Shown here: piece after piece, positions 1 through 64,000 of the stretch
How the letters are laid out: the number at the start of each line of letters is the position of its first letter
How positions within the stretch are numbered: the stretch's first letter is position 1
Source: a virus
Taxonomy: Duplodnaviria; Heunggongvirae; Uroviricota; Caudoviricetes
DNA length: 64,000 nucleotides
Virus record (IMG/VR): IMGVR_UViG_3300028534_000019
Coordinates: 31,091-95,090 of that record
Strand: one strand, 5' to 3'
Made by a program: the position numbers and the translations under genes
Notes under the pieces: model-generated
Told to the model about the DNA's origin: nothing
Database searches by the model: none
What the model saw: only the letters and a program-made list of their open reading frames with translations

Positions 1-1
1 A

Positions 2-178
2 CCTGAAAATTCTTTTTTTATTTTTCAAATATCACCAACTCAATCAGAATTATTAGAAGTTGGAACATATTTTTTAAGTGTACAAATAACACATAAAAAT
101 GGTGCTGATGAACTAATATTCAGAAAAGAAGTTTTACAAGCAAAACTTAAAATAAAACAACAAGGTGTTCTTCTGTAA
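2..178 (+). CDS. 3' end of an upstream CDS (partial, hypothetical)
   Basis: Frame open from the window edge to TAA at 176-178 (...HKNGADELIFRKEVLQAKLKIKQQGVLL*). No recognisable motif. Confidence 0.4.
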   Translation, partial: PENSFFIFQISPTQSELLEVGTYFLSVQITHKNGADELIFRKEVLQAKLKIKQQGVLL

Positions 179-225
179 CACTTTGTTTCTACAAACAATA
201 AAAAATCTCAAAAATTAAGCAATAC

Positions 226-247
226 ATAAGTATATTTTTACTATAAT
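226..247 (+). promoter_or_regulatory. Promoter candidate (ATAAGT-N10-TATAAT)
   Basis: ATAAGT at 226-231, 10-nt spacer, TATAAT at 242-247. AAAGGAG RBS and the start at 274 follow. Confidence 0.4.
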
Positions 248-273
248 ACACTATCAAAACAAAGGAGCAAAAT

Positions 274-618
274 GTGAATGGTTTATATGGAAGTATATTA
301 CAATCAGAAACATTGAAATATGCTGATAATATAGGTATAGAATATATACAAAAACTCAAAGAAATAGATATACAAACCCCGAAAGGTACAAAAGAAATTA
401 ATGAATACCTAACAAATGAATATTCCAAATTTAAAAAAATTGTTGATAATGATAAAATGATAGCTGAAATGTTGAAAAACACTGCTAAGTCAAGGTTTAT
501 ATTAGACCTTATAGCAAGATTTGCTGAATTTTATGATTTAAGTATTGAAGAATTTATGTATAGAGTTGGAGAACCAACACAAAAATTATTTGCTGAGGCG
601 GCAAACTTATTAGATTAA
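274..618 (+). CDS. Hypothetical protein (GTG start)
   Basis: 114-codon ORF preceded by AAAGGAG. No motif recognised. Confidence 0.55.
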   Translation: MNGLYGSILQSETLKYADNIGIEYIQKLKEIDIQTPKGTKEINEYLTNEYSKFKKIVDNDKMIAEMLKNTAKSRFILDLIARFAEFYDLSIEEFMYRVGEPTQKLFAEAANLLD

Positions 619-640
619 AAAATAAAATATTAGGATTAAA

Positions 641-1129
641 ATGTTTGGGAATTATGTACTAGCACAAGAGTTATTTGAAAAAACAGGTTTTGCTTCAAGC
701 AATATTTCAATGGTAATTAAAGATGATAGAATTGAAGAAGGAAATGATTATCTTAAATTTAAAAGTGTTGTTTTACTCTATAAACATTCATTAAACTTAC
801 CAAAATTTATTACTGAGCCAATGAAAAAATATGAAGATGAATTTACAGATTTAAGTGATTTGATACCTTATATATATTTCACTGAATTAACTGATGAAAA
901 TATAAAATCAATAGAAGATAAATTTGAGATTGTTGAATTAGGTGGTGGTGAAGATATGCGACCTAAGAAATTTGTAAGAATTACAGATGAAACTTTACAT
1001 AATGTTATTTATGATGACAGCAAGATTAAAGTAACAGTTGAAAATTCTGAGATTAAAGAATTAGTTCAAGGAAAATATATTGATGGTTATATACAACTTT
1101 CAAATAGAAAATCTTTAGTTTGGTATTAA
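641..1129 (+). CDS. Hypothetical protein
   Basis: 162-codon ORF, co-directional and tightly spaced after the previous ORF. Confidence 0.6.
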   Translation: MFGNYVLAQELFEKTGFASSNISMVIKDDRIEEGNDYLKFKSVVLLYKHSLNLPKFITEPMKKYEDEFTDLSDLIPYIYFTELTDENIKSIEDKFEIVELGGGEDMRPKKFVRITDETLHNVIYDDSKIKVTVENSEIKELVQGKYIDGYIQLSNRKSLVWY

Positions 1130-1139
1130 AAATAAAAAA

Positions 1140-1161
1140 TTAAGTAATTTTACTATATAAT
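1140..1161 (+). promoter_or_regulatory. Promoter candidate (TTAAGT-N10-TATAAT) upstream of gene 32
   Basis: AAAATTAAGTAATTTTACTATATAAT. The same 26-nt pattern recurs at 13876, 26613, 39378 and 48823. Confidence 0.55.
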
Positions 1162-1177
1162 ACATTTACAAAACAAA

Positions 1178-1214
1178 AAGAAGTAATAAAAAAATATAAA
1201 TATTATTACTTCTT
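1178..1214 (+). promoter_or_regulatory. 11-bp stem hairpin in the gene 32 leader
   Basis: AAGAAGTAATA (1178-1188) is the exact reverse complement of TATTACTTCTT (1204-1214), with a 15-nt loop. Confidence 0.5.
1195..1202 (+). promoter_or_regulatory. T4-type late promoter box TATAAATA (candidate)
   Basis: Exact TATAAATA lies in the loop of the 1178-1214 hairpin upstream of gene 32. This 8-mer is also expected by chance in AT-rich DNA. Confidence 0.3.
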
Positions 1215-1261
1215 TAACATATAATAAAGAGTTATCATTTTATTGATGCTCTTTACAGTAT

Positions 1262-1332
1262 GTTAAATAAGGTGCGATTAAATCGTTGGAAATGTTAGAA
1301 ATTGTTAGATTTCGTTAAATAATTGTTAGAAA
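1262..1332 (+). promoter_or_regulatory. Periodic GTTRRA repeats in the gene 32 5' leader (candidate translational operator)
   Basis: GTTAAA at 1262, GTTGGA at 1285, GTTAGA at 1294 and 1304, GTTAAA at 1314, GTTAGA at 1325. The last five are spaced 9-11 nt apart and end 12 nt before the RBS and ATG at 1345. Confidence 0.45.
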
Positions 1333-1344
1333 AAGGAAAAATAT

Positions 1345-2358
1345 ATGTTAGATTTTAACAGCAACTCATTAGATTGGGATTCACTAGAAAAAAATTTAGG
1401 TGCGGATGTCAAAGACAAACCAAAGAAAAACTACAAAGATGATAGATTGTGGAGATTAGCTCAAGATGAAAATGGAGCAGGTGGAGCAATTATCAGATTA
1501 CTACCAGACCCTGAGGGTAAACCATTCATCAGACTTTACAAACACGCTTTTAGTTCATATGACCCTATTAAGAAAAGACAAAGATGGTATATTGGTACTT
1601 CACCACAAACTATTGAACAACCTTGTCCAGCTAGTGATTTATGGCAGTCTTTAATGGGAATTGGTACAGAAGAAGCAAAACAAGAGGCTAGAAGTTTTAA
1701 TAGAAGTATTAAATATATGTGTAACATCAAAGTTATTAAAGACCCAGCAAACCCACAAAATGAGGGTAAAATTTTCTTATGGGAATTTGGTACAAAACTT
1801 AAAGATAAATTTATGGCGGCTCTCAACCCATCAGAAACAGAAAGACAAATGGGAGAAGAACCAAAACAACTTTTCAATCCATTTACAGGGTGTAATGTAA
1901 AACTCAAAATTAAAAAAGTAGCTGGATTCCCTAACTATGATGAAACTGAAATTATGGGTGTAAGTGCTATTTATGAAAATGGAGATGTTGCCAAAGAAGA
2001 TATTCTTGCTAATGGGCATAAACTTTCAGAGTTCTTAAAACCTGATGCTTTTGATTCATATGAAGAACTTAAAGGTAAACTTAAATATGTTCTTGAAACA
2101 TATAAACCTAAACATCTTGATGAAGTTGTTTTTAGAAATGCTGTTGCACCTCTTATTAGTGGAACTAGTGGAACTAATGAGGAAGCACCAAAAACAGAAA
2201 GTGTTAAAGAAAATGTTGTTGATAGTGTAGATGTATCTCAAACTGAAACACCTGCTAATGATGTTCAAGAAACACCAAAAGTAGAAACAAAACAAGATAC
2301 AACCCAATCAGCACCATCAGCACAAAGTGATGATTTATCATTCTTAGAAGACCTTTAG
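1345..2358 (+). CDS. 32: T4 gp32-like single-stranded DNA-binding protein
   Basis: Blocks match my memory of T4 gp32: GAGGAIIRLLP, NIKVIKDPANPQNEGKIFLWEFG, KIKKVAGFPNYDETE, and an acidic Ser/Asp tail ending DDLSFLEDL. Confidence 0.9.
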   Translation: MLDFNSNSLDWDSLEKNLGADVKDKPKKNYKDDRLWRLAQDENGAGGAIIRLLPDPEGKPFIRLYKHAFSSYDPIKKRQRWYIGTSPQTIEQPCPASDLWQSLMGIGTEEAKQEARSFNRSIKYMCNIKVIKDPANPQNEGKIFLWEFGTKLKDKFMAALNPSETERQMGEEPKQLFNPFTGCNVKLKIKKVAGFPNYDETEIMGVSAIYENGDVAKEDILANGHKLSEFLKPDAFDSYEELKGKLKYVLETYKPKHLDEVVFRNAVAPLISGTSGTNEEAPKTESVKENVVDSVDVSQTETPANDVQETPKVETKQDTTQSAPSAQSDDLSFLEDL

Positions 2359-2368
2359 TCTTCTAAGA
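2342..2368 (+). terminator. Hairpin spanning the gene 32 stop codon (terminator or stability element)
   Basis: TCTTAGAAGAC (2342-2352) and GTCTTCTAAGA (2358-2368) are perfect complements with a 5-nt loop, followed by TTT. There is no long U-tract. Confidence 0.45.
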
Positions 2369-2381
2369 TTTGGATTGTAAA

Positions 2382-3512
2382 ATGAAACATAATTCTATAA
2401 TAGTAATAGATTTTTCTCATTTATCAAGTAGAATGTTATATGTTGCTGTATCACAAGCACATCCAAAAAAGAAAAATGGTAAATTTATTACTTCTGATTT
2501 TGTGAAATATTATAAACATTTGATATTTAATTCTTTACAATCAGTAAATACTAAGTTTAAAGGTGATATAATTATTGCTATGGATGGCAGAGATAATTGG
2601 AGAAAGAAATTTTATCCATTATATAAAGCACATAGGGCAAAAGATAGAGATAAATCTGAAATAAATTTTGCTGAATATTATGAAGAACTTGATAAGGTAG
2701 CAAATGCTTTAGAAAATTATTTCCCTTATAAAGTTATTAAAGTAGATGAAGCAGAAGCAGATGATATTGCTGGGGTTATAAGTAATACTTATGGTAATGA
2801 AATGAATATAACTTTAGTTACATCAGACCACGATTGGCAACAAGTACAAGCAGAAAATGATTTAATTACATTTTTTGACCCAATTAAAAGACTTGAAATA
2901 GAAATATCAGCAGATATGCAGGAAATTATTGATACACCTGAGGGTAAAATGTCAAGATTTACAGTAATTCATACCTTATTAGGTGATGATGGGGATAATG
3001 TACCGGGTGTTGTTAAATATACTGAATTTTCAGATAGTTTTATTTCTTTCTTAAAAGAAAATGGTATATATGATGTATCAGTTAAGAATTTTCATAAACT
3101 GAGTATGGCAGATGAACTACTTCAAAAATTTGATGTTTATAAAGTAGTTAAATCAGGGAAGAAAAAAGGGCAATTTTCAGATATTAAAGATATTTACAAA
3201 ACAAAAGCATTCGGAAAAGTTAAGGCTGAAAAAGTTTCACAAAATTCTGAAACACTTAATAAGTTTTTAGATTCTGATGAAATGTATAGAGATAATTTTA
3301 AAAGAAATGCTGTTTTAGTTGATTTCAATAAAATTCCAAAATTTGTAGAAGAAAAAATACTACAAGAATATAAAACAAAAAATAATCTTGCTAAAAATAA
3401 CAAGATATTAGAATATTTTATAAATGAAGGTTTGGGTGAGATGGTTCAAAAAGTTCATCTTTTTTATGGTGACTCAGATGAATCATCACTTGATGATTTT
3501 TTAGAATGGTAG
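2382..3512 (+). CDS. rnh: RNase H / FEN-type 5'-3' exonuclease (T4 rnh-like)
   Basis: Motifs IVIDFSHL, DGRDNWRKKFYPLYKAHR, EADDIAG, LVTSDHDWQQ and LLGDDGDNVPGV. The ATG at 2382 is preferred over the TTG at 2370. The C-terminus is SLDDFLEW. Confidence 0.8.
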   Translation: MKHNSIIVIDFSHLSSRMLYVAVSQAHPKKKNGKFITSDFVKYYKHLIFNSLQSVNTKFKGDIIIAMDGRDNWRKKFYPLYKAHRAKDRDKSEINFAEYYEELDKVANALENYFPYKVIKVDEAEADDIAGVISNTYGNEMNITLVTSDHDWQQVQAENDLITFFDPIKRLEIEISADMQEIIDTPEGKMSRFTVIHTLLGDDGDNVPGVVKYTEFSDSFISFLKENGIYDVSVKNFHKLSMADELLQKFDVYKVVKSGKKKGQFSDIKDIYKTKAFGKVKAEKVSQNSETLNKFLDSDEMYRDNFKRNAVLVDFNKIPKFVEEKILQEYKTKNNLAKNNKILEYFINEGLGEMVQKVHLFYGDSDESSLDDFLEW

Positions 3513-3516
3513 TTTA

Positions 3517-3786
3517 TTATTCTGAAAAAACAAATTTTACAAAGGAATATTGTTTCCATATTTCACTTTTTTGAAGTGTTGTATTAATAAATGCTTCAAG
3601 TCTATCAGGATATTTATAAGAATTTATTCTTTTTATATTATGTTCTGATAGTTCTTTACTTGGTATTATTTTTTTATCCCCTAAAATTGCTAGACTATTT
3701 GATAAAATATAGTTTGCTTCTTCATTAGAATTTCTTTCAAGTAAAGTTTTATATATGTTATTGATGTTTTCATTAGAAAAAATCAT
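3517..3786 (-). CDS. Hypothetical protein (lone minus-strand gene)
   Basis: 89-codon ORF that does not overlap its neighbours. An AGGAA-type RBS precedes the ATG on the minus strand. Confidence 0.5.
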   Translation of the reverse strand: MIFSNENINNIYKTLLERNSNEEANYILSNSLAILGDKKIIPSKELSEHNIKRINSYKYPDRLEAFINTTLQKSEIWKQYSFVKFVFSE

Positions 3787-3826
3787 ATTACATTCCTTAT
3801 TTTAAAAATATTTATAAAGGTTATTT

Positions 3827-4873
3827 ATGGCTATTATAGAACCATTAGAACAAAAATACTTCTTACTAGAAACCTCATCTAAAGACATAGGATACATTAA
3901 AAGTGATGATATATCTAAATCTTGTGATATATGTAATGAGGGTTCATCTTATGGTAGAAAACACCGACTTCATTTATACACTAAACCTACATATGATACA
4001 CCATCAATAGCGTGTTTTAATTGTGGTTATAAAGGTAATATGTATAGTTATCTTAGAGATTACCATCCTACTTTATTTGACCAATATAAAAAAGAAAAAA
4101 TGGGTAGTACCTTTAAAGAGTTAAAATTATCAAAAAATAAAAATAAAAACTCTAATAATGAAACAACAGAAGATATAAATTTAGATAATATTTTTAGTTC
4201 ACACAAAACAAAACACACACCAATATTAGGCGATTTACCAAAAAGTTTTAAGCCTTTATTAGAATTTGAAGAACCTATAAAATACTTAAAGAATAGAAAA
4301 ATAGAAAACTATGATAGATGGTATTTTTCACCAAAAGATAATAATATTGTATTTAATGGTGCTGAGGTAAGATTAAGTGAATATATTATTATACCATTCT
4401 ATAAAGAAGATAAAATATATGGTTTTCAAGCATTATCATACAAACAAAAAAGATTTTTTGTATTTTTATTAAAAGGTAATGATAGTTGGAAAGTTGAAAA
4501 TTGGTTTAATATAGATAGAGAGAAAAATATATATGTTTTTGAATCTGTTTATGATAGACTTTCATCAGGTTTAGATAATACTATTTCCCAAATGGGTGCT
4601 AGTTTATCAGTTGAAAGAATAGAAGAATTAAATAAAAATAAGCTAGTTTTTTGTTTGGATAATCAAAATATTGATGAAGCATCACAAAGAGAGTCTTTAA
4701 AATATGCTGAGAAAGGTTATAATGTTTTTATTTGGCCGACTAAGATACCAAAAAAATTTAAAGATACAAATGATTTACTAAAGGGTGGTGTACCAAAAGA
4801 AAAGATTAAAGAGATTATTGAAAATAATACCTTTAGTGGTACAGAAGCAATTTTGAGATTAAAAATGATATAA
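3827..4873 (+). CDS. 61: DNA primase (T4 gp61-like; zinc ribbon plus TOPRIM)
   Basis: CDICNEGSSYGRKHRLHLY...CFNCGYKGNMYSYLRDYHPTLFDQY parallels the T4 gp61 zinc-ribbon region as I recall it. The C-terminal part has acidic TOPRIM-like stretches (VFESVYD, CLDNQNIDEA). Confidence 0.8.
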   Translation: MAIIEPLEQKYFLLETSSKDIGYIKSDDISKSCDICNEGSSYGRKHRLHLYTKPTYDTPSIACFNCGYKGNMYSYLRDYHPTLFDQYKKEKMGSTFKELKLSKNKNKNSNNETTEDINLDNIFSSHKTKHTPILGDLPKSFKPLLEFEEPIKYLKNRKIENYDRWYFSPKDNNIVFNGAEVRLSEYIIIPFYKEDKIYGFQALSYKQKRFFVFLLKGNDSWKVENWFNIDREKNIYVFESVYDRLSSGLDNTISQMGASLSVERIEELNKNKLVFCLDNQNIDEASQRESLKYAEKGYNVFIWPTKIPKKFKDTNDLLKGGVPKEKIKEIIENNTFSGTEAILRLKMI

Positions 4874-4883
4874 AGGAATAATA

Positions 4884-5633
4884 ATGTATATACCAAGAAG
4901 AGAATTTGATGATGAACCAAAAATAATTATTTTTAGTGGTGCTGGATTGGATGCCCCATCAGGATTAAAAACTTTTAGGGGTTCTGATGGTTTATGGGAT
5001 AGCCACAAAATACAAGATATTTGTACTGAAAGTACTTGGAAACAAAATTTTGAAGAAGTTCATAATTTTTATAATGGTTTAAGAAATAAATTAGAAAAAG
5101 CACAACCAAATAAAGCACATTTAAAAATAAAAGAATTATATGAAAAGTACCCTGATAGTGTTCTAAATATTACAATGAATATATCAGACTTTTTTGAAAG
5201 GTTAGAAGTTCCAGTTCTTCATATTCACGGAGAACTTAAAAAAATGGAATGTTATGCTTGTGGTACTAAATGGGATATTGGGTATAAGCAGTGGGATATT
5301 GAAAAAGATAGGTGTCCTAAATGCAATAGTAGAAAAGGTGTGAAACCATCTATTGTATTTTTTGGTGGTCAAGCACCTATGTATAGCTACTTGTGGCGTG
5401 CTTTTGAGCATACTATGAATAAAGATACTATTGTGATTGTTATTGGTACTCAGGGTAATGTAGTGAATGTAGAAGAGAATTTAATAGGTACTCCTTGTAA
5501 GAAAATTCTTTGTAATATGGAAGCATCAGCAGATATTAATGTAAAAAAATGTGGTTTTGATAAGGTGTACTATGAAAGTATAGAAACAGCAATAGACAAA
5601 ATTATGGATGATATTGAAGAATGGAAAAAATAA
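4884..5633 (+). CDS. Sir2-family NAD-dependent deacylase (CobB-like sirtuin)
   Basis: FSGAGLDAPSGLKTFRG (GAGxS...FR), VLHIHG (catalytic His), Zn site CYAC...CPKC, and PSIVFFGG. Confidence 0.8.
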   Translation: MYIPRREFDDEPKIIIFSGAGLDAPSGLKTFRGSDGLWDSHKIQDICTESTWKQNFEEVHNFYNGLRNKLEKAQPNKAHLKIKELYEKYPDSVLNITMNISDFFERLEVPVLHIHGELKKMECYACGTKWDIGYKQWDIEKDRCPKCNSRKGVKPSIVFFGGQAPMYSYLWRAFEHTMNKDTIVIVIGTQGNVVNVEENLIGTPCKKILCNMEASADINVKKCGFDKVYYESIETAIDKIMDDIEEWKK

Positions 5634-6088
5634 AAATATTCACAAGTTACTATTCTAATATTAACAAAATCAGAGAGAATTATCCTGATTTTGTTTTAAT
5701 TTCAATTAGTGGTGGTTTGGAAAATAATATTATAACTTTAATAGATGATTGGGATAAAAGGTTAGCACCTAAAAAAGATTTCTTCTTAGAGTATAAAAAT
5801 TCAAAAGAAGGTTTACCACGAGAGATTAAATATGTAAAAGAATTTAATGATAAAGTTCTATATAAAGATAAAATAAAAATAATTATAAACTCTTGGTTAG
5901 AAAAATATCCAAACAAAACTATTGTAATGCTTTGTTATGAACATCCTAAAGATTTTTGTCATAGACAAATAGTAGCTAAAGAAATTGAAACTGTTTTTAA
6001 TGTTGATGTAAAAGAATTATTTTTTGAAAATTATGAAAGAATAGATTATAAAATGTTTCCTAAAGGCTTAGATGAAGATGAATGGTAA
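5621..6088 (+). CDS. DUF488-like protein
   Basis: VMLCYEHPKDFCHRQIVAKEI resembles the DUF488 C(x)E...CHR signature. Overlaps the Sir2 gene by 13 nt. Confidence 0.5.
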   Translation: MEKIKIFTSYYSNINKIRENYPDFVLISISGGLENNIITLIDDWDKRLAPKKDFFLEYKNSKEGLPREIKYVKEFNDKVLYKDKIKIIINSWLEKYPNKTIVMLCYEHPKDFCHRQIVAKEIETVFNVDVKELFFENYERIDYKMFPKGLDEDEW

Positions 6089-6165
6089 TTATTAATTTTT
6101 TATTTAATATTGTTTTAATCTAAATCATATTATAATTTCATCATATTTAAGGAAAAGGCTATAAT

Positions 6166-6639
6166 ATGAAAAAAGAATTAAAAATAGATATATTAGATAA
6201 TCTACAAAGAAATAGTGTTTGTGTTATTTTTAAACCAAGTGATAGTGTTTCACATATACTTATTTTGGAAGAATTAGTAAATAGAGTAGTATCAAGTGAA
6301 GTGATATTAAAAAGAGATACACTTGAGTATCTTAGAGATTCAGAAATAGAAATATATCCATTAGTTTATATGTCAAAAAATGATTTTGATGAATTACCTC
6401 AAAATGTCAAAGCAAGAGTTAGTTGTGTTGATGGTGAGATGTTATTTGAAAGTGTAGAAGATGATAGACAATTATCTAAAACAACCTTTTCTATACAAAT
6501 AGAAGATAAAGAATATACAAAAGATGAACTTTTAAAAGAAGTTGTTATGAGAATGAGTAATTTAGAAGATGGTACTTATGCTAGTACACCTGATGATTAT
6601 GATGACTTTTATAGTTCTTACAGTTTTAAAAAGATTTAA
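6166..6639 (+). CDS. Hypothetical acidic protein
   Basis: 157-codon ORF with AAGGAAAAGG upstream. Confidence 0.6.
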   Translation: MKKELKIDILDNLQRNSVCVIFKPSDSVSHILILEELVNRVVSSEVILKRDTLEYLRDSEIEIYPLVYMSKNDFDELPQNVKARVSCVDGEMLFESVEDDRQLSKTTFSIQIEDKEYTKDELLKEVVMRMSNLEDGTYASTPDDYDDFYSSYSFKKI

Positions 6640-6640
6640 T

Positions 6641-6708
6641 TTTTAAGTTTCATTTAAGTTTAATATGTTATAATTTTACATATCAAAAGACAAAAAGGAT
6701 TTAAAATG
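6641..6708 (+). repeat. 68-bp promoter/leader cassette, copy A (67/68 identical to 36837-36904)
   Basis: TTTTAAGTTTCATTTAAGTTTAATATGTTATAATTTTACATATCAAAAGACAAAAAGGATTTAAAATG. Contains TTAAGT (6654), TGT-TATAAT (6666-6674), an RBS and the ATG. Confidence 0.85.
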
Positions 6709-6954
6709 TCACAAATTAATTTCAAAAAAGTTTCTTACTATGTAGTTTCAATTATGGTATTATTTTCTTTAATAGCAATATTATCAAAACCATCACAAAT
6801 TGAGATAGATGTAAAATCAGGTACTAAAACTCTAACTTGTGAATTTGCTGATGGATGGAGAGAAATAGAACCTGAAAAAGTTGTTGGGTTTAATGATGAA
6901 AATGGATATTGGACTTTTACAAATGGTTATGCTAAAAATTGTGAGGTTAGATAG
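6706..6954 (+). CDS. Small membrane-anchored protein
   Basis: N-terminal hydrophobic helix YYVVSIMVLFSLIAILS. Confidence 0.6.
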   Translation: MSQINFKKVSYYVVSIMVLFSLIAILSKPSQIEIDVKSGTKTLTCEFADGWREIEPEKVVGFNDENGYWTFTNGYAKNCEVR

Positions 6955-7157
6955 TGTTTGTTGATAAAATTTTAGAAAATGGTGTAGAGTGTGTTTTTAT
7001 TACACACTCCAACAAAATAAGAAAGGCATATAGATATAAAAATATTATTTGGAAAATATATGCTAGTGGTGGTTATTCTGAAGTTTTTGAAAGTGAAATT
7101 CAATTCTCAGGAACAAGAGAAGAAGCAAAACAGAAATATCCTGAATTATTTTTTTAA
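6954..7157 (+). CDS. Hypothetical protein with C-terminal YPELFF motif
   Basis: GTG start overlaps the previous stop. Ends ...EEAKQKYPELFF*. Confidence 0.55.
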   Translation: MFVDKILENGVECVFITHSNKIRKAYRYKNIIWKIYASGGYSEVFESEIQFSGTREEAKQKYPELFF

Positions 7158-7166
7158 AGGTTAGAT

Positions 7167-7463
7167 ATGGATTTAGATAAAATAAGATTAATAGAAACAA
7201 ATAGTGCTTTAGGTTATATGGAAGTAGCATACCTAATACAAATAAATGAAAAAGAAATGCTTTGTGTGTATTCAAATGAAGAAGGATATGTAGGTGACCA
7301 TTCTTGGGTGGTTGGTGAAGTGTATGATATGTTTGAATATGAGAGTGATTATGATGAAGTAATTAATGATAAGAAAGAAATGGTATTAAAAGATTCTCCT
7401 CTATATGGTGATTTTTTATTTGACTTTTTCTTAAAACATCTAATTAAGAATAAACTATGTTAG
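7167..7463 (+). CDS. Hypothetical protein
   Basis: 98-codon ORF in the operon. Confidence 0.55.
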   Translation: MDLDKIRLIETNSALGYMEVAYLIQINEKEMLCVYSNEEGYVGDHSWVVGEVYDMFEYESDYDEVINDKKEMVLKDSPLYGDFLFDFFLKHLIKNKLC

Positions 7464-8191
7464 ACTATATATCTATATTAGCTGGTGGTTCTTGTAAATT
7501 TAATTGTGAATTTTGTGTTGGTAATTCTATAAGAGAAAATATCACACCTCATTATAGTTCAAAAATCAAAGGTTTTTTAGAATGTTATGCTGATAGAACA
7601 CAATTACTTTCAGTTTCAGGTGATACTTCAGACCCATCATTAATAAGTGAAACAATATTTATTCCTGTTGAAGCAAAAGAGTATAATAAAGATATAAAAG
7701 TTAGCATACATACAAGGGATATATATTTTACTGAAAAAGCAATGGATTATGGTTATGATAAAATTGTTTTAAGTATTGATGAAACACTTTCAGAAAATGA
7801 TTATCAAACCTTAGTAAATTATTATTACCACTATGGTTATAATATTAGATTAAGTTTTGTTTTAACATCATCTAATTTTTGGATTATTGATGAATGGAAA
7901 AAAGATTTTCCAGCATTATTTGATATGGAATTAACAATAAGACCTGATGTATTTGAAAAAGATGAGGTTTTTAGAAAACATATTTTTTTAGAAACATTTC
8001 TTGGTATAGATGGAGATTGGCAAAATATAGAGCAATATAAAAATGAATATGGTGCTATTGTTTTAGAAAAGTACCCTAATGTTTGGTATTGGGATTATAA
8101 TGTTACTAATAAAAATCTTGATGTTTTATATCTTTTTAGTAATGGTGACATAAAAAATAATTGTAAGTGGGAAAATTTATATGAAAATTAG
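7457..8191 (+). CDS. Radical SAM superfamily protein
   Basis: CKFNCEFC gives the CxxxCxxC cluster near the N-terminus (ILAGGSCKFNCEFCVG), and LLSVSGDTSDPSL resembles the SAM-binding GGE-type strand. The subfamily is not assignable. Confidence 0.65.
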   Translation: MLDYISILAGGSCKFNCEFCVGNSIRENITPHYSSKIKGFLECYADRTQLLSVSGDTSDPSLISETIFIPVEAKEYNKDIKVSIHTRDIYFTEKAMDYGYDKIVLSIDETLSENDYQTLVNYYYHYGYNIRLSFVLTSSNFWIIDEWKKDFPALFDMELTIRPDVFEKDEVFRKHIFLETFLGIDGDWQNIEQYKNEYGAIVLEKYPNVWYWDYNVTNKNLDVLYLFSNGDIKNNCKWENLYEN

Positions 8192-8423
8192 ATTAATAGA
8201 TTATAAAGAAGAAAGTTTTGATTTTCCTTACCCACCAAATTATGGTATGGATTTAGCAAAAATAAAAATAATGGGTAGTACTTTAGATATAGATAAGAAA
8301 CTATCTAAACATCTTGCTGAGTATAATTATTTTATGTATAAGGGTATGAAGATATTTTTTGAAGATTTAAACAATGACTCAAAAAAGAAAATGTATTCAG
8401 AATACCCTGAATATTACTTTTAG
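8181..8423 (+). CDS. Hypothetical protein with C-terminal YPEYYF motif
   Basis: Ends ...KKMYSEYPEYYF*. Confidence 0.55.
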   Translation: MKIRLIDYKEESFDFPYPPNYGMDLAKIKIMGSTLDIDKKLSKHLAEYNYFMYKGMKIFFEDLNNDSKKKMYSEYPEYYF

Positions 8424-8438
8424 TGATTAGGGGATTAT

Positions 8439-8795
8439 ATGAGTTTAGAAAGTACAGTGGCTTCACAGTCAATACACCCAGGAACATATGAAGTACATTG
8501 GGAAAATACATTCGATACAAAAGAAATAGTTAGTACAATAGAAATAAAACAAACTATATATTCTAGTAATCAATTAAAAAAAGTTCTTAAAAAATTATTA
8601 AAAAATTTTGATAAATTAAATAGTGAAATAAAATTAATAGAACCATCATATAATAATACTGAAGAAAAAATTAATAGAACATTTGCTATAATTGATATGA
8701 ATAATGAATATGAGATTAATAAACTAATTTCAGAAGGGTATTCTTTAAAAGAGATACACCAAGGTAAATTTATATTATACAAAAGGATTATATAA
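8439..8795 (+). CDS. Hypothetical protein
   Basis: 118-codon ORF with GGGGA upstream. Confidence 0.55.
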   Translation: MSLESTVASQSIHPGTYEVHWENTFDTKEIVSTIEIKQTIYSSNQLKKVLKKLLKNFDKLNSEIKLIEPSYNNTEEKINRTFAIIDMNNEYEINKLISEGYSLKEIHQGKFILYKRII

Positions 8796-9316
8796 TGGTT
8801 TTAAATTTTTATGGCGGGCCGGGTATTGGTAAAAGTACAAAAGCATCAGAGTTATTTTTTAGATGTAAACAACAAAACTTACAGGTTGAATTAATACACG
8901 AGTTTGCTAAAGATATGGTTTATTCTCAATCTATGGAAATATTGAAAGACCAATATTATGTAGGTGCTAATCAACATCATAGGGTGTGGAGAGTTCATAA
9001 CTATTACTTACAACAAGGTTTTAAAGAGGATGAATTTCTTATAATAACTGATAGTCCTATTTTGTTGGGTGCGGCTTATACTGATGATGATAAATTAAGA
9101 GATTTTATTTTTGAAACTTCAGAAAGATATAATAATATTAATATTATGCTAACAAGAAAATTTAATTACCAAGAAGAGGGAAGAAACCAAGATTTAAAAG
9201 GTGCTATTGAGATTGATAAAAAAGTTTTAGATTTATTAAATAAAACTTCTTATATAGAAACAAATGATACAGATAAAATTTTATCTCTAATTAAGGAAAA
9301 AATGAGTACAATATAA
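8795..9316 (+). CDS. P-loop NTPase (kinase/ATPase-like)
   Basis: Walker A motif FYGGPGIGKST at the N-terminus, and IITDSP as a possible Walker B. Confidence 0.6.
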   Translation: MVLNFYGGPGIGKSTKASELFFRCKQQNLQVELIHEFAKDMVYSQSMEILKDQYYVGANQHHRVWRVHNYYLQQGFKEDEFLIITDSPILLGAAYTDDDKLRDFIFETSERYNNINIMLTRKFNYQEEGRNQDLKGAIEIDKKVLDLLNKTSYIETNDTDKILSLIKEKMSTI

Positions 9317-9335
9317 ATATTAAAAAGGAGATAAA

Positions 9336-9914
9336 ATGACACTTGAAACATTTGCTGTTGAGTATAATAACTTAAAAATAGAAAAAGTATATATAAATTC
9401 ACACACATTAGAATCAGTAAAAAAAAGATTTAATATAGATTTAAAAATATCAGACCTAAAATCTGATATTTCTTTATCTATTGCTTTTCAAAAATATAAA
9501 AAGAATTTTACAGTAAATGATTTTAAGTTTGTTATCTTTATAAATGATATTGTACTTGTATTAAATATATATGAAAAAAATAATAAGTTTTATGGTAAAG
9601 TACTAACAGCATTATCACAAAAACAATTTGAATTAAGCAAAAATTTTTATCTTGGTAGTATTTTTGGTAATTTTGAGTGTACTATAAAAGAATATGCTTA
9701 TGAAGAAGTTTATTTTAATAATAGTTTTGAAAATATAAAAAAATCACTAAATGATTACAAACAATTACCAATATCACTAGATATTGCAACAAGTGATAGT
9801 GATATTAAAAGATTGAGAAAAGCAAACAGAACTGTTGATGTACCTTATATAAAAGGTTATTTTATAAAAGTTGTTGATGGTATTGATTATCTTATTATAG
9901 GTAGTAAAAAATAA
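9336..9914 (+). CDS. Hypothetical protein
   Basis: 192-codon ORF with AAAGGAG RBS. Confidence 0.6.
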   Translation: MTLETFAVEYNNLKIEKVYINSHTLESVKKRFNIDLKISDLKSDISLSIAFQKYKKNFTVNDFKFVIFINDIVLVLNIYEKNNKFYGKVLTALSQKQFELSKNFYLGSIFGNFECTIKEYAYEEVYFNNSFENIKKSLNDYKQLPISLDIATSDSDIKRLRKANRTVDVPYIKGYFIKVVDGIDYLIIGSKK

Positions 9915-9931
9915 GTATATGGAGGGTTAAT

Positions 9932-10387
9932 ATGAATAAACAAAAGTTTTATTTTAATAGTGAACATTTTGAATATGCTATTAATGACATTAAAAATAGA
10001 GTCCTATTGAATGTTAAAAAAGATGGTTTACAGATTGTTTCAGTGTTTAAGGATGGTTTACCTTTGGGTGTAAGGTTATCAAATGAATTTAATACAGGGT
10101 TGAGTATTATAAATTATGAAAAGTTTAGCTCAAATTCTGATAGTGTAACATTGCTTAAAGATGATGGTTTAAGAGGTGCTACAAATATATTAATTGTAAG
10201 TGACTTAGTACAAGATAAAAAGGGTTTTGAAAAAATTGTAAAATATATTAAAGAAAAATATGATAAAGAACCTATTATATACACTTTATTTGGTGACCCT
10301 TTGGAAAATAATACTAGATGGAATTTTACATTTAAAGAAAATGGACAGAAAATTCAATTCATTCCTTGGGTTGGAATGGATGTATAA
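9932..10387 (+). CDS. Hypothetical protein (weak phosphoribosyltransferase-like pattern)
   Basis: IVSVFKDGLPLGVRLS and NILIVSDLVQDKKG resemble the PRTase Rossmann and PRPP loops, but the canonical D-x-T-G-x-T is absent. Confidence 0.3.
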   Translation: MNKQKFYFNSEHFEYAINDIKNRVLLNVKKDGLQIVSVFKDGLPLGVRLSNEFNTGLSIINYEKFSSNSDSVTLLKDDGLRGATNILIVSDLVQDKKGFEKIVKYIKEKYDKEPIIYTLFGDPLENNTRWNFTFKENGQKIQFIPWVGMDV

Positions 10388-10411
10388 ATAATTCTAAAAT
10401 AGGAGAAAGAA

Positions 10412-10999
10412 ATGAAAAAATTTAGTGAATATATGAGTGAAAAAGCACTTGTAGAAGAAATGGAAGATAAGATAGGTTTAATGTTATATATGGCAGAAAA
10501 AAGTGATATTATAGCTGAATCTTATGATTTTGAAAATTTAACAGAAAGCCAAAGAATTGTACTTGAAGAAGGTGTAAATGATTGGTTAAACAAAGTTGGT
10601 CTTAAATTACATAAAACAAAAGGTATTATTGATTATTTAGCTGATTTTACTAAAGGTACAGGTAAAGTTCTTATGTCAGCAATTAAAGGTGATAAAGAGG
10701 CTGTTAAAGAACAACTTAAAAATGTTAAAAAAGAAGAAGTTTTAGATTTCTTACTTAAATTAGATATGGCTACATTACATATTGTTACCGGCCCGATACA
10801 CTTAATTGATGCTGTTACAGGTTGGGATTTAATGGCTAATGTTAAAGCAGTAGCTAAAACAGCAACTGATAAACTTAAAGAATTTTATCAAGCAATGAAA
10901 AAAGTAAAAGAAACAATTACAACTGTTTTACAAGGTACTAAACAAAAGAAAATGTTACAATTAGCAACAAACTTAGAAACAACAATTCCTGCACCTTAG
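10412..10999 (+). CDS. Hypothetical protein
   Basis: 195-codon ORF with GGAGAAAG RBS. Confidence 0.6.
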   Translation: MKKFSEYMSEKALVEEMEDKIGLMLYMAEKSDIIAESYDFENLTESQRIVLEEGVNDWLNKVGLKLHKTKGIIDYLADFTKGTGKVLMSAIKGDKEAVKEQLKNVKKEEVLDFLLKLDMATLHIVTGPIHLIDAVTGWDLMANVKAVAKTATDKLKEFYQAMKKVKETITTVLQGTKQKKMLQLATNLETTIPAP

Positions 11000-11019
11000 A
11001 ACAAAAAAAAGGATTTTAA

Positions 11020-11538
11020 ATGCCAAAATTTGGTAAAAGAAGTAAAAGAAACTTAGAAACTTGTCATAGAGATTTAAGAATTATATGTAATGAAGCAATT
11101 AAATATTTTGATTTTTCTGTTATATATGGTATAAGAAGTGAAGAAGAACAATTTAAACTTTTTAATGAAGGCAAATCTCAACTTGATGGTATCCATAAAA
11201 AATCAAAACACCAAGGCAGAAAGTGTGAAAAACTTGATGCTGGTGTAGATGAAGAACACAAAATTTTAACAGATGAAGATGGTGATGCTATTGCTTCTTT
11301 TGCTGTTGATTTAATGCCTTACTATAAAGGTTTCAATCCTTTTACAAATGAGTCAGGAACTAAACTTTTTTATTACCAAGCAGGATTAATAATGGGGATA
11401 GCCGCTAGACTTTATGAAGAGGGAAAAATAAAACATACTTTAAGATGGGGTGGAAATTGGGATAATGATATGGACTTTTTCGGAGATTCTCATTTCTTTG
11501 ATTTACCACACTTTGAATTAGTAATACCTAAAAAATAG
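11020..11538 (+). CDS. Peptidase M15-family cell-wall hydrolase (putative endolysin)
   Basis: SKHQ...AVDLMPY...DLPHFEL gives the H...D...H zinc-ligand pattern of M15 peptidases. YGIRSEEEQFKLF is also typical of the family. Confidence 0.65.
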   Translation: MPKFGKRSKRNLETCHRDLRIICNEAIKYFDFSVIYGIRSEEEQFKLFNEGKSQLDGIHKKSKHQGRKCEKLDAGVDEEHKILTDEDGDAIASFAVDLMPYYKGFNPFTNESGTKLFYYQAGLIMGIAARLYEEGKIKHTLRWGGNWDNDMDFFGDSHFFDLPHFELVIPKK

Positions 11539-11547
11539 GGTATTACT

Positions 11548-11664
11548 ATGAAGATATTTAAAAAAATTATTTTATCTATGATTATAAGTTTAAGCCTTTT
11601 TGTTTTTGACCCTTATAAACTTAACAGGTTAAGAGATTATCATAAAATTGAAAACACAAAATAA
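11548..11664 (+). CDS. 38-aa membrane peptide (possible lysis accessory; below the ORF-track cutoff)
   Basis: MKIFKKIILSMIISLSLFVFDPYKLNRLRDYHKIENTK*, lying 10 nt after the M15 peptidase stop. Confidence 0.35.
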   Translation: MKIFKKIILSMIISLSLFVFDPYKLNRLRDYHKIENTK

Positions 11665-11715
11665 CCTTAAAGACTTATAAAACTTACAATAACCTTACAA
11701 CACTACATAAAGTAT

Positions 11716-11723
11716 TATAAATA
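11716..11723 (+). promoter_or_regulatory. T4-type late promoter box TATAAATA
   Basis: Exact TATAAATA 19 nt upstream of the nuclease-terminase operon ATG at 11742. Confidence 0.45.
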
Positions 11724-11741
11724 ATTATAAAAGGATTTATA

Positions 11742-12089
11742 ATGCTTTATACTTACAGAATTAAAAAAATACACAAAATATATGATGGTGATACAATTAC
11801 AGCAGAACTTGATTTAGGATTTAAGATTTCATTTATTGAAAAGATTAGATTGTCTTTTATTGATGCTCCTGAAATAAGAGGGGAAGAAAGAGAAGAAGGA
11901 TTAAAATCAAGATTATGGTTAGTAGAACATTTAAACTCAGCTATATCTAAAGGTGATGATGTTTTTGTTAGAACAAATAAAGATAGCCAAGGTAAATATG
12001 GAAGATATTTAGGGGATATTATAATTAATGGGGAGTCACTTAATCTAAAGATGGTTGAAGAGGGTTATGCTGAACTTTATAAAAAGTAA
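11742..12089 (+). CDS. Staphylococcal-nuclease (SNase/thermonuclease)-like nuclease
   Basis: YDGDTIT, RLSFIDAPE, GKYGRYLGDI and MVEEGYAELY match SNase-fold signatures. Confidence 0.7.
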   Translation: MLYTYRIKKIHKIYDGDTITAELDLGFKISFIEKIRLSFIDAPEIRGEEREEGLKSRLWLVEHLNSAISKGDDVFVRTNKDSQGKYGRYLGDIIINGESLNLKMVEEGYAELYKK

Positions 12090-12099
12090 AGGTTTTATT

Positions 12100-13872
12100 A
12101 TGGAAGGAATATTTAATAAATTAAAAGAACATAATAAAGATGTTGTACTTAGTGATGAAGAGAAAAATAAAGTTTTAAGTGTTATAGATATAGAGAAAAA
12201 TAAAGAGGGTTTATATGTAGATGCCTTTGGTATGCCTATATCGCATAATGGGTTAAGAGATTTAAAAAAAGAGAAAACACAAATAAATCTTTCAGAAACA
12301 TTAATAAATGAAATTAAAACATCATATTTAGATTATTATTATTTTAGAGAAAATTATTGTAAAATTGTTACTAAAAAAGGTATTAAAAGACCTGAGCCAA
12401 GACCATACCAAAAAAGGTTAGAAGATGATTTAGTAACAGGTGAAGATGTTTTAGCATTTTGGCCGAGACAATCAGGAAAATCTGTAACTATTTCAACTTA
12501 TCTATTATGGAAAGCAATTACAACACCTAATATTAATATTGGTATAGCGGCAAATGTTCAAAAATTAGCTATGGAAGTATTAGACAAAATAAAAAATATA
12601 TTTTTGGAGTTACCTATTTGGATGAAGCCGGGTATAAAGGTTTGGAATAAAGGTTCTATTGAATTTGAAAATGGTACAAGAATTTTAACCTCAGCAACTA
12701 ATGGTGATGCTTTTAGGGGGTTTACTATTAATATATTATATGTTGATGAGGTTGCTTTTATTAGACATAGTGTGTGGGAAGAATTTGCTGATTCTGTTTT
12801 CCCTGCTCAAGAAGCACTTATGGAAAAACAAACTATTATGTCAAGTACGGCTGGTGGGCTTAATCATTGGTATCATTTAGTAGAGGGTGCTAGAAAGGGT
12901 AAAAATGGTTATAGAATAGCTGAAGCAAGTTGGAAAGAAGTTCCTAGATGGAAAAAAGATGGTACTCTTAAAACACCTGATGAATTTAAGGCTGAAATAA
13001 TAGCTAAAAATGGAGAGATGTTTTTCCAACAAAATTTTGGTAACTCTTTTTTAGGTAGTTCTAAAACTTTAATAGATTCACAAGCATTAAAAAATATTGA
13101 ACCTATGGATGATGATGAAATTTTGTTTGATAATGTTTTTAATGGACTAAGAATTTTTAAAGAGCCAAAACCTAATCATAATTATATAGTTACTTGTGAC
13201 CCCAAAAAAGAGGGTTTGGATAGTGCTGGATTACAAGTTGTTGATGTTACAAATTTACCTTTTGAACAAGTAGCATCAGCACAATTACACGAGAGTTATT
13301 TAACAATTCCTGGTAAATTAAATGATTTAGGGTTGTATTATAATAAGGCTATGATAGTATGTGAAAATAATGTAGCTGAGTCTATACCTAGTACTGTATA
13401 TTATAATTATGAATATGAGGGTGAAGTCTTTATAGAAAAAGATAGTAAGGGTCGCCCTAAAAAGGAAATGGGCATTAGGACAACTACCAAAACAAAAAGA
13501 TTAGGTTTAACTCTATTAAAGAAATTTGTAGAGAATGGAAACCTAATAATAAATGATACAAAAACATTAGATGAATTATTTAACTTCATTGAATATAAAG
13601 ATGGTATATATAAAGCAGAAGAGGGTTATCACGATGACCTTGTTATGTCATTAATGCTTGTTTTTGCTCCATTTTTAGATTTTAAAAACTTTGATGATTT
13701 TAGAGGTTTTGTTGATTATCTTGATAAAAAAGAAAAACAACAAGAAGAGAATGATAAAGAGATGGAAGAATTTATGGATTTAGGTTTTAGTTCTGATGAT
13801 GATTTGGAAGATGACGGGCCGTTTACTAAGGATATTTGGGGAAATAGAGATATGGTTGGTGGCTTCATATAA
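12100..13872 (+). CDS. 17: Terminase large subunit (T4 gp17-like)
   Basis: Walker A FWPRQSGKSVT. WNKGSIEFENGTRILTSATNGDAFRGFTINILYVDEVAFI parallels the T4 gp17 block, and the C-terminal nuclease region has YHDDLVMSL. The ATG at 12100 (after AAAGG) is preferred over 12055. Confidence 0.9.
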   Translation: MEGIFNKLKEHNKDVVLSDEEKNKVLSVIDIEKNKEGLYVDAFGMPISHNGLRDLKKEKTQINLSETLINEIKTSYLDYYYFRENYCKIVTKKGIKRPEPRPYQKRLEDDLVTGEDVLAFWPRQSGKSVTISTYLLWKAITTPNINIGIAANVQKLAMEVLDKIKNIFLELPIWMKPGIKVWNKGSIEFENGTRILTSATNGDAFRGFTINILYVDEVAFIRHSVWEEFADSVFPAQEALMEKQTIMSSTAGGLNHWYHLVEGARKGKNGYRIAEASWKEVPRWKKDGTLKTPDEFKAEIIAKNGEMFFQQNFGNSFLGSSKTLIDSQALKNIEPMDDDEILFDNVFNGLRIFKEPKPNHNYIVTCDPKKEGLDSAGLQVVDVTNLPFEQVASAQLHESYLTIPGKLNDLGLYYNKAMIVCENNVAESIPSTVYYNYEYEGEVFIEKDSKGRPKKEMGIRTTTKTKRLGLTLLKKFVENGNLIINDTKTLDELFNFIEYKDGIYKAEEGYHDDLVMSLMLVFAPFLDFKNFDDFRGFVDYLDKKEKQQEENDKEMEEFMDLGFSSDDDLEDDGPFTKDIWGNRDMVGGFI

Positions 13873-13875
13873 AAA

Positions 13876-13897
13876 TTAAGTATTTTTACTGTATAAT
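13876..13897 (+). promoter_or_regulatory. Promoter candidate (TTAAGT-N10-TATAAT)
   Basis: AAAATTAAGTATTTTTACTGTATAAT, 29 nt upstream of the ATG at 13926. Confidence 0.55.
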
Positions 13898-13925
13898 AAA
13901 ATCTATTAAAAATAAAAGGTTATAT

Positions 13926-14552
13926 ATGAGAAAGAAATTTAATGAAGATAAGAACAAAACTTATGAGAGTAAAGAACACTCTTTACATAAAAAGAAGATT
14001 GTAAAAAATCAAGACTATACAAAATTTAGGTTTTTTATAGGAACTTTTGATAATCAAACACCTAAGTTTCATTTAATATTAAATGATTTATATGATTCTA
14101 ATGAAAAAGATGAATTAGAATTAAGAATTATGTCACCAGTTGGATTGGTTATTGAATGTCAGCAAGTTGTGAATATAATGAATAACAAATTTAATGGTAG
14201 AACAACAGCATATATTGAAAGCCACGCTAGTTCAGCAGGTGCTATTGTTTTTGCTAATGCTGATAAAAGAGTTATATATGAAAATTCAAGAATAATGTTT
14301 CACAACTATTCAGGTGGTTATGGTGGTAAATTTCAAGATATTAAAGATAGATTAGATTTTGATGAAAAACATATTATTTCTTTTTTGAGTGTTGCTAAAC
14401 AATTCTTAAATAAAAAAGAATGGAAACAAATGGTAAATGGAAAAAACTTTTGGTTTGATGCTTCTGATATGTTAAAAAGAAATATAGCAACTCATATCAT
14501 AGTAGATGGTAAAGAGATGACTAAGAAAGAATATAAAAAATATAAAAAATAA
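13926..14552 (+). CDS. ClpP-fold serine protease (S14-like)
   Basis: SHASSAGAIVF (catalytic Ser context), NSRIMFHNYSGG (His) and FWFDASDML (Asp region), in ClpP order. Carries an N-terminal basic extension of about 50 aa. Confidence 0.7.
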   Translation: MRKKFNEDKNKTYESKEHSLHKKKIVKNQDYTKFRFFIGTFDNQTPKFHLILNDLYDSNEKDELELRIMSPVGLVIECQQVVNIMNNKFNGRTTAYIESHASSAGAIVFANADKRVIYENSRIMFHNYSGGYGGKFQDIKDRLDFDEKHIISFLSVAKQFLNKKEWKQMVNGKNFWFDASDMLKRNIATHIIVDGKEMTKKEYKKYKK

Positions 14553-14574
14553 TAATCTCTATAATAGAAAATCA

Positions 14575-14582
14575 TATAAATA
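14575..14582 (+). promoter_or_regulatory. T4-type late promoter box TATAAATA
   Basis: Exact TATAAATA 25 nt upstream of the ATG at 14607. Confidence 0.4.
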
Positions 14583-14606
14583 TTATTAAAATTAAAGAGG
14601 TATAAA

Positions 14607-15344
14607 ATGAACCTTAATTTATATGACTCATCACACGATAGAGAATATGAACTTTTTAGAGATACAACAGAAGAATTAATTAATATGTATGGTGTACCTG
14701 TAAAATATCTTATAACAGAAAAAATTAATCAAAATGAAATATTTGGTGAATGGAGTCATTTAAAGATAGACAATCAAAAGGTACACCAATTTTTTGGTTT
14801 ACCATCAGCTAGTGATAATTGGGAAGGTGATAACTCTTTATTTTCAAATTTTGGGCTTCAAAATGTAGAAAGTATTAATATATTCATTCCTAGAAAAGTT
14901 ATGGAAGTGATACACCCTGAAATTGTTAATAGAGATGGTAAAGCAACAATAGAAAATTTACCTATTGGGAATTTGGTAGTTTTTGAAAGTAATAAAATAA
15001 TGGAAGTTACTGGTTTTGAATTAAGTTCAGCAGATTTTGGTAATAATAATGTATTTACTTCTGATAGACTGAAAAATGTTTTTAAACTTAAATTAAAATC
15101 TTATATACCAAATAGAGATGATTATTCTTCAGCAGATGATATAACAGATAGTAACAATTTTGATTATGGTGATTTTGGTAACTTAGATTCAATATTCAGA
15201 GATGAAGAAGAAGAAGTAAAAAATGTTACACACAAAGCCGAAGATGTAGTATTAAAAAATGAAACTATTTATCCTGCTGAGGTTAGAGAAAAACCAATAA
15301 GAGAAAAAACAAAAGAAGATAATCCTTTTGGGTATCTTGGTTAA
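14607..15344 (+). CDS. Hypothetical protein (possible virion protein, from the late-box context)
   Basis: 245-codon ORF with AAAGAGG RBS and a late-type box upstream. No motif is confidently recognised. Confidence 0.6.
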   Translation: MNLNLYDSSHDREYELFRDTTEELINMYGVPVKYLITEKINQNEIFGEWSHLKIDNQKVHQFFGLPSASDNWEGDNSLFSNFGLQNVESINIFIPRKVMEVIHPEIVNRDGKATIENLPIGNLVVFESNKIMEVTGFELSSADFGNNNVFTSDRLKNVFKLKLKSYIPNRDDYSSADDITDSNNFDYGDFGNLDSIFRDEEEEVKNVTHKAEDVVLKNETIYPAEVREKPIREKTKEDNPFGYLG

Positions 15345-15358
15345 TATAAAGGAAAAAT

Positions 15359-15754
15359 ATGAAAAATAACCTAAATGGTGTTGATAATACTAAAACAGTA
15401 GGTTCTTTTAATGAATTAGATAAGTTATTAAAAGATAAGAAAATGAAACCTGTTTTTGAAAGAGATGGTTTAACATTTTTTAAAAAATCAAGGTTTTATA
15501 TGAACAAAGGTGTATTAAGAGAACATATTGCTACATATAAGGGATATGCTATTCTACTAGACCACAACAATCTTAAAGAAACTTTAGATGAAAATAAAAC
15601 AAAAATGATGCCTATACTAATTAGTGCTAATGATATTAAATTACTTAAAAAAATAAATGGTAATATAATAAGAAAATTAAACCCACAAACTCTTACAAAA
15701 CTTGAAAAAGCAGTAATGCTTGATGAAGTAATGAAAAACATAGATTCAATGTAA
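15359..15754 (+). CDS. Hypothetical protein
   Basis: 131-codon ORF. Confidence 0.55.
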   Translation: MKNNLNGVDNTKTVGSFNELDKLLKDKKMKPVFERDGLTFFKKSRFYMNKGVLREHIATYKGYAILLDHNNLKETLDENKTKMMPILISANDIKLLKKINGNIIRKLNPQTLTKLEKAVMLDEVMKNIDSM

Positions 15755-15816
15755 TCTATGTTCCCACAATAAAATTTTTAAAAAATCAATAATAAACATA
15801 CTATTTTTATTTTACT

Positions 15817-15838
15817 TTAAGCATATAGTAGCTATAAT
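15817..15838 (+). promoter_or_regulatory. Promoter candidate (TTAAGC-N10-TATAAT)
   Basis: TTAAGCATATAGTAGCTATAAT. The -10 element and leader are shared with 32565-32605. Confidence 0.5.
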
Positions 15839-15870
15839 ACTACATATAAAACATAAAAGGATTAGAAATG
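15830..15870 (+). repeat. 41-bp -10/leader cassette (40/41 identical to 32565-32605)
   Basis: AGCTATAATACTACATATAAAACATAAAAGGATTAGAAATG versus ...GGATTAAAAATG. Confidence 0.85.
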
Positions 15871-16212
15871 GCAACAAGAAGTACAATTTGGATAGAAAAT
15901 GAAGATAAAAGTTTTGAAGGTATTTATGCTCATTGGGATGGATATTTATCACATAATGGTAGAATACTTTTAAATAACTATAATTCAGAAGAAAAAGCAA
16001 GAGAACTTATTGCTAAGGGTAATATTTCAGTTTTAGATGAAACTATTGACACTTGTAGATTTTATGATGAAGAGGGTTATAAATCAAGTTCTGATGATTT
16101 AACTGATTATCACGAAGAGTATCTATATCTTTTCAAAGATGGTAAATGGTTTGTATCAGAAGATGCTAAAAATTTTGTTGAATTAACAGAAAAACTTATA
16201 GGAGAAGAGTAA
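15868..16212 (+). CDS. Hypothetical protein
   Basis: 114-codon ORF following the promoter cassette. Confidence 0.6.
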   Translation: MATRSTIWIENEDKSFEGIYAHWDGYLSHNGRILLNNYNSEEKARELIAKGNISVLDETIDTCRFYDEEGYKSSSDDLTDYHEEYLYLFKDGKWFVSEDAKNFVELTEKLIGEE

Positions 16213-16592
16213 TGTTTTCAGATAAGTATGTAAAAATTTTAAAAGAGGATTGGGAAGTAATCAAAAAAGATTATAACTCAATGCTGAAAGAAAATGAAAA
16301 GTTAAAAAAAGAAAATGCTGAGTTACAGAAATATAAAGCACAAGATGATTTACTTTATAGTTATGAAAACACATTAGTTGATAAAGATATTCAGATAAAC
16401 TCTTTAAAGGAAGAAATTCATAATTTAAAATATAATTTACTTATATTAGAAGATAAACTAGATAGAAGTGCTATTATGGAAAAATTATATCTTGAAACTT
16501 TACATAAGGAAAGATTGAAAAGAAGTTGTTTTAAAGAATGTGATGAATATGAAACTGTAAATACAGAGAGTATTTTAGATAAAACTGTTTAA
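16212..16592 (+). CDS. Hypothetical coiled-coil protein
   Basis: Heptad-like K/E/L-rich sequence. The ATG overlaps the upstream stop. Confidence 0.55.
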   Translation: MFSDKYVKILKEDWEVIKKDYNSMLKENEKLKKENAELQKYKAQDDLLYSYENTLVDKDIQINSLKEEIHNLKYNLLILEDKLDRSAIMEKLYLETLHKERLKRSCFKECDEYETVNTESILDKTV

Positions 16593-16601
16593 AGGATTAA
16601 A

Positions 16602-17051
16602 ATGATATATTCAAATAATAAAAAAGTAAAACACGACTATGAAATAATTGAAACATTTGAGGCAGGTGTTGTTTTGAGCGGTCCGCAAGTAAAATCAATT
16701 AGAAAAGGTTCTTTAAGCCTTAAAGGTTCTTATGTTAGTCTTGATGATGGTGTTTTATCATTAAAACAATACTCACTTGCTAGACCTGATTATTTGGATG
16801 CTTTTAGTTCTTTTGATGATAAACCAATAAAATTTTTACTCAAAAAAAGAGAGATTAAAAAATTACAAAAAAAGATTCAAGAAAAAGGTTTAACATTATC
16901 TATAACAAAAGTTTATCAACCTGAAAATACTAGATTTATTAAGGCTGAGTTAGTTCTTGTGAGAGGTAAAAAACTATATGATAAAAGAGAAGATTTAAAA
17001 AAGAAAACACAAGAAATGGATATGAAAAAGGCTATAAAATATGATAGATAA
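16602..17051 (+). CDS. smpB: SmpB (tmRNA-binding protein)
   Basis: NNKKVKHDYEIIETFEAGVVLSGPQVKSIRKGSLSLKGSYV matches the conserved SmpB N-terminal block (NKKA.HDY.I...EAGI.L.G.EVKS.R). Size is 149 aa with a basic C-terminal tail. Confidence 0.9.
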   Translation: MIYSNNKKVKHDYEIIETFEAGVVLSGPQVKSIRKGSLSLKGSYVSLDDGVLSLKQYSLARPDYLDAFSSFDDKPIKFLLKKREIKKLQKKIQEKGLTLSITKVYQPENTRFIKAELVLVRGKKLYDKREDLKKKTQEMDMKKAIKYDR

Positions 17052-17250
17052 TCTAAAAAGTGCTGATGAAATATATTTAGTAGTACAGTTTGGAGCAAAA
17101 GATTTTAACAATAGAACACAAGAATTGATTGATGAAAATTATATTCCATTTAGTGATGTTGCTGTTCAAAGTTTTCACGATGAATTTTGCTTTTCACAAC
17201 AGTTTATAAAAAATCCAAAATACATAGAAGAAACAAAAAGGAAAATATAA
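17041..17250 (+). CDS. Hypothetical protein
   Basis: 69-codon ORF overlapping the smpB end by 11 nt. Confidence 0.45.
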   Translation: MIDNLKSADEIYLVVQFGAKDFNNRTQELIDENYIPFSDVAVQSFHDEFCFSQQFIKNPKYIEETKRKI

Positions 17251-18041
17251 TGTTAATAGTACCTGTTGGTTTGCCTGGTTCAGGAAAAACTGTTTTATCA
17301 AGAAAATTTAATACAGTTATAAATGCTGATGAATTGTTTAAGGATAATTATACATTAGATGATTTAATAAATTATATAAAAGAATATAATTATACAGTAA
17401 CAGATGTTTATTTGGATGGTTTATTTATTACAAGGAATTTAGTTAAGAAATTGATTGAAACTTTTGATTATTATATTAGATTAGTATATTTTAAACCTAA
17501 TATAGAAAATTGTATCTACAATGATTTATCAAGAAATAGAGAAAAAGATAGTGTTAATATAATTTATGGTTCTGATTTAAGTTTTATGAAAGAAAGTTAT
17601 TTTAGAAATAAAATAAGAGAAACAATGGAAGTATATAAGGCTGATTATGTAGAATATATAAAAGAAGAAAATAACTTTCAAAATTATATAGAAACACAAG
17701 AGTATGTCTTAGAAGGAAGTACATATGGTACTTGTTGGGATGAAGACGGCCCGTCTGAAACAACACCTGATGACCCATACCATTTTACTGATTTTACAGA
17801 ACTTGAAAAGATATTTAAAAAAATGAATATTCCTTATACAGAAGAAAATTATAATAAAATTGAAAGTGTTATAGAAGAAGAAGATAGAAGTGAGGGTGAT
17901 TATTATGGTGGTTATGCTTATAAAGAGGTTTATAGAGTTGAAGTTACATTATTAATAAAAGCAATACTAAAAGAGTTTTTTGGTATTGATAAAACAGATA
18001 TGGCATATATTAAAAAAGAATACCCTGAACTAATATTTTAA
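17250..18041 (+). CDS. P-loop kinase-like protein (polynucleotide-kinase-like N-terminus) with C-terminal YPELIF motif
   Basis: MLIVPVGLPGSGKT is a Walker A at the extreme N-terminus, as in T4 Pnk-type kinases. The ATG at 17250 overlaps the previous stop (TAATG). Ends ...IKKEYPELIF*. Confidence 0.55.
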   Translation: MLIVPVGLPGSGKTVLSRKFNTVINADELFKDNYTLDDLINYIKEYNYTVTDVYLDGLFITRNLVKKLIETFDYYIRLVYFKPNIENCIYNDLSRNREKDSVNIIYGSDLSFMKESYFRNKIRETMEVYKADYVEYIKEENNFQNYIETQEYVLEGSTYGTCWDEDGPSETTPDDPYHFTDFTELEKIFKKMNIPYTEENYNKIESVIEEEDRSEGDYYGGYAYKEVYRVEVTLLIKAILKEFFGIDKTDMAYIKKEYPELIF

Positions 18042-18056
18042 AAAAAAGGCTAAAAA

Positions 18057-18569
18057 ATGGTAGAAGAAAATAATTTTAGAGAAACAAAAACACATATTTA
18101 TTTTTGGGGTAGTATCTATTCTCAATGGTACACTTCAAAAAACCAATTCAAAGAAGATGGATTTATTTTTCAAAATGCTGAACAGTATATGATGATGAAA
18201 AAAGCAGAACTTTTTAAAGATTATGATGTATTAGAAAAAATGAAACAAACAAGTAATCCAAAGGTATTAAAAAAATTGGGTAGAGAAATTAAAGGTTTTG
18301 ATGAAGATATTTGGAATTTTAATAAAATGGATATTGTTGAAAGAGGGAATTTTTTAAAGTTCTCTCAAAATCCTAAGTTATTAGAAAAACTTATAGCACA
18401 CAAAAATAAACATATAGTAGAAGCATCACCTTATGATAAGATTTGGGGTATTGGGCTTCATTGGTCAGATGATAAGGTATTAAATGAAAGTACTTGGAAT
18501 GGTGAAAATCTTTTAGGTAAATGTATTATGTCAGCAAGAGATAAAATTTTAAATCCAAAATCTATATAA
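18057..18569 (+). CDS. NADAR (YbiA/DUF1768) family protein
   Basis: IYFWGSIYSQWY, FQNAEQYMMMKKAELF, GNFLKFSQNPKL and IVEASPYDKIWGIG are the family signatures as I recall them. Confidence 0.8.
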   Translation: MVEENNFRETKTHIYFWGSIYSQWYTSKNQFKEDGFIFQNAEQYMMMKKAELFKDYDVLEKMKQTSNPKVLKKLGREIKGFDEDIWNFNKMDIVERGNFLKFSQNPKLLEKLIAHKNKHIVEASPYDKIWGIGLHWSDDKVLNESTWNGENLLGKCIMSARDKILNPKSI

Positions 18570-18579
18570 TAAGAAAAAA

Positions 18580-18601
18580 TTAAATAAAAATATTATATAA
18601 T
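18580..18601 (+). promoter_or_regulatory. Promoter candidate (TTAAAT-N10-TATAAT) upstream of dnaK
   Basis: TTAAATAAAAATATTATATAAT, 38 nt upstream of the ATG at 18640. Confidence 0.4.
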
Positions 18602-18639
18602 TAAGAATTAAAACATTTAAAACACAAAGGAGATAATTT

Positions 18640-20490
18640 ATGGCAGTTATTGGTATAGATTTAGGAACGACAAATAGTGCTGTTTCAGTTTATGAAGTAG
18701 GGGAATTTAAAATTATTCCTAATGCTGAGGGTAAAAATACAACACCTAGTATTGTAGCATTTACAGATAAAGGGGATGTATTAGTAGGGGAATCAGCAAA
18801 AAGACAAGCAGTCACAAACCCTGAAAAAACTATTGAAGCAATTAAAAGAATTATGGGTATGCAATTTAATGAACCTAGATGTAAAGAGGCTCAAGAAAAA
18901 GTACAATATAAAATTGTAGATAAAAATGGTTTGGCCGCTGTTGATGTTGATGGTAAGATTTATACACCACAAGAAATTTCAGCTAAAATCCTTACAAAAC
19001 TAAAAGATGATGCAGAAGCATTTATTGGTAAAGAAGTTACAGATGCTGTAATTACAGTTCCAGCATACTTTAATGATGCTCAGAGAAAGGCGACACAAGA
19101 GGCAGGCGTTATTGCAGGGCTTAATGTACTAAGAATTATTAATGAACCTACTTCGGCCGCTCTTGCTTATGGTTTGGACAAAAAAGGTGAGGAAAATATT
19201 CTTGTTTATGATTTTGGTGGTGGTACTTTTGATGTATCTGTATTAGAAATTGGAGATGGTACTTTTGAAGTTCTTTCAACTGATGGTAATGCTTTCTTAG
19301 GTGGTAAAGACTTTGACCAAATTTTAGTTAATTATATTGCTGAATATTTTAAAGAGAAACAGGGTGTTGATTTAAGAAATGATAAAATGGCACTTCAAAG
19401 ATTATATGATGCTTCAGAAAATGCTAAAAAAGAGTTATCAAGTGTTGTAGAAACTGAAATTAACTTACCATTTATTACTATGACAGAAGCCGGCCCGCAG
19501 CATCTTGTTTTAAAAATTTCAAGAGGTAAATTTGAGGGGTTAGTACAAAATCTTGTAGATGAAACTATTGAACATATTACAACAGCATTACAAGACGCTG
19601 GTTTAAGTGTAGATGATATTAGTGAATTGATTATGGTTGGTGGCTCAACAAGAATACCTTTAGTACAAGAGGCAGTTTCAAAGTATTTTAAAGGTAAAAC
19701 TCTTAATAAATCTGTTAATCCTGATGAAGTTGTAGCCGCTGGTGCTTCAATTCAAGGTGGTGTATTAACAGGAGATGTAAAAGATGTTCTTCTTCTTGAT
19801 GTTACACCATTATCACTTGGTATTGAAACTATGGGTGGTATTGCTACTAAAATCATCCCAAAAGGTACAACTATTCCTGTTAAAAAATCAGAAATCTTTA
19901 GTACAGCAGTTGATAATCAACCAGCAGTTAGTATTGTAGTAGTACAAGGTGAAGCAAAATTAGCAGAAGATAATAAATCTTTAGGACAATTTAATCTTGA
20001 GGGTATAACACCAGCTAAAAAAGGTGTACCACAAATTGAAGTTAATTTTGATGTTGATTCTAATGGTGTTTTGAGTGTATCAGCTATTGATAAAGGAACA
20101 GGTAAAGAACAGAAAATAACAATTACAGGTTCGACAGGTTTAAGTGAAGAAGAAATTAGAAAGATGATTGATGATGCTGAAAAACAAAATCAAGAAAAGG
20201 CTGAAAAAATTAAAGCAATTGAAGCAAAAAATGAATTGGATGCTACTCTTTCAAGAATTAAAAACTTTAATGATGAAGAAAAAAATGAAGTGCTATCAGC
20301 TAAAATTTCTGATGTTGAAGAATATGTAAAAGAAGATAGAACAGCAGAAGAAATTAGAAAAATTAGAGATGAACTTGAAGAAGTTTATTTAAAAGCATTT
20401 GAAGAGAAATCAAAAAGAAATGAAGGTGCTGAGGTAAAAGAAAGCACTGAAAATAATGATGATGTTATTGATGCTGAAATTGAAGAATAA
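18640..20490 (+). CDS. dnaK: Hsp70 chaperone DnaK (canonical bacterial type)
   Basis: [69 protein letters not shown], and an acidic tail [10 protein letters not shown]. Confidence 0.95.
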
Positions 20491-20501
20491 AAGAGGAAAA
20501 A

Positions 20502-21305
20502 TTGAAAAAATTATATAAAATTCTTGAAATTGAAGAAACTTCTACAACAGTAGAAATAAAAAAAGCATATAGAAAATTAGCTAAAAAATACCACCCTGAT
20601 GTTTGTAAAGAAGAGGGTGGTGAAGATAAGTTTAAAGAAATTAATAGAGCATATGAAGTTCTAAGCAATCCACAAGAAAAACAAAAGTATGATAGATTTG
20701 GTGATGAAATGTATGAAAAAATGGGGTCAGGTGGTGGAAGACCTAATCCAAATGCTGATGAGTTTGCAGAAGCAATGGCATCATTTTTCAACCAAAAGGG
20801 AAATCCCCGACAAGGTAATCCTTTTGGTATGGGTGGTAATCCTTTTATTCATACAACAATTCAAGCATATATTTCGATAGAAGATTTATTTAAAGGTACT
20901 TCTATACAATTACAAGATGGTACTAAAGTAAAAATACCACCTAGAACAATACCGGGTAGTAGGGTAAGAGTTAAAGGCAAAGGTATGTCAGATGGTAAAA
21001 ATACAGGAGATTTATTTATTATCATAACACCAAAAAATAATGATAAAGAATTTGTTGAGAATGATACTATTATAAAGATTATCAAAATTGATTTAGTTAG
21101 TATGATTTTTGGAAATGAAATAAAATATAATCATTATGGTAAAGATTTAATTGTTACTGTTCCAAAAAATACAAAGCCCGGTGACTTTGTACAAATTCCC
21201 AATCAGGGCTTAGGTACTCAGGGTTCATTAATTTTACATTTAGATTTAGAATTACCAAAAGCAGAAGATTTAGATGAAGAAAAAGTAAAAGAATTATTTA
21301 ATTAA
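20502..21305 (+). CDS. J-domain co-chaperone (DnaJ/CbpA-like, no zinc-finger domain)
   Basis: TTG start after AAGAGG. J domain is YKILEIEETSTTVEIKKAYRKLAKKYHPDV with HPD, followed by a G/F-rich linker and a DnaJ C-terminal beta domain. No CxxCxGxG repeats. Confidence 0.85.
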   Translation: MKKLYKILEIEETSTTVEIKKAYRKLAKKYHPDVCKEEGGEDKFKEINRAYEVLSNPQEKQKYDRFGDEMYEKMGSGGGRPNPNADEFAEAMASFFNQKGNPRQGNPFGMGGNPFIHTTIQAYISIEDLFKGTSIQLQDGTKVKIPPRTIPGSRVRVKGKGMSDGKNTGDLFIIITPKNNDKEFVENDTIIKIIKIDLVSMIFGNEIKYNHYGKDLIVTVPKNTKPGDFVQIPNQGLGTQGSLILHLDLELPKAEDLDEEKVKELFN

Positions 21306-21312
21306 TATACAA

Positions 21313-21334
21313 TTAAGGTTTCTTTTGCTATAAT
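21313..21334 (+). promoter_or_regulatory. Promoter candidate (TTAAGG-N10-TATAAT)
   Basis: TTAAGGTTTCTTTTGCTATAAT. TATAATTTCATCATAT is shared with the 6089-6165 intergenic region. Confidence 0.5.
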
Positions 21335-21364
21335 TTCATCATATATAAACTAAAAGGATTCAAA

Positions 21365-21769
21365 ATGGCAAAAGAAAAAAGTTATGGGGTTGCTCCTTAT
21401 TTAATTATAAATGGGCAATATTATATATTGTTAAATAAAACATCAGAACATAGTAGATACAATTTCTTCAAAGGTAAAATTGAAGAGGGTGAAACTATTG
21501 CTCAATGTGCCAAAAGAGAATTTTGGGAAGAAACAGGTGTAGAAGTTGATGAGAGAGATTTTGAAGAATATTTTTTCCAAAAGTCTTCTAAAAAAGATGT
21601 TGGTATTTTTTTAATTAATTGGTCTAAATATATTAATAAAAAATTTCAATTTCAAAAAAGAGAAATTTGGGCTTCTTATTGGGTAGAGGTTGATGATGTT
21701 CAAACATCCAAAAACCAAAAAGAAATTGTTGATTCTATTGAATCTTTTTTTAAAAATAAATCTGAGTAA
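21365..21769 (+). CDS. Nudix hydrolase
   Basis: Complete Nudix box GKIEEGETIAQCAKREFWEETGV (Gx5Ex7REUxEExGU). Confidence 0.85.
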   Translation: MAKEKSYGVAPYLIINGQYYILLNKTSEHSRYNFFKGKIEEGETIAQCAKREFWEETGVEVDERDFEEYFFQKSSKKDVGIFLINWSKYINKKFQFQKREIWASYWVEVDDVQTSKNQKEIVDSIESFFKNKSE

Positions 21770-21785
21770 AAAGTAAAGGTAAAAA

Positions 21786-22823
21786 ATGTCTAAAGAAATT
21801 GATGGATATGTAGTAAAACAAGAAACAGTTCAAGGTGTAATGAGTATTGAAGATATTGAAAAGAATTTCAATTCTTTTGTTAAAGAGATAGATTCAAATA
21901 TGGATAAAATGTCCACTGTAATACAAAATGATGAGTTAAATCAAATTAGTGATGAAATTCTTAAAGCAAAAGAATATATTGAAACATTTTCAAGAGGTGA
22001 AACAAAAAGTTTTAAAGAAAAAACACTAAGCCATTTAGGTAATGTACCGATGATTGGGGATTGGGCTAAGGGTAAGTATGAAGAAGTCAGAAGAACAAAT
22101 TTTGAAAATAGTTCTGTTAAAGAAATTATTGAGGGTATTTTTAATACTTTTGAAGAAAAGAAGAAAAGACTTATTGTTTTGAGTGAAAATATTGATTTAC
22201 TTAGAAGTAATTTACAAGTACAAGAGGCAAAACTTGAAGAGTATATTGTTCAACTTGATTATATTATTGATAATACAACTAGCTCAGGTGAAAAACTTAA
22301 AGCAATTGATATGAGTATTGTTGCTCAATCTCAAAGACAAGTGGTTAAAGAAATGTTATATAATCAAATTGATTTTATTCTTAACCTTATGGAAACTTTA
22401 ATGGTTAAAATTGTAAAAACTTTACCTGTTCTTAAAAATACATTAAATAGTTCTGTAAACATAGCGGCAACTATTAATAGTATGAAAGATACTGTTGAAA
22501 TGATGAACTCTTTAGAAGAATTGACAAATAAAGTTACACAAGAATCAACAAATAATATTCAAAGTCTTATTATTGATGTTATGGATAACTTCTCAGAAAA
22601 AATTGATGAAGAATTTTATGAAAAAGCCGCTGATAGAAATATACAGTTTACTAAAGATTTGATTGATTCAAGAAAAAAATATATTGAAAAATCTGTTAAA
22701 GGTTATAAAAATCTTAAAAGTATTGAGGTAAAAATGCAACAAGCACTTCTTGAAAGAGCAAATGCTGAAGAAGAAACATTACAAATTATGCAGTCAAGTA
22801 CAATTTCATCAGAGGCTGTGTAA
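21786..22823 (+). CDS. TelA-like (toxic anion resistance family) coiled-coil protein, tentative
   Basis: Length and helical block order resemble TelA as I recall it (for example ...KEIIEGIFNTFEEKKKRLIVLSENIDLLRSNL..., ...QRQVVKEMLYNQIDFILNLMETLMVKIVKTLPVLKN...). Confidence 0.4.
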   Translation: MSKEIDGYVVKQETVQGVMSIEDIEKNFNSFVKEIDSNMDKMSTVIQNDELNQISDEILKAKEYIETFSRGETKSFKEKTLSHLGNVPMIGDWAKGKYEEVRRTNFENSSVKEIIEGIFNTFEEKKKRLIVLSENIDLLRSNLQVQEAKLEEYIVQLDYIIDNTTSSGEKLKAIDMSIVAQSQRQVVKEMLYNQIDFILNLMETLMVKIVKTLPVLKNTLNSSVNIAATINSMKDTVEMMNSLEELTNKVTQESTNNIQSLIIDVMDNFSEKIDEEFYEKAADRNIQFTKDLIDSRKKYIEKSVKGYKNLKSIEVKMQQALLERANAEEETLQIMQSSTISSEAV

Positions 22824-23236
22824 TGGAAAATTCTGAATTTTATATTGAGATAAATAACACTATTTTATTTTGTCCTGATATTTTGACGGCTGAAAGAAAA
22901 TATGATGAGGTTTTATTGACTTGTAACAATGGTACTGAAATAATTTTATCAGATGCTAAATATCTTGATGAGATACTAGATAAAAAAGCAAACTTTCATA
23001 AATTACAAAATATTGTGAATGTAGATAAAACAATTTTAGATATTGAGGAAAAAGTTAAACAAAAAAGTTTAGCAAATATTCAGGAAATTGAAGATAAATT
23101 TAAAAGTTCTTTAGCTCAAACAGAATCAAAAATTGATAGTATTAGACAAACTATAAGCACTATTGACCCATCAAGAGCAGTGAGTTTGGTTGATGATATG
23201 GAAACACTTTTATCAAAATTTAAGGCTTTAATCTAA
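22823..23236 (+). CDS. Hypothetical protein
   Basis: 137-codon ORF. The ATG overlaps the upstream stop. Confidence 0.55.
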   Translation: MENSEFYIEINNTILFCPDILTAERKYDEVLLTCNNGTEIILSDAKYLDEILDKKANFHKLQNIVNVDKTILDIEEKVKQKSLANIQEIEDKFKSSLAQTESKIDSIRQTISTIDPSRAVSLVDDMETLLSKFKALI

Positions 23237-23245
23237 AGGAATAAT

Positions 23246-24100
23246 ATGTTCAAAAAAGATAAAAATACCTCAACTATTTTAAAAGTTATTAAAGAGTATG
23301 ATAATATTCAGAAATTGTTTAATATAGAGTTGGATAAAGCAACATCAGAACAATTTGTGGATGAACTTAAAAAACAACTTAAATTAAATTTAGAAACTCT
23401 ATCTATCTTAACTGAAAAAACAGAGGTGTTTTCAGATACAAAAACATTTACAGGTTTTGGTTTTAGGTTGCCATATGAAGAACAAAAAATAGAGTATCTA
23501 AAATATGATAATATTTCAAGTGATGAAGAAAGTGCTTATAATATAATTGAGCATAATAAATTTATAACTTTATATAAACATAAAAAAGAATATAAAAAAA
23601 TCTTTACAAAAGAAAGTATATATTTTGAAAGTGTTTTATTAGAAATTAATAAAATATATGGTAGTATAAAAAGTGATTATTCACATAATACAGAATTAAG
23701 AGATGCTTTATTTATTATTAAAGAGTTTTCAAGAACAACACAAAAAGGTGTAGTTTATTATATTTCTTTAAGATATATAGAAAAATTTTTGATAGAAGTA
23801 TTTCCAACATTTTCAAATGTAATAAAAAAAGAATTTAAAGACTATAAAGAAAATACAAAAAATGATTTTGGGTATTGGAAAATAGAAAATTTATATAATA
23901 TTTTATTAGGATTTGAGTCTTTAATTTCATATTCAAAACAAAAAGATGAGTTTACCTTTAGACCAAGAATTAGTGTATCTATAATTTTAAAAAATGAAGA
24001 TGGTTATGTAACTAAGAAAATATTAAAAGAACTAATGAAAGAAACAAGGTATTTAGATTTTAAAATTTATCAGAAAAATAAAAAGGATAGTAATGAATAG
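23246..24100 (+). CDS. Hypothetical protein
   Basis: 284-codon ORF. Confidence 0.6.
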   Translation: MFKKDKNTSTILKVIKEYDNIQKLFNIELDKATSEQFVDELKKQLKLNLETLSILTEKTEVFSDTKTFTGFGFRLPYEEQKIEYLKYDNISSDEESAYNIIEHNKFITLYKHKKEYKKIFTKESIYFESVLLEINKIYGSIKSDYSHNTELRDALFIIKEFSRTTQKGVVYYISLRYIEKFLIEVFPTFSNVIKKEFKDYKENTKNDFGYWKIENLYNILLGFESLISYSKQKDEFTFRPRISVSIILKNEDGYVTKKILKELMKETRYLDFKIYQKNKKDSNE

Positions 24101-24380
24101 ATATTCAAAAGATGAAACAATAAAAACATTCTTAACACAAAATAAAGCAACTATAATTTATGATGGTATGTATAAACTTGTTTTTGATGATGGTGGTGTT
24201 ATGATAACAACTAAAACTTCTGATGAGATGTTTTCATTCTTAATTGGTTATAAGTATGCTAGTATGAATTATGAAAAGATTTTAGAGAGAATTAATACTG
24301 AACACAATAATATGGTAAAACAGTATGATGAACAAATGAACATTATGTCATCTATGGTTGAAGATAAAGAAGAAAATTAA
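24093..24380 (+). CDS. Hypothetical protein
   Basis: 95-codon ORF overlapping the upstream gene by 8 nt. Confidence 0.5.
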   Translation: MNRYSKDETIKTFLTQNKATIIYDGMYKLVFDDGGVMITTKTSDEMFSFLIGYKYASMNYEKILERINTEHNNMVKQYDEQMNIMSSMVEDKEEN

Positions 24381-24447
24381 TTTTAATTTTTAATTTTCTT
24401 TTAATATTAAAATGCTATAATTACATAATTAAAAAAGAAGGATATTT

Positions 24448-25548
24448 ATGTTAGTTCAAAATAAAAAAGTTCCAAAAGAAACATTAGAGTTATTGGACTC
24501 TAAAATAGAAGAATTTGAAAAAAATACAAATTCAACTGTTTTATATATTACAATTACAGGTTCTGTTCTTTATGGTACTGATAATGAAAATAGTGATTTA
24601 GATTTTAAAGGTATTTTTATGCCTAATCTAAAAGAAGTGCTTATTGGTAATACACCTAGTGCTTTTGTTTTTAATTCAAATACAAAAGATAAAAACTCTT
24701 CTGATGATATTGATTTAACATTACACCCTGTAAATGACTTCTTTAATCATCTTAGAAAATCTGAAACAGGTGCTGTTGATTTACTTTTTAGTATGTTTAG
24801 AGAAGATACTATTGTTTTTGATGATGGTATTTTCACGAACTTTATGAAGAAAAATTATCAAAAGTTTAGAAATTCTAATATGAAAAGTTTTATCGGTTAT
24901 GCTGTTGGTCAAACTAAAAAATTTGGGATTAAAGGTGCTAGATATGAAGAGTTAGATGTTTTTTATAAAGATTGTGTTAATTATTTTAATCTTGCTCCAA
25001 AAGAAAATAAATTAGGTGAATATTGGGATTTTCTTGAACTAAAAGCCCAAGGTAAAAAATATATTAAGTTTACAAAAGCAGAAGGTGCTAGAAGAAATGA
25101 TGGTAGTAGTAATATCATTGATTATATTTCTGTTCTTGGTAAACTATATCATAAAGATGTAACAGTAGGTTATTTTTTAGAAAGAGTTTCTAAATTTTAT
25201 AATCAATTTGGTAATAGAACTAAAACAGTAGCTAAAACTGAATCAAAAACAGATTGGAAAGCAATGAGCCACGCCCTTAGAGTAGCTATGGAAGTTAAAG
25301 AGTTACTTCAATTTGGTTTTATTAAATTTCCATTGACTTATGCTGATGAGATTAAAGAAGTTAAATTTGGTAACAGAGAAGAACAAGAAACATTAGATAA
25401 AATTAGAGATGTATTGGGTGAAGTTGATACAATATTAGAAAATATTGATAAAGATAACTTTCCTTGTGAAATGAGTGAAGAATTACTTAAAAAATTAAAA
25501 TGGGAAGTAATTCTTCTATATAAAGAGTTTTTAGATTTAGGTTTTTAA
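24448..25548 (+). CDS. Nucleotidyltransferase (RlaP/PF10127-like, Pol-beta superfamily)
   Basis: ITITGSVLYGTDNENSDLDFKGIF gives the GS...G...D-x-D NTase signature of the RNA-ligase-associated family. Confidence 0.65.
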   Translation: MLVQNKKVPKETLELLDSKIEEFEKNTNSTVLYITITGSVLYGTDNENSDLDFKGIFMPNLKEVLIGNTPSAFVFNSNTKDKNSSDDIDLTLHPVNDFFNHLRKSETGAVDLLFSMFREDTIVFDDGIFTNFMKKNYQKFRNSNMKSFIGYAVGQTKKFGIKGARYEELDVFYKDCVNYFNLAPKENKLGEYWDFLELKAQGKKYIKFTKAEGARRNDGSSNIIDYISVLGKLYHKDVTVGYFLERVSKFYNQFGNRTKTVAKTESKTDWKAMSHALRVAMEVKELLQFGFIKFPLTYADEIKEVKFGNREEQETLDKIRDVLGEVDTILENIDKDNFPCEMSEELLKKLKWEVILLYKEFLDLGF

Positions 25549-25549
25549 A

Positions 25550-26602
25550 ATGGATTTTGATTTTGATGAAATTGTTGCTACAAGAACTTATGTTGATTGT
25601 TATTGTAATGATAATATAAGTTCAGATGATATTAAAGGTATATTAAATCCTAATTTTATTAATAAAACATTAAATGAAATAGATAATTTTTTATATGGTG
25701 GTTTTAATTATTTTAGTAAAAGAGTTCCATTCACTTTAGCTGGTGGTTCTCTTCTTAGTTATTGTTCTTATTATATAGCTACAAAAAATGATTATGGTAA
25801 TCCAAAAAGTTATTTAGATTGGTTGGAATATTCAGGTAATTCTGATATTGATTTATTTTTTGAATGTGAGGAAGATTATATAAAAATGCTTGAAGCAGTA
25901 CAAAAAAATGGTTTTAGTAATTTATCACCTAAACCAAATGCTAAAAGTTTTTATAAAAAAAGAGGAAAAAATAAAAATACAATTTCAATAGATTTAGTAC
26001 ATAAAGATTATTCAGCACCACAAAAACTTATAGATAGATTTGATTTGAATAAGAGTAAAATTGCTATAAGTTCTTATGGCAATCTTTATATAGGTAATGA
26101 TTTTGATAATTATCTTTGTTTAAATCCATTAAATATAAATTATAATACTATATCAAGATTTAAAAAATATTCTATAACAAAACATATACAACCTTCATAT
26201 AAAACTTTACAAGAACTTGTACATATTTTCATTGATAAACAAGATGAAGTATATGAAAGTTTTTATAATGATGAAAAAAGAGATATACCTATGTATGGTG
26301 GGCTTGAAAATCTGATTACAATTATTGTAGATTGTAAAAAGTTATATAACATAGATTTAAAACTTAGTCGTGATGAGGTATTTAACTTATATTTAATATT
26401 GGAGAAACATTTTTCTGAAAAAGATAGATTAATTTCTTTTTTTACAAAAATAATTAATGAAGATAGTATTGATTATATACCTAAAATATATGAATTATTA
26501 TTACAACGACAAGATAGATTTTATGGAAAACAATTTGAAGATAATATGGATGAATCTATTAGAGATAAAGTTTTAGAAACATACCCTGAAATAATGTTTT
26601 AA
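25550..26602 (+). CDS. Hypothetical protein (possible second NTase-fold protein) with C-terminal YPEIMF motif
   Basis: FTLAGGSLLSY...GNSDIDLFFE is weakly NTase-like, with longer than typical spacing. Ends ...KVLETYPEIMF*. Confidence 0.35.
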   Translation: MDFDFDEIVATRTYVDCYCNDNISSDDIKGILNPNFINKTLNEIDNFLYGGFNYFSKRVPFTLAGGSLLSYCSYYIATKNDYGNPKSYLDWLEYSGNSDIDLFFECEEDYIKMLEAVQKNGFSNLSPKPNAKSFYKKRGKNKNTISIDLVHKDYSAPQKLIDRFDLNKSKIAISSYGNLYIGNDFDNYLCLNPLNINYNTISRFKKYSITKHIQPSYKTLQELVHIFIDKQDEVYESFYNDEKRDIPMYGGLENLITIIVDCKKLYNIDLKLSRDEVFNLYLILEKHFSEKDRLISFFTKIINEDSIDYIPKIYELLLQRQDRFYGKQFEDNMDESIRDKVLETYPEIMF

Positions 26603-26612
26603 CACATAAAAA

Positions 26613-26634
26613 TTAAGTAATATTACTATATAAT
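26613..26634 (+). promoter_or_regulatory. Promoter candidate (TTAAGT-N10-TATAAT)
   Basis: AAAATTAAGTAATATTACTATATAAT, 31 nt upstream of the ATG at 26665. Confidence 0.55.
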
Positions 26635-26664
26635 ATGACTTATTAAATATAATAAAGGAAAAAA

Positions 26665-27576
26665 ATGGAAGAACAAATAGCGATTGATTTAGGCTATTCA
26701 ACATCAAAAGTTGCTTATGCTGATAAAATAGCAAAATTCCCAACTGCTGTTTCTTTTGCTACTGATGTAGGTACATCATATGGTGAAGGGAATATTTATG
26801 ACTTTGAGGGAGATAAGTATTATGTGGGTAGTGAAGCCGCTGATGCTGAGGCTTTTACAACTATGGATTTTAAATTTTTATATAAATTTGCTCCTCTTCT
26901 TATCTATCATATTTTAAGTAAATTTGATAAAGCAGAACTTGAAAAACCTATTGTTGTAAAAACAGGATTGGCAATTGTTGATTGGCATAAAAAAGATGAT
27001 TTTATTGAAAGAATTTCAAAAATTGAAGTGAATGGGCAAACTGTTGAAACAACACCCATTCTTATTCCTCAAGGTGCTGGATGTGCTGTTGATTGGGTTT
27101 CATCAGATAATGATGGAGAATGGCCGGACAATCTTACAGTAGTTGATATTGGTTATAATACTATTAACCTTATATCATTTTTAGAGGGTAAACCAATTAG
27201 AAAAAATATGAAAAGTTACCCAGGACACGGTGTTTCTAGTATAATTAAACCTTTTACTAGTTATCTTGAAAATACTTTTGGTACAACATTTTCAGAACAA
27301 GAAGCAATTAAATTTTTTGTTAAAGGTACTTTTAAATATAATGGTGAAGACCAACCTAAAGTATCAGAAAAAATTACAGAATTAAAATCACAATTTGTTA
27401 AAAAAATGTTTCAATCTGTTTTAGTTTCTGATAAAAAACTTCTTGCTATGTCAGATGTAGTGCTTATTGCTGGTGGTGGTGCTTATTTACTTCAAGATAT
27501 TCCATTCCCGCCAAATGTTGAGTTTGTTGATTCTCCTTATGAGTTCAGTAATACTCGTGGTTATTTAATTTCATAA
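26665..27576 (+). CDS. Actin-like ATPase (ParM/Alp family)
   Basis: Actin-fold phosphate and adenosine motifs in order: IAIDLGYSTSKVAY, VVDIGYNTINL, VLIAGGGAYLL, and a C-terminal NTRGYLI (compare ParM ...VNGMYLIG). Confidence 0.7.
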   Translation: MEEQIAIDLGYSTSKVAYADKIAKFPTAVSFATDVGTSYGEGNIYDFEGDKYYVGSEAADAEAFTTMDFKFLYKFAPLLIYHILSKFDKAELEKPIVVKTGLAIVDWHKKDDFIERISKIEVNGQTVETTPILIPQGAGCAVDWVSSDNDGEWPDNLTVVDIGYNTINLISFLEGKPIRKNMKSYPGHGVSSIIKPFTSYLENTFGTTFSEQEAIKFFVKGTFKYNGEDQPKVSEKITELKSQFVKKMFQSVLVSDKKLLAMSDVVLIAGGGAYLLQDIPFPPNVEFVDSPYEFSNTRGYLIS

Positions 27577-27589
27577 AAAAGGATAAAAA

Positions 27590-27931
27590 TTGTTAAAATT
27601 ATGGTATAGAATTAAGTGTTTTTTTGGACACTGTTTAGAACTTGATATTATTAAAAGTAAGGAAGAAATTAGAAAAAGAGATTATGATGTTTCTAAAGCA
27701 CCTTATAAAGTTGAAGGTGTGGCTGAGGAATTTCCACAAGAATTTAAAGATATTCTTGAAAAGAAAGAAGATAAAGAAAATGAGTCTGAAAAAACAGAAA
27801 AACTTAAAAGGGCTTGGTTCAATAATGGAGTTGAACAAAGATTAGTTCAAATTCAACCTATTGATGAAAGTTTAAGTTTACCTGATGGATGGGTAAAAGG
27901 TAAATTAAAAAAAGGTATGAATAATGAGTAA
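27590..27931 (+). CDS. Hypothetical protein (TTG start)
   Basis: 113-codon ORF with AAAGGA upstream. K/E-rich. Confidence 0.45.
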   Translation: MLKLWYRIKCFFGHCLELDIIKSKEEIRKRDYDVSKAPYKVEGVAEEFPQEFKDILEKKEDKENESEKTEKLKRAWFNNGVEQRLVQIQPIDESLSLPDGWVKGKLKKGMNNE

Positions 27932-28136
27932 AAATAGATATGGTGTCAGAGACGCTTATAAAAATTTAGCAAACATCACAAAAACAATTAATACTCTTAG
28001 TGGTGAAGCCCTTGAAGAGGCAGAAAGAAAAATTTATCTTTATAGAGATTTTATTGATTATTCAAGAGATTTATACAATAATGGTTTGATAAATCAGAAA
28101 GAATTAAAAGGTTTAGGTAAGGTAGATAATGGATAA
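27924..28136 (+). CDS. Hypothetical protein
   Basis: 70-codon ORF overlapping the upstream gene by 8 nt. Confidence 0.5.
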   Translation: MSKNRYGVRDAYKNLANITKTINTLSGEALEEAERKIYLYRDFIDYSRDLYNNGLINQKELKGLGKVDNG

Positions 28137-28428
28137 TGTAAAACCAACAAGTGTATCTATTAATTTAGATGAACACTCAGTAAAAACAATTAAAAAAGTA
28201 AATAGCATACATAGAGATTCTTTAATCAATATTGGTATTGCTATGGTGGCAAAAACACCTTATTATAAAACATTATTAGGTGTAGAACAAGAAGATTTAG
28301 ATGAAGTAGCATCATTAGATATGTTAGATGAAGAAAATGAAACTACAACATCAAAAAAATCTAAAAAGAAAGAAGAAACTAAAACAGAAGTAAAAGCAAA
28401 ACCTACATCTTCTTGGGATAGTTTCTAA
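28129..28428 (+). CDS. Possible ribbon-helix-helix DNA-binding protein (ParR-like adaptor candidate)
   Basis: The N-terminus TSVSINLDEHSVKTIKKVNSIHRDSLINIGIAMV fits a beta-strand/helix/helix pattern. The tail is acidic then basic. Confidence 0.3.
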   Translation: MDNVKPTSVSINLDEHSVKTIKKVNSIHRDSLINIGIAMVAKTPYYKTLLGVEQEDLDEVASLDMLDEENETTTSKKSKKKEETKTEVKAKPTSSWDSF

Positions 28429-28442
28429 TAAAAGGAACAATT

Positions 28443-28889
28443 ATGATTTTAGATAAAATCACAAAAGAACAATTATTAGCAAGAAAGAATAGAGATACCT
28501 TTAAAACAGGTATCTTAACTACATTAATGTCAGAAGTATCTATTATAGGTAAGAATAAAGGTAATAGAAAAACAACTGATGAAGAAGCAATTGCTGTTAT
28601 AAAGAAATTTATTTCAAATGCTGAAAATAACATTGAATCTCTTCAAGGTTCTCATAATTGGGAAAATTGTACTGAAAGTATTCAAGAATTTCAAGATGAA
28701 ATAGAATTACTTCAAGGTTTTTTACCAAAACAAATGACCGAAGATGAGTTAAAAGTATCTATTGAAGTTATGGTTTCAAAAGGTGCTAACAATATTGGTG
28801 CTATTATGGGTACTCTTAAAAAAGAATATGGTGGATTATATGATGGCAAGATGGCTAGTAAACTAGCTAAAGAAGTTTTATCAAAATAA
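28443..28889 (+). CDS. GatB/YqeY-domain protein
   Basis: LLARKNRDTFKTGILTTLMSEV, TDEEAIAVIKKFISNAENNIE, FLPKQMTEDELK, IGAIMGTLKKEYGGLYDGKMASKLAKEVL. Confidence 0.65.
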   Translation: MILDKITKEQLLARKNRDTFKTGILTTLMSEVSIIGKNKGNRKTTDEEAIAVIKKFISNAENNIESLQGSHNWENCTESIQEFQDEIELLQGFLPKQMTEDELKVSIEVMVSKGANNIGAIMGTLKKEYGGLYDGKMASKLAKEVLSK

Positions 28890-28911
28890 TTAACATATTT
28901 TATGTTATAAT
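28890..28911 (+). promoter_or_regulatory. Promoter candidate (TTAACA-N10-TATAAT with TGn)
   Basis: TTAACATATTTTATGTTATAAT, upstream of thyX. Confidence 0.45.
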
Positions 28912-28940
28912 TCTAACATAAAAATAAAAAAAGGATATTA

Positions 28941-29846
28941 ATGACATTAGAAAAAGATGGTATATCTTACGAAAAACCGATAGTAACACTATTACAAGAT
29001 ACAGGTATAGGTGTAGCTGAATATGCCGCTAGAACTTGCTATGATAGTTTTAACAATAGTGAAAACACACTAATTAAAGAAGTTAATTACCAACTTGATT
29101 CTTATATAGGTCAAGACCATTATGATGAGTCATACAAAGATGATTTAAACAATATTGAAGATTCTGAATTGCTTAGTGATTTAGCTTGGGCATATCATCA
29201 CCATTCAATTTTAGAACATTCTAATCTATCTTTCTTAATTAAAGGTACTTCAAGAGGTGTACTTCAAGAACACGCTCGACATAGAATACAAGCAATTTCA
29301 GTAAGAAGTACAAGATATACAATGAGTGGTATTATTAATGCTTTTGTTGCTAGTAAATTTCATATTGGTTCAGAATTACAGTTTTTTACTGAAAAGTTAA
29401 TGAATATGGATATGTTTGTAACTACTGATGAAATGTATCAAAAAATTGAAATAGCAGGTATTTTTGATAAACTAAATTTTCAATATAATAACTGTAATGA
29501 ATTTTATGAGATGGCAGTTGCTAAATCTAGTATGAAATTTCTTGAAGCAAATGATAATCCTTATAATGCTTATGATATTTTTGAAAAACTTCAAAAAGGT
29601 AAGAAGAAAAGAAATGTTGGAGATGCTTTTAAACATATAGTTTCAGATAACTGGAAAGTAGATATGGTAGTGACTTTTAATATTAGAAGCCTTAAAAACT
29701 ACTTTACATTAAGAGATAGTGGTGCGGCATATTTTCAAATTAAGTGGTTAGCAGAAGAAATGAAAAAAGCAACACCTATTAAATACTTAAAACTTATTGA
29801 TAAAAAATATAGAGATGTTGATGTTAAAGGAATAGATAATGATTAG
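28941..29846 (+). CDS. thyX: Flavin-dependent thymidylate synthase ThyX
   Basis: ThyX signature HARHRIQAISVRSTRY (RHRxxSxxxxSxR) and LEHSNLSFLIKGTSRGV. Confidence 0.85.
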   Translation: MTLEKDGISYEKPIVTLLQDTGIGVAEYAARTCYDSFNNSENTLIKEVNYQLDSYIGQDHYDESYKDDLNNIEDSELLSDLAWAYHHHSILEHSNLSFLIKGTSRGVLQEHARHRIQAISVRSTRYTMSGIINAFVASKFHIGSELQFFTEKLMNMDMFVTTDEMYQKIEIAGIFDKLNFQYNNCNEFYEMAVAKSSMKFLEANDNPYNAYDIFEKLQKGKKKRNVGDAFKHIVSDNWKVDMVVTFNIRSLKNYFTLRDSGAAYFQIKWLAEEMKKATPIKYLKLIDKKYRDVDVKGIDND

Positions 29847-30483
29847 TATTAAAAATTTCAAAGGAACACTTGTTTTAAATGGTGTTTCTTCTTTTGATGA
29901 ACCATATTTAGATGATGAATTATTAGAAAAGATAAATGAAAGAAAAGAAGAAATGGATGATATATTTGAAGCAAGAAAAACAAATGAAAATATATCATAT
30001 GATTGTTTATATTTAGAAAATAGAGTAAAATTATTAGAAAAACAATTAGAAATTGATAATAAAGAAATTGCTAAAATACTAGAAGATAATCTTGAAGTTG
30101 ATTTAGAATCTAATGATTTTGAAAAAGATTTAGAAAATACTTATAATAAAGTTCTATTACTTGTTAGAAATAAAGTTAGAATTACTGAAATAATGAACCA
30201 TTATTCAGTTTTATTATTAAGTCTTAAAGATGATTCTGATTTTATAGGTAAAAGTAAATTTGAATTTGAAATGTTTCTAAACTCTAAAAAGAACTTAGGT
30301 AGCATTAAAGAATATTCAGTAAAAGTTAATGATGATAAAACATTTATAAGTTTAAAAGTGTTTTTTAAGAATGAAGATGAACCTGTATATTTCTTGGTTA
30401 CTGAAGAATATATTAAATTTTCAAACTTATCCACTTTTGAAGTACTAAATCTACACTCATTAGAGGATTTAGATGATGAGTAA
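29839..30483 (+). CDS. Hypothetical acidic protein
   Basis: 214-codon ORF. Confidence 0.55.
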   Translation: MISIKNFKGTLVLNGVSSFDEPYLDDELLEKINERKEEMDDIFEARKTNENISYDCLYLENRVKLLEKQLEIDNKEIAKILEDNLEVDLESNDFEKDLENTYNKVLLLVRNKVRITEIMNHYSVLLLSLKDDSDFIGKSKFEFEMFLNSKKNLGSIKEYSVKVNDDKTFISLKVFFKNEDEPVYFLVTEEYIKFSNLSTFEVLNLHSLEDLDDE

Positions 30484-30667
30484 TGAACTTTTTAAACATA
30501 AAGAAAAAGGTACTATTTATAAAGTAATTAAAACAGATAATATCAATGGTATTAACACTGTTACTTATAAAGAGGACTCTTTCCCTGATAGTGCTAAACC
30601 AAGAATATATGTAAGAGATTTATATATGTTTCTTAAAAATATGGAATTAATTGAAGATAAAGGTTAG
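30473..30667 (+). CDS. Hypothetical protein
   Basis: 64-codon ORF. Confidence 0.45.
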   Translation: MMSNELFKHKEKGTIYKVIKTDNINGINTVTYKEDSFPDSAKPRIYVRDLYMFLKNMELIEDKG

Positions 30668-30669
30668 AG

Positions 30670-30909
30670 ATGGAAATACAATCTTTATTATATAAATGTG
30701 ATAAATGTGATGCTATTATAGATAATCCAATTTCTAAAGAATATAATATTCATTTTTGTAACAAATGTGTTTTAGAGTTTATTCATAATAAGATGGTAAT
30801 TGAATTTAATGAACCTCAAAAAATTCATAACATAAATGAAAATCATAAAGATGAACATATAACGACAAAAAATATAGATTTTTGTGAAGTTAGTATTAAG
30901 GATTTATAA
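30670..30909 (+). CDS. Small zinc-ribbon protein
   Basis: CDKCDAII...CNKC four-Cys pattern. Confidence 0.5.
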   Translation: MEIQSLLYKCDKCDAIIDNPISKEYNIHFCNKCVLEFIHNKMVIEFNEPQKIHNINENHKDEHITTKNIDFCEVSIKDL

Positions 30910-31217
30910 TGTCAAAGCAATGGCTTAGTGAATTAATAGAACAGCCATATGAATGGTGTATTGAAACTGTTACAAAAGAGCCTGAATTACTAAAAAATAT
31001 AAAAGTACAAACACAAGAACTTTGTGAAATAGCATTTTATGAAGATTATAAAACAGCAAAATATATACATCAAGAATTTAGATTTAATGAGAGAATTTTA
31101 GCTATTGCTCGACAGCATAGTTTATTAAATAAAAGCATACCACAAGATATGCTTGAAAAAATAAATGAATATCCATATAATTACTTTGAAAAGAAATATC
31201 CTGAAATCTTTTTCTAA
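30909..31217 (+). CDS. Hypothetical protein with tandem C-terminal motif (EYPYNYF then KYPEIFF)
   Basis: Ends ...KINEYPYNYFEKKYPEIFF*. Confidence 0.55.
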   Translation: MSKQWLSELIEQPYEWCIETVTKEPELLKNIKVQTQELCEIAFYEDYKTAKYIHQEFRFNERILAIARQHSLLNKSIPQDMLEKINEYPYNYFEKKYPEIFF

Positions 31218-31229
31218 TTTAATAAAAGG

Positions 31230-31251
31230 TTAAGGTTGTATTAGCTATAAT
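31230..31251 (+). promoter_or_regulatory. Promoter candidate (TTAAGG-N10-TATAAT)
   Basis: TTAAGGTTGTATTAGCTATAAT, followed by an RBS and the abortive ATG ACA TAA at 31286-31294. Confidence 0.5.
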
Positions 31252-31345
31252 TCTACATACACAAAATAAAAGTAAAGGATTTGATATGACATAAATGTTT
31301 GTTATAGAAATTTAGATACATAATATAAAACAAAAGGAAAAAGAA

Positions 31346-31549
31346 ATGGATAGCAAAACAGCAGAAGGTTTAGGTATAGCAATTGGTGCTATTATTGTAT
31401 TAATTATAGGATTAGCAATTCAATTAGGTATTTTTTATCTAATCGCTTTAGGGTTGATTTGGGCTTTTGATATAGCAATAGTACCAATTAAATTAGCAAT
31501 TGGAATGTGGTTAGTTAAAATAGTGCTTAGTTTAGCAGTAAGAAAATAA
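31346..31549 (+). CDS. Small two-helix membrane protein
   Basis: GIAIGAIIVLIIGLAIQLGIFYLIALGLIWAF and KLAIGMWLVKIVLSLAV. Confidence 0.6.
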   Translation: MDSKTAEGLGIAIGAIIVLIIGLAIQLGIFYLIALGLIWAFDIAIVPIKLAIGMWLVKIVLSLAVRK

Positions 31550-31567
31550 AAAATAAAAAGGAAAGAA

Positions 31568-32455
31568 ATGGATAAAGGTTTATTTGGAATTATTGGAGCA
31601 GGTGTATTAGTAGTTATGCTATTAATTTTAGGTGCTACATCAGTTTATACAGTTGATGAGGGTAAAGTTGGTATTGTAAAGACTTGGGGTAAAGCAGTAA
31701 AGCAAGTTAATCCCGGACTTCACTTCAAAATGCCTATTGCTGATGAGGTTGTAGAGATTGAGGTAAGAACAAGAAAAAATGTTGAAACTATGAGTATTGC
31801 TACAAGTGAGCAAATGGCGGCAAAAGCAACTGTTTCTATGAACTGGACTGTTAATAAAGCAAGTGTTTTAGAACTCTATAAGAAATATGGCTCACTTGAC
31901 CAATTTGAAAGTAGAATTTTAGACCCAAAACTTAGAGATGCCACAAAAGAGGGTATTGCTAAATTTACAGCAGAACAAAATATTAAGAACAGAGGTGTAA
32001 GCACACTCAAAGTTAAGGAATTATTTATTAACCAAATTAAAGGTTATCCTATTACTGTTAATGGTTTTCAAATTGAAGATATTCAATTAAGTAAAAAATA
32101 TCTTGCTTCAATTGATGCTAAACAAACAGCTAAAAATGAAAGAGATGCTGAAAAATTTAAACTTGAAAAACAAGCCCTTGAAGCACAAAGAGCAGTAAAT
32201 ACAGCAAATGCTGAAAGAGATGCCGCTAAAGCAAGAGCAGATGGTGTGGCTTATAAAATTGAAGCAGAAGCAAAAGCAAATGCTAAGAAAATTGCCCTTA
32301 TTGCTGGAGCAGAAGCAAAAGCAATTAAACAAAAAGCACAAGCACTTAAAAATAACCCTGCTATTATAGACTATATGAGAGCAGAAAAATGGAGTGGGAA
32401 TTATCCTACTACTATGATGGGTAGCAACCCAAACATTCTTATGAAATTAAAATAA
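31568..32455 (+). CDS. SPFH/band-7 (prohibitin/HflC-like) membrane protein
   Basis: N-terminal TM helix, then YTVDEGKVGIVKTWGKAVKQVNPGLHFKMPIADEVVEIEVRTR, and an Ala/Lys/Glu-rich coiled coil at the C-terminus. Confidence 0.8.
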   Translation: MDKGLFGIIGAGVLVVMLLILGATSVYTVDEGKVGIVKTWGKAVKQVNPGLHFKMPIADEVVEIEVRTRKNVETMSIATSEQMAAKATVSMNWTVNKASVLELYKKYGSLDQFESRILDPKLRDATKEGIAKFTAEQNIKNRGVSTLKVKELFINQIKGYPITVNGFQIEDIQLSKKYLASIDAKQTAKNERDAEKFKLEKQALEAQRAVNTANAERDAAKARADGVAYKIEAEAKANAKKIALIAGAEAKAIKQKAQALKNNPAIIDYMRAEKWSGNYPTTMMGSNPNILMKLK

Positions 32456-32465
32456 GAGTATCTTC

Positions 32466-32489
32466 TAATAGAGGTTTTTACCTCTATTA
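32466..32489 (+). terminator. Hairpin after the SPFH gene (terminator candidate)
   Basis: TAATAGAGGT / ACCTCTATTA form a 10-bp perfect stem with a TTTT loop. No U-tract follows. Confidence 0.4.
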
Positions 32490-32552
32490 CCCCTAACACA
32501 TCTACATACATATAATCACAACAACAAAACAACAAAAAATTTTAATATTACA

Positions 32553-32573
32553 TTAAGAATATTCAGCTATAAT
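32553..32573 (+). promoter_or_regulatory. Promoter candidate (TTAAGA-N9-TATAAT)
   Basis: TTAAGAATATTCAGCTATAAT. The -10 element and leader are shared with 15830-15870. Confidence 0.5.
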
Positions 32574-32602
32574 ACTACATATAAAACATAAAAGGATTAA
32601 AA

Positions 32603-32914
32603 ATGGAAGAGTTTTTAAATAAGTTTGAAAAAATAGTTGATAGTTTCCCTTTAAACCCATCATACTTTTTAGTATTGGATATAGCAAATGATGTTTCAAA
32701 TGCTATGTTAGAAGATGATAAAGAAGTTTGTAGAAATATGTTATTAAAATATATTAAAATTGAATGTAGCATAGAAACATATAATGAAAACAGAAAAGAA
32801 ATTGATAAATTAATTTCAAAAATTAAAGAAACATTGATTACACTTTGTTTAACATTTTCAAGAGATGATAGTTTTATAATGGTTGATGATAATTTAATAG
32901 ATTTAGAATTATGA
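32603..32914 (+). CDS. Hypothetical protein
   Basis: 103-codon ORF. Confidence 0.55.
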   Translation: MEEFLNKFEKIVDSFPLNPSYFLVLDIANDVSNAMLEDDKEVCRNMLLKYIKIECSIETYNENRKEIDKLISKIKETLITLCLTFSRDDSFIMVDDNLIDLEL

Positions 32915-33183
32915 TTGAAAATTATTTTGATTGGTTTTTAAATAATTCTGAAGAATTAAGTGATTTTAGGAATGATTTTTTATATACGATAATAACTATT
33001 GAAACAGCACCAAAAATGGAACTTAGTTTATTCTATGTTTTTAAAGATTTAGGTATTAATCTTGATATATCTGATATTAGTGTTAAGGTTAATAGTACAA
33101 GTTCTAGTTTAAGTGTTTCAGATAATTTAAAAGAAAAACTAAAACTCTATATAAAAGAAAAATATCCTGAAATTATATTCTAA
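32911..33183 (+). CDS. Hypothetical protein with C-terminal YPEIIF motif
   Basis: Ends ...KLYIKEKYPEIIF*. Confidence 0.55.
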   Translation: MIENYFDWFLNNSEELSDFRNDFLYTIITIETAPKMELSLFYVFKDLGINLDISDISVKVNSTSSSLSVSDNLKEKLKLYIKEKYPEIIF

Positions 33184-33194
33184 TTAATTTTAAT

Positions 33195-33216
33195 TTAAGC
33201 ATTTAATAGATATAAT
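33195..33216 (+). promoter_or_regulatory. Promoter candidate (TTAAGC-N10-TATAAT)
   Basis: TTAAGCATTTAATAGATATAAT. Confidence 0.5.
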
Positions 33217-33245
33217 ATCACATATAAAAGGAAAAAGGAACAAAA

Positions 33246-33461
33246 ATGAGTTTAACATATAAACAGATTACAGAACATATTTCTAAGATTAAAGAAAATA
33301 TTTCTATTCTTGAAGATAGACTTGATACTGAATGTAAAAGTGCTGAGTCTAATAGTTGTATTGCTAAAACATTACTAGAAGAACTTGATAAGCAAGAGAT
33401 GGCTTTAATGGTAGCTGAAGATTATTTTGATAGAGTAATAGATAGAGGAAGAGGAGATTAA
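33246..33461 (+). CDS. Hypothetical helical protein
   Basis: 71-codon ORF. Confidence 0.5.
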   Translation: MSLTYKQITEHISKIKENISILEDRLDTECKSAESNSCIAKTLLEELDKQEMALMVAEDYFDRVIDRGRGD

Positions 33462-33464
33462 AGA

Positions 33465-34577
33465 ATGAAAATTACAGAGATTAAACCTATTTTACAGTTT
33501 TCTAAAGATGCTGATGATGCTGTAATCATTGAGGGTAAACACGGTATTGGTAAATCAGAAATAGTTAAACAATATTGTTCGGAAAATGGTTATTTTTATA
33601 CTGTTTTATTTTTAAGTCATCAAGAAGTTGGTGATTTGATTGGTATGCCTTTTGAAAAAAATGGTATTCAATATTGGTCTAAACCATCTTGGTTAGTAAG
33701 AATGGAAGAAGCATCAGCAAGAGGGGAACATAATGTTTTACTCTTAGATGAGTTAAACCGAGCCCAAACTGATGTATTACAAAGTGCTTTACAACTTGTT
33801 TTAGAAAGACAAATTCACGAGCATTTCTTACCTACTACTGATGGTGTAAGAAGTCAAGTAATTGCTTGTATTAACCCTGATGATGATTTATATCAAGTAA
33901 TTACACTTGACCCAGCACTAAAAGATAGATTTTTACATTTAAAAACAAGTGAAGATTTACAAGGATGGGTTAAATGGGGTGGTGAAAAAGGAGTACCTGA
34001 TGTTGTTATTCATTACTTGCTTGAAAATGAAAATGATTTTCATAGTACAAATGAAGATGGTGAGGGTGCTACACCAAGAAGTTGGTATAAATTAAGTCAA
34101 TTCTTGAAAATATTTGAAGATAAAGAAGTTGAAGAATTTCAACTTTGGGAGATTATTAAAGGTAAAGTAGGTTCAAGTATCGGTAGCAAATTCCTTAACT
34201 TTTATAATACTCATAGTACATTTATTGATGTTACAAAAATTAAAAAGTTTTTAAATAAATATAAAAGAGATATTTCTGATTTACCTGAAATTGGTGCTGA
34301 ATTAGCTAGTTATATTAAAGGTCTTGAACAAGTAACTAAAGTAGAACAAGTTAATAAACTATATCACGACAGTATTGAAAAAATTAAAGATACTAAAGTT
34401 ACTATGGATGATGAAGATATTTTCACTATTTTTGCTATGCTTCACGCTTTTGAAATAGAAGTAACAACATCAGTTATGAAGCAATGGAAAAATGAAAGTG
34501 TGAGTGATTTTATGGATTTTGTTAAAAAAGATAATAAAGAACTCATTACATTAATAACAAGAAGATTAAAAACATAA
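33465..34577 (+). CDS. AAA+ ATPase (MoxR / AAA_5-like)
   Basis: Walker A IIEGKHGIGKSE, Walker B plus sensor LLLDELNRAQTDVLQSALQLVLER, and ACINPDD...LDPALKDRF. Confidence 0.8.
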   Translation: MKITEIKPILQFSKDADDAVIIEGKHGIGKSEIVKQYCSENGYFYTVLFLSHQEVGDLIGMPFEKNGIQYWSKPSWLVRMEEASARGEHNVLLLDELNRAQTDVLQSALQLVLERQIHEHFLPTTDGVRSQVIACINPDDDLYQVITLDPALKDRFLHLKTSEDLQGWVKWGGEKGVPDVVIHYLLENENDFHSTNEDGEGATPRSWYKLSQFLKIFEDKEVEEFQLWEIIKGKVGSSIGSKFLNFYNTHSTFIDVTKIKKFLNKYKRDISDLPEIGAELASYIKGLEQVTKVEQVNKLYHDSIEKIKDTKVTMDDEDIFTIFAMLHAFEIEVTTSVMKQWKNESVSDFMDFVKKDNKELITLITRRLKT

Positions 34578-34592
34578 AAGAGGTATTAAAAA

Positions 34593-34802
34593 ATGTATGC
34601 TTTAATAGGTTATAATGATGAGTATTATTACATTCAAATTTTTTCAGAAACTGATGTTGTGTATGGTTATATAATATATAACTTTAGTGGGGATAAAAGT
34701 TTAGTAGTTGATAATTTCCCAATTAGTTCAGTATTAAAAAGGTTTGAAACATTATATACTATTGAAGAAATACAAAATTTATACCCTGAATTAAAGTTCT
34801 AA
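34593..34802 (+). CDS. Hypothetical protein with C-terminal YPELKF motif
   Basis: Ends ...IEEIQNLYPELKF*. Confidence 0.5.
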   Translation: MYALIGYNDEYYYIQIFSETDVVYGYIIYNFSGDKSLVVDNFPISSVLKRFETLYTIEEIQNLYPELKF

Positions 34803-34814
34803 GAAAGGTTTTAT

Positions 34815-35183
34815 ATGGTAAAATTTCATAAAGATTATGATTTTAAAGGTGCTGATTTAGAAATCTTAAAAAAATTTCATAAAGATAATAATATTTCAAG
34901 AGTTGTATTAGATATAGAACTTAAAAAAGATAAAATTATGTTTTATTGGATTGAATATTCTAATTTTAGATATTTGTATGTTGATGATTTAAAAAGAAGT
35001 AGAGATATTAATATTAGCATATTCAAAATTAATGATATTATTTCTATAACAAATAGAGATTTTAACACACAAATATATTTTAAAGATGATATGTTTTATA
35101 TACCAAATAATAAAAATACTGATGTATTAATTGATGAATTTATCGAAGGTGATACATCAGTGAAAATTTTAAGAAAGATTTAA
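34815..35183 (+). CDS. Hypothetical protein
   Basis: 122-codon ORF. Confidence 0.5.
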   Translation: MVKFHKDYDFKGADLEILKKFHKDNNISRVVLDIELKKDKIMFYWIEYSNFRYLYVDDLKRSRDINISIFKINDIISITNRDFNTQIYFKDDMFYIPNNKNTDVLIDEFIEGDTSVKILRKI

Positions 35184-35201
35184 TATTTTTTAGTGTATAA
35201 T
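35180..35201 (+). promoter_or_regulatory. Promoter candidate (TTAATA-N10-TATAAT)
   Basis: TTAATATTTTTTAGTGTATAAT, 19 nt upstream of the ATG at 35220. Confidence 0.4.
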
Positions 35202-35219
35202 GTCATATAAAGGATTAAA

Positions 35220-43497: not shown

Positions 43498-43989
43498 GTG
43501 AAAAAATATGATAATGTGTTAATGATTAATGCTAAATCTTGGGCAAAACAGAGTTACTGTAATAGAAAAAAAGTAGGTGCTGTTTTAGCCAAAGATGGTA
43601 GGATTTTAGCAACAGGTTATAATGGTACTATCTCAGGTACTGAAAATTGTTGTGAAGAAAAATGTGATGTTTGTAATGGTACAGGTAGGTCATATTTAGA
43701 TGATGAAGAATATTGTCCTAGATGTAATGGTGGTGGTAAAATTACAAATGATTTTACATTACACGCTGAACAAAATATAATTACATTTTGTGCTAAAGAA
43801 GGAATACCAACAAAAGATACTACGATTTACATTACTCTAAGCCCTTGTAAAACTTGTGCTAAATTAATTGCTCAAAGTGGTATTAAAAGAGTTGTGTATA
43901 ATGAACAATATAGAGATACATCAGGTGTTGATTTTCTTAAAAATCTTGGAATACAATGTGAACAACATAATACAAAAGGAAAAGAATGA
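43498..43989 (+). CDS. dCMP deaminase (ComEB/Cd family) with an extra Cys-rich insert
   Basis: GYNG...HAEQNII (HAE) and LSPCKTCAKLI (PCxxC). The insert is CCEEKCDVCNGTGRSYLDDEEYCPRCNGGGK. GTG start. Confidence 0.85.
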   Translation: MKKYDNVLMINAKSWAKQSYCNRKKVGAVLAKDGRILATGYNGTISGTENCCEEKCDVCNGTGRSYLDDEEYCPRCNGGGKITNDFTLHAEQNIITFCAKEGIPTKDTTIYITLSPCKTCAKLIAQSGIKRVVYNEQYRDTSGVDFLKNLGIQCEQHNTKGKE

Positions 43990-44579
43990 AAAAAACATTA
44001 ACAGGTACTAGTTTAGCTGGTGGAAGTGTAAATTATGATAGAGTAGAAAATGATTTTTATGCTACTGATAAGAATAGTACTAGAGGTTTATTGGATATAC
44101 ATAATATAGAATCTGATAGTTTTTATGAACCTTGTGTTGGTCAAGGGCATATAGTTGAAGTTCTTAAAGAATATTTTCCAAATGCTGAATATACTTATAG
44201 TGATTTAGTTGATAGAGGTTATGAAAATACACAAATTTTTGATTATCTAAATACTGAAACAGATATTAAAGCAGATTGGATAATCACTAATCCACCTTAT
44301 AAATTAGCAAAAGAATTTATTTCAAAAAGTTTAACACAAGCTAATAAAGGTGTGGCAATGTTTCTTAAAATCCAATTTTTAGAAGGACAAGCTAGAAAAG
44401 AATGGTTTAAAAACACACCATTAAAATATGTATATGTTTTTAGTAAAAGACAAGACCCTTTAAGAGATGGAATGGAATTAAATCCAAAAACAGGTAAAAA
44501 ATGGGGTAGCACTATGTGTTTTGCTTGGTTTGTATGGGAGATTGGATATGAGGGTGAACCAATTATTAGGTGGATATAA
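43986..44579 (+). CDS. DNA methyltransferase (NPPY motif; probably N6-adenine), no adjacent endonuclease seen
   Basis: Motif I-like YEPCVGQGHIV and motif IV DWIITNPPY. Confidence 0.7.
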   Translation: MKKTLTGTSLAGGSVNYDRVENDFYATDKNSTRGLLDIHNIESDSFYEPCVGQGHIVEVLKEYFPNAEYTYSDLVDRGYENTQIFDYLNTETDIKADWIITNPPYKLAKEFISKSLTQANKGVAMFLKIQFLEGQARKEWFKNTPLKYVYVFSKRQDPLRDGMELNPKTGKKWGSTMCFAWFVWEIGYEGEPIIRWI

Positions 44580-44794
44580 TGACAAATATTCAAAAAATTA
44601 AATTTGATGCTAAATTTAGTGTTTCATATATGAATGGAAAATATGTTATTTCAGGTTTTAATCATACTTATTCTTTACATATAAAAGATAGATGTGATGA
44701 ATTAAATTATTTCATTGAAGATTATGAATTATGGAATTTAAGAGAAAAAGAATGGGAAGACCTTGTAAATACAATTAAGAAAGAGGGATTTTAA
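44579..44794 (+). CDS. Hypothetical protein
   Basis: The ATG at 44579 overlaps the methyltransferase stop (TAATG) and is preferred to the GTG at 44570. Confidence 0.45.
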   Translation: MTNIQKIKFDAKFSVSYMNGKYVISGFNHTYSLHIKDRCDELNYFIEDYELWNLREKEWEDLVNTIKKEGF

Positions 44795-45411
44795 ATCTCT
44801 CCTGATTGTATTTTACTTAATAAACTAGCTGTATCGCCAATAAAATTATTCTGAATATTAACAGTTTTTTCATCATTTTGTTTTTCTAATTCATAAGCAT
44901 TTAAAAATTTCTTAACTTTAAGTTGTGTTTCAGCAACAGTAGAATAACTATCCATCAATAACTTCATACTTGTAACATTACCTTTTTTAAGTTCAGCATA
45001 TGCCATTAAAACACTACCTGAAACCTCTTCAGAGTGTGATACAGCTAAATCCTTACCTAACTTAGATAAAATCTCTTTCGTCGTCTGTATATCTTCTCTT
45101 AGTGCTTGTTTAACTATATCAAAATCAGTTAATAATTCATCACTCTTTACAATACTTGCTAATGTATCACTATCATTTAAAACAGGAACTTGTTTTATTT
45201 TCTCATCTATTTCTTGTTTTCTTTTTTTAAGATTATCTTCAAGACCATCAGCCTCTAATTCAAAAGCGTCTAACAAACCTAAAAATTTATTTGCTTCTTC
45301 TAATTCTTTAGAAACCTTTTCATTTACATCTTCTATAATTTCTATTTCATCAGTATTATCAGTTGATTTATTTTCTGTAAAATCTATATTATTTTCTTCT
45401 ATATTAGACAT
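44791..45411 (-). CDS. Hypothetical acidic protein (last gene of the minus-strand tail operon)
   Basis: 206-codon ORF downstream of the gp15-like gene. Convergent with the plus-strand genes. Confidence 0.6.
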   Translation of the reverse strand: MSNIEENNIDFTENKSTDNTDEIEIIEDVNEKVSKELEEANKFLGLLDAFELEADGLEDNLKKRKQEIDEKIKQVPVLNDSDTLASIVKSDELLTDFDIVKQALREDIQTTKEILSKLGKDLAVSHSEEVSGSVLMAYAELKKGNVTSMKLLMDSYSTVAETQLKVKKFLNAYELEKQNDEKTVNIQNNFIGDTASLLSKIQSGEI

Positions 45412-45434
45412 TTAAAACCTTTTTTATTATTTTT

Positions 45435-46223
45435 TTATTCATTTGGATGTGTTATAGTTGTTTTAGCATTATCTATGTTATAATCATCTTCATCTACTTG
45501 TTTTGAATTAATAAAACCTGATAATTCCTCTATCTCATATACTTCACTTTTGTAATTTATTTCAGTTGTAACAGCAGTAGTATAAATTTCAACCTCTTTA
45601 ATAATGTGTGCTTCTTTTATAGGTAAGTATAAATTACCCTTAACAGTTATCGGTACTGAAATTTCAACAAGATATATTTCATCATCATTTGGTTCAGGTA
45701 ATTCAATATCAAAATCACCTAATTGTACTTGTATAGATGTAGGTTCTTCTTGTATATCTAATTCATTAATTTTTAATGTGTAATCAGGTCTAAATAATGG
45801 TGCTATCTGTTCAATGATTATAGTAGCATCAGAAAATGTTTTTGTAGCAATATGTAAAGTAAATTCAAAATCATAAGCAACAGAATTTTTATGAAATAAT
45901 CTTGTAATATCTTCTTTACTTAAATTATCTTTTGATGTTCTGTTTACAATAGAATTTTTATTTGTATTTCTATTTAATGCTTTATTTAAGCCATTAAATT
46001 CTAAAGCCATTCTTGGTAATACATTAACATTACCATTATTAATATTTTCTATATCATAATCACTCAACATAAAAGCAATATTTCTATTCCCAAATTTTAT
46101 AGGTACTTTTGTATCTGAAATTCTTTTACCTGTATTATCAAATCTTGGTACACTAATATCATTAAATAAATCTATCAAAGCAATAGTATAATTTTTAGTT
46201 GAGTTGTGGTAAAAGTAGTTCAT
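45435..46223 (-). CDS. 15: Tail sheath stabiliser / tail completion protein (T4 gp15-like)
   Basis: MNYFYHNSTKNYTIALIDLFNDISVPRF...KVPIKFGNRN...VLPRMALEF parallels T4 gp15 MFGYFYNSSFRRYATLMGDLFSNIQIKR...RVPITYASKE...ILPRINLHL, from memory. Confidence 0.7.
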   Translation of the reverse strand: MNYFYHNSTKNYTIALIDLFNDISVPRFDNTGKRISDTKVPIKFGNRNIAFMLSDYDIENINNGNVNVLPRMALEFNGLNKALNRNTNKNSIVNRTSKDNLSKEDITRLFHKNSVAYDFEFTLHIATKTFSDATIIIEQIAPLFRPDYTLKINELDIQEEPTSIQVQLGDFDIELPEPNDDEIYLVEISVPITVKGNLYLPIKEAHIIKEVEIYTTAVTTEINYKSEVYEIEELSGFINSKQVDEDDYNIDNAKTTITHPNE

Positions 46224-46259
46224 AATTTTCCTTGTTAAAATATGTTATTTTATATTAAT

Positions 46260-46283
46260 ATTCTTAGGAAAAATCCTAAGAAT
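46260..46283 (-). terminator. Hairpin between the tube and gp15-like genes (attenuator/terminator candidate)
   Basis: ATTCTTAGGA / TCCTAAGAAT form a 10-bp perfect stem with a 4-nt loop. Confidence 0.45.
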
Positions 46284-46289
46284 AATTTT

Positions 46290-46814
46290 TTACATTTTAA
46301 TCCAGTGAGTAAATGCAAAATCAACAGTAAACTCAGTTACCATATCATTACTTTCATCAGCCATATCAATAGAACTGATATTAGTCGGCCAAAGGTTTCT
46401 AAATTGATAAGTAAGTTTTACACTATTATCTCTTGTATCTAATTGTTGAATTTGTGCTGTTTCAGTCATATAAGAAGCATTAGTAGTAACTTTTCTTTTA
46501 TGATTTTCCATATCATCAATAAATACCAACCAATCATCAAATAATTTTCTTAATTCGTGGTCTTGTGTGTTGTAAAATGTTAAAGACCAAGTATTTTCAT
46601 AAGCCGCATCACCTGCAATTATAAGTTTTCTACCTTGTGTCCAAACCTCAATTTGCCCAATAGATTTAGCTGGTATCGGCCCGCCCTTACAAAGAGTATC
46701 TATCTTTTTATCATCTTTTGGTCCGACAGGAGCCGCCAACATAACTCTATATTTATTTGCTCTTGCACCTAAACCAAGAGTACTTTTTAATTCTTGTACT
46801 TTACTAGAAGCCAT
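46290..46814 (-). CDS. 19: Tail tube protein (T4 gp19-like), paralogue 1
   Basis: GARANKYRV, FDDWLVF and NLWPTNISSIDMADESNDMVTEFTVDFAFTHW parallel T4 gp19 ...GLWPTNVGELQLDWDSNNEIQTFEVTLALDYWE. Confidence 0.85.
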   Translation of the reverse strand: MASSKVQELKSTLGLGARANKYRVMLAAPVGPKDDKKIDTLCKGGPIPAKSIGQIEVWTQGRKLIIAGDAAYENTWSLTFYNTQDHELRKLFDDWLVFIDDMENHKRKVTTNASYMTETAQIQQLDTRDNSVKLTYQFRNLWPTNISSIDMADESNDMVTEFTVDFAFTHWIKM

Positions 46815-46864
46815 AACTTCCTCCTTTTTTTAATCTTAATACAAAATTTGTACTAATTCTTATT

Positions 46865-46872
46865 TATTTATA
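46865..46872 (-). promoter_or_regulatory. T4-type late promoter box TATAAATA (minus strand)
   Basis: The plus strand reads TATTTATA, 51 nt upstream of the tube paralogue 1 ATG. AAAGGAGG RBS. Confidence 0.4.
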
Positions 46873-46886
46873 TATGGTATTTTTTA

Positions 46887-47399
46887 TCAATCCCAATGTG
46901 AATAATTAAATGTAACAGTAAACTCTAACAACCCTTCTGTATCATCACTATAAGTAGATTCAGATAATGCTTTAGGATATAAATCATATATTGTATATGT
47001 AGCCATTGGTGAGTTATCTTTTGTGCTTAATTGTTGTAAAACAGCATCAGTCATATAACTTGGTGCTGATGAAGCACTTCTATTATTTGTATTAAAATCA
47101 TCTATAAAATTCATCCAAGCTAAAAATGCTTTTCTTAATGTATGCTGTTCTGTATCAACAAATGTTAAATCCCAAGTTCCTGTAAAAAGTGTTTCACCAG
47201 CGATAGTTAATTTTTTACCTTGTACATATACTTCTACATCAGCAAATTCTTTACCAGGAATATTAGCACCTTTAACTAATGTATTAACTATATTATTACC
47301 CGGCCCGCCACCTTTTGAATTAAGAATTAGTTTATATCTATTTGACCTAGCACCTATACCAAGTGTATTTTTTAGATTTTGAATTGTACTATTTGCCAT
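46887..47399 (-). CDS. 19: Tail tube protein (gp19-like), paralogue 2
   Basis: Clearly alignable to paralogue 1 (MANSTIQNLKNTLGIGARSNRYKL..., ...DLYPKALSESTYSDDTEGLLEFTVTFNYSHWD). Confidence 0.85.
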   Translation of the reverse strand: MANSTIQNLKNTLGIGARSNRYKLILNSKGGGPGNNIVNTLVKGANIPGKEFADVEVYVQGKKLTIAGETLFTGTWDLTFVDTEQHTLRKAFLAWMNFIDDFNTNNRSASSAPSYMTDAVLQQLSTKDNSPMATYTIYDLYPKALSESTYSDDTEGLLEFTVTFNYSHWD

Positions 47400-47410
47400 T
47401 ATATATCCTT

Positions 47411-47923
47411 TTAAAATGTTTCAATATATGATGCTTTGGCTGTTATACTAAATTCAGCTATTGAAGCACCAGCACTATTATCTAAAGTCGGCCCGCCTAC
47501 TGTAACTAAAATACAATCTTTGAATTTAATAATATCTTGAAAGGTATTAATATCAAAGTCAGTGGCAGTTTGAACTAATATATCAAACCTTTGGTTTTTA
47601 GGGTATTCTCTTGAAAATTTTTGTGAAGCACTTGACCACATTCTATATAGTGTAAAATTTTCTAAATCTTTCATAGTAACAGTAACTTGAAAATTTTCTA
47701 ATCTACCCACTGCAAATCTCCATTCCTCAGCTACCCATTCCTCAATAGGTGATGAATTAACCTCAGCTAACTGTATATTAGTTATAGCGGCCGTCAGTGT
47801 ATCAGGGTCAACTGTAATAGCACCAGCGGCTGTTCCACCTGTTGGTAATATCATAACCTTAAATTTAGAGGGGTCTTGCCATCTAATAGACTTAGCAAGT
47901 TGTATAGGTGCTGATAAAGCCAT
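47411..47923 (-). CDS. Divergent tail-tube-fold protein, paralogue 3 (tube or tube-initiator-like)
   Basis: Same size and position as the tube genes. Starts MALSAP..., using the third in-frame ATG, which is preceded by GGAG. Shares a weak FKV...W...F.VTV pattern. Confidence 0.5.
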   Translation of the reverse strand: MALSAPIQLAKSIRWQDPSKFKVMILPTGGTAAGAITVDPDTLTAAITNIQLAEVNSSPIEEWVAEEWRFAVGRLENFQVTVTMKDLENFTLYRMWSSASQKFSREYPKNQRFDILVQTATDFDINTFQDIIKFKDCILVTVGGPTLDNSAGASIAEFSITAKASYIETF

Positions 47924-47937
47924 AAGCATCTCCATAT

Positions 47938-47955
47938 TTTATAAATATTTATAAA
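47938..47955. promoter_or_regulatory. Perfect 18-bp palindrome carrying TATAAATA on both strands (bidirectional late promoter candidate)
   Basis: TTTATAAATATTTATAAA is its own reverse complement. The plus-strand box is 47940-47947 and the minus-strand box is 47946-47953. It lies between divergent tail genes. Confidence 0.55.
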
Positions 47956-47964
47956 AGGAAAACA

Positions 47965-48654
47965 ATGGCTTTAGTATATAAAGAAGAATATAAAAATATA
48001 GCTAAAATAGGTGGTAAAGAAATTCATTTTAAACCGTGGAATACAAAAAATGAAAAAGAATTTTTAATTGCTGTTGAATCTGATGAAGATATTACAGATT
48101 CAATGCTATATGAATTATTAGTTAAACCTTGTATAAAAGAACAAGATATTGTACTTGATGAATACGAACAAAAATTACTTATGATTGAAATGAGGAAAAA
48201 ATCTATTGGTAGTACTTTCCCATTGAGTTACAAATGTTCTAATTGTAAAAATCTTAATGAGATTGAAGTAGAATTAGATGATATTATTAAATATAATGAA
48301 CCAAAATATGATGAGGTTACCGTAGAAGATATAACTATATCTTTTGGAGTTCCAAGAACTGAAAAATTAATCAAAAGACTTGATGAAGTTGATACAAAAG
48401 TAGAAAAAACTTTTTATAATTTTTTAATACATATAAACTATATTATTATTGATGGTGTTAAAGAAGATACATTTAGTTTTGAGGAGTTAAAAGATTATAT
48501 TGAAAGTTTACCAACATCTATTTTTGATGAATTTTATGAAAAATATAGTGCTATGAGTCCTAATTTAAGGTTTGAGTTAGACCAATATTGTATGTTTTGT
48601 AATGAGAAAAATCAGATTAATCTTGAAGGAATCCCAAATTTTTTATGGGCATAA
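47965..48654 (+). CDS. 26: Baseplate hub assembly protein (T4 gp26-like) with zinc ribbon, paralogue 1
   Basis: HFKPWNTKNEKEFL...LLMIEMRKKSIGS...YKCSNCKN...CMFCNEKN, ending IPNFLWA. This resembles the T4_baseplate (gp26) pattern from memory. Confidence 0.5.
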   Translation: MALVYKEEYKNIAKIGGKEIHFKPWNTKNEKEFLIAVESDEDITDSMLYELLVKPCIKEQDIVLDEYEQKLLMIEMRKKSIGSTFPLSYKCSNCKNLNEIEVELDDIIKYNEPKYDEVTVEDITISFGVPRTEKLIKRLDEVDTKVEKTFYNFLIHINYIIIDGVKEDTFSFEELKDYIESLPTSIFDEFYEKYSAMSPNLRFELDQYCMFCNEKNQINLEGIPNFLWA

Positions 48655-48819
48655 TGGTAGAGTCATCTTTACTAAGTATATACCAATTTTACTCTAATAT
48701 GAAATTTTTTGGAAATTATTCTATTCCTGAGGTTGATGAAATGTTGCCTTTTGAAAGAGATATTTTTTACTCTTTATTAGTTAAACTTAAAGAAGAACAA
48801 AATAAAGTTGGTATGTAAA
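48655..48819 (+). CDS. 54-aa hypothetical protein (below the ORF-track cutoff; in frame with the upstream gene)
   Basis: MVESSLLSIYQFYSNMKFFGNYSIPEVDEMLPFERDIFYSLLVKLKEEQNKVGM*. The ATG directly follows the TAA of the previous gene, in the same frame. Confidence 0.4.
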
Positions 48820-48822
48820 AAT

Positions 48823-48844
48823 TAAGTATTTTTTAGATATAATA
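48823..48844 (+). promoter_or_regulatory. Promoter candidate (TTAAGT-N10-TATAAT)
   Basis: AAAATTAAGTATTTTTTAGATATAAT. Confidence 0.5.
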
Positions 48845-48916
48845 TATTTAATTTAAAGAATAAAGAACCATTATGTCATTAAAGACTCAATGATAAATAT
48901 AAACAAAAGGAAAATT

Positions 48917-49618
48917 ATGGCTTTACAATATAAGCAATCGTATAATAATATCTCTAAAATAGGAGATAAAGAAATTCATTTTAGACCTTGGAGTGCTAAA
49001 GATGAAAGACTTTATTTGAAGTTAATTGAAAAAACTGAAAATATAACAGAAGAAGATTTTTATAACACTTTAATAAAACCTTGTATAGAAGAAAAAGATT
49101 TAGTTTTAAGTCAAGCAGAACAAAAGAAACTATTACTAGATATTAGAATTAAATCAATTTCTGAATTTATTGAAGATGATATTGTATGTGAAGAATGTGA
49201 AGAAATCACTAAAATCAAAGTTAAAATAGAAGACTGTTTAACTTATATACCAAATACATTTAAACCAATTAAAATAGATGATATAGAGATTGAATTTGAT
49301 AAACCAAAAACAATGAAAGATTATTTTAATGTAACTGAGGGTGAAAGTGTCGTAGATTATATCTATGATATGTTTTTGCTACATATAAGTAAAATAAAAA
49401 TGGTTAGTGAAGATGGTGAAAAAGTTTATGATGATATTTCTATTCAAGATAAAGAAGATTTTATAAATTCATTACCTAGTAAGATGTTTGATGAATTTTT
49501 TGAAAAATTTCAAGAAATGCTAGATGAAACAAAAATAACCTATAAGTTTACTTGTCCTAAATGTAAACACAAACAAGAAACAGACTACAATTTTATACCT
49601 AACCTTCTTTGGGTATAA
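48917..49618 (+). CDS. 26: gp26-like hub assembly protein, paralogue 2
   Basis: MALQYKQSYNNISKIGDKEIHFRPWSAKDERLYL... is alignable to 47965-48654. Cys pairs CEECEE / CPKCKH, ending IPNLLWV. The ATG at 48917 (RBS AAAGGA) is preferred to 48890. Confidence 0.5.
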   Translation: MALQYKQSYNNISKIGDKEIHFRPWSAKDERLYLKLIEKTENITEEDFYNTLIKPCIEEKDLVLSQAEQKKLLLDIRIKSISEFIEDDIVCEECEEITKIKVKIEDCLTYIPNTFKPIKIDDIEIEFDKPKTMKDYFNVTEGESVVDYIYDMFLLHISKIKMVSEDGEKVYDDISIQDKEDFINSLPSKMFDEFFEKFQEMLDETKITYKFTCPKCKHKQETDYNFIPNLLWV

Positions 49619-49654
49619 AATAAACTATAAAATCTCTTACTATATTAAGTTATC

Positions 49655-49662
49655 TATAAATA
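49655..49662 (+). promoter_or_regulatory. T4-type late promoter box TATAAATA
   Basis: CTATAAATACTTTTAA lies 31 nt upstream of the tape measure ATG. The same 16-mer occurs at 62436-62451. Confidence 0.5.
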
Positions 49663-49692
49663 CTTTTAAGATAAAAATAGTCAGGAGATTTT

Positions 49693-52600
49693 ATGAGTGC
49701 TAACAAAAGAACTAATAAAAGAAAAACTTTTAAAAAACCTACATTAATAACTTTACCAAAAATAAAAGGTAGTGATTATAGAAATAAAGATAATTATGAA
49801 GAACCTAATGGTTTTAAAGAAAAAAAATCTAAACCATCATCTTTATTTGCTAAAATGGCTCAAGATTTAGCTAAGGTTAAAAAAGAGAATGAAGAATTAA
49901 ATAATAAACTTGAAAAAATTTATGAAGTTCAAAAAAACTCTAATGCTCAGATAATCAAAAACCAACAACAAAGTATAGATATACAGCACGACCAAATGGA
50001 ACAACAAAGAGAGGCTGAATATAAAAAAGAACATTCTTATGCTAAAAAAGTAAAAGAAAAAATAGTTTATATTAAAGAAAAAACTAAAGATTCTTTATCA
50101 AATGCTGGTGGAAAAATCAAGAATGGTTTTAATAAAGTAAAACAGAAAACATCAGGTTTTTTTGATTTTATAAAGAAAGCAGCGGGAATAGCATTATTTT
50201 TAAAACTTTTTTGGCCGGTGATTAAAAAGAAAGTGATACCTTATGTTAAAGATACACTAATACCTCAAATTAAAGATTTTTTAAATAATAAAGTAATACC
50301 ATTTTTTAAAGATACTGTAATACCCGGCTTAGAGAAATTTTTCAAAGATACACTTTGGCCGATGATAAAAAACAATTTTGGTGATATTTTAAAAGGGTTA
50401 GGTATAACAGCATTTTTGTTAAATCCTGTTAAATTTATAACAACAGCAATAAAATTGGCTTTTAAAACTACTTTTTTTGGAATTAAACAAATAGTAAAAT
50501 TATTACCTAAACTAGCAGGTTTTTTAAAATCACCAGCAAAATATTTAGCAACAAAAGGGTTAGATTTAGCTAAACAAGGTGCTACTAAGGTTTCTGATTT
50601 AGCTAAACAAGGTGCTACTAAGGTTTCTGATTTAGCTAAACAAGGTGCTACTAAGGTTTCTGATTTAGCTAGAGATGGAGTTGATGCTGTTTCTGATTTT
50701 ACAAAAAATGATAGTATAAGTGATATGGCTGAAAATGGTTATGATAAATTAAAAGACTCTAAAGGAAGTGGTGGTTTATTAGAAAAAATTAATAAAAAAA
50801 TTGATTCTATGAAAGAAAAAATAACAAAAATTTCAGGGTCTTTGATAGATAAAGGAATTGGTTTAGCTAAAAAATTACCATCAAGTTTTGGTGCCGCACT
50901 GAAAATGTTAAAACCACTAGCAAAACTTATTCCATTTTTAGGAACAGCATTAATGGTGTGGGATGTTATAGATTTATTTTTCCCTAATTTAACAAGTAAA
51001 CTCACAGAATTTTTTAGTTGGAAGAATATTAAAGAAATGGCTTCAAGTATATGGGAAAAAGTTAAAGAAGTATTTGGTAGTGTTTCTAAATGGATAAGTG
51101 ATAAATTTAGTGGTATAATTTCAAGTGTAAGAAAAATGGTAGGTAAATTATTTTTAATGAGTCCTATGACTGCATTGTTACCTGATTCTATTAAGAAAAA
51201 AGTATATAATTTTATTGTAGGAGATGATAAAGAAGCTAAAAAAGAAGAAAAATCTTCAGCTATGTTTAAAAAAGGTTATGCTAATGATGATTGGGGTGAT
51301 AATAGTATAAATGAACAAAAGATTAAAAAAGATTTAAAAACAGGTAAAATTAATATTAAAGATTTAGAAGCATTGTTACAATATGGGAATTTAGATGAAG
51401 ATGAACAAGATAAATTAAAGAAAATAATTTCTTCTAATACTAAAACTAAAAAAACTAAAAAAACTTTAGGTAATGTTTCATCTATTAGTAATACTACTGA
51501 TGTTAAAAAACCTCTAACAAAAGAACAAAAACAAGATAATTATATTAAATCTATGGATGCCCAAATTGGAGCATTTACAAAAACAAGAGATAAAATTAAA
51601 ACAGCACTTGATAATAAAGATTTAAGTCCTAAGAAAAGAAAAGGTTTAGAGAAAGCATTATCTTATTATGATACACTTATCAAGAAGAAACAAGAAAAGA
51701 AACAAAGTTTAGTAAAACATAAAAAACATAAAAAACCTACAAGAACATCAGAATCATCATATATGATGGCTGATGGGAAAGGTGGGAAAGTTCCAATAAC
51801 TAAAGAGCAACACGACAGAATGGATGCCATTCAAAATAAAATTTCTGTTGCTTTTGATGGTGGAAACAGTGAAGAAATAGATAAATTACTTAAAGAACAA
51901 GAAGATTTAAGAGCAACAATAATTAAAGAAGGATTTAAACCTTCACAAAGTATAAGTATTTCTAATACTTCTAGTAGTTCTAGTACAACAAATAATTCTT
52001 TTGGTAATGTTAGTAATGTTAGTAATGTAGGTAATACTTTTTTATCAGCAAAACCTAATACTGCTCAAAGTGTAGCAAATCCAAGTGAGTCTGAAACACC
52101 AAAAACAGATGGTTTTTTTACTTCTCAAATGAAACCTAGTTTTGATACAAAACCAAAAGATGTAAGTACAAGTGGTTTTAATCAATCACAAAGTAATGAT
52201 TTAGATGATAAAGAAAGAAAACAATTAAAAATGGAAAAAATACCTGCTAAAAAAATATTCAAATTAACAGGTAGTGCTTCAAGTGGTGGTTTTGAAAAAA
52301 TGAATAAATCATTACAACATAATGTTAAATTATTTGGTATGGAATATGCTGAAAAAACAGGAGAAAAACTAACTATTAATTCAGCATATAGAAGTGTTAA
52401 ATTACAAAAAAAATTATTTGAAAATAAGAAAAAAGAAGTAAGAAAAAAACACCCTGAATGGTCAGATAGTCAAGTTCTTAGGGAAACAAGAAGATGGGTA
52501 GCACCTCCAGGGAGAAGCGCACACAATTCAGGTTTAGCAATTGATATAGGTTATCAAAATAGAAAATCTCCATCAATGGATAAAGCAGATAGATTAGGTT

Positions 52601-53952
52601 TATTATCAAAATATGGTTTAACAAGGATGTTACCAAACGAGCCTTGGCATATTACACCATCAAGTTTAACAAAAACTGATTTAAAATCAGTTGCTAATGA
52701 AATAGAACAAGATGTAAAAGATGGTAATTTTACAGAAGATAATATTACAAAAGGAGTATATTTAGCTAAAGCAACAGGTTCTACAATATCAGATATGGAT
52801 GAGCCTGAATTACCAAGTACTTTAGCAAATTCTTTAACACAACCTAAAGAACAAAGTATAACTATACCTAATACAAGTAATGTAGCTAATACAAGTAATG
52901 TAGCTAATACAAGTAATGTAGCTAATACAAGTAATGTAGCTAATACAAGTAATGTAGCTAATACAAGTAATGTTAAAAATAAAAAAAATAAGTTTAAAGA
53001 ACTTGTTAAAAAAATTGATGGGTCAATAGTTTATGCTCAAAGAGGATTAAAAGATTTTGGTATAACTTCTCTTAATCCATCAGATATGGGAGAAGCAAAA
53101 AATAGTGGTGGTTTTGTTGGTAATGAGTCATTATATGATAAACAGGATTCTTTATATACTGATATGTTAAAAAGTCAAAAGGCTCAAAATAATATTGTAA
53201 AAGATTCTTATAATGCTTATAGTACAGTGGATGGTGCTATTAAAACTGAAAATGTACCTGATGGGTATGAAATATATACAACAGATGGTGGTGTATCTAC
53301 ATTAATTAAGAAACCTTTAGAAGATAGCAAGAATAATAAACCTATGGCTAAAGAAGTTGTAAAACAAGAACAACAAATACAACATAAACCTATGGCTAAA
53401 GAAGTTGTAAAACAAGAACAAAATCAAAGTGTATATAAAAAAGGGTTGAGTAAATTTGGTAAAATACTATCTAATCCATTTGAAAGTTTAGGTAATGGAA
53501 TAGAAAAAGTTGTTAGTAAAACACAAGATTTTGGTAACAAAGTTAAAGATGTATTAACTGATAATCCTATTGTTAATAAAGAGAAAGAAATAATAGATAA
53601 TGTTAGTGGTAGTATAAGTGGAATTTTTGGTGGAGTTGAGAATCATTTTGATGATATGAGTTCAAAAATTAAAGGTAAAGATAATATTAATTTATTAAAT
53701 GATAATAAATCATATTCTAAAGCACCTTTACAAAAAGCAAAAGTTAAAAAAACTTCAGCACCAAAAATAGATATTGATAATGTAGCCAAAAAACTATTAG
53801 CATCAAATAAAACAGAAACTAAACAAGTAAAAGATGAAAATAAAGCACCTATAATAATTAATCAGTCATCAGGTGGTGTTAGAAATGATGATGTTTCATT
53901 ACACGAAATAAAACCAAAACAAGATATGTTTGGTATTATGGAGATGTTATAA
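49693..53952 (+). CDS. Tail tape measure / tail length determinator (gp29-like role) with an embedded M15 peptidase domain
   Basis: 1419 aa, K/E-rich and helical, with hydrophobic segments near aa 160-270, internal tandem repeats, and a position between the hub chaperones and the baseplate genes. Confidence 0.75.
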   Translation: MSANKRTNKRKTFKKPTLITLPKIKGSDYRNKDNYEEPNGFKEKKSKPSSLFAKMAQDLAKVKKENEELNNKLEKIYEVQKNSNAQIIKNQQQSIDIQHDQMEQQREAEYKKEHSYAKKVKEKIVYIKEKTKDSLSNAGGKIKNGFNKVKQKTSGFFDFIKKAAGIALFLKLFWPVIKKKVIPYVKDTLIPQIKDFLNNKVIPFFKDTVIPGLEKFFKDTLWPMIKNNFGDILKGLGITAFLLNPVKFITTAIKLAFKTTFFGIKQIVKLLPKLAGFLKSPAKYLATKGLDLAKQGATKVSDLAKQGATKVSDLAKQGATKVSDLARDGVDAVSDFTKNDSISDMAENGYDKLKDSKGSGGLLEKINKKIDSMKEKITKISGSLIDKGIGLAKKLPSSFGAALKMLKPLAKLIPFLGTALMVWDVIDLFFPNLTSKLTEFFSWKNIKEMASSIWEKVKEVFGSVSKWISDKFSGIISSVRKMVGKLFLMSPMTALLPDSIKKKVYNFIVGDDKEAKKEEKSSAMFKKGYANDDWGDNSINEQKIKKDLKTGKINIKDLEALLQYGNLDEDEQDKLKKIISSNTKTKKTKKTLGNVSSISNTTDVKKPLTKEQKQDNYIKSMDAQIGAFTKTRDKIKTALDNKDLSPKKRKGLEKALSYYDTLIKKKQEKKQSLVKHKKHKKPTRTSESSYMMADGKGGKVPITKEQHDRMDAIQNKISVAFDGGNSEEIDKLLKEQEDLRATIIKEGFKPSQSISISNTSSSSSTTNNSFGNVSNVSNVGNTFLSAKPNTAQSVANPSESETPKTDGFFTSQMKPSFDTKPKDVSTSGFNQSQSNDLDDKERKQLKMEKIPAKKIFKLTGSASSGGFEKMNKSLQHNVKLFGMEYAEKTGEKLTINSAYRSVKLQKKLFENKKKEVRKKHPEWSDSQVLRETRRWVAPPGRSAHNSGLAIDIGYQNRKSPSMDKADRLGLLSKYGLTRMLPNEPWHITPSSLTKTDLKSVANEIEQDVKDGNFTEDNITKGVYLAKATGSTISDMDEPELPSTLANSLTQPKEQSITIPNTSNVANTSNVANTSNVANTSNVANTSNVANTSNVKNKKNKFKELVKKIDGSIVYAQRGLKDFGITSLNPSDMGEAKNSGGFVGNESLYDKQDSLYTDMLKSQKAQNNIVKDSYNAYSTVDGAIKTENVPDGYEIYTTDGGVSTLIKKPLEDSKNNKPMAKEVVKQEQQIQHKPMAKEVVKQEQNQSVYKKGLSKFGKILSNPFESLGNGIEKVVSKTQDFGNKVKDVLTDNPIVNKEKEIIDNVSGSISGIFGGVENHFDDMSSKIKGKDNINLLNDNKSYSKAPLQKAKVKKTSAPKIDIDNVAKKLLASNKTETKQVKDENKAPIIINQSSGGVRNDDVSLHEIKPKQDMFGIMEML
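50563..50661 (+). repeat. Perfect 33-nt tandem repeat x3 inside the tape measure (DLAKQGATKVS)
   Basis: GATTTAGCTAAACAAGGTGCTACTAAGGTTTCT starts at 50563, 50596 and 50629. A degenerate fourth unit follows (DLARDGVDAVS). Confidence 0.95.
52370..52660 (+). other. VanY/M15B-like peptidoglycan peptidase domain within the tape measure
   Basis: INSAYRSVKLQKKLF, WVAPPGRSAHNSGLAIDIGY and NEPWHITP give the SxYRS...PGxSxHxxGxAxD...WH pattern. Confidence 0.7.
52870..52974 (+). repeat. Perfect 18-nt tandem repeat x5 plus a partial sixth unit (NTSNVA) inside the tape measure
   Basis: AATACAAGTAATGTAGCT starts at 52870, 52888, 52906, 52924 and 52942. The sixth unit diverges to ...GTTAAA. Confidence 0.95.
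53338..53421 (+). repeat. 36-nt direct repeat x2 with a 12-nt spacer (KPMAKEVVKQEQ) inside the tape measure
   Basis: AAACCTATGGCTAAAGAAGTTGTAAAACAAGAACAA occurs at 53338-53373 and 53386-53421. Confidence 0.9.
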
Positions 53953-53975
53953 ATAATTTAAAAAGGTATTAATTT

Positions 53976-54686
53976 ATGATTTATCCATTAAATTTATTTA
54001 CACCAGACCCTATAACAAATAGCCTTAGACCATTTATGATGTTCTCAGCAAAAGAAGTCAATTTTAATGCTATGAGGGCTAAATCGTGGTCTGATGCTAA
54101 GGAAACATTATCAACAAAAATGATATTTGCTTTACCTATACCAAATACAGGTATTATGGATTCATTCCAAAATGAATATGGCAGTGAACCATCAGTTGGT
54201 GGTTTACTTGCTCAGAAAGCCCAAGATACTTTTAATGCACTTCCGGGTGCCGCTGGAATTTCATCAGCATCAGCAAGATTAGGCTTTGTTGCCGACCCTA
54301 AATATACTCAACTATACAAAGGTTCTTCACCTAGAAGTTGGAGTGGTACTTGGCAAATTGTTCCTGAATCATTAGGAGAATCACTTGTTGCTCATATGAT
54401 GTTAAGAGCAATTAAATATTGTGCCGCACCTGATAAAAAATCTGATGCTAGTAATAAAATAGGTGTATTAATACAGCCTTATGTTTTTTCAATAACAATT
54501 TCTAATCCTTTAATAGATAGAGCAGTAAAATTTGATAAAATGGTGATGAAATCTTATGATATTACTTATTATGCTCAAGGTTATGCTAGTTCTTATAAAG
54601 ATATGTTTCCAAAACAAATATCTTTATCATTAAAATTTGAAGAATTTGGAATTAAAACTAGAAAAGATTGGGGAAAACCTTTCTAA
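53976..54686 (+). CDS. Tail/baseplate protein (possibly a gp48/gp54-like tube cap or initiator)
   Basis: Positioned directly after the tape measure. FALPIPNTGIMDSFQNEYGSE is a weak resemblance only. Confidence 0.4.
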   Translation: MIYPLNLFTPDPITNSLRPFMMFSAKEVNFNAMRAKSWSDAKETLSTKMIFALPIPNTGIMDSFQNEYGSEPSVGGLLAQKAQDTFNALPGAAGISSASARLGFVADPKYTQLYKGSSPRSWSGTWQIVPESLGESLVAHMMLRAIKYCAAPDKKSDASNKIGVLIQPYVFSITISNPLIDRAVKFDKMVMKSYDITYYAQGYASSYKDMFPKQISLSLKFEEFGIKTRKDWGKPF

Positions 54687-54706
54687 TAAGAGAGTAAGGA
54701 AAAATA

Positions 54707-55216
54707 ATGAAAAATAAATATTTAGAATTTGATAATATGGATTTTATTGATAACAAACAAGTTAAGAATTTCACAAGGTTATCTTATTTACCTGATTTAC
54801 CTAAAGATTTTTGGGATAATTTTACATTTGATACATATTTAGTTGATGATGATGAATATATAGAAGGTATATCTTGGAGATTATATGAAACTACTGATTA
54901 TTGGGATGTATTAATGTTTCTAAATGGTATAACAAATTTTTATGATTTACCTAAAAATTTCAATGTTGTTGTAGAAAGAACTATGTCAAAAGTTGATAAA
55001 TGGAATCAGTTCTCAAATAAAAAGTTATCAGAAGAAGAAAAAGAGAAAAAATATAAAGAGTTATTAGATAAAGAAAATGAAAAAAATGAAAGATTTAGAC
55101 ATATTAAATATCTTACACCAAGTGGGTTATCTGATTTAGAACATTATTTAGATACATTTAAAGGTAAACCAAAAATATTACCTAACTTAATAATAAATCC
55201 ACCACAAGAAAACTAA
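54707..55216 (+). CDS. Hypothetical baseplate-cluster protein
   Basis: 169-codon ORF within the baseplate operon. Confidence 0.55.
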   Translation: MKNKYLEFDNMDFIDNKQVKNFTRLSYLPDLPKDFWDNFTFDTYLVDDDEYIEGISWRLYETTDYWDVLMFLNGITNFYDLPKNFNVVVERTMSKVDKWNQFSNKKLSEEEKEKKYKELLDKENEKNERFRHIKYLTPSGLSDLEHYLDTFKGKPKILPNLIINPPQEN

Positions 55217-55243
55217 ATATCTAAATATACTAAAGGAGTATAA

Positions 55244-56353
55244 ATGGGTTATAATATAGGGGTACAATCAAACCATTTTAAAGAATTTTCTTTAACAATA
55301 GATGGTATTAAGATAGTAGAAGAACAAATAATATCACTTATGATAAATTGGGATATTAATCACTTTAAAATAACAGGTTCTCTTAGTTGGAAAGATGGAA
55401 GTTGTATGGTAGAAGAAACACCGATTAGAGGTGGTAATACAGTAGTAATTAATATGACTGATTTTGATGGGGCTTCATATTCAGGGAACTTTAAAGTCTT
55501 AAATACAAATTATGAAAGAAGCACAGATTTTTATATAAGTACAATATCTTTTATTGATACAGAAAGTTTTAACATTTTAAAACTTTATCCAACAAAGTCT
55601 TGGCTTCAAGCAACTATGGTACAAATAATTGATGATGCCAAGACAGCAAAACCTTTCTTAACTTCAAAAGGTAAAGAATTTAATGACCCTGGTTTAATGC
55701 ACGAGAATTTTGTTGTGCCTCAAAATAAAAACTTTTATTGGACAATAGAGTGGTTAAAACAAAGAAATAATAGGTTAATGTTTCAAAATAGAGAGAAATA
55801 TATTATTGATGATTTTAATACATTAATAAACAAAGGTGTTAAAGGTAAGCCATATTATTTTAAAGCAAATAATGCTTCATATAAAAGAAATGTTTATGAA
55901 TATAGTGTAAAAAATTCAGATTTTATTAAGAATATAGCAACTATGCCAAATGTAGAATTTCCTTATTTTAATGTTGATTACAAACATAAACAACAAACAA
56001 AAGGCTCATATGCAGATGCTTCAGGTGCTATTGGTGGGCAAGGTACATTAAATGATTTTAGTTCAAATGGGGATAAATTTAGTTTTATATCAAATACAAA
56101 TTTTGAAGAAACTAAAGATTTTTATTTTCAGAAAAATGCTTTATCTAACTTAGTTGTAGAAATATTAGTTCCTGGGCAATGTAAAACAAATTTAGGTGAT
56201 GTAGTATGTTTAGAATTTGATAATTTATTTGAGGGAAAAGGTCCGGAAAAGAATATTAAAGGTAAATTTCTAATTGTAGGATTAACAGATATTTTTCAAA
56301 ATCCTGAATATTTACAAAAATTAACATTAGCAAGACCAAAATGGTTTAAATAA
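55244..56353 (+). CDS. Baseplate hub protein (gp27 / gpD-like), tentative
   Basis: Size and position immediately upstream of the gp5-like spike. AAAGGAG RBS. Confidence 0.5.
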   Translation: MGYNIGVQSNHFKEFSLTIDGIKIVEEQIISLMINWDINHFKITGSLSWKDGSCMVEETPIRGGNTVVINMTDFDGASYSGNFKVLNTNYERSTDFYISTISFIDTESFNILKLYPTKSWLQATMVQIIDDAKTAKPFLTSKGKEFNDPGLMHENFVVPQNKNFYWTIEWLKQRNNRLMFQNREKYIIDDFNTLINKGVKGKPYYFKANNASYKRNVYEYSVKNSDFIKNIATMPNVEFPYFNVDYKHKQQTKGSYADASGAIGGQGTLNDFSSNGDKFSFISNTNFEETKDFYFQKNALSNLVVEILVPGQCKTNLGDVVCLEFDNLFEGKGPEKNIKGKFLIVGLTDIFQNPEYLQKLTLARPKWFK

Positions 56354-56364
56354 AGGGATATTAA

Positions 56365-57435
56365 ATGAATGATATAATGTATAATAAGAGTAATTTAAAC
56401 TCAACTAAAATTTTTTATAGAGCAGTAATAGAAAATAGAGTTGACCCTAAAAAACTTGGTAGATGTCAAGTTAGAATATTAGGAATACACTCCGAAGAAG
56501 CCACAGGAGATAAAGTTCCAAAGGAGAACCTACCTTGGGCTGAGTTGATAGGAAGCAACGGTTATAACGGAGGTATGAGTGGTATAGGTATTAGTGCTGT
56601 ACCTGAGCAAGGTTCTTGGGTATGGGTATTCTTAGAAGATGGTGATTGGAATAAACCTATTATAGTAGGTACAATATATGGTATATCATCAATGTTAAGC
56701 CCCGGCACTAACCCCGGTTTTCACGACCCTGATGTACAATTTCCTTATGCTGATAGACTTAATGAGCCTGATTTTAATAGATTAGCAAGAAATGAAAAAG
56801 TAAATGAAACAATAATTATTACAATCAAGGATGCTAATAGAGATAAATCAATACCAACATCAACTGGTAAATTATGGGATGAATTGAAAGAAACTACTAC
56901 TTTAGCAGAATACCCAAATAATAGAGTGATAGAAACAAGACACCATTCTTATATAGAACTTGATGATACTGATGGTAATGAAAGATACCATTATATTCAT
57001 AAAACAGGAACTTATAGAGAAATAGTAGAAACAGGTGATGAAACAAACAAAGTAATAAGAGATAAGTACCTAATAGTTGATAGAAATCTTAAAGAATTAA
57101 TAAAGGGTAATATGTGGACTACTGTTTATGGTGATAATGAAGATTATGTACAAGGTTATAGAGAGATACTTGTTTCAGATTATCAACACGAAATAGTTGA
57201 AAAACATCTTAAAGAAGAATATATGGACTATAAAGAAGAAGATGTGCATAAATATCTAAAAGAGCATTATCATAGCACCAAAGATGAAACAGTTGATGGT
57301 ATGCTAACAGAGAAATATAATAGTACAAAAACAGAAACAGTGTCAGGTTTAGTAAGTGAGAGTTATAATTCAGGACAAACAACAGATGGCGGGCCGTTTA
57401 TACAAATAACAGCAGGTGTTATAACTCTTAACTAA
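56365..57435 (+). CDS. 5: Baseplate central spike (gp5 / gpV-like OB-fold plus beta-helix), no lysozyme domain
   Basis: FYRAVIENRVDPKKLGRCQVRILGIH...LPWAELIG...VPEQGSWVWVFLEDGDWNKPIIVGTIYG. The C-terminus has 8-residue-type repeats (KDETVDGMLTEKYNSTKTETVSGLVSESY). Confidence 0.85.
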   Translation: MNDIMYNKSNLNSTKIFYRAVIENRVDPKKLGRCQVRILGIHSEEATGDKVPKENLPWAELIGSNGYNGGMSGIGISAVPEQGSWVWVFLEDGDWNKPIIVGTIYGISSMLSPGTNPGFHDPDVQFPYADRLNEPDFNRLARNEKVNETIIITIKDANRDKSIPTSTGKLWDELKETTTLAEYPNNRVIETRHHSYIELDDTDGNERYHYIHKTGTYREIVETGDETNKVIRDKYLIVDRNLKELIKGNMWTTVYGDNEDYVQGYREILVSDYQHEIVEKHLKEEYMDYKEEDVHKYLKEHYHSTKDETVDGMLTEKYNSTKTETVSGLVSESYNSGQTTDGGPFIQITAGVITLN

Positions 57436-57446
57436 AAGGATAAAAA

Positions 57447-58292
57447 ATGGAATTAAAAGTAAAAGATTTTATTATAGATAAAAATATACCATTAGCACTA
57501 ATAGAAAATCCTGTTAAGGCAACGGCTTGTGCTGTAAAAGGTATGAAATTATATGAAGAAAGTAAAATTTTAAAAAGTTTGTTTAATATAGGAAGAATAA
57601 AATTAAGAGTTTTAAAACCAATATTAGAAGGACTTTTATTAATTGAAACTGTTAAAAATTTATCAGTAGTATTACCAAGTCCAACTAAGATTACAGAAGT
57701 AAATGCTAATGCTAGTATAAATTTACCTGAATGTTTGGTTGGTAAAAAAGTAACAGCAGTTGCTAATAAAATAAATAATTCTACATCAAAAGCAAGTGTT
57801 AGTGTAGAAATTAAGAATAATATTGATATAATGTCAGTAACAGCAGAAGATTATATAAACAAAACTGTTTCAGGGATTGTTAATAGTGTATATTTACCAT
57901 TCTTTTATTTACTTGATGAGTATAGATGGTTTATTCAAAAAACTGAGTTTGCTAAACTTTATAAAGAATGGAAAGAAGATTATAGTTGTTTTGTTAATAA
58001 TTGCGAACCACTAAAAGATATTGTAACAGATGATTCTTATATGTGGGAAGATAATAGAAGTCAATTTATTTTACCAATTGATATTAATTCAGGAAAATTA
58101 AGACTTTGGAAGATATTAGGAAATCCTAGTGAAACAACAAAAGATAAATGTTATGAAATAGAAAAAGAATATTATGATTTTACACAAAAAAGAAAAGAAT
58201 TAGCTCAACAAGGTAAGAAAATATTATATGAAAAAGGAATACCTGATGAAATAAACCCTTTTATAGAACTAATAAATAAATATAAAATATAA
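57447..58292 (+). CDS. Hypothetical baseplate-cluster protein
   Basis: 281-codon ORF between the spike and gp25-like genes. Confidence 0.55.
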   Translation: MELKVKDFIIDKNIPLALIENPVKATACAVKGMKLYEESKILKSLFNIGRIKLRVLKPILEGLLLIETVKNLSVVLPSPTKITEVNANASINLPECLVGKKVTAVANKINNSTSKASVSVEIKNNIDIMSVTAEDYINKTVSGIVNSVYLPFFYLLDEYRWFIQKTEFAKLYKEWKEDYSCFVNNCEPLKDIVTDDSYMWEDNRSQFILPIDINSGKLRLWKILGNPSETTKDKCYEIEKEYYDFTQKRKELAQQGKKILYEKGIPDEINPFIELINKYKI

Positions 58293-58303
58293 TAGGGTAT
58301 AAT

Positions 58304-58654
58304 ATGAGATATGTTGATATTAATAATAATTTAAAGTTAGATAAAGATTATAAAGCAGTAGAAAATTCTGTACATAATATATTATCAACAAGAAAAGGTT
58401 CAGTGCCAGGAGTTCCAAATTTTGGAAGTAATTTATATTCTATTGTTTTCAATCAACTAGACCCAATTATAGAAACAACAATAAAAAATGAAATAGTAGA
58501 AGCATTAGAATATTGGGAACCGAGAATTGATATTAAACATATAAATATCATTGAAGATGAAGATTATAACAGACTAAAAGTGTTCATAGGTTATGAGATA
58601 TTATATGATGTAATACAAAAAGAATATGAATATCTGTTTGTAATTAACAAATAA
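58304..58654 (+). CDS. 25: Baseplate wedge protein (gp25 / gpW-like)
   Basis: VENSVHNILSTRKGSVPGVPNFGSNLYSIVFNQLD...IKNEIVEALEYWEPRIDI is the GPW_gp25 signature. Confidence 0.85.
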   Translation: MRYVDINNNLKLDKDYKAVENSVHNILSTRKGSVPGVPNFGSNLYSIVFNQLDPIIETTIKNEIVEALEYWEPRIDIKHINIIEDEDYNRLKVFIGYEILYDVIQKEYEYLFVINK

Positions 58655-58670
58655 GGATATGGAGAAATAA

Positions 58671-61600
58671 ATGAGTACAACTAGTGAAGAACTTTTAGAG
58701 ATAGTACCTTATGATTTAGAAGAAATTAAAAAAGAACTTAAAGATAGAGCAATATCTGATTTAGGAATGACTGATGCTCAATATGAGGGTTCAAATATTT
58801 CACAAATAATAGATATTATTGCTTATAATACATTAATTAATAATTATAATTTTACTTATGGTTTTAATGAAATGTTTATTACAAAAGCAAGAGATAAATC
58901 TAATGTAATTTCACACGCAAGGGCTTTGGGTTATATTAATAAAAGAAAAACATCTTATCAATATAAAATTAGATTAAAATCTAAAGTAGCTGGACAAGTA
59001 ACATTAGATAAATACACACCTTTTGAATCAGGTGGTAATCAATATGTTTATATGGGTGACCCTTTTACTGATTCTTTTGGTACTGAGATAATTATCTATT
59101 CTCTATATAATGAATATGAAAATGGTTTAACTCAAGATTTTTATAAAAATATTGTAAAAGATGATTATATTATTACTGAAGAGGGTGTTGTATTTAGACT
59201 TCTTGATAATACAGAAGAAGCAGAATATCCAAAAATGCTACTTGAACAAATTACAAAAGGTGAAGTAAAAGAGTTATCAGGTTTACCACAACAAATTTTT
59301 TATAAAGATAAAAGAACATCAAAATTAGTTCAATTCGGAACAGTTGATAGTTATCTAATTTCAGGTGATAAATTTCTAGTACAATATAATTCAGATTCTT
59401 ATAATAGATTAAATCCTTGGACTGTAAGTCCTTTAATAACAAATAGTTTTAAATTAATAGATGGTAAATTAACAGTTGATAATGACTTAAATTTTAATAA
59501 TCAGTCAGATTTTAAAATACAAAGTATAGTTGAAGTATTAGTTGATATTGAAGCAGATGGTAATTATGTTGTATATGATGTTAATTCTGTTACAATATCA
59601 GATGATAAAACAACAGTTTATTTCCCTACTGATAAGATGGCTGTAAGAGAAAATGTAAACTCAGCAAATATTCATTCATTGGGTGGTGATGCTTATTCTA
59701 TTGATACTCAATATATCATATATGATGAAGATTCAGTAACAGAATTAGAAATTATTATTGCTGGTTTAGAACCTCTAAGATTATATAAAAAAGGTTATGT
59801 AGTTGTTAATGATGATGATGATAAACTTAAAAGAGTTGCTTTAGACCCTATTAAAAATAGATTAACTGATGATTATATAGCACCTGAAATAAATACAACT
59901 TTGTATGTATTTGATAAACCAATTGTTGAAAGAGTTATAAGTGTAGATTTAGTAAAAATAACCAAAGCATCAGATGGTAGTGTAATATTTGTTCCTGATG
60001 ATAAAATAACATTATCTGATAATCAAATGATTATAGATGATTCAGTAGGTTTAGAAAAAGATGATGAAGTAGAAGTTAGTTATACTTTTTATACTAATGT
60101 TACTGAAGCAGATGTTTATGTTCATTACTTATATTCTTATAGTGATTTAGATGGTAAACATCTTAAAATAAGTATAGGTTATGATGAAAATAATGATGGA
60201 AGACCTGATGCTTTAATTTCTTTTTCAGATTTAAAACCTGAGCCCGGGATTAATTGGGAAGGTTTTCCTTTGTTTGATTGGCAAGAAGAAACAGAAATTC
60301 TTATATTTGATATTAGAACTTTGAATATAGATGACACATTAGTTAAACAATCTTTATATAAAGAAACTGGTTTACAAATACACGAATGTTTTACTACACC
60401 TTTTAGATTAACAAGATTTTCAAAGACACAACCTGAAGTAGATGCTTTAGGTAAAGTTACTTATCAAGATTTTGATAGTAGCACTTGTTTTGCTAGTACA
60501 AAAACTATACAAGAAAAATATGAATTTGAAGTTGTTGTTACTGAGGGTTCTATGGAAAGATATAGTGAATTAGATGATGAAGGTAACATTAAATATCCTG
60601 AATTAAGTGTTGTTATTACACCTGATATGGAACAATCAGGTTATTTTGTTATTTATGGTAAAGATATAGAACAAAATGGTATAGAAATGTTTATTGATGG
60701 TGTTAAGAAAAATGGTACACTTCATAACTCTAAACCTTGGTATCAAAGAAGTTCATTATTAGCTGAAAAGATAATTGAAGATAATACTTTTATTTCATTA
60801 CCTGATGCTGAATATCCTGATTATATCAAAATTTATACTAGATATGCTTCTTCAGGTATAGAAATTATGAGTGGAAACTTATGTAAATTGAATATACTTA
60901 AAACATCAGGTTCTAAGGGTTATACTAACCTTTTAATTTCTCCTAAAGATACTAGTATTTTTGATGCTGTTTATATTAATGAAGAAGCAAAAGTTCCTAA
61001 TATATTATTTGTAGAAGGAAGTGATGAAGAGAGTATTGATGAAATTAGAGAAAATGCTCCATTATTTAGTAATACAGCTAATAGAGCAGTAACTAAAAAA
61101 GATTATAAAACTATTTGTGAGGCTCAACCTTATGTTTATAATGCTCAGATTTGGGGTGGTGAAGAGATAAGACCTTGTCCTCATTTAGGAGAAGTTTATA
61201 TATCTATTATACCTTATTCAAGAACATTAGACTTGGTTAAAGATAATGATACTTATAAAATTGATACATCATTACCTGAAATGTTTTTTCCAACATATTA
61301 CCAAATAACAGGTAAGATTGAGGAAACATCAACTGAGAAAAATATAACTGATAAGAGTATTTTATTTAATATTTTAGATAATTATAAAGTAATTACAATA
61401 AAATTAAATTATGCTAAACCTGTATATATAGAAAGTAAAGTAACAATAGATTTACTTAAAAATAAACCGGGTAAATCAGTTAATGAAATTAGACAAGATT
61501 TGGTTAATGCTATTAGAAATTATTTTACTGAAAATGTAGAATTTTTTGAATCAACAATTTATAAATCAACTTTAGTTAAAAAACTTGATGAAGTTATAGG

Positions 61601-62429
61601 TGATTATTATGGTTTAAATGCTAATATTTCTTATTGGGTTAATATTTGGGCTGATGTAGTTAATACAACAAATGGTTCTTTTAGTTTCAGTCACACAAGA
61701 ACAGTGGATTATGATGAAACACACCAAGTAGCAACAGGTATTATACAAAGAATTAATAAATTTAATTTATATCTTGCTTATCCTATTGAACCTATGTTTA
61801 AACCAAATAAAGTTATAGATGGTAATTTGGTATATGGTGATTTGGATGTTGATGCTTTAACTAAGATAGGTGCTAGAGATGTTTTTTTAACTAATGATGA
61901 AATATATTTAGATTTAAACTATGCTCATATTAGAGCATTTGATAAAAATGATGTAGAAACAAGAGCATACCCAACTGAGGAAGACCAATTGATACAAATT
62001 CCTATTATGTGGAAAGTTCCTAATTATAATATAGGAAAAATGCTAACTATTTTACCTACTGAGGTAAAAGATAAATTAGGTTTAGAAAACCAAACAGGTT
62101 CAACATTAACAATAGATTTAGAATATAGAATAGGATGGTATAATATTTATAGAGATATTAAAATTATTGATGTTGTTATAGAACAATTAGATGAAAATAC
62201 AACAAGTTTTTTAGAAACTTCTTTTATAAATTATATTGTTATGAATCAAGTTGATGAATATATTTTAAAAACTTTCCCAGGAGAAAGTAGATGGGATTAT
62301 AAATCAACTATATTACCTAGAATGGCTTTTTTAGAAAGAATAAAATTAGATATTTTACCTCAATATGAAGATTTACAATTTGTTAGAAACACCTTTCCAA
62401 TAATTGAACAAGTAGAATTTATAGCATAA
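58671..62429 (+). CDS. 6: Baseplate wedge protein (gp6 / Baseplate_J-like), enlarged
   Basis: The N-terminus (...GMTDAQYEGSNISQIIDIIAYNTLINNYNFTYGFNEMFITKARDKSNVISHARALGY) fits Baseplate_J. Positioned after the gp25-like gene. 1252 aa. Confidence 0.65.
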   Translation: MSTTSEELLEIVPYDLEEIKKELKDRAISDLGMTDAQYEGSNISQIIDIIAYNTLINNYNFTYGFNEMFITKARDKSNVISHARALGYINKRKTSYQYKIRLKSKVAGQVTLDKYTPFESGGNQYVYMGDPFTDSFGTEIIIYSLYNEYENGLTQDFYKNIVKDDYIITEEGVVFRLLDNTEEAEYPKMLLEQITKGEVKELSGLPQQIFYKDKRTSKLVQFGTVDSYLISGDKFLVQYNSDSYNRLNPWTVSPLITNSFKLIDGKLTVDNDLNFNNQSDFKIQSIVEVLVDIEADGNYVVYDVNSVTISDDKTTVYFPTDKMAVRENVNSANIHSLGGDAYSIDTQYIIYDEDSVTELEIIIAGLEPLRLYKKGYVVVNDDDDKLKRVALDPIKNRLTDDYIAPEINTTLYVFDKPIVERVISVDLVKITKASDGSVIFVPDDKITLSDNQMIIDDSVGLEKDDEVEVSYTFYTNVTEADVYVHYLYSYSDLDGKHLKISIGYDENNDGRPDALISFSDLKPEPGINWEGFPLFDWQEETEILIFDIRTLNIDDTLVKQSLYKETGLQIHECFTTPFRLTRFSKTQPEVDALGKVTYQDFDSSTCFASTKTIQEKYEFEVVVTEGSMERYSELDDEGNIKYPELSVVITPDMEQSGYFVIYGKDIEQNGIEMFIDGVKKNGTLHNSKPWYQRSSLLAEKIIEDNTFISLPDAEYPDYIKIYTRYASSGIEIMSGNLCKLNILKTSGSKGYTNLLISPKDTSIFDAVYINEEAKVPNILFVEGSDEESIDEIRENAPLFSNTANRAVTKKDYKTICEAQPYVYNAQIWGGEEIRPCPHLGEVYISIIPYSRTLDLVKDNDTYKIDTSLPEMFFPTYYQITGKIEETSTEKNITDKSILFNILDNYKVITIKLNYAKPVYIESKVTIDLLKNKPGKSVNEIRQDLVNAIRNYFTENVEFFESTIYKSTLVKKLDEVIGDYYGLNANISYWVNIWADVVNTTNGSFSFSHTRTVDYDETHQVATGIIQRINKFNLYLAYPIEPMFKPNKVIDGNLVYGDLDVDALTKIGARDVFLTNDEIYLDLNYAHIRAFDKNDVETRAYPTEEDQLIQIPIMWKVPNYNIGKMLTILPTEVKDKLGLENQTGSTLTIDLEYRIGWYNIYRDIKIIDVVIEQLDENTTSFLETSFINYIVMNQVDEYILKTFPGESRWDYKSTILPRMAFLERIKLDILPQYEDLQFVRNTFPIIEQVEFIA

Positions 62430-62442
62430 TTTATGCTATAAA
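62418..62442 (+). terminator. Hairpin spanning the gp6-like stop codon and overlapping the next late box
   Basis: TTTATAGCAT (62418-62427) and ATGCTATAAA (62433-62442) form a 10-bp perfect stem with a 5-nt loop, followed by TACTTTT. Confidence 0.4.
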
Positions 62443-62444
62443 TA
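62437..62444 (+). promoter_or_regulatory. T4-type late promoter box TATAAATA
   Basis: CTATAAATACTTTTAA lies 20 nt upstream of the ATG at 62464. The 16-mer is identical to the one before the tape measure. Confidence 0.5.
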
Positions 62445-62463
62445 CTTTTAAAAAGAGGTTAAT

Positions 62464-64000
62464 ATGACTAATGATATATATCCACTTTTGGATGAAAGTC
62501 TAATAAATGAAAATATAGTAAATTATAATTTATTTAAAGATATATTAATGTCTTTTTTTAGAAATAATGCTAATATTGAAAATGTTATTAATAATCCTGT
62601 TTTACTTTATGACTTTGATTATCTAATTGAACAATATTATGATACTTTAGCTGGTGAAGATACAAATAAAATTAGAAAAGAACTATTTAAAATTAATATG
62701 GAAGAAATAAATGATGTTCTTGATAGTACATCACTTAATGATGATGTATTAGAACATTTTTATGATTTTTATAGAAGTATGGGTAAAGGTATTGATGATG
62801 TTAAATTAATTAATAACTTATCAAATGATATTAATTCTCAATATTTTAATACAGCTAGAATTTATAAAATGAAAAAAGGTACATATTTAGGATATGATTT
62901 TATATTTAGTCTTTTAGGAAAAACAGGTCTTGAACCATTATTTAAAGGTGCTGAATTAGAAATTAAAGAACTTGATGAACCTTTTAAATACCAAATTAAA
63001 TCACAAGTACCAAGAGAAATATTAAAAGATACATTGTTAAAAATAACACATCCTTGTGGTTTTGAATACAGTTTTGTTTCATATGATTATATTGGTTTTG
63101 ATGAATTTTATTCTTTTTATTATGAAACTTTTTATAACTCAATAATTTTTAAACAAAATGATGGTACAATAATATTCTCATTAGAGAAAGAGTCTGATTA
63201 TTCGACAAATTTAATTTCTAGTTATTATGATGGAATTAGAAATTTTAATGTTACTGATGATGAAGTTTATGGTACTTTGGTTGAAGTTTTATTCATAAAT
63301 AATTTTTATTTTAAAGAATTAATGGATAGAACAACTGAATTATTTTTAAAATTACAATATAATGAAATTTATACAGTACAAGAAGATTCTCCTATTGAAG
63401 TTAAAGATATATATGATGTTGGAACTAATTTAGAAATATTAATAACAAATATTGAGTTAATTAATATTGAAATTGGTGAATTATATTATGAAGTAGGAAA
63501 TAAAGAAAATTCTATTAATAATGGAAAATATCTTTTTAACTTTAAACTAAAAGAAGCAAAAACATTATATATAGTTGGACAAAATTCATTTAAAGTTAGA
63601 TATACAATAGCTGGTGATAGCCCTAATCAAGGGTGGTATTATGCTGATATACCTATTATAGACCCTGTTGTATCACAAGATAATAAAAAAGTTTATGAAG
63701 ATATTAATTTTACGAAAGAAGATATTCTAAAAGATTTTAATTATAATGGTGTTTATCTTAAAAAATTTGATACTACTAATTATTTTTTAATCAATAAAAC
63801 AGAAAACAATAAACTTGATTTGATTAGAGATGAATTATATTGGGATATGTTTATACATATTGGACTTTATACATCACAAACATTTTTATTAGAAGATATA
63901 TTTGAGCCAAAACCTAATGAAATTTGTAGAAAAGTACAAATAGGTATGGAAACTACTTATTATAAAGAAAAACTTAAAATAGGTGGTTTTAAAATTGGTT
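62464..64000 (+). CDS. Baseplate/tail fibre-proximal structural protein, 5' partial (gp7-position)
   Basis: I read the frame through by hand and it stays open from the ATG at 62464 (RBS AAGAGG) to the window end, over 510 codons. It is absent from the ORF track only because no stop codon lies within the window. Confidence 0.7.
   Translation, partial: MTNDIYPLLDESLINENIVNYNLFKDILMSFFRNNANIENVINNPVLLYDFDYLIEQYYDTLAGEDTNKIRKELFKINMEEINDVLDSTSLNDDVLEHFYDFYRSMGKGIDDVKLINNLSNDINSQYFNTARIYKMKKGTYLGYDFIFSLLGKTGLEPLFKGAELEIKELDEPFKYQIKSQVPREILKDTLLKITHPCGFEYSFVSYDYIGFDEFYSFYYETFYNSIIFKQNDGTIIFSLEKESDYSTNLISSYYDGIRNFNVTDDEVYGTLVEVLFINNFYFKELMDRTTELFLKLQYNEIYTVQEDSPIEVKDIYDVGTNLEILITNIELINIEIGELYYEVGNKENSINNGKYLFNFKLKEAKTLYIVGQNSFKVRYTIAGDSPNQGWYYADIPIIDPVVSQDNKKVYEDINFTKEDILKDFNYNGVYLKKFDTTNYFLINKTENNKLDLIRDELYWDMFIHIGLYTSQTFLLEDIFEPKPNEICRKVQIGMETTYYKEKLKIGGFKIG

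Follow-up and report, generated by a model that had tools for sequence, protein, structure and literature searches.

Candidate roles for the sirtuin, DUF488-N3a, NADAR and Nudix accessory genes of a T4-like phage

We lean towards reading the sirtuin, DUF488-N3a, NADAR and Nudix genes of this phage as four real, separately placed accessory genes with the roles proposed below, and not as one system. All four are of accessory kinds already catalogued in big phages. The window (the whole 64-kb stretch of DNA that was analysed) comes from a large, AT-rich T4-like myophage genome of about 26% GC; its phage origin, as given in the preliminary description, is borne out by annotated genes for gp32 (Pfam; 1345-2358), RNase H (Pfam; 2370-3512), TerL, neck, gp15, gp19 and baseplate proteins. 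The four open reading frames of that description were confirmed in position, + strand and family, all scoring above the Pfam gathering thresholds. They are spread over 17 kb, with primase, terminase, prohead protease, neck, SmpB, DnaK and DnaJ genes interspersed, and the earlier caution that such dispersal leaves any functional link to inference was right. Families, motifs and neighbourhoods are reported below as observed; every substrate is one that we infer from them.

The sirtuin and its DUF488-N3a neighbour

The sirtuin gene (4884..5633, +) encodes a CobB-like protein of 249 aa that falls in the phage sirtuin group (Pfam SIR2, 4.6e-28, 98.8 bits against a gathering cutoff of 24; PHROG 2162, 7.5e-52). 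A DNA primase-like gene (3827..4873, +; PHROG 47 DNA primase, 2.4e-33) lies directly upstream, and with gp32 and RNase H also upstream the sirtuin and DUF488 genes are thus placed at the end of the replication gene block. The DUF488-N3a gene (5621..6088, +; 155 aa; 39.4 bits against a Pfam gathering cutoff of 27) begins, as had been described, within the sirtuin reading frame: its ATG lies 13 nt inside that frame, whose stop is at 5633. These are the only linked pair among the four genes in the window, and they are probably co-translated. The DUF488 motif C105-Y-E-x3-D-F-C113-H-R115 is invariant and sits on a strand-loop-helix.

The translated sirtuin contains G19-A20-G21...S26 (GAGxxxxSG), N99, H115-G116 and the cysteine pairs C123xxC126 and C144xxC147. 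The preliminary judgement that the enzyme is apparently intact holds for the GAGxS, HG and CxxC...CxxC motifs, but must be qualified for the sirtuin signature TQNID, which reads T97-M98-N99-I100-S101-D102, with the Gln and the first Asp substituted. The substitutions at M98 and S101 could alter or weaken the NAD+ chemistry. Comparable signature changes are present in KVP40 (TANVSDL) and L096 (TTNISDF). E. coli CobB (a class III sirtuin and protein deacylase; PDB 6rxj, 1s5p) shares GAGxS, the catalytic His and the zinc ribbon with the window protein, and 6rxj matches it at 8.6e-31 across the catalytic core; in the NAD+ pocket motif the window protein departs from CobB by having Met for Gln and Ser for Asp, and it also aligns a Leu to the Arg three residues past the conserved Tyr of CobB's FYNARR. 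We take that Arg to be part of the succinyl-lysine recognition pair.

Sirtuin homologues were found by tblastn in 1009 phage records. Sirtuins of KVP40, T5, rV5-like and jumbo phages are the closest known counterparts, with the best matches to PHROG 2162 and to KVP40-like Vibrio phages (42-44% identity), and on sequence the window protein groups with these phage sirtuins, a set descended from CobB-like enzymes. For them Iyer et al. (2022; PMC9503650) defined a "distinct viral sirtuin clade" and predicted a KptA-like RNA-repair action, so that an RNA-repair role is a published prediction for the whole clade. Like members of that clade, the window protein is a CobB-derived core that stands alone: no Macro toxin-antitoxin partner adjoins it, and a phosphoesterase-type gene lies beside it. 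Unlike those members, it has DUF488-N3a as its partner and not one of the listed 2H, cREC, HAD, calcineurin-like, Nudix or RNA ligase genes. It has TMNISD where most of the clade has TQNVDDL, and it keeps the zinc-ribbon cysteines that many members lack.

At 31 IMG/VR phage sirtuin loci (18 clusters at 70% identity), the neighbours, counted by cluster, include Macro (7), Prs (6), NadV (5), HAD_SAK_2 (5) and NADAR (4), in agreement with the published RNA-repair and NAD-salvage neighbourhoods. We suggest that the sirtuin spends NAD+ and moves ADP-ribose onto a macromolecular group; our best guess, a tentative one, is a KptA/Tpt1-like attack on the terminal phosphate of damaged RNA. The cysteine-based DUF488 protein would then take off the phosphate that remains on the ribose product or on the nucleic-acid end, filling the role of the Macro, HAD, 2H or calcineurin-type partners that adjoin sirtuins of this clade in other phages.

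That the sirtuin is a plain protein deacylase is nearly as likely as this guess. We are more doubtful of the fuller proposal that it is an ordinary CobB-type lysine deacylase that reprograms the metabolism of the host (through activation of acetyl-CoA synthetase, for instance), with DUF488 as an unrelated neighbour whose substrates are DNA or RNA ends in replication. Among solved structures it comes closest to E. coli CobB and to archaeal Sir2 deacylases, it retains N99, H115 and the zinc ribbon, and the Macro neighbours in other phages are consistent with clean-up of O-acetyl-ADP-ribose; moreover, such a role has been proposed for the sirtuins of KVP40-like phages, which are expressed mid-infection (PMC5107563). 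However, the window protein scores 120-130 bits with the NCBIfam CobB equivalog models, far under their cutoffs of 243-320, the TQNID signature is changed at the two residues given above, and HAD_SAK_2 "RNA repair" phosphatases are found repeatedly next to sirtuins of the clade; the literature that we located contains no biochemical assay of any phage sirtuin.

It is very improbable that the protein is a SIR2-type NADase effector (as in Thoeris, DSR, SIR2-HerA or SIR2-Argonaute) that excludes competitor phages or drains host NAD+. SIR2 domains are common as defence effectors, and some phage sirtuins occur in HerA-type or toxin-antitoxin-type systems (PMC9503650). We nevertheless rejected the defence-type effector, which the preliminary description had raised, because the 249-aa protein is a CobB-like catalytic core standing alone, to which no sensor or partner domain is attached (no SLOG, HerA, Argonaute, TIR or long N-terminal partner), its gene is flanked by those for a primase and DUF488, and the sequences related to it are CobB and phage sirtuins rather than SIR2s of defence systems.

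Close relatives keep the sirtuin linked to DUF488, as do two or three other phage lineages. In the close relatives (L004/5, L010/11 and L012/13) the two genes are 0.5-1.0 kb apart with 2-4 variable small reading frames between them, and in the distant phages L061, L081 and L091 a DUF488-N3a gene lies within 1.3-4.5 kb of a sirtuin that has the canonical TQNID and is only 24% identical to that of the window. The coupling is not general: DUF488 was within 5 kb of the sirtuin at none of the 31 other phage sirtuin loci, and a sirtuin was within 5 kb at none of 80 bacterial DUF488 loci and at 3 of 80 viral ones, which represent 2 lineages and are not clearly above chance. One relative (L014) retains DUF488 beside a decayed sirtuin remnant and another locus (L108) has a sirtuin remnant with no DUF488 nearby, so the two genes can occur separately. 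Replication genes are more often found near viral DUF488 (Pol III alpha-like in 12 loci, LigA in 8), and such contexts fit the proposal that DUF488 is an unrelated neighbour of a deacylase.

The NADAR protein and the Nudix hydrolase

The NADAR gene (18057..18569, +) encodes a YbiA-type protein of 170 aa (Pfam NADAR, 3.8e-45, 154.5 bits against a gathering cutoff of 35.1; the YbiA-type model TIGR02464, 141.5 bits against 73.7). It matches PDB 8BAU, a Phytophthora NADAR that is a guanine-ADP-ribose hydrolase, at 5.4e-19, and E42, K49, R76, W86, K90, E122, D127 and W130 align to the ADP-ribose-contact residues of 8BAU, with all contacts kept. The window protein matches 719 phage records, and its homologues occur in Herelleviridae, Phapecoctavirus, Lak and Vibrio phages. 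The preliminary description had pointed out that this family includes enzymes that remove ADP-ribose from guanine, and this is well founded: NADAR-family enzymes of three phage lineages strip ADP-ribose from DNA guanine and defeat DarTG1. The window protein belongs to the same superfamily as those anti-DarT factors (T4 AdfN and the NADAR proteins of Bas32 and Bas60) and 8BAU, has the same ADP-ribose-contact and catalytic residues, and, as in the phages shown to neutralise DarTG1, is encoded by an orphan gene with no adjoining DarT. It lies outside the T4 AdfN subfamily, with Glu122 where AdfN-type phage proteins have His, and BLASTP found no similarity between it and T4 gp30.3. T4 gp30.3 and YbiA are active in vitro, yet gave no protection from DarT1 in one in vivo assay. 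Judged by its residues, the window protein would be an N-glycosidase of YbiA type whose ADP-ribose-binding site is complete; most likely it strips ADP-ribose off guanine in phage DNA and so counters DarT1-like toxins.

The Nudix gene (21365..21769, +; 134 aa; Pfam NUDIX, 3.6e-14, 53.4 bits against a gathering cutoff of 21.1) lies directly past DnaK-DnaJ and 2.7 kb before an RlaP-type nucleotidyltransferase gene ("RNA repair pathway"; 24448..25548, +; Pfam RlaP, 1e-13; PHROG 388, 5e-57). Residues 37-59 are, as first described, a perfect Nudix box (G37-x5-E43-x7-R51-E52-F-W-E55-E56-T-G58-V59). The preliminary assignment to ADP-ribose-type hydrolases is not supported. No NCBIfam equivalog reached its cutoff (the NudE model gave 20.5 bits against 169), and no ADP-ribose or NADH pyrophosphatase signature was found; of the solved structures, the decapping enzyme Dcp2 matches best over the full length (1.5e-5, residues 17-119), and MTH1/MutT structures match over the Nudix box only. 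T4 NudE and NadM-type proteins, which represent the two principal ADP-ribose/NAD Nudix clades of phages (PMC9503650), share the fold and perfect box with the window protein, and an Acinetobacter phage NudE matches it in part at 34%; however, the window protein has no Pro 15-16 residues past the box and no SQPWPFPxS motif. Given the partial NudE match, an ADP-ribose activity is possible.

Neighbourhoods differ as well: NudE and NadM-type genes are found with lysozyme or head genes, or with NMNAT, whereas orthologues of the window Nudix (48-53% identity) adjoin Thg1, RlaP, DHH and YqeY. Thg1, absent from the window, adjoins or overlaps the orthologue in L127 and L211, and RlaP is 0.6-3.3 kb from the Nudix gene in the window and in 2 of 3 relatives examined (L127 and L128). 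The window also encodes SmpB, tmRNA, a CCA-type nucleotidyltransferase and YqeY; RNA ligase, 2H and KptA are not among its annotated genes. The Nudix gene looks tied to RNA repair, and its product would more probably be a pyrophosphohydrolase of RNA 5' ends or NDP-X compounds, acting together with the phage tRNA-repair genes, than an ADP-ribose hydrolase.

The NAD+/ADP-ribose theme in this and other phages

The idea of a viral NAD+-ADPr system was set out earlier in a 2022 survey (PMC9503650), and the preliminary interpretation along such lines is partly supported overall. Its theme stands for the sirtuin clade elsewhere, since the islands of NadV, Prs, NADAR, Macro and HAD_SAK_2 genes around these sirtuins indicate that it is real, but nothing links the three loci in this genome. 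We think it unlikely that they form a coordinated set in which the sirtuin consumes NAD+ while NADAR, Nudix and DUF488 jointly process ADP-ribose products or host-made signals or adducts, so that the phage manipulates or repairs NAD-based defence chemistry. The survey did propose that phage NADAR, Macro and Nudix proteins act on soluble ADP-ribose derivatives, and in other phages a sirtuin gene of the same clade lies 2.5-4.6 kb from one for a NADAR that shares 41-46% identity with the window protein, accompanied by NadV, Prs, Macro and HAD genes. The window sirtuin and NADAR are of the same families as those in phage NAD+ salvage islands (KVP40-type NadV plus NMNAT; clusters of NadV, Prs, NADAR, Macro and Sir2). 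Unlike those islands, the 64-kb window and a further stretch of about 10 kb upstream, out of a contig of roughly 101 kb, have no homologue of NadV, Prs or Macro; the upstream 10 kb gave no NAD-related Pfam match, and NMNAT is not among the genes annotated. In addition, the loci are separated by gaps of 12.4 kb and 2.8 kb filled with packaging, head and chaperone genes, and the Nudix gene is syntenic with tRNA-repair genes. Of medium and jumbo phages, about 48% carry NADAR and 24-45% carry Nudix (PMC9503650), so that co-occurrence of the three families is not above expectation for a large myovirus.

Also in favour of a coordinated set is L061, where NADAR, Sir2, YqeY, DUF488 and a cytidylyltransferase-like gene all lie inside 5 kb. 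The YqeY (GatB-like) gene of the window is at 28443..28889 (+; Pfam YqeY, 1.2e-17); in L061 its counterpart adjoins and overlaps DUF488, and in L096 a YqeY gene lies near Sir2.

The phage fragment and the dispersal of its genes

The window comes from a T4-like myophage; its GC content is about 26%, and its coding is almost wholly on the plus strand. It encodes gp32 (1345-2358), RNase H (2370-3512), a primase-like protein (3827-4873) and the large terminase (12055-13872), together with a Clp-type prohead protease, a neck protein, gp15 and gp19 tail proteins and baseplate proteins; the flanks of the source contig carry structural genes upstream and baseplate genes downstream. Megablast comparison of positions 4000-22000 with the phage collection gave no match, so that collection contains no close cultured relative of this phage; the window sequence is also present on metagenome contigs, the longest of which is 100.9 kb. 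Several other features of the fragment were noted. The only sizeable minus-strand block (44791-47935) contains the gp15 tail sheath stabiliser, the gp19-like tube protein and three more ORFs, and GC skew flips there. A staphylococcal-nuclease-like ORF (11742-12089) ends within the listed start of the large terminase ORF (a TTG at 12055), and the real start of the terminase may lie downstream of that position. A MoxR-type AAA ATPase and a DUF2201 metallopeptidase-like/VWA protein form a two-gene pair (33465-34577 and 35220-36473), and an actin-like ALP/MreB-type protein (26665-27576) and an SPFH/Band 7 protein (31568-32455) are also encoded.

All four genes singled out in the preliminary description (Sir2, DUF488-N3a, NADAR and Nudix, each on the plus strand) are real: each exceeds its Pfam gathering score, and the motifs quoted for them are found in the translations. 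The genes are indeed dispersed, with gaps of 12.4 and 2.8 kb occupied by packaging, head, SmpB, DnaK and DnaJ genes. The occurrence of a sirtuin, a NADAR and a Nudix protein in one phage is not special. Among medium and jumbo phages, most of them myoviruses, 48% have a NADAR and 24-45% a Nudix protein, and sirtuins are rarer, yet concentrated in tailed phages (Iyer et al., PMC9503650); in the phage collection 1009 records contain relatives of the window's sirtuin and 719 contain relatives of its NADAR. The window thus represents one more large phage in a well-documented pattern, in which big myophages gather NAD+/ADP-ribose enzymes. We favor separate functions for the four genes, and this kind of finding is already known, with any possible novelty confined to the pairing of the sirtuin with DUF488-N3a.

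No NAD-related gene was seen in the contig flanks examined, and the 10 kb upstream contain no NAD-related Pfam match. Tblastn searches with representative sequences found no NadV, Prs, Macro or HAD homologue in the window, and no cytidylyltransferase-like (NMNAT-type) domain was found by Pfam in the approximately 60 window genes scanned or recorded in the 10 kb upstream. Two candidates for such genes were set aside: PHROGs assigns the AAA_28 protein (8795-9316), considered as a NadR-type ribosylnicotinamide kinase, to a thymidylate-kinase-like protein, and the HGPRT-like matches of 9932-10387, considered as an NAD-pathway phosphoribosyltransferase, are all sub-threshold.

The sirtuin and its DUF488-N3a neighbor

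The sirtuin gene (4884-5633) matches SIR2 (PF02146) at 4.6e-28 and 98.8 bits against a cutoff of 24, over profile positions 1-178 of 180. Its NAD-binding loop (G19-A20-G21...S26), N99 and H115-G116 are present and are invariant in our alignment, and its zinc ribbon is complete (C123xxC126 and C144xxC147). The enzyme had been called apparently intact, and this stands for the GAG loop, N99, H115 and both CxxC pairs but not for the TQNID motif, which reads T97-M98-N99-I100-S101-D102 (TMNISD). The Gln and Asp of TQNID belong to the nicotinamide/ribose pocket, and we take the residues altered in TMNISD to line the nicotinamide pocket, judging by the Sir2Tm structures. Since changes of this type recur in phage KVP40 (TANVSDL), in another phage locus, L096 (TTNISDF), and in the window's close relatives, all with the Ser-Asp variant, we regard TMNISD as a conserved change rather than a lesion; TQNVDDL is the motif of most proteins in 31 IMG/VR sirtuin loci found with a profile of the window sirtuin and its relatives.

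These 31 phage loci fall into 18 clusters at 70% sirtuin identity. Near the sirtuin there is a Macro domain in seven of the 18 clusters, a ribose-phosphate pyrophosphokinase (Prs) in six, a NAPRTase-family (NadV-like) enzyme in five, the "Swiss army knife RNA repair" phosphatase HAD_SAK_2 in five, and a NADAR with 41-46% identity to that of the window in four. These counts support an NAD+/ADP-ribose theme for the sirtuin clade and agree with the published phage NAD-salvage and sirtuin RNA-repair neighborhoods (PMC9503650). The IMG/VR phage sirtuin loci L102-L121 have a conserved island in common, which runs from NadV-like through NADAR, Macro, HAD-like, a small membrane-like ORF, Sir2 and DUF3127 to Prs; in 15 loci a 145-aa HAD-like protein without a Pfam match is encoded just upstream of Sir2.

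The phage sirtuin clade has been predicted to ADP-ribosylate RNA 2'-phosphate (PMC9503650). None of the partners listed for that clade (2H, cREC, HAD, calcineurin-like, RNA ligase, Nudix) adjoins the window's Sir2, where the neighbor is DUF488-N3a; a calcineurin-like gene, RlaP and a CCA-type gene lie 19-33 kb away. Nearly as likely as an RNA-directed role is that the enzyme is a CobB-like protein deacylase (PMC5107563): among solved structures it is closest to E. coli CobB (8.6e-31) and to Sir2 deacylases of archaea. Its scores fall far below the CobB equivalog cutoffs (120.1 against 320 for NF040867, 130.2 against 243 for NF001753 and 122.1 against 318 for NF001755), and its best matches are phage sirtuins, namely PHROG 2162 (7.5e-52) and proteins of KVP40-like phages at 42-44% identity. 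A defence-type SIR2 effector (Thoeris/ThsA, DSR, SIR2-HerA or SIR2-Argonaute) was also considered and rejected, as no SLOG, HerA, Argonaute or long N-terminal domain is fused or adjacent; the protein is a bare 249-aa catalytic core that carries neither a sensor nor a partner domain, and its gene lies between primase and DUF488.

The DUF488-N3a gene (5621-6088) matches PF22751 at 8.8e-10 and 39.4 bits against a cutoff of 27, and its first 13 nt, from the start codon on, are shared with the sirtuin ORF, in agreement with the overlap previously described. Sixteen DUF488 sequences agree fully at C105, Y106, E107, D111, F112, C113, H114 and R115 (C-Y-E-x3-D-F-C-H-R), and in a confident AF2 model (pLDDT 92) this motif sits between the central strand and the next helix, the spot at which tyrosine and dual-specificity phosphatases and rhodaneses carry their Cys P-loop. 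Burroughs and Aravind reportedly placed DUF488 in the rhodanese-phosphatase superfamily in 2023 (RapZ-C/DUF488/DUF4326 clade), whose members are expected to have a Rossmannoid fold and an active-site Cys in the P-loop from strand to helix, and the predicted model appears compatible with such membership. Sequence search found no solved structure among DUF488 relatives, PHROGs lists the family as of unknown function, and in the literature searched we found no paper on DUF488 function and none naming both DUF488 and Sir2.

The pairing is recurrent but loose, and it is not a proven module. In close relatives (sirtuins 67-78% and DUF488 51-57% identical to those of the window) the two genes are 0.5-1.0 kb apart, with two, three or four small ORFs inserted between them. 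In three other IMG/VR phage loci (L061, L081 and L091) a DUF488-N3a gene has, at a distance of 1.3-4.5 kb, a sirtuin that carries the canonical TQNID motif and shares only about 24% identity with that of the window. One of these, in an unrelated 190-kb phage (L061, IMGVR_UViG_3300045988_112927, 456-8438), is a compact cluster of less than 8 kb that encodes an RNA-ligase-like protein, a NADAR, a canonical SIR2, YqeY overlapping DUF488-N3a, and a cytidylyltransferase-like protein of NMNAT-type fold. These three are the only ones among 80 viral DUF488 loci with a sirtuin within 6 kb (IMG/VR has 430 DUF488 loci); no DUF488 was found within 5 kb in the 31 phage sirtuin loci and no sirtuin within 5 kb in 80 bacterial DUF488 loci, and a general Sir2-DUF488 module was accordingly rejected. 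Viral DUF488 is more often near replication genes (Pol III alpha-like in 12 loci, the NAD+-dependent ligase LigA in eight), and an enriched NADAR-DUF488 linkage was likewise discarded, as its frequency (5 viral and 2 bacterial loci out of 80 each) is about that predicted from base rates. A promoter and terminator scan around Sir2-DUF488 gave nothing above shuffled expectation. The two genes are also separable, DUF488 being retained beside a sirtuin remnant in one phage locus (L014) and a sirtuin remnant having no DUF488 nearby in another (L108). In L014 the sirtuin has decayed to residues 5-45 (41 residues, 2893-3015), which form the fused tail of a different ORF and are adjoined by DUF488; in L108 remnants at 5001-5255 and 6515-6640, which about 1.3 kb of other sequence separates, correspond to residues 1-79 and 207-249. 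This phage group can do without the sirtuin gene.

It is conceivable, and in our judgment improbable, that Sir2 and DUF488-N3a together make an NAD+-dependent module of two enzymes, not described before, for healing nucleic-acid ends. The sirtuin, acting like KptA/Tpt1, would ADP-ribosylate the terminal 2'- or 3'-phosphate of damaged tRNA or DNA ends; the cysteine-phosphatase-like DUF488 would then remove the phospho-ribose product or leftover end phosphate, and would stand in for the Macro, HAD or 2H partner of other phages. Were this so, the presence of two unrelated sirtuin types near DUF488-N3a in different phages would represent convergent recruitment. The company that DUF488 keeps, with two sirtuin types, NADAR, YqeY and an NAD+-dependent ligase, suggests as a candidate substrate a phosphate on ADP-ribose or nucleic-acid ends.

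The NADAR protein

The NADAR gene (18057-18569) matches PF08719 at 3.8e-45 and 154.5 bits against a cutoff of 35.1, and its product also passes the YbiA-type model TIGR02464 (141.5 against 73.7). It aligns with the solved Phytophthora NADAR 8BAU at 5.4e-19, its catalytic Glu and Lys (E42 and K49) and E122 corresponding to E43, K50 and E125 of that protein, and its E42, K49, R76, W86, K90, E122, D127 and W130 are at positions of 8BAU residues that contact ADP-ribose or act in guanine-ADPr hydrolysis. T4 AdfN (gp30.3) has His at the subfamily-defining position, whereas the window's protein has Glu122; because of this difference and the lack of detectable similarity between the two (BLASTP E = 6.4), the window's NADAR is not an AdfN orthologue. 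It also differs from DarT-NADAR toxin-antitoxin systems, in which DarT adjoins, in that it is flanked by the genes of a 284-aa P-loop-like protein and of DnaK; no annotated window gene matches an ART family.

Published work has found guanine-ADPr hydrolysis in vitro for every NADAR subtype assayed, and has found DarTG1 to be overcome by T4 AdfN and by two unrelated phage NADARs; in vivo specificity, however, differs among NADARs. Orphan NADARs are already proven counter-defence factors. We infer that counter-defence against guanine ADP-ribosylation is the best-supported role for the NADAR of the window.

The 284-aa ORF directly upstream (17187-18041) has a sub-threshold N-terminal P-loop (AAA_33) match and no PHROG match. 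The window encodes two paralogues of Hsp70/DnaK, which score 766 and 471 bits (18640-20490 and 39844-41706), and DnaJ (20502-21305), the first DnaK and DnaJ being placed between NADAR and Nudix; the same DnaK (70% identity) and DnaJ are found in L108, 2 kb downstream of its decayed sirtuin remnant.

The Nudix protein and the RNA-related genes

The Nudix gene (21365-21769) matches PF00293 at 3.6e-14 and 53.4 bits against a cutoff of 21.1, and the perfect Nudix box ascribed to it was borne out, residues 37-59 fitting GX5EX7REUXEEXGU at every position. No Nudix subfamily model comes near its cutoff (those for NudC, NudE and NudF give 16-30 bits, their cutoffs being 158-248). Dunn et al. are said to have reported in 1999 that a Pro 15-16 residues after the box marks ADPRases and the motif SQPWPFPxS marks NADH hydrolases. 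In the window's protein residues 74-75 are Ser-Ser and SQPWPFPxS is absent, so it carries neither the ADP-ribose nor the NADH signature. The preliminary description had proposed that the sirtuin, NADAR and Nudix enzymes make up an NAD+/ADP-ribose toolkit; that proposal is partly supported, in that the neighborhoods of the sirtuin clade favor it and the Nudix protein does not.

Full-length similarity to a solved structure is limited to the mRNA-decapping enzyme Dcp2. Nudix orthologues (48-53% identity) directly follow a Thg1-like gene in two phage loci, L127 (5213-6456) and L211 (5201-6465); in L211 the two share 4 nt and are followed by the gene of a DHH phosphoesterase. Thg1 is a 3'-5' nucleotidyltransferase that acts in tRNA 5'-end repair, and the two genes possibly form a functional pair in these relatives, which suggests a role for the phage Nudix protein in tRNA 5'-end repair. 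The window has no Thg1 homologue; RlaP lies 0.6-3.3 kb from the Nudix gene in the window and from its orthologues in L127 and a third locus, L128. We infer that an RNA 5'-end role fits the window's Nudix protein better than does ADP-ribose hydrolysis. Neither this pairing nor the DUF488 substrate hypothesis alone opens a long-standing question.

The window carries several other RNA and tRNA accessory genes, namely the RlaP nucleotidyltransferase (24448-25548), YqeY (28443-28889), a YfcE-type calcineurin-like phosphoesterase (37321-38004) and a CCA-adding/poly(A)-polymerase-type nucleotidyltransferase (38175-39122). Both halves of trans-translation are also encoded, 22 kb apart: SmpB (16602-17051; Pfam 1.7e-38) and tmRNA (39452-39772; 90.8 bits on Rfam RF00023). 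In the light of these genes an RNA-directed role is plausible for Sir2-DUF488 and for Nudix. The tmRNA tag peptide predicted by ARAGORN is ANNTDYTGNTVLSA, and its ending is unusual.

Follow-up and report, generated by a model that had tools for sequence, protein, structure and literature searches.

A 69-bp intergenic element that stands twice, 30 kb apart, in the genome of a T4-like myovirus is probably a pre-late promoter joined to a translation-initiation region, and its copies would owe their near-identity to recombination or gene conversion, or to re-use, combined with constraint on the core of the element. This reading comes from sequence comparison. The copies agree at positions that vary freely elsewhere in the same promoter family, chimeric copies occur, and related phages have their own versions; together, this points to concerted evolution. 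In the following, the window is the whole stretch of DNA that was analyzed, 64 kb in length.

Results

Two Near-Identical Intergenic Segments 30 kb Apart

The first-pass annotation had reported that positions 6641-6708 and 36837-36904 agree at 67 of 68 positions. This holds, and the match lies inside a slightly longer one, in which 6640-6708 and 36836-36904 (offset +30196) are identical at 68 of 69 positions. The sole mismatch, T at 6660 and C at 36856, is the base directly 3' of the proximal TTAAGT box. None of 100 dinucleotide-preserving shuffles produced a comparable match, and the 64-kb window holds no third copy at three mismatches or fewer. The homology has sharp edges: it starts just past the stop codons of two unrelated upstream ORFs, and its other end coincides exactly with the ATGs of the two ORFs that follow, which are likewise unrelated. 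The two loci are composed as follows.

6166..6639, + strand: ORF upstream of copy A, 157 aa, ORFan; its stop codon abuts the cassette directly
6640..6708, + strand: type-1 cassette, copy A; element positions from the sequence, transcription start predicted
6706..6954, + strand: ORF behind copy A, 82 aa, one hydrophobic segment, ORFan
36486..36833, + strand: ORF upstream of copy B, 115 aa, hydrophobic N-terminus, ORFan
36836..36904, + strand: type-1 cassette, copy B; single difference from copy A at 36856 (C)
36902..37321, + strand: ORF behind copy B, 139 aa, ORFan

BLASTP gave no alignment at E<=100 between the two upstream proteins or between the two downstream proteins, in agreement with the earlier statement that the 82-aa and 139-aa products are unrelated. 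Each cassette could be resolved into an extended -10 (TGnTATAAT), TTAAGT boxes, a short 5' UTR, a Shine-Dalgarno sequence (SD) and the ATG, and its initial description as a promoter-leader-start unit was thereby borne out. Two TTTAAGT boxes, spaced 11 nt apart in copy A, lie in phase at 9 and 20 nt upstream of the extended -10. The positions below were read from the sequence; all are on the + strand.

6642-6648: distal TTTAAGT box of copy A, within TTTAAGTTTC at 6642-6651, which is followed by a 20-nt spacer to the -10
6653-6659: proximal TTTAAGT box of copy A
6666-6667 and 6669-6674: TG extension and TATAAT of copy A
6678-6683: ACATAT of copy A (after TTT), predicted start region
up to 6693: A/C-rich leader stretch of copy A, CAAAAGACAAA
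6694-6699: SD AAAGGA of copy A, then a 6-nt spacer and the ATG at 6706-6708
36838-36844 and 36849-36855: TTTAAGT boxes of copy B
36862-36863 and 36865-36870: TG extension and TATAAT of copy B
36890-36895 and 36902-36904: SD and ATG of copy B

A scan of both loci with the E. coli consensus (TTGACA-N17-TATAAT) flagged no TTGACA-type -35; the TTTAAGT boxes are found instead. Blastn with both loci returned no match among GenBank phages, and the cassette alone gave only weak matches there (E>=0.02), which were enriched for Campylobacter phages. The promoter pattern had no match in 185,579 reference genomes, hence the cassette is not a host promoter or prophage element copied from that collection.

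The Cassette Belongs to a Promoter Family

A listing of intergenic TATAAT sites revealed that at least 18 promoters of the window share one architecture. Its layout is TTAAGy-N9-10-TATAAT, N3-ACATAT, an A-rich leader, AAAGGA and ATG, with 5-7 nt before the ATG in most members. Counted from TATAAT, every one of the 18 curated promoters has T at -15 and A at -13, and the resulting motif is TTAAGy-N10-TATAAT. The strict motif TTAAG[TC]-N9-10-TATAAT occurs nine times on the + strand of the window and never on the - strand, about 0.2 occurrences being expected. Besides the two type-1 cassettes, the family includes a second pair and a number of more distant members.

15830..15870, + strand: type-2 cassette, copy 1 (AGCTATAATACTACATATAAAACATAAAAGGATTAGAAATG); upstream 30 nt at background identity
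32565..32605, + strand: type-2 cassette, copy 2; 41/42 identical to copy 1
24381..24450, + strand: diverged member before a 366-aa gene; 62% identity to copy A over 81 nt
TATAAT at 242, 6131, 13892, 18596, 21329, 26629 and 28906, + strand: promoters of the same architecture
TATAAT at 31246, 33211, 35196, 39394, 42373 and 48838, + strand: promoters of the same architecture

Members of the family, compared in pairs, have a mean identity of 0.49+-0.11 in the 30 nt that precede the -10 and of 0.66+-0.09 in their leaders. The type-1 pair reaches 0.93 and 1.00 in the same two regions. In the type-2 pair (TATAAT at 15833 and 32568) the values are 0.47 and 0.97, and the shared part extends from the -10 to the ATG only. 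Promoter function clearly needs no such identity. Since the near-identity lies far above the family background, more than convergence on a consensus must keep the copies alike.

A separate class of late-type promoters with TATAAATA, the T4 late-promoter consensus, is found 24-49 nt before nine other genes. T4 late promoters have TATAAATA as their -10 and lack an upstream element; the cassettes differ from them in having TATAAT at this place. It is only from the contrast with this late class that the TATAAT cassettes appear to be pre-late (early or middle).

As an observation of its own, four class-A promoters follow each other at oddly regular distances of 12,736, 12,737 and 12,765 nt. This periodicity of about 12.7 kb is statistically odd, and it stops downstream.

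Further Copies on Co-occurring Contigs

Exact-pattern scans of IMG/VR and of the JGI metagenomes gave matches on three contigs of Ga0256843 (IMG 3300028534). Four additional type-1 copies with 94-98.5% identity were recovered, each before another unrelated ORF.

L001/L010 at 9082: type-1 copy
L003/L004 at 197: type-1 copy; same site as the end of L005
L002/L009 at 5555/7809: type-1 copy
L005 at 7891: type-1 copy whose edges differ

The type-2 cassette was also found, at L004:1809, where it is identical to the copy at 32568 over 39 nt. None of the eight proteins that flank type-1 copies has a Pfam or PHROG match. The first impression of a unique two-copy duplication thus has to be given up, since the family has at least 18 members in the window and at least four near-identical copies occur on co-occurring contigs.

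Variation Is Confined to Few Positions and Some Copies Are Chimeric

Five type-1 copies are complete, and between the distal box and the ATG only five columns vary among them. One lies in the spacer that separates the boxes and one directly 3' of the proximal box; a third is the n of TGn, and the remaining two belong to the SD-ATG spacer. Boxes, -10 and SD are invariant in these copies, as are start region and leader.

Some sites are chimeric. At L001:7577 and L005:6522, another promoter half (TTTAAGTTTATTATACTATAATTACAGTAA) is joined to the type-1 leader CAAAAGACAAAAAGGATTTA, at L005:6522 with an additional CAAAA-type expansion. L005:7917 retains the type-1 core, but its distal and SD-ATG edges are of another kind. 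Type-2 leaders, too, stand behind unrelated upstream halves. The apparent crossovers in chimeric copies fall between the -10 and the SD, as they do in sequenced mini-circles of the promoter-early stem-loop (PeSL) cassettes of T4-type phages. L007, whose proteins are 38-54% identical to those of window genes, has a homogenized version of its own, ATGTTATAATATTACATATAAAGGATAtAAAATG, at several sites, and the more distant relatives L006, L008 and L019 keep the promoter core and not the leader. The copies are uniform inside a lineage and different from one lineage to the next, and some are mosaic; this pattern argues for concerted evolution in addition to functional constraint. From the mosaic patterns we infer that recombination or gene conversion acts among the copies. 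Strain variants are identical at the cassettes, where neither recombinant junctions nor indel polymorphism was seen, and their SNPs do not cluster there.

The Leader RNA Is Unstructured

The predicted 28-nt leader has no secondary structure (MFE 0 kcal/mol), extending it by 30 nt into either coding region gives a fold no more stable than those of shuffled sequences, and the whole cassette has an MFE of -6.9 kcal/mol (z = -0.11). Rfam returned no family for the cassette, and terminator-like hairpins are absent from both loci. A shared regulatory RNA structure, one of the possibilities raised by the first-pass annotation, is excluded by the leader MFE, the cassette z-score and the Rfam result. 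Structured cis-regulatory RNAs (riboswitch, leader, thermosensor) were rejected because there is neither a fold nor an Rfam match, and a terminator or stem-loop, as in a true PeSL, because of the same folding values and the zero terminator-like sites. The annotation had traced the identity to recent copying, gene conversion or selection on the leader; what stands of this is copying or conversion plus some constraint, given the excess over the family (0.93/1.00 vs 0.49/0.66), and what falls is the RNA structure.

It is possible, although we consider it unlikely, that the leader (ACAUAUCAAAAGACAAAAAGGAUUUAAA) is itself a selected cis-element, either a regulator or RNase site (RegA/RegB-like) or a translation enhancer, kept uniform by purifying selection and not by recombination. 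The cassette leaders would then define a post-transcriptional regulon. In line with this, the leader is conserved independently of the promoter half in the type-2 pair, and the type-1 leader is also found behind a different promoter at L001:7577 and L005:6522. A wholly unstructured leader is what is expected of a single-strand protein or ribosome binding site. Furthermore, none of the five variable columns of the five full copies falls within the 21-nt start-plus-leader stretch; our estimate for all five substitutions lying outside it is p ~0.015, a value that comes from few events and assumes uniform substitutions over the 37 positions outside recognized motifs. This avoidance is suggestive of specific selection on the leader. 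On the other side, there is no RNA structure and no Rfam family, and neither the scanned part of the window proteins nor the precomputed Pfam matches of the matching loci included a family of the RegA or RegB kind. Moreover, a universal site would be conserved in relatives that keep the promoter core, and in L006, L007, L008, L019 and CP220 the leader is not conserved; most other family promoters have different leaders.

In a more far-reaching version, which we regard as quite unlikely, the type-1 and type-2 leaders would be discrete, selected cis-modules, and the whole stop-to-ATG cassette would be a PeSL-like linker that lacks the stem-loop. If it were true, the leader modules would be read by a phage-encoded translational or RNA-processing factor or act as ribosome-recruitment enhancers and would define regulons of ORFan takeover genes, and the linker would carry ORFans from place to place in the genomes of T4-like phages of deep-sea vent Campylobacterota and from one such phage to another.

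Origin of the Copies

The cassette-bearing contigs of Ga0256843 share no blastn-detectable DNA with the window outside the cassettes and no protein at E<=1e-5, as judged from the contig parts that were fetched. Pfam identified on them the T4 core genes that are absent from the window, i.e., portal, S77 prohead protease, scaffold and gp23, and none of the T4 core genes that are present in the window. ORFs read as a putative ligase, a Dda-like helicase and an endonuclease VII-like protein were also noted. An identical portal protein occurs in ERZ27262685, the sample that holds the window phage. Because of this co-occurrence and the complementary content of T4 core genes, the contigs are probably further pieces of this one genome (or of a sister that co-occurs with it) that were separated when assembly broke at the repeats, although no physical link or overlap with the window was found. 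If they belong to the same genome, it would carry at least six type-1 copies.

The contigs might also come from another T4-like phage, with which the cassette, with or without its ORFan, was recently exchanged during co-infection. That only cassette DNA is shared with the window would fit such a transfer, and PeSL mini-circles have been proposed as transfer vectors (PMC2839356). We nevertheless hold it to be distinctly improbable, as the contigs carry exactly the T4 core genes missing from the window and the identical portal comes from the sample of the window phage. The next-best homologs are distant (59% identity for the portal, 47-48% for the DUF2201 gene of the window), and no second, closer T4-like phage was seen in the homolog searches with these two proteins.

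If one intergenic segment had simply been duplicated not long ago, neutrally and without special maintenance or any function beyond that of a promoter, the single difference between the window copies would be explained. Searches of IMG/VR with the terminase, the metallophosphatase and the 244-aa gene found no relative of intermediate distance covering either locus and showing long-term conservation; the relatives L021-L024, found through an upstream gene, cover only the region before the window. Still, a neutral duplication is very improbable: exact stop-codon and ATG ends in six independent gene contexts are not expected from it, the second cassette type behaves alike and chimeric copies exist. 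One further point counted against it is that the substitutions are confined to positions expected to be neutral.

That an assembly or scaffolding error copied one intergenic region to a second place can be dismissed, since k141_205395 of the independent ENA assembly ERZ27262685 (99.75-99.95% identical) covers both copies with the same cassette sequences, this k=141 assembly has unique flanks around each copy, the k=31 Logan contigs of SRR8439170 break off within both copies, which is what a true repeat should cause, and the cassette is present in JGI contigs. The cassettes exceed common assembly k-mers in length and visibly fragment assemblies of this phage.

Polymerase and Host

The sigma-70 (RpoD) promoter of C. 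jejuni consists of a -35 TTTAAGTnTT, a -16 TTTTTTG and a -10 TATAAT (Wosten et al., 1998, as cited in PMC3824568). The cassette shares with it the TTTAAGT box, here a distal box that matches TTTAAGTnTT, the TG-extended -10 with a perfect TATAAT and an AAGGA-type SD. The spacer between the distal box and the -10 is 20 nt, compared to 22 nt in the consensus construct of PMC3824568. Two features differ: the cassette has no T-run at -16, and the box that is universal in the family is the proximal one, 9-10 nt from the -10 and thus one helical turn closer. Since the boxes match TTTAAGTnTT, the host RNA polymerase most likely reads the cassette. Recognition by host RpoD, with or without a phage factor, is most likely and would be the simplest model. 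As the proximal box lies off the canonical -35 distance, a phage-encoded factor rather than the host sigma alone may act on it.

Middle promoters of T4 carry a MotA box, (a/t)(a/t)(a/t)TGCTTtA, centered at -30 and 12+-1 bp from the -10. The cassettes resemble them in that a conserved box about 10-12 bp upstream of the -10 replaces the -35 in a T4-like phage. The box itself is different, TTAAGT and not TGCTTtA, and no member of the MotA or AsiA families was found in the scanned part of the window proteins.

Several features suggest that this is a T4-like phage from a hydrothermal vent, probably with a host among the Campylobacterota. Ga0256843 is one of the East Pacific Rise vent-polychaete epibiont metagenomes (PMC8549365). 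The GC content of the window is 25-27%, and its terminase is closest to those of T4-like Vibrio phages (41%) and of the CP220-group Campylobacter phages (~39%). The phage encodes a tmRNA (39452-39772) with the tag ANNTDYTGNTVLSA. The 3' 32-mer of this tmRNA has exact matches in two Candidatus Thiovulum MAGs and one Campylobacterales MAG, though one genome of Mycoplasmopsis and one MAG of Patescibacteria share it too; Thiovulum tmRNA genes match the start of the tag-coding region as well. The excess of Campylobacter phages among the weak GenBank matches of the cassette and the promoter layout of CP220 point to the same host group.

The promoter layout recurs in CP220, where TTAAGy-N9-10-TATAAT is found eight times on the coding strand in 50 kb, compared to 0.2 expected (~40-fold), and where a near-identical promoter pair is located at 12620/12929. 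Intergenic promoters of the CP220 group (Eucampyvirinae) share TTAAGy-N9-10-TATAAT and a short A-rich leader, followed in CP220 by the SD AAGGAG and the ATG. The leader sequences differ, and the terminases are only ~39% identical. No description of TTAAGy-N9-10-TATAAT as a promoter class was found in the literature examined. For the Campylobacter phage IBB_35 duplicated promoters have been remarked, and its promoter screen used the E. coli TTGACA consensus only (PMC3322345).

Genes Between the Copies

T4-like genes of the window encode gp32, RNase H, terminase, neck, gp15, gp19, gp5, gp25 and gp6. The 30.2-kb interval between the two type-1 copies includes the terminase (12067-13872), a prohead ClpP-like protease and the T4 neck protein, and further genes for SmpB, Hsp70/DnaJ, ThyX and an AAA_5/DUF2201 pair. 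The direct repeat had been proposed to drive deletion of 6.7-36.9 kb. Such a deletion is formally possible, but it would remove terminase, ClpP-like protease and neck protein and leave no viable phage; the repeat is therefore tolerated and is not a useful driver of deletions.

Discussion

It is already established that large lytic phages carry repeated consensus promoters and that these act as recombination linkers. In the T4-type phages RB49/phi1, PST and nt-1, PeSLs span the interval from stop codon to ATG, and experiments have shown that the cassettes recombine among themselves, crossing over at points between the -10 and the SD (Arbiol et al., 2010, PMC2839356; Comeau et al., 2014, PMC4122927). 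PeSLs also go together with ORFans and with sites of insertion, deletion or replacement among close relatives. The element described here resembles them in its extent, in its occurrence in a T4-like myovirus genome, in its copy number (at least 18 family promoters in 64 kb) and in its AT-rich makeup with a predicted sigma-70-type promoter and an SD (TGnTATAAT and AAAGGA). Like PeSLs, the cassettes precede unrelated ORFans. Small patches of homology, under 50 bp, suffice for T4-type recombination (Arbiol et al., PMC2839356), and a 69-bp cassette is thus long enough.

There are also differences. The stable stem-loop, which in PeSLs often reads GGGG...CCCC and acts as terminator or attenuator, is absent, no terminator is present, the promoter is of Campylobacter type instead of TTGACA type, and the leader is conserved as well. 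Moreover, the window copies are 30 kb apart around essential genes and not clustered in a hyperplastic region. Because the defining stem-loop terminator is absent, we keep the cassette apart from the PeSLs. Morons and integron gene cassettes offer another parallel, in that single genes carry or receive their own expression signals. The cassettes described here lack a terminator, an attC-like site and an integrase, and the repeated regulatory element itself is the likely substrate of recombination.

We propose that this T4-like myovirus uses the 69-bp element as a self-contained expression cassette, which fills the gap between stop codon and ATG. It would fuse a strong early or middle promoter to a short, structure-free, A/C-rich leader with a strong SD at fixed distance from the ATG. 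The cassettes would exist as discrete alleles, type 1 with two copies in the window and four on contigs and type 2 with two in the window and one elsewhere. Homologous recombination or gene conversion, or recent re-use during ORFan shuffling, would keep the copies alike, and purifying selection would hold the core invariant from the proximal box to the SD. Unrelated ORFan genes behind the copies would thereby be co-expressed at the same time and strength. By analogy, the cassette would follow the logic of the PeSLs in T4-type phages, but with no stem-loop, and would work like a PeSL that lacks the insulator.

The new aspects are the uncultured vent T4-like lineage, the geometry of the Campylobacter-type boxes and two features of the cassettes: they have no stem-loop, and their leaders are conserved in the manner of alleles. 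In practical terms, the consensus TTAAGy-N9-10-TGnTATAAT, N3-ACATAT, A-rich leader, AAAGGA-N6-ATG is usable for promoters and translation-initiation regions. It could improve the annotation of Campylobacterota phages, and genetic tools for Campylobacterota could draw on the motif as a source of strong, portable expression signals. Searches with two proteins placed the nearest homologs of this lineage at only 47-59% identity. T4-like phages of enterobacteria, Yersinia and Vibrio are known to evolve by means of regulatory cassettes, and this mode would extend here to a deep-branching, uncultured lineage, probably of hydrothermal-vent Campylobacterota, in which the eponymous stem-loop of the PeSLs is missing.

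Promoter classes and their spacing

Four class-A promoters (AAAAATTAAGTA-N10-TATAAT) were found in the window, with TTAAGT starting at the following positions:
1140
13876
26613
39378
Successive intervals measure 12,736, 12,737 and 12,765 nt, a regularity that has a p of ~5e-6 by simulation. The genes behind these promoters are unrelated to each other (gp32, ClpP-like, ParM/ALP-like and tmRNA). The series is not continued at ~52.1 kb or at ~64.85 kb, and a further site at 48822 lies off the period.

Nine late-promoter motifs of the T4 type (TATAAATA) were also found, each 24-49 nt upstream of a gene start:
9312
10383
11716
14575
42924
42946
47940
49655
53948
Among the genes behind them are an SNase-like gene immediately 5' of terminase, a neck gene, a baseplate gene and the gene of 1419 aa.

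The TTAAGy-N9-10-TATAAT layout is ~40-fold enriched in Campylobacter phage CP220 (NC_027997). This phage carries a near-identical promoter-leader pair, AAAAAACTTTAAGTTATTTTATTATATAATACTATAAA(A)GGAG..., at 12620 and 12929, whose members stand 309 nt apart and each precede a different gene. In a limited literature search we found no description of the CP220 motif as a promoter class.

Trans-translation, chaperone and NAD-related genes

Genes for trans-translation, proteolysis and protein folding are located as follows:
39452-39772, + strand, full-length tmRNA (Rfam 90.8 bits; tag ANNTDYTGNTVLSA)
16602-17051, + strand, SmpB (Pfam E=1.7e-38)
13926-14552, ClpP-like protease
18640-20490, Hsp70/DnaK-like
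39844-41706, second Hsp70/DnaK-like
20709-21305, DnaJ C-domain protein
Judged by sequence, tmRNA and SmpB are a complete trans-translation pair. Ca. Thiovulum and one Campylobacterales MAG have exactly the same tmRNA 3' end as the phage, but so do a Mycoplasmopsis genome and a Patescibacteria MAG.

Another set of genes is connected with the metabolism of NAD and ADP-ribose and may bear on counter-defence:
4884-5633, SIR2 family
18057-18569, NADAR
21365-21769, NUDIX
An Anti-Pycsar Apyc1-like gene is present in the distant relative L019.

A shared C-terminus of small ORFs

Many small ORFs end in (K)YPE(L/I/Y/R)(F/K/I/Y)F followed directly by the stop codon, while being otherwise dissimilar (15-39% identity):
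6954-7157, window
8181-8423, window
30909-31217, window
32911-33183, window
34593-34802, window
3824-4264, L001 (contig probably from the same genome)
7276-7554, L001
Directly downstream of several of these ORFs lies a promoter cassette, made up of promoter, leader and SD. The common C-terminus could act as a shared motif for interaction or for degradation, or it could be a recombination edge that is conserved.

Repeats, strain variation and mosaicism

Repeated sequence also occurs within genes:
47965-48654 and 48890-49618, tandem T4_baseplate paralogues sharing a 158-nt DNA repeat (73% identity)
50535-50699 and 52847-52990, in-frame tandem repeats of 33 nt and 18 nt, respectively, inside the 1419-aa ORF

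Between the window and its ENA strain variant (ERZ27262685 k141_205395), 30 of 37 differences fall within 250 nt (41451-41701), in the 3'-terminal part of the second Hsp70 gene and close before the end of the ENA contig. The cluster resembles a patch that is hypervariable or has recombined.

The relatives L022 and L023, from the sister vent samples Ga0256828 and Ga0256825, cover only the region before the window. Compared with L015 (1-1263), they match the window phage at 97.5% identity along 1.26 kb. Beyond this point homology is lost abruptly, with gene replacement at a gene boundary where there is no promoter cassette. This marks the lineage as mosaic.

Follow-up and report, generated by a model that had tools for sequence, protein, structure and literature searches.

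The closest described counterparts of the C-terminal tail reported here are the ssrA/tmRNA tag and the C-terminal degrons (ClpXP, FtsH, Tsp), in which a short peptide with a non-polar end likewise occupies the extreme C-terminus and many unrelated bearers are treated as one class. Unlike the ssrA tag, the phage tail is encoded in frame by each gene rather than added by tmRNA, has an invariant Pro-Glu at positions -5/-4, and is unrelated in sequence, the phage's own tmRNA tag being ANNTDYTGNTVLSA. For the phage tail bearers, degradation is a proposal. The SSB tip (DDDIPF-COOH) and the acidic, aromatic-ended tails of T4 and T7 dock on partner proteins and resemble the phage tail in their acidic upstream region and in a free carboxylate and terminal hydrophobic or aromatic residues, which a pocket reads and would read in the phage tail as well. 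The arrangement is the reverse, however: there, many partners recognise the tail of one hub, whereas here many proteins share one tail, which has neither the acidic run nor the IPF motif of the SSB tip. The clamp tails of T4 gp43, gp55 and gp33 (SLDFL[FY]) and PIP boxes also place acidic and then hydrophobic residues at the C-termini of unrelated phage proteins, but in the YPE tail Pro is invariant and the S-L-D core is missing, and its bearers are dozens of small orphans. Like PEP-CTERM/exosortase, LPXTG and PGF-CTERM signals, it is a C-terminal class label with Pro-Glu on many unrelated proteins. It differs from PEP-CTERM in having only three residues after Pro-Glu and no signal peptide, transmembrane helix or basic cluster, its carriers, unlike PEP-CTERM clients, are soluble and acidic, and the annotated genes of the 64,000-nt stretch of DNA analysed here (the window) include no recognised sortase.

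Two further parallels lie at the nucleic acid level. PeSL (promoter-early stem-loop) elements are reportedly mobile cassettes in the hyperplastic regions of T4-type phages. The tail, too, recurs where small, arrayed ORFan genes meet and could promote modular shuffling, and near-identical tail-coding DNA is found on many genes of a related locus, L007, and of the cultured Vibrio phage phiTY18. Unlike these intergenic nucleotide repeats, the tail is coding, in frame and synonymously variable, and the promoter-like repeats of the window are independent of it. The codons of the tail form exactly the Shine-Dalgarno plus ATGA overlap signal of coupled genes in relatives such as phiTY18 and L007, but this is not so for the seven window carriers or for 49 of the 77 phiTY18 carriers, and other overlapping genes are coupled through unrelated peptide ends. 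The first-pass annotation of this DNA knew of no description of the tail, and we found none in the literature searched.

Seven plus-strand ORFs of the window end in the common peptide YPE[LIY]xF-stop (Table 1); the first-pass annotation had noticed them, and all seven ends were confirmed. In a greedy set of 92 window genes, YPE occurs eight times against about 2.1 expected, and seven of the eight copies begin precisely at residue -6 counted from the C-terminus, the sole internal one being at residue 642 of ORF 58671-62429. The DNA string TAYCCNGAR is found eight times on the plus strand, at these same eight sites, and once on the minus strand. A comparison with shuffled proteins, which the first-pass annotation had proposed as a check, revealed clear enrichment: PExxx-stop ends 7 of the 92 ORFs, whereas 5000 per-protein shuffles gave 0.20 on average and never more than 3. 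Calculated analytically, YPE[LIY]xF-stop should occur 1e-4 times per window. Elsewhere in the last 14 residues before a C-terminus PE is absent, and the strict motif in phiTY18 is terminal in 54 of 54 cases, with no internal copy. The extended consensus reads hydrophobic(-10)-[K/R](-9)-x-x-[Y/H/F](-6)-P(-5)-E(-4)-Φ-Φ-[F/L/I/V]-COOH, with an amphipathic pattern at positions -13, -10, -6, -2 and -1 and Pro as N1 of the last helical turn; sequence conservation ends about 10–13 residues before the C-terminus. The hydrophobic residue at -10 and the K/R at -9 were absent from the motif as first described.

Table 1. Tail carriers of the window and two neighbouring genes.
Feature	Position	Strand	C-terminal sequence	Remarks
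Carrier, 67 aa, orphan	6954..7157	+	KQKYPELFF	GTG start; KYPELFF-stop at 7137-7157
Carrier, 80 aa, orphan	8181..8423	+	SEYPEYYF	EYPEYYF-stop at 8403-8423
Carrier, 263 aa, P-loop kinase	17250..18041	+	KKEYPELIF	EYPELIF-stop at 18021-18041
Carrier NT350, 350 aa	25550..26602	+	LETYPEIMF	TYPEIMF-stop at 26582-26602
Carrier, 102 aa, orphan	30909..31217	+	EKKYPEIFF	EYPYNYF (degenerate copy), then KYPEIFF-stop at 31197-31217
Carrier, 90 aa, orphan	32911..33183	+	KEKYPEIIF	KYPEIIF-stop at 33163-33183
MoxR-type AAA+ ATPase (AAA_5)	33465..34577	+		Pfam; context, candidate reader only
Carrier, 69 aa, orphan, between MoxR and VWA genes	34593..34802	+	NLYPELKF	LYPELKF-stop at 34782-34802
DUF2201: putative metallopeptidase (HEMLH) and VWA (DxSGS MIDAS)	35220..36473	+		Pfam; context, candidate reader only

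The description of the carriers as unrelated proteins was upheld. With their last 8 residues removed, the seven window carriers show no mutual similarity by blastp, and searches of Pfam and PHROGs return next to no matches for them; the 67-residue carrier matches neither database and has no homologue among about 90 loci. Blastp of 40 carriers without their tails links only the kinase orthologues, 67 of the 77 phiTY18 carriers are singletons, and PHROG matches (11 of 76 phiTY18 carriers) are dispersed over 9 families. The carriers are soluble, acidic, non-homologous and mostly 60–140 aa long. Segments resembling transmembrane helices were predicted in 2 of 77 carriers versus 15 of 112 size-matched controls, and the median net charge is -3 versus -0.5 in controls. 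No carrier has a T4-type late promoter directly upstream, versus 20 of 264 other genes, and carriers are situated outside the late-promoter blocks. The duplicated motif noted earlier in the 102-residue carrier does exist, but its upstream copy is degenerate. Partial tail duplications also occur in L019 (YPEDNYPEYYL).

Two carriers belong to conserved enzyme families; the first-pass annotation had described one as P-loop kinase-like and another as a possible NTase. The 263-residue protein has an N-terminal P-loop kinase domain (Pnk/PSTK/adenylate-kinase fold) followed by a conserved C-terminal domain; its homologues (30–37% identity) all end in xPE-h-h-h-stop (9/9), with P259 and E260 invariant. 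In the AF2 model of this protein a helix at 251–257 gives way to a kink at Y-P and then to a single helical turn at 259–262, with moderate pLDDT (72–82) in the tail. In a single-sequence AF2 model of the 90-residue carrier (pLDDT 60), a C-terminal helix at 71–84 is followed by a non-helical tail. NT350 represents an uncharacterised Pol-β-type nucleotidyltransferase-like family with a GGS...DID signature; it has no significant Pfam or PDB match and only a weak match to phrog_4400. Its homologues in phiTY18, L017, L018, L019 and L021 (21–25% identity to the window protein; alignment A4) directly adjoin MoxR and keep the tail, which is thus retained in 6 of 6 family members, in one as Ala-Glu. 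Together the two families retain the tail at about 21–37% identity (kinase 10/10), and all 12 homologous pairs across genomes of the clade are carrier-carrier pairs.

The tail is restricted to one clade of T4-like myoviruses. The 12 related, tail-bearing genomes or loci have 747 ORFs, of which 158 end in the form x-P-E-Φ-Φ-[F/L/I/V]-COOH, as against 1 of 2056 ORFs in 77 unrelated phage loci; it is absent from the 91 ORFs of T4 and the 57 of CP220 in the first 50 kb (1-50 kb) of each. The scan of related phages, also suggested by the first-pass annotation, showed the same C-terminal enrichment: PExxx-stop ends 77 of 340 ORFs in phiTY18 (position-specific expectation 0.85), 11 of 39 in L004, 5 of 15 in L006 and 12 of 34 in L007, with shuffle means of 0.03–0.2 for the window and the last three. 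Carriers make up as much as ~23% of the proteome, and 58% of the ORFs in the L019 locus. This clade-wide scale, which includes a cultured phage, was not part of the first-pass annotation. The last residue is characteristic of each genome, being F in the window (7/7), L in L004 (11/11) and L019 (30/30), I in L061 (10/10) and phiTY18 (65/76), and V or I in L007. In the kinase orthologues it matches the type of their own genome. Tails that all co-evolve with a single reader would be expected to change their last residue in this concerted way.

The tail is selected at the protein level, as the first-pass annotation had argued over a copied DNA cassette, but the DNA of the window is more uniform than was claimed. 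All seven tails use CCT for Pro (genome 51%) and GAA for Glu, leaving TAYCCTGAA invariant, and TAC (4/7 versus 9%) and TTC (3/7 versus 11%) are over-used. Taken by itself, the window is thus insufficient to prove selection on the protein, and in this genome the nucleotide level may contribute as well; the proof comes from the relatives. L004 encodes Pro by CCT (4), CCA (3), CCG (2) and CCC (2), and the final Leu is written with 5 different codons. The 49 non-overlapping phiTY18 carriers keep P-E-x-Φ-I with genome-like codons, and variants in which Pro is replaced by Ala, Ser, Asp or Cys use ordinary codons. Free synonymous variation, the absence of internal copies and the genome-wide switch of the last residue together argue for protein-level selection and for a shared reader of the free C-terminus.

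In the relatives, although not in the window, an RNA-level layer that the first-pass annotation had not described is superimposed on the peptide: the tail codons CCG GAG nnn nnn ATA TGA provide a Shine-Dalgarno sequence and the overlapping start of the downstream gene. The 28 overlapping phiTY18 carriers use GAG (26/28), CCG (15/28), ATA (24/28) and TGA (26/28), giving (C)CG GAG N8 ATG A, and L007 has a near-identical CCGGAGTATTTTGTATGA on many genes, with Ala (GCG) or Leu (TTG) in place of Pro. Overlap with the downstream gene is found for 36% of carriers versus 5–8% of non-carriers, an association which shows that in the relatives these bases are under selection for translation as well. These observations could mean that the peptide is functionless and arises merely from the coupling of translation or from a cassette at gene boundaries, whether Shine-Dalgarno plus start or a PeSL-like recombination linker. 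We consider this very unlikely. None of the seven window carriers overlaps the next gene, which has its own ribosome-binding site past the stop or is separated by a promoter-bearing spacer, and the DNA common to these carriers comprises the tail codons only. The 22 overlapping non-carrier genes end in many different peptides, hence the overlap does not force P-E-x-Φ-I, and a Shine-Dalgarno sequence accounts neither for Pro nor for the aromatic residue at -6 and the hydrophobic one at -10; the peptide of the non-overlapping phiTY18 carriers and the mostly synonymous, third-position variation also speak against it. That the carriers are instead hidden paralogues, with the tail the last remnant of one very diverged family or homologous C-terminal domain, is extremely unlikely. 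Their narrow size range (73 of 77 phiTY18 carriers have 64–144 aa), their tandem arrays and a few small paralogue clusters would fit such an origin, but blastp detects nothing beyond the tail, the few PHROG matches scatter over remote-homology families, the P-loop kinase and the Pol-β NTase-like carriers have unrelated folds, and conservation stops so close to the C-terminus.

The tail might also act within its own protein, as a helix cap or hydrophobic staple that stabilises or solubilises small, fast-evolving proteins or guards their C-termini against host proteases, without any reader. The amphipathic pattern with Pro at N1 and the preponderance of small orphans are compatible with this, and the moderate tail pLDDT in the kinase-like model also fits packing against its own domain. 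Nevertheless, we judge it unlikely, as a cap gives no reason for the concerted switch among F, L and I/V across unrelated proteins or for orthologues adopting the type of their resident genome, and leaves the strictly terminal position and the single-clade restriction unexplained. Non-polar C-terminal residues, moreover, are said to destabilise proteins in E. coli in general. If a reader exists, it is quite unlikely to be one of the hubs named in the first-pass annotation: Hsp70/DnaJ, the sliding clamp, the ClpP-like protease or a capsid-packaging route, or MoxR with the metallopeptidase-vWA protein. The Hsp70s and the clamp are disfavoured. PhiTY18 has 77 tails and no Hsp70 homologue, and the clamp is improbable because gp32 (DLSFLEDL) and RNase H (SLDDFLEW) of the phage studied here carry a separate tail of the SLD(D)FL type, resembling T4 gp43 (SLDFLFG) and gp55 (SLDFLYEAND), while the YPE tail has no PIP or QL[SD]LF pattern. 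The ClpP-like protease has a homologue in phiTY18, but its case is weakened by the position of its gene between terminase and a neck gene in the late head module, and capsid packaging does not fit since the carriers lie outside late-promoter blocks. The MoxR/VWA pair is a weak candidate. Of the non-structural genes with counterparts in phiTY18, those for MoxR (41% identity) and the VWA protein (37%) rank among the best conserved. The HEMLH and MIDAS DxSGS motifs are preserved in both phages, and a MIDAS site typically coordinates a Glu or Asp residue of its ligand. A carrier directly adjoins MoxR in the window and six relatives (L006, L017, L018, L019, L021 and phiTY18), and carriers are present in 7 of 7 loci whose MoxR matches at 31–43% identity over most of its length or at 48% (L061, a contig-end fragment). 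However, this module has a much wider distribution than the tail: 72 of 80 MoxR loci have no carriers and the pair occurs in 66 tail-less loci, so that co-occurrence is explicable by phylogeny alone. It is also found in many other phages, and a role in virion assembly was predicted for it there in the work that described the module (Iyer et al. 2021, PMC7824862).

Considering these comparisons, we propose that the tail is a protein-level C-terminal linear motif and, on balance, probably a common docking peptide with one shared reader, in keeping with the docking or sorting tag first suggested. It completes an amphipathic helix, beyond which Pro kinks the last turn, and it labels soluble, acidic, mostly small unrelated proteins together with two conserved enzymes. 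A single trans-acting partner, either a phage product or a universal machine of the host, would presumably read the free C-terminus and the invariant Pro-Glu. With up to 23% of the proteome competing for one site, a protease or chaperone is easier to reconcile with this than a stoichiometric hub. All tagged proteins would then be handled as one class for sorting or turnover, the most plausible outcomes being timed turnover, with the tail as a phage 'C-degron', or recruitment and remodelling.

Seven + strand ORFs of the window close with the same C-terminal tail, x-P-E-Φ-Φ-[F/L/I/V]-stop, and their YPE endings are exactly those that the first-pass annotation had given. The window has a GC content of 26% and ~92 genes, of which the + strand carries 81. 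The tripeptide YPE occurs eight times in the window proteome against ~2.1 expected, and seven of the eight occurrences lie exactly 6 residues before the stop, with the eighth inside a gp6-like baseplate protein. Scanning the window DNA for TAYCCNGAR returned these same eight sites on the + strand and one site on the - strand. ORFs ending in PExxx-stop number seven, against a mean of 0.20 and a maximum of 3 in per-protein shuffles, and the expectation for the full motif is 1e-4. Enrichment at C-termini relative to shuffled proteins, a check that the annotation had proposed, was confirmed in the window and its relatives.

Coordinates of the tail-bearing ORFs (carriers) and of other features; positions are those of the window unless a locus is named
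Feature	Position	Strand	Remark
Carrier	6954-7157	+	tail codons 7137-7157
Carrier	8181-8423	+	tail codons 8403-8423
Carrier, kinase-like	17250-18041	+	tail codons 18021-18041
Carrier, NT350 family	25550-26602	+	tail codons 26582-26602
Carrier	30909-31217	+	tail codons 31197-31217; partial tail duplication
Carrier	32911-33183	+	tail codons 33163-33183
Carrier	34593-34802	+	tail codons 34782-34802
gp32	1345-2358		ends ...SDDLSFLEDL
RNase H	2370-3512		ends ...SLDDFLEW
Nucleotide/RNA-handling genes	4884-5633, 17250-18569, 24448-26602, 37321-39122, 42406-42903
Late promoter boxes	9312, 10383, 11716, 14575, 42924, 42946, 47940, 49655, 53948 and others	+
Intergenic repeats	about 6094, 6635, 13866, 15806, 21292, 24382, 26603, 31219, 32541, 33184	+
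ClpP/NfeD-like serine protease	13926-14552		between terminase and neck gene
SmpB-like protein	16602-17051	+	precomputed Pfam PF01668
tmRNA	39452-39772	+	Rfam RF00023 90.8 bits, full length
Chaperone set, two full-length Hsp70/DnaK	18640-21769, 39844-41706	+	767 and 472 bits to PF00012
DnaJ	20502-21305		in chaperone set
NUDIX hydrolase	21365-21769		in chaperone set
Actin-like ALP	26665-27576		phiTY18 homologue at 24%
SPFH/Band-7 protein	31568-32455
MoxR	33465-34577
Metallopeptidase-vWA	35220-36473
Three neighbouring genes, 170-174 aa	46290-47935	-	sole minus-strand block
Paralogues within this block	46290-46814, 46887-47399	-	both match one phiTY18 gene at 37-42% identity
MoxR directly adjoining NT350 carrier, five lineages	L014:6942-9249, L017:7486-9455, L018:10001-11984, L021:3619-5777, L019:8938-11116

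The window phage is a T4-like myovirus and encodes gp32, RNase H and a primase as well as a T4-type terminase, a neck protein and the baseplate proteins gp6/gp25. Its accessory genes make up an unusual set: two Hsp70s with DnaJ, tmRNA with an SmpB-like gene, MoxR with a metallopeptidase-vWA protein, Sir2, NADAR, RlaP, an actin-like ALP and an SPFH protein. Cultured phages include no close relative: a 10-kb megablast query matched none of them, and the terminase used as a probe of viral contigs found no relatives. By terminase (~40% identity), the window phage comes nearest to the Campylobacter CP220-like phages and to the Vibrio group of phiKT1024, phiTY18, Pv27 and Va1. Structural genes, among them those of the terminase region, neck and baseplate, have T4-type late promoters (TATAAATA) at 24-49 nt upstream; 13 boxes were counted on the + strand (12 intergenic), and the stretch 14.6-39.3 kb is free of them. 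All window carriers are located in blocks without late promoters, and such a promoter stands directly upstream of 0/76 carriers versus 20/264 other genes. A scan of the window for the sigma-70 consensus was uninformative at 26% GC (117 sites versus 137 expected). Intergenic repeats of 50-65 nt (…TTTAAG…N…(G)CTATAAT…CATATAAAA…AAAGGA…ATG) precede operon-first genes, three directly after carriers (3/7) and the remainder after non-carriers. They probably act as sigma-70-type promoters of the early or middle phase, each with a leader, and also serve the carrier blocks. The minus-strand block coincides with the single GC-skew dip of the window (44-48 kb). NfeD and SPFH proteins form partner pairs in bacteria, whereas the two genes stand 17 kb apart here.

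The kinase-like carrier has nine homologues at 30-37% identity, all of which have the ending x-P-E-Φ-Φ-Φ-stop, without variation at Pro and Glu. The tail is kept in 10/10 members of this family and in 6/6 of the NT350 family. The contigs of the kinase-like homologues are rich in further, unrelated carriers, and additional carriers were found in loci anchored on close homologues of the phage MoxR. The tail is also abundant in the cultured Vibrio phages phiTY18, Pv27, phiKT1024 and Va1. Altogether, 158/747 ORFs in tail-bearing loci are carriers versus 1/2056 in 77 tail-less loci, and the tail is found on 8% of window ORFs, a share that is 23-58% in related genomes or loci. More distant kinase homologues are tail-less and their loci free of carriers (L009 and L010; L011 matches the N-terminal P-loop region only). 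Carriers are likewise absent from 72/80 MoxR-anchored loci, from T4 (1-50 kb, 0/91) and from CP220 (1-50 kb, 0/57). The extreme case is L019 (IMGVR_UViG_3300028042_000003, a 21 kb locus), where the ORFs ending in xPExx-L are for the most part 60-100 aa long and follow one another head to tail, overlapping by 4 nt.

Carriers and last residue of the tail in the window and related phages
Genome or locus	Carriers/ORFs	Last residue
Window		F 7/7
L004	11/39	L 11/11
L006	5/15	L 5/5
L007	12/34, plus five with Ala-Glu or Leu-Glu	V or I
L008	2/27
L019	30/52	L 30/30
L061	10/24	I 10/10
phiTY18 (cultured, complete, 191.5 kb)	77/340 (0.85 expected)	I 65/76

Because the phiTY18 carriers (n=77) were selected for Pro (-5) and Glu (-4), these two residues do not vary. 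Position -1 is Ile in 65/77, -2 is Phe or Leu, -3 is Leu, Glu or Tyr, -6 is Tyr, His or Phe, and -9 is Lys or Arg; position -10 is hydrophobic in 63/77 and -13 is often hydrophobic. The residues at -10 of the seven window tails (A, M, I, V, F, I, I) match this pattern, and example peptides are EVLKQKYPEKFI from phiTY18 and YIKKEYPELIF from the window phage. In an AF2 model of the kinase-like carrier, a helix is followed by a Tyr-Pro kink and a one-turn terminal helix, while a low-confidence model of a 90-aa carrier has a C-terminal helix and then the tail. All 54 occurrences of the strict motif are terminal. Carriers are acidic, and TM-like segments were found in 2/77 versus 15/112 controls. 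The phiTY18 carriers all lie on the main coding strand, arranged in arrays, and 73/77 are 64-144 aa in size. The tail matches a C-terminal short linear motif in two of the three features of an operational definition: it is short, position-specific, recurrent on non-homologues and above chance, and it is kept in orthologues with diverging surroundings and selected at the amino-acid level. The third feature would be binding to a defined partner domain.

The shared ending could reflect descent from a single paralogous family, an alternative that the first-pass annotation had itself raised, but no homology was detected outside the tail. The carriers are unrelated upstream of the motif, as had been claimed: with the last 8 residues removed, no similar pair remained among the seven. 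A comparison of 40 carriers without their tails gave matches among kinase orthologues only, 67/77 phiTY18 carriers are singletons, and the PHROG matches (11/76 phiTY18 carriers) are spread over 9 families. Five of the seven window carriers had no match in Pfam, PHROGs or ~90 related loci. Both enzyme assignments held up. Fold matches identify the kinase-like carrier as a Pnk/PSTK/adenylate-kinase-like P-loop kinase, and the possible NTase belongs to NT350, a Pol-beta-type nucleotidyltransferase-like family with a GGS...DID signature, whose profile found nothing significant in Pfam and PDB. The two have unrelated folds, and hidden paralogy of the carriers is extremely improbable. The DNA that the window carriers have in common is confined to the tail codons. 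PeSL cassettes are intergenic nucleotide repeats (promoter plus stem-loop) beside ORFs, conserved as DNA; a cassette of this type was rejected because the shared DNA lies only in the coding tail, its variation is synonymous, and the promoter-like repeats are independent of it. The claim that conservation is at the protein level stands on the synonymous variation of the relatives, whereas the window alone has invariant core DNA, with CCT for Pro (7/7; genome 51%) and GAA for Glu (7/7). Rare codons are over-used in the window tails (TAC for Tyr, 4/7 versus 9% in the genome; TTC for the terminal Phe, 3/7 versus 11%), and a comparable skew is absent from non-overlapping phiTY18 tails. Selection for accuracy, a recent spread at the DNA level or an additional RNA signal of this lineage could account for the skew. 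The L004 tails draw on all four Pro codons and specify the final Leu by five codons, and the residues that replace Pro (Ala, Ser, Asp, Cys) have ordinary codons.

An origin of the peptide in translational coupling draws on the 28/77 phiTY18 carriers that overlap the next gene. These tails spell (C)CG GAG N8 ATG A, in which a spacer separates a Shine-Dalgarno sequence from an overlapping start, with GAG in 26/28, CCG in 15/28, ATA in 24/28 and TGA in 26/28. The same signal is present in most L007 carriers, and overlap with the next gene is seen for 36% of carriers versus 5-8% of other genes. However, the 49 phiTY18 carriers without stop/start overlap have genome-like codons (GAA 38/49, Pro codons mixed) and keep P-E-x-Φ-I. 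Constraint from the Shine-Dalgarno and ATG alone is insufficient to produce the peptide, since 22 overlapping genes that are not carriers have unrelated peptide ends. Taking coupling as a Shine-Dalgarno 5-10 nt before a stop-overlapping start, no window carrier (0/7) overlaps its neighbor, and the coupling signal is therefore a secondary layer, restricted to the relatives. Since these elements do not generate the peptide and overlap is absent from the window, the peptide appears primary, with its codons co-opted where convenient. In some lineages, such co-option may have favored a last residue with an NTA codon (I, V or L); the Phe ending of the window and the CTN-coded Leu of L004 are not explicable in this way. 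We consider it very unlikely that the tail is a by-product of coupling or of a cassette alone. In the relatives, the same six codons are selected both as peptide and as ribosome-binding site and start of the downstream gene, a clean case of dual coding. Partial tail duplications occur in one window carrier and in two L019 carriers (IYPEDNYPEYYL and IYPKEKYPEYYL; 'YPEDNYPEYYL'), which suggest slippage or recombination at tail-coding DNA, a plausible route for spread of the tag.

The strongest clue to mechanism is the concerted evolution of the last residue, which is characteristic of each genome and which kinase orthologues adopt from the genome in which they reside. Gene conversion is not the cause, since the codons for this residue vary. 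Together with strict terminality, the invariant Pro-Glu and conservation in two enzyme families at 22-37% identity, this is what would be expected of a docking peptide. The tail would dock, via its free carboxylate, on one common partner that differs slightly between lineages, and we lean slightly toward the existence of such a putative trans-acting reader. The competing possibility that the tail is an intramolecular cap is rather improbable. With as much as a quarter of the proteome bearing the tail, a machine for processing (a protease, an unfoldase or a chaperone) is favored as reader over a stoichiometric hub.

Several of the partners suggested in the first-pass annotation gained no support. 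With no Hsp70 homologue in phiTY18, the phage Hsp70 cannot be a conserved reader, and the ClpP-like gene is part of the late head module. A clamp-like hub is disfavored, as gp32 and RNase H carry separate SLD(D)FL-type tails. These acidic-hydrophobic tails resemble the C-terminal tails of T4 gp43 (...SLDFLFG) and gp55 (...SLDFLYEAND), which are known clamp binders, and give this phage, besides the YPE tail, a separate second class of C-terminal motif. A link to the phage tmRNA and SmpB was rejected, there being no SmpB homologue in phiTY18; the two genes make up a complete trans-translation pair in a T4-like phage. The MoxR and metallopeptidase-vWA pair is well conserved with phiTY18, with intact HEMLH and MIDAS motifs. 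A carrier adjoins MoxR in seven lineages, and in four of these an NT350 carrier is directly downstream. The window NT350 gene instead directly follows the gene for an RlaP RNA-repair NTase, 7 kb upstream of MoxR. RlaP belongs to a dense nucleotide/RNA-handling set (Sir2, Pnk/PSTK-like kinase, NADAR, RlaP, metallophosphoesterase, PolyA_pol/CCA-adding-type NTase head domain and MazG) that resembles a toolkit for RNA repair or anti-defence. All close MoxR orthologue loci contain carriers, while 66 tail-less loci also have the module, which is found in many other phages and has a predicted role in virion assembly (Iyer et al. 2021, PMC7824862). The pair is the only window-encoded reader candidate with any support, and a long shot; its association with the tail may reflect phylogeny alone, and a universal host machine is equally possible as reader. 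We also consider unlikely a broader reading, in which the tail would be a proteome-wide address label through which one phage-encoded machine, with MoxR and metallopeptidase-vWA as best candidate, would recognize at least a quarter of the early and accessory proteins and remodel or destroy them on schedule, the codons doubling as coupling signals and recombination linkers. Under such an arrangement the vWA MIDAS site would ligate the invariant Glu of the tail, and the whole would constitute a virus-encoded 'C-degron' pathway.

The tail differs from the C-terminal signals with which we compared it. An ssrA-type degron is a ...LAA-like signal, added by tmRNA or similar, that directs degradation by an AAA+ protease, whereas the tail is genomically encoded and dissimilar to the tag predicted by ARAGORN for the phage tmRNA (ANNTDYTGNTVLSA). 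None of the seven window tails fits a clamp-binding consensus (T4 SLDFL[FY]; PIP Qxx[LIM]xx[FY][FY]; bacterial QL[SD]LF), nor does the tail belong with the SSB tips. PEP-CTERM/exosortase signals consist of PEP followed by a trans-membrane helix and a basic cluster, on proteins with an N-terminal signal peptide; here only three residues follow P-E, and TM-like segments are as rare as noted for phiTY18. As the first-pass annotation had supposed, we found no prior description of the motif in the searched literature, including the papers on the genomes of these Vibrio phages. C-terminal tagging as a principle is already known; what is new in kind, as far as can be told, is a C-terminal label that is encoded in the genome and placed on unrelated phage proteins at the scale of a proteome.

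To our knowledge, most phage early genes are small orphans of unknown function without common features, and the tail provides the first common handle on this class. It is also a simple sequence marker of an uncultured phage clade that helps to confirm very short gene calls, and its abundance in cultured Vibrio phages with tractable hosts makes it directly testable. If a shared reader exists, the tail would offer a portable tag for engineering and would represent a new viral way to organize, localize or time-limit the proteins of host takeover.

Follow-up and report, generated by a model that had tools for sequence, protein, structure and literature searches.

Silent recoding around Gly-Pro codons in an AT-rich T4-like phage: an excess of CGGNCCG consistent with camouflage of restriction-site cores

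The window analyzed here, a 64,000-nt stretch of an AT-rich T4-like phage (G+C 26%, rather than the ~30% given in an earlier note on this DNA), contains 11 copies of the heptamer CGGNCCG, irregularly spaced and found in both early-type and structural genes. On the plus strand, CGGGCCG occurs in the Walker-A loop of a P-loop (AAA_28) protein (8815..8821, ORF 8795-9316; GGC GGG CCG, Gly-Gly-Pro), near the C-terminus of the large terminase (13815..13821; GAC GGG CCG), and in a gp5-like baseplate hub protein (57390..57396; GGC GGG CCG). Also on the plus strand, CGGCCCG is found in the conserved HIVTGPIH motif of ORF 10412-10999 (10789..10795; ACC GGC CCG, Thr-Gly-Pro), in ORF 17187-18041 (17747..17753; GAC GGC CCG), and in DnaK/Hsp70 (19491..19497; GCC GGC CCG). 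Two A/T-centered copies, which are also RsrII sites, are CGGTCCG in SmpB (16679..16685, plus strand; AGC GGT CCG) and CGGACCG in a second Hsp70 (41232..41238, plus strand; ACC GGA CCG). The last three lie on the minus strand, each with the sense reading GGC GGG CCG, in the gp19-like tail tube protein of ORF 46290-46814 (46677..46683) and in ORFs 46887-47399 (47301..47307) and 47411-47935 (47489..47495). All 11 coordinates in the earlier note proved correct, as did its gene labels (Hsp70 twice, SmpB, terminase, gp19-like tail tube protein, gp5) and its remark that RsrII covers just two of the sites, the other nine having a G/C center.

Where the bases flanking such a core form CpG, we refer to the core as dressed; two further Gly-Pro pairs are half-dressed. 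AGGTCCG at 56239..56245 on the plus strand (AAA GGT CCG, Lys-Gly-Pro) has the 3′ CpG, and lacks the 5′ C, which no Lys codon can supply. The site at 46719..46725 on the minus strand (sense GTC GGA CCA; plus strand TGGTCCG) has the 5′ C, and its 3′ flank is the sole free flank left undressed in the window. These are the two exceptions reported previously as AGGTCCG and CGGACCA (sense strand), the former with a 10-base slip in its coordinate (56249).

The excess of CGGNCCG is real and far beyond chance. The earlier expectation from composition of less than one site per 64 kb is borne out by dinucleotide shuffles, which give 0.02. Synonymous-codon shuffling, the check by which the claim had been expected to stand or fall, did not reproduce the excess: 1000 pooled shuffles that kept the proteins and codon usage gave a mean of 0.03 and a maximum of 1, against 11 observed. 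Enrichment of G and C around the sites ends sharply at the 7 bp. The pattern is known from one genome (one sample, three assemblies).

GGNCC occurs 13 times in the window, each time at one of the 13 in-frame Gly-Pro pairs, and 11 of these read NNC-GGN-CCG, the form originally described. Counting only flanks that can be changed silently, 24 of 25 form CpG. The codons used are rare elsewhere, as had been claimed: the wobble base before Gly is C at 12/12 Gly-Pro positions but at 21/697 others (P = 1e-17), and the Pro codon is CCG in 12/13 cases compared to 13/504 (P = 1e-16), while the Gly codon is GGS in 9/13 compared to 98/924 (P = 1e-6). Silently recodable positions carry CGGNCCG in 11 of 12 cases in the Gly-Pro frame and in 0 of 48 cases in the other two frames (Fisher P = 3.5e-11), and the ~8 kb of non-coding DNA in the window contains none. 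The heptamer is thus not wanted for itself; it arises in response to a GGNCC core that cannot be avoided.

The same rule holds at GGCC. All six Trp-Pro pairs are coded TGG-CCG, though only one side is free, giving TGGCCG at 4733..4738 (plus strand; TGG CCG), at 12460, 27121, 50212, and 50356, and on the minus strand at 46386 (CGGCCA on the plus strand). Dressing on both sides of a GGCC core is seen in CGGCCG at 19154..19159 (plus strand; TCG GCC GCT) and in a second copy at 47788, where 0.05 copies are expected for the two observed. Every GGCC in the window (18/18) has a CpG flank. Overall, flanks form CpG at 92% for GGNCC and 56% for GGCC, compared to 0-4% for GTAC, GANTC, GTNAC, and GCNGC and a baseline probability of 3% that G follows C. 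Only at GGNCC and GGCC cores, therefore, do the free neighbors (24/25 at GGNCC) place the outer C of each strand in CpG, by NNC before the core and CCG after it.

The phage is under very heavy restriction-modification pressure, and nearly every silently removable palindromic target is gone. Against codon shuffles, CATG (63 expected), GATC (99), ACGT (21), and AAGCTT (17) are absent, TGCA is reduced to 21 from 146 and AGCT to 74 from 200, and many 6-mer palindromes are missing.

None of ~47 related contigs is dressed; such sites in them carry ordinary A/T-rich codons. At HIVTGPIH, for example, relatives read ACT GGT CCT, ACA GGA CCT, or similar where the window reads ACC GGC CCG, while the terminase Gly-Pro is Ser-Pro or Leu-Pro in relatives and that of SmpB is Gly-Ala, so that two of three comparable Gly-Pro pairs are not conserved. 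By these comparisons, the CpG dressing is derived and private to this phage. The earlier proposal that selection acts on the DNA word rather than on tRNA use holds, with the silent C before Gly occurring only when Pro follows; it is also backed by the lack of the pattern at orthologous sites in relatives and by the observance of the same CpG rule at Trp-Pro.

The genetic code makes GGNCC unremovable at Gly-Pro (GGN-CCN) and GGCC unremovable at Trp-Pro (TGG-CCN). The explanation that we favor, with slightly less than even confidence, is that these Sau96I/HaeIII-type cores are camouflaged, most likely via overlapping cytosine methylation, CGGNCCG being a by-product of restriction evasion rather than a signal. 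Camouflage in general is well supported, and the methylation step is the conditional part. A CpG- or CCG-half-site cytosine methyltransferase, from the host or from phage DNA beyond the window, would methylate the outer C of the core, which would block a Sau96I/HaeIII-type endonuclease. Each flanking CpG would guard one strand of the core, which would explain why both flanks are under selection. The Lys-Gly-Pro site, which keeps its 3′ CpG with an undressable 5′ side, follows this half-site rule.

Several observations weigh against camouflage by methylation. No m5C or CpG methyltransferase was found in the window; its sole methyltransferase (43986-44579) has an NPPY motif and is predicted to fold like adenine-N6 enzymes. 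Descriptions of prokaryotic CpG methyltransferases are so far confined to Mollicutes (PMC9465063), and the phage, with its standard genetic code and endolysin gene, probably does not have a Mollicute host. Moreover, ACGT is wholly avoided although protective CpG methylation might make avoidance needless; avoidance as the first choice, with dressing as the fallback, would answer this in a plausible but ad hoc manner. CpG methylation also gives no account of the G/C center of GGNCC.

The selective agent and the genome-wide signature are those of phage restriction-site avoidance (Rusinov et al. 2018, PMC6286503). However, classical avoidance deletes the word, whereas here the flanks are recoded: GGNCC is not depleted (13 observed, 15.3 expected), and the observed/expected ratio of Gly-Pro in the window (0.49) matches that in relatives (0.48). 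This lack of purging of Gly-Pro suggests that dressed sites do no harm, and dressing stands in for purging. Sau96I is carried by the host species of Staphylococcus phage K, and 100 kb of this phage contain no GGNCC and no Gly-Pro (49 expected). Phage K and Rosenblumvirus have been considered with respect to Sau3AI and Sau96I, and GGNCC is missing from all Rosenblumvirus phages (PMC6346686). CpG methylation at the second C of GGGCCG blocks Sau96I (PMC6043853), and CGGNCCG provides exactly this context, with the outer C of GGNCC in CpG on both strands. That block is an in vitro property of a commercial enzyme, whereas nuclease and methyltransferase are only postulated here; our literature search did not find a description of a phage that exploits it through silent recoding. 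In Mycoplasma agalactiae, GATC, GGNCC, and GCNGC restriction-modification systems occur with a phase-variable orphan CpG methyltransferase (PMC9465063), so a single AT-rich, CpG-depleted species can harbor the required combination, although for a phage whose host is probably not a Mollicute this parallel is a precedent only. RsrII/CpoI (CGGWCCG) shares the 7-bp frame, and 16679 and 41232 are true sites for it, but 9 of the 11 window sites are G/C-centered, the word is in excess, not avoided, and the half-sites TGGCCG and AGGTCCG obey a rule that a 7-bp recognition would not predict. The Bacillus phages SPR and phi3T carry multispecific m5C methyltransferases, and there overlapping or multi-site cytosine methylation guards phage GGCC-type sites, as proposed here; it is the enzyme that adapts to the sites in those phages, whereas in the window, with no m5C methyltransferase, the sites seem to have adapted to an enzyme.

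Camouflage might instead operate with no methylation, a reading that we consider unlikely. A flank-reading nuclease, either of the host or a phage enzyme that degrades host DNA, would cut GGNCC/GGCC unless flanked by C and G, with an effective specificity like GGNCCH read per strand or with strongly flank-dependent kinetics, and the recoded flanks would put the site outside its range. The reverse flanks (G before, C after) would be ruled out, since they produce GGNNCC, itself avoided (4 observed, 13.4 expected). The same sequence facts fit as for camouflage by methylation, DGGNCCH (0 observed, 13.5 expected) and GGNCCH (2 observed, 28.7 expected) are scarce, and no undiscovered methyltransferase is required; the absence of WGGCCW (HaeI-like; 0 observed, 10.4 expected) could account for Trp-Pro independently. 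However, for a palindromic 7-bp specificity one changed flank suffices, and CCA or NNT would be cheaper; in the window, by contrast, both flanks are dressed at 11 of 12 sites, and specifically by the rare C and CCG. Two enzymes (GGNCC and GGCC) would also have to obey one flank rule, and we know of no enzyme with such a flank-reading specificity.

Among the mechanisms listed in the earlier note, the link to a modification enzyme fits, and the other three fare poorly. It is very improbable that CGGNCCG is a functional phage DNA signal (for nicking, packaging, recombination, or the phage's own modification enzyme) for which Gly-Pro is the cheapest place to encode. Such a signal would suit the extreme enrichment, and the two unconserved pairs suggest that some sites could be created, but it should then appear among the 48 convertible positions in other frames or in the ~8 kb of non-coding DNA; it would also leave the half-site rule at Trp-Pro and Lys-Gly-Pro, the irregular spacing over different gene classes, and the lack of the pattern in relatives unexplained. 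A codon-pair effect or programmed Gly-Pro pause, in which rare CCG and C-ending codons slow the ribosome, is scarcely credible, even though all sites share one frame and rare codons and the phage encodes SmpB, tmRNA, and two Hsp70 proteins, the first two of which a pause could involve. The frame is not independent evidence because the genetic code dictates that Gly-Pro is GGNCC, and neither the wobble C solely before Gly-Pro (12/12 compared to 3%) nor the dyad symmetry is predicted by any such model, which also leaves unexplained the Trp-Pro rule, the non-homologous positions in unrelated proteins, and the absence at orthologous sites in relatives. Vsr repair skews word frequencies around CCWGG in Escherichia coli, but a Vsr-type very-short-patch or GC-biased repair that drives words at a methylated site to CGGNCCG is equally hard to credit, given the modest size of known repair biases, the near-complete 24/25 free flanks against 0/48 elsewhere, the sharp end of enrichment at 7 bp, and a window with neither an m5C methyltransferase nor a Vsr-type motif.

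GCSGC is preferred at Ala-Ala and CCSGG at Pro-Gly, and each contains CpG. The G/C center of GGNCC (9/13) parallels these shifts, from GCWGC to GCSGC and from CCWGG to CCSGG. The center preference is best read as a separate effect, the avoidance of A/T-centered pentamers (AvaII-, TseI-, and EcoRII-like).

The palindromic heptamer CGGNCCG, in frame as NNC-GGN-CCG (x-Gly-Pro), was found at each of the 11 coordinates listed in the earlier note, and its excess exceeds composition, as dinucleotide-preserving shuffles contain a mean of 0.02 copies. Nor is the excess reproduced by synonymous-codon shuffling, the comparison to which that note had tied its claim; pooled shuffles (n = 1000) that preserve every protein and overall codon usage give an expectation of 0.03 and a maximum of 1. 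The 74 long ORFs called in the window (26% G+C, with the coding strand strongly enriched in purines) hold 13 Gly-Pro pairs, which are also the sole 13 GGNCC words of the window, and 11 of these pairs carry the NNC-GGN-CCG encoding, as claimed. Here a GGNCC core forced by GGN-CCN is called dressed when silent recoding of its flanks brings the outer C of the core within a CpG, and a flank is called free when it can be changed silently. The two one-base exceptions reported earlier both exist, although the first had been placed 10 bases off, at 56249: AGGTCCG lies at 56239–56245 on the plus strand and is half-dressed, reading AAA GGT CCG (Lys-Gly-Pro) with its 3′ CpG kept and a 5′ flank that is not silently changeable, because Lys has no C-ending codon. 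The second, also half-dressed, is TGGTCCG in plus-strand letters at 46719–46725, encoded on the minus strand as GTC GGA CCA, and it contains the sole free flank that is undressed; CpG is therefore formed with the GGNCC core at 24 of the 25 free flanks.

Seen from the core, the outer C falls within CpG on both strands at 11 of the 13 sites and on one strand at the other 2. The codon choices involved are otherwise rare: a wobble C precedes Gly in 12/12 cases at Gly-Pro versus 21/697 elsewhere (P = 1e-17), CCG is the Pro codon in 12/13 versus 13/504 (P = 1e-16), and Gly is written GGS (S, G or C) in 9/13 versus 98/924 (P = 1e-6). The G/C enrichment is confined to 7 bp, the adjoining codons being ordinary A/T-ending ones, which rules out regional G/C-rich patches or gene transfer, while chance or artefact is ruled out by the statistics and by the fact that all changes are in frame and strictly silent. 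The centre base is G or C in 9 of the 11 CGGNCCG sites, which consequently lack the A/T centre required of an RsrII-type site (CGGWCCG). The same nine bases, GGC GGG CCG (Gly-Gly-Pro), recur at five of the 11 sites (8815, 46677, 47301, 47489 and 57390), and Gly is over-represented before Gly-Pro (5/13).

The dependence of the heptamer on its core was evaluated by counting every position where CGGNCCG could be created by silent changes alone. In the Gly-Pro frame 11 of 12 creatable positions carry it, compared with 0 of 48 in the other two frames (e.g. at Arg-Pro-Asp or Ala-Asp-Arg; Fisher P = 3.5e-11), and it is absent from the 7,989 bases outside called ORFs; CGGNCCG is therefore not a word wanted for its own sake. 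The same behaviour extends to half-sites. At Trp-Pro, where TGG-CCN forces GGCC and the 3′ side alone is free, TGG-CCG is used in 6/6 cases; the Pro codon after GG is CCG in 12/12; and all 18 GGCC words in the window have at least one CpG flank. Together with the Lys-Gly-Pro site, this argues that a CpG/CCG half-site is recognised and not the 7-mer as a whole. CpG makes up 92% of flanks at GGNCC and 56% at GGCC against a baseline of 3%, and 0–4% at GTAC, GANTC, GTNAC and GCNGC; GGNNCC is depleted without systematic dressing, and the flanks of CCNGG and GCNGC showed no dressing. Both rare flank changes are present at 11 of 12 sites, and since a palindromic 7-bp nuclease could be escaped by one cheap A/T change, both flanks must be under selection. 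These counts show that, in a genome moulded by restriction, selection on the DNA word depends on the presence of a GG(N)CC core that cannot be avoided, and that it works on the two flanks independently.

The textbook passive defence of a phage is to avoid restriction sites, which is usually quantified through missing words. By this measure the restriction pressure on the phage is extreme. Relative to the codon-shuffle null, the window contains 0 CATG (63 expected), 0 GATC (99), 0 ACGT (21), 21 TGCA (146), 74 AGCT (200) and 8 TCGA (39), and AAGCTT, TCTAGA, GAATTC, CTATAG, GATATC, GTATAC and GTTAAC are each absent where 8–17 of each are expected; CTNNAG occurs 103 times versus 202 expected. GGNCC, at 13 versus 15.3 expected under the same null (P = 0.10), lacks the classical depletion. 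The depletion of CATG, GATC, ACGT, TGCA and AGCT thus indicates that the phage practises avoidance, though not of GGNCC. Among the remaining AGCT words, almost all are TAGCTA, TAGCTG or CAGCTA, with AAGCTT, GAGCTC and CAGCTG absent, so AGCT is apparently accepted mostly where no 6-bp palindrome is completed. CpG is five-fold depleted overall (symmetrised odds ratio 0.17), and many of the remaining CpGs are by-products of avoiding other words: CACG is in excess (44 versus about 18 [17.8] expected) because His before a codon beginning with G takes the form CAC-G, which avoids CATG, and this excess shows that the phage tolerates CpG when the alternative is worse.

Three pentamers also shift their centre from A/T to G/C, namely GCNGC (A/T centre 2 versus 22 expected, G/C centre 22 versus 2), CCNGG (10 versus 23, and 14 versus 2.6) and GGNCC (4 versus 12.4, and 9 versus 2.9), so that the G/C centre of the Gly-Pro sites can be accounted for as a separate effect. 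At Ala-Ala and Pro-Gly, the shift means either that A/T-centred targets are avoided or that CpG is brought into the site. Examples are GCCGC at 11401, 18934 and 22626, where Ala-Ala is recoded to a G/C centre, and CCGGG at 3003, 12628 and 20952, where Pro-Gly is.

The pattern as a whole is probably a camouflage of unavoidable restriction cores. As to how a CpG flank might neutralise a core, overlapping cytosine methylation would be the most economical answer, although as the specific mechanism we give it slightly less than even credence. The right-hand CpG of CGGNCCG would hold the outer C of the top-strand core and the left-hand CpG that of the bottom-strand core; each CpG would cover the outer C of one strand, so that modification of the two strands would require both flanks. 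CpG methylation of this kind blocks Sau96I at GGGCCG (PMC6043853), and the CGGNCCG sites offer the same CpG overlap. The necessary components are combined in one species, the AT-rich and CpG-poor Mycoplasma agalactiae, which has restriction-modification systems for GATC, GGNCC and GCNGC as well as a CpG methyltransferase (PMC9465063). Furthermore, the preferred GCSGC and CCSGG contain CpG, and one enzyme could therefore cover all three unavoidable pentamers. The methylation reading nevertheless has weaknesses. A matching methyltransferase appears to be missing from the window; bacterial CpG methyltransferases have so far been found in Mollicutes only (PMC9465063), whereas this phage has an endolysin and the standard genetic code; the complete avoidance of ACGT makes sense only if the phage avoids a word whenever it can; and the G/C centre of GGNCC calls for another cause. 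That the phage exploits a CpG/CCG half-site cytosine methyltransferase, either a phage enzyme not yet recognised or the first of CpG type beyond Mollicutes, and has silently recoded every unavoidable Sau96I/HaeIII-type core to bring it under the cover of that enzyme, is less likely than not.

The same sequence pattern would arise without methylation if a nuclease read the flanks, such that its activity on GG(N)CC needed flanks other than C/G. Such an enzyme explains why the opposite flanks (G before, C after) are absent, because they would create the avoided GGNNCC; its specificity would, however, be unprecedented, and it does not naturally explain dressing on both flanks. If it exists, it would indicate an uncharacterised enzyme specificity. 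The earlier note had interpreted the pattern as a DNA word linked to modification, which fits the data, and alternatively as a signal, which does not, or as a pause, which fits poorly. A functional DNA signal, such as a pac, nick or Chi-like site, should also occur in other frames and in non-coding DNA, where none was seen (0/48 positions and 0 in 7,989 bases), and the half-site rule and the lack of such a pattern in relatives likewise contradict it. A word bias left by Vsr-type very-short-patch repair is contradicted by the absence of m5C methyltransferase or vsr motifs in the window, and would be expected to give a modest, frame-independent enrichment rather than the all-or-none occurrence seen in the Gly-Pro frame. 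A programmed translational pause at Gly-Pro would act through the sense strand, but the palindrome makes the strands indistinguishable; such a pause predicts neither the 5′ wobble C (12/12 versus 3%) nor the Trp-Pro rule, and relatives without the pattern also speak against it.

For comparison, we used 45 metagenome loci found via the terminase (38–65% terminase identity) together with the two closest relatives (72–73%). None of these carries the dressing signature; their default is GGWCC (W, A or T) with A/T flanks, and GCWGC and CCWGG are dominant. In the shared HIVTGPIH motif, the relatives write ACT GGT CCT, ACA GGA CCT or ACT GGA CCA, versus ACC GGC CCG in the window. As the relatives are undressed, dressing is derived and lineage-specific. 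A purge sparing only essential Gly-Pro pairs (13 versus 26 expected by composition) was considered and dropped, since the observed/expected ratio is alike in the window (0.49) and the pooled relatives (0.48), and only one of the three sites that could be compared is conserved. No terminase relative was found in IMG/VR, megablast against GenBank phages gave no match, and a narrow IMG/VR scan for a dressed GPGxGK motif yielded no second systematic example. Three IMG/VR contigs of 36–39% G+C give weak hints: G follows five of six GGNCC words in L214 (IMGVR_UViG_3300022542_000121), which lacks CCWGG, and both GGNCC sites are CGGNCCG in L260 and L262, but the three have too few sites to judge, with one site per contig preselected by the search pattern. 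A second scan, also narrow and in the end uninformative, looked in species-representative genomes for the EF-Tu motif DGPMPQT in dressed form and returned diverse bacteria, without systematic dressing among the matches listed.

A different response to the same core is seen in Staphylococcus. Strains of S. aureus carry Sau3AI (GATC) and Sau96I (GGNCC), and GGNCC is missing from all Rosenblumvirus phages (PMC6346686). In bases 1–100000 of Staphylococcus phage K (KF766114) there are 0 GATC, 0 GGNCC and 0 GGCC, GCNGC is nearly absent (3 sites), and ~25,000 codons contain 0 Gly-Pro versus 49 expected by composition. Phage K has thus removed the amino-acid pair itself, whereas the phage studied here has kept the pair and rewritten its silent surroundings, implying that dressing renders a site effectively safe. 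The finding is a form of anti-restriction sequence adaptation. Restriction-site avoidance in phages has been described (PMC6286503, PMC6346686); in the literature, we found no description of silent flank recoding of unavoidable sites, and CGGNCCG only as a fungal transcription-factor motif. The recoding represents a second mode of adaptation, in which the amino acids of an irremovable site are kept and its silent neighbours are rewritten. If overlapping methylation is the cause, phages are able to adapt to a methyltransferase that is encoded by the host and not by themselves, enriched words inform on host defences in addition to missing ones, and CpG-type methylation may exist beyond Mollicutes. 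Under the half-site methyltransferase reading, the recoding would constitute a novel way of countering restriction, 'methylation hitch-hiking by synonymous recoding', legible directly in genome sequence, and host restriction-modification and methyltransferase repertoires would be inferable from phage codon-pair usage. The 'dressed codon pair' signature is searchable in other phage genomes and could predict hosts or defence systems.

A six-frame scan of the window revealed no m5C methyltransferase motif. The sole methyltransferase in the window, a 197-aa product encoded at 43986–44579 on the plus strand, has an NPPY motif and a phrog_799 match (4e-64), with no Pfam model and no PDB sequence match; the top structural matches of its AlphaFold model (pLDDT 84.6) are Dim1/KsgA, CamA and M.TaqI, suggesting an adenine-N6-like fold. 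It was ruled out as the cognate enzyme by NPPY and phrog_799, by the adenine-N6-like model, and by nine sites that contain no adenine. Its homologues (>4,000 proteins) are widespread among phages of Staphylococcus, Listeria, Streptococcus, the Campylobacter CP220 group, Vibrio and E. coli.

The source is an uncultured T4-like myovirus, whose sequence recurs in three assemblies made from a single sample (SRR8439170 / ERZ27262685). Its terminase shares ~40% identity with the terminases of KVP40-like Vibrio phages and of the Campylobacter CP220 group, and the phage carries gp32, gp15, a gp19-like tail tube protein, gp5, gp25 and gp6. Beyond the window, the analysis covered 8.7 kb on the upstream side and 1.5 kb on the downstream side. 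An ENA contig (L049, k141_205395) starts 8.7 kb upstream of window position 1. Its first ~4.8 kb (bases 1–4800), which include a Gp23-like ORF, contain CATG, GATC and ACGT, have ~3x denser CpG and carry three undressed GGNCC sites (TGGTCCA, TGGACCT and TGGGCCA); this segment is either a chimera produced by assembly or a module acquired too recently to have adapted. The phage also encodes a ClpP-like protease, a dCMP deaminase, a MazG-like protein and adjacent SIR2 and DUF488 genes (4884–5633 and 5621–6088), as well as two full-length Hsp70/DnaK genes (18640–20490 and 39844–41706). SmpB (16602–17051, plus strand) and a tmRNA (39452–39772, plus strand; tag peptide ANNTDYTGNTVLSA) constitute a complete trans-translation pair, and a residual TCGA (39467) and TGCA (39593) fall inside the tmRNA gene.
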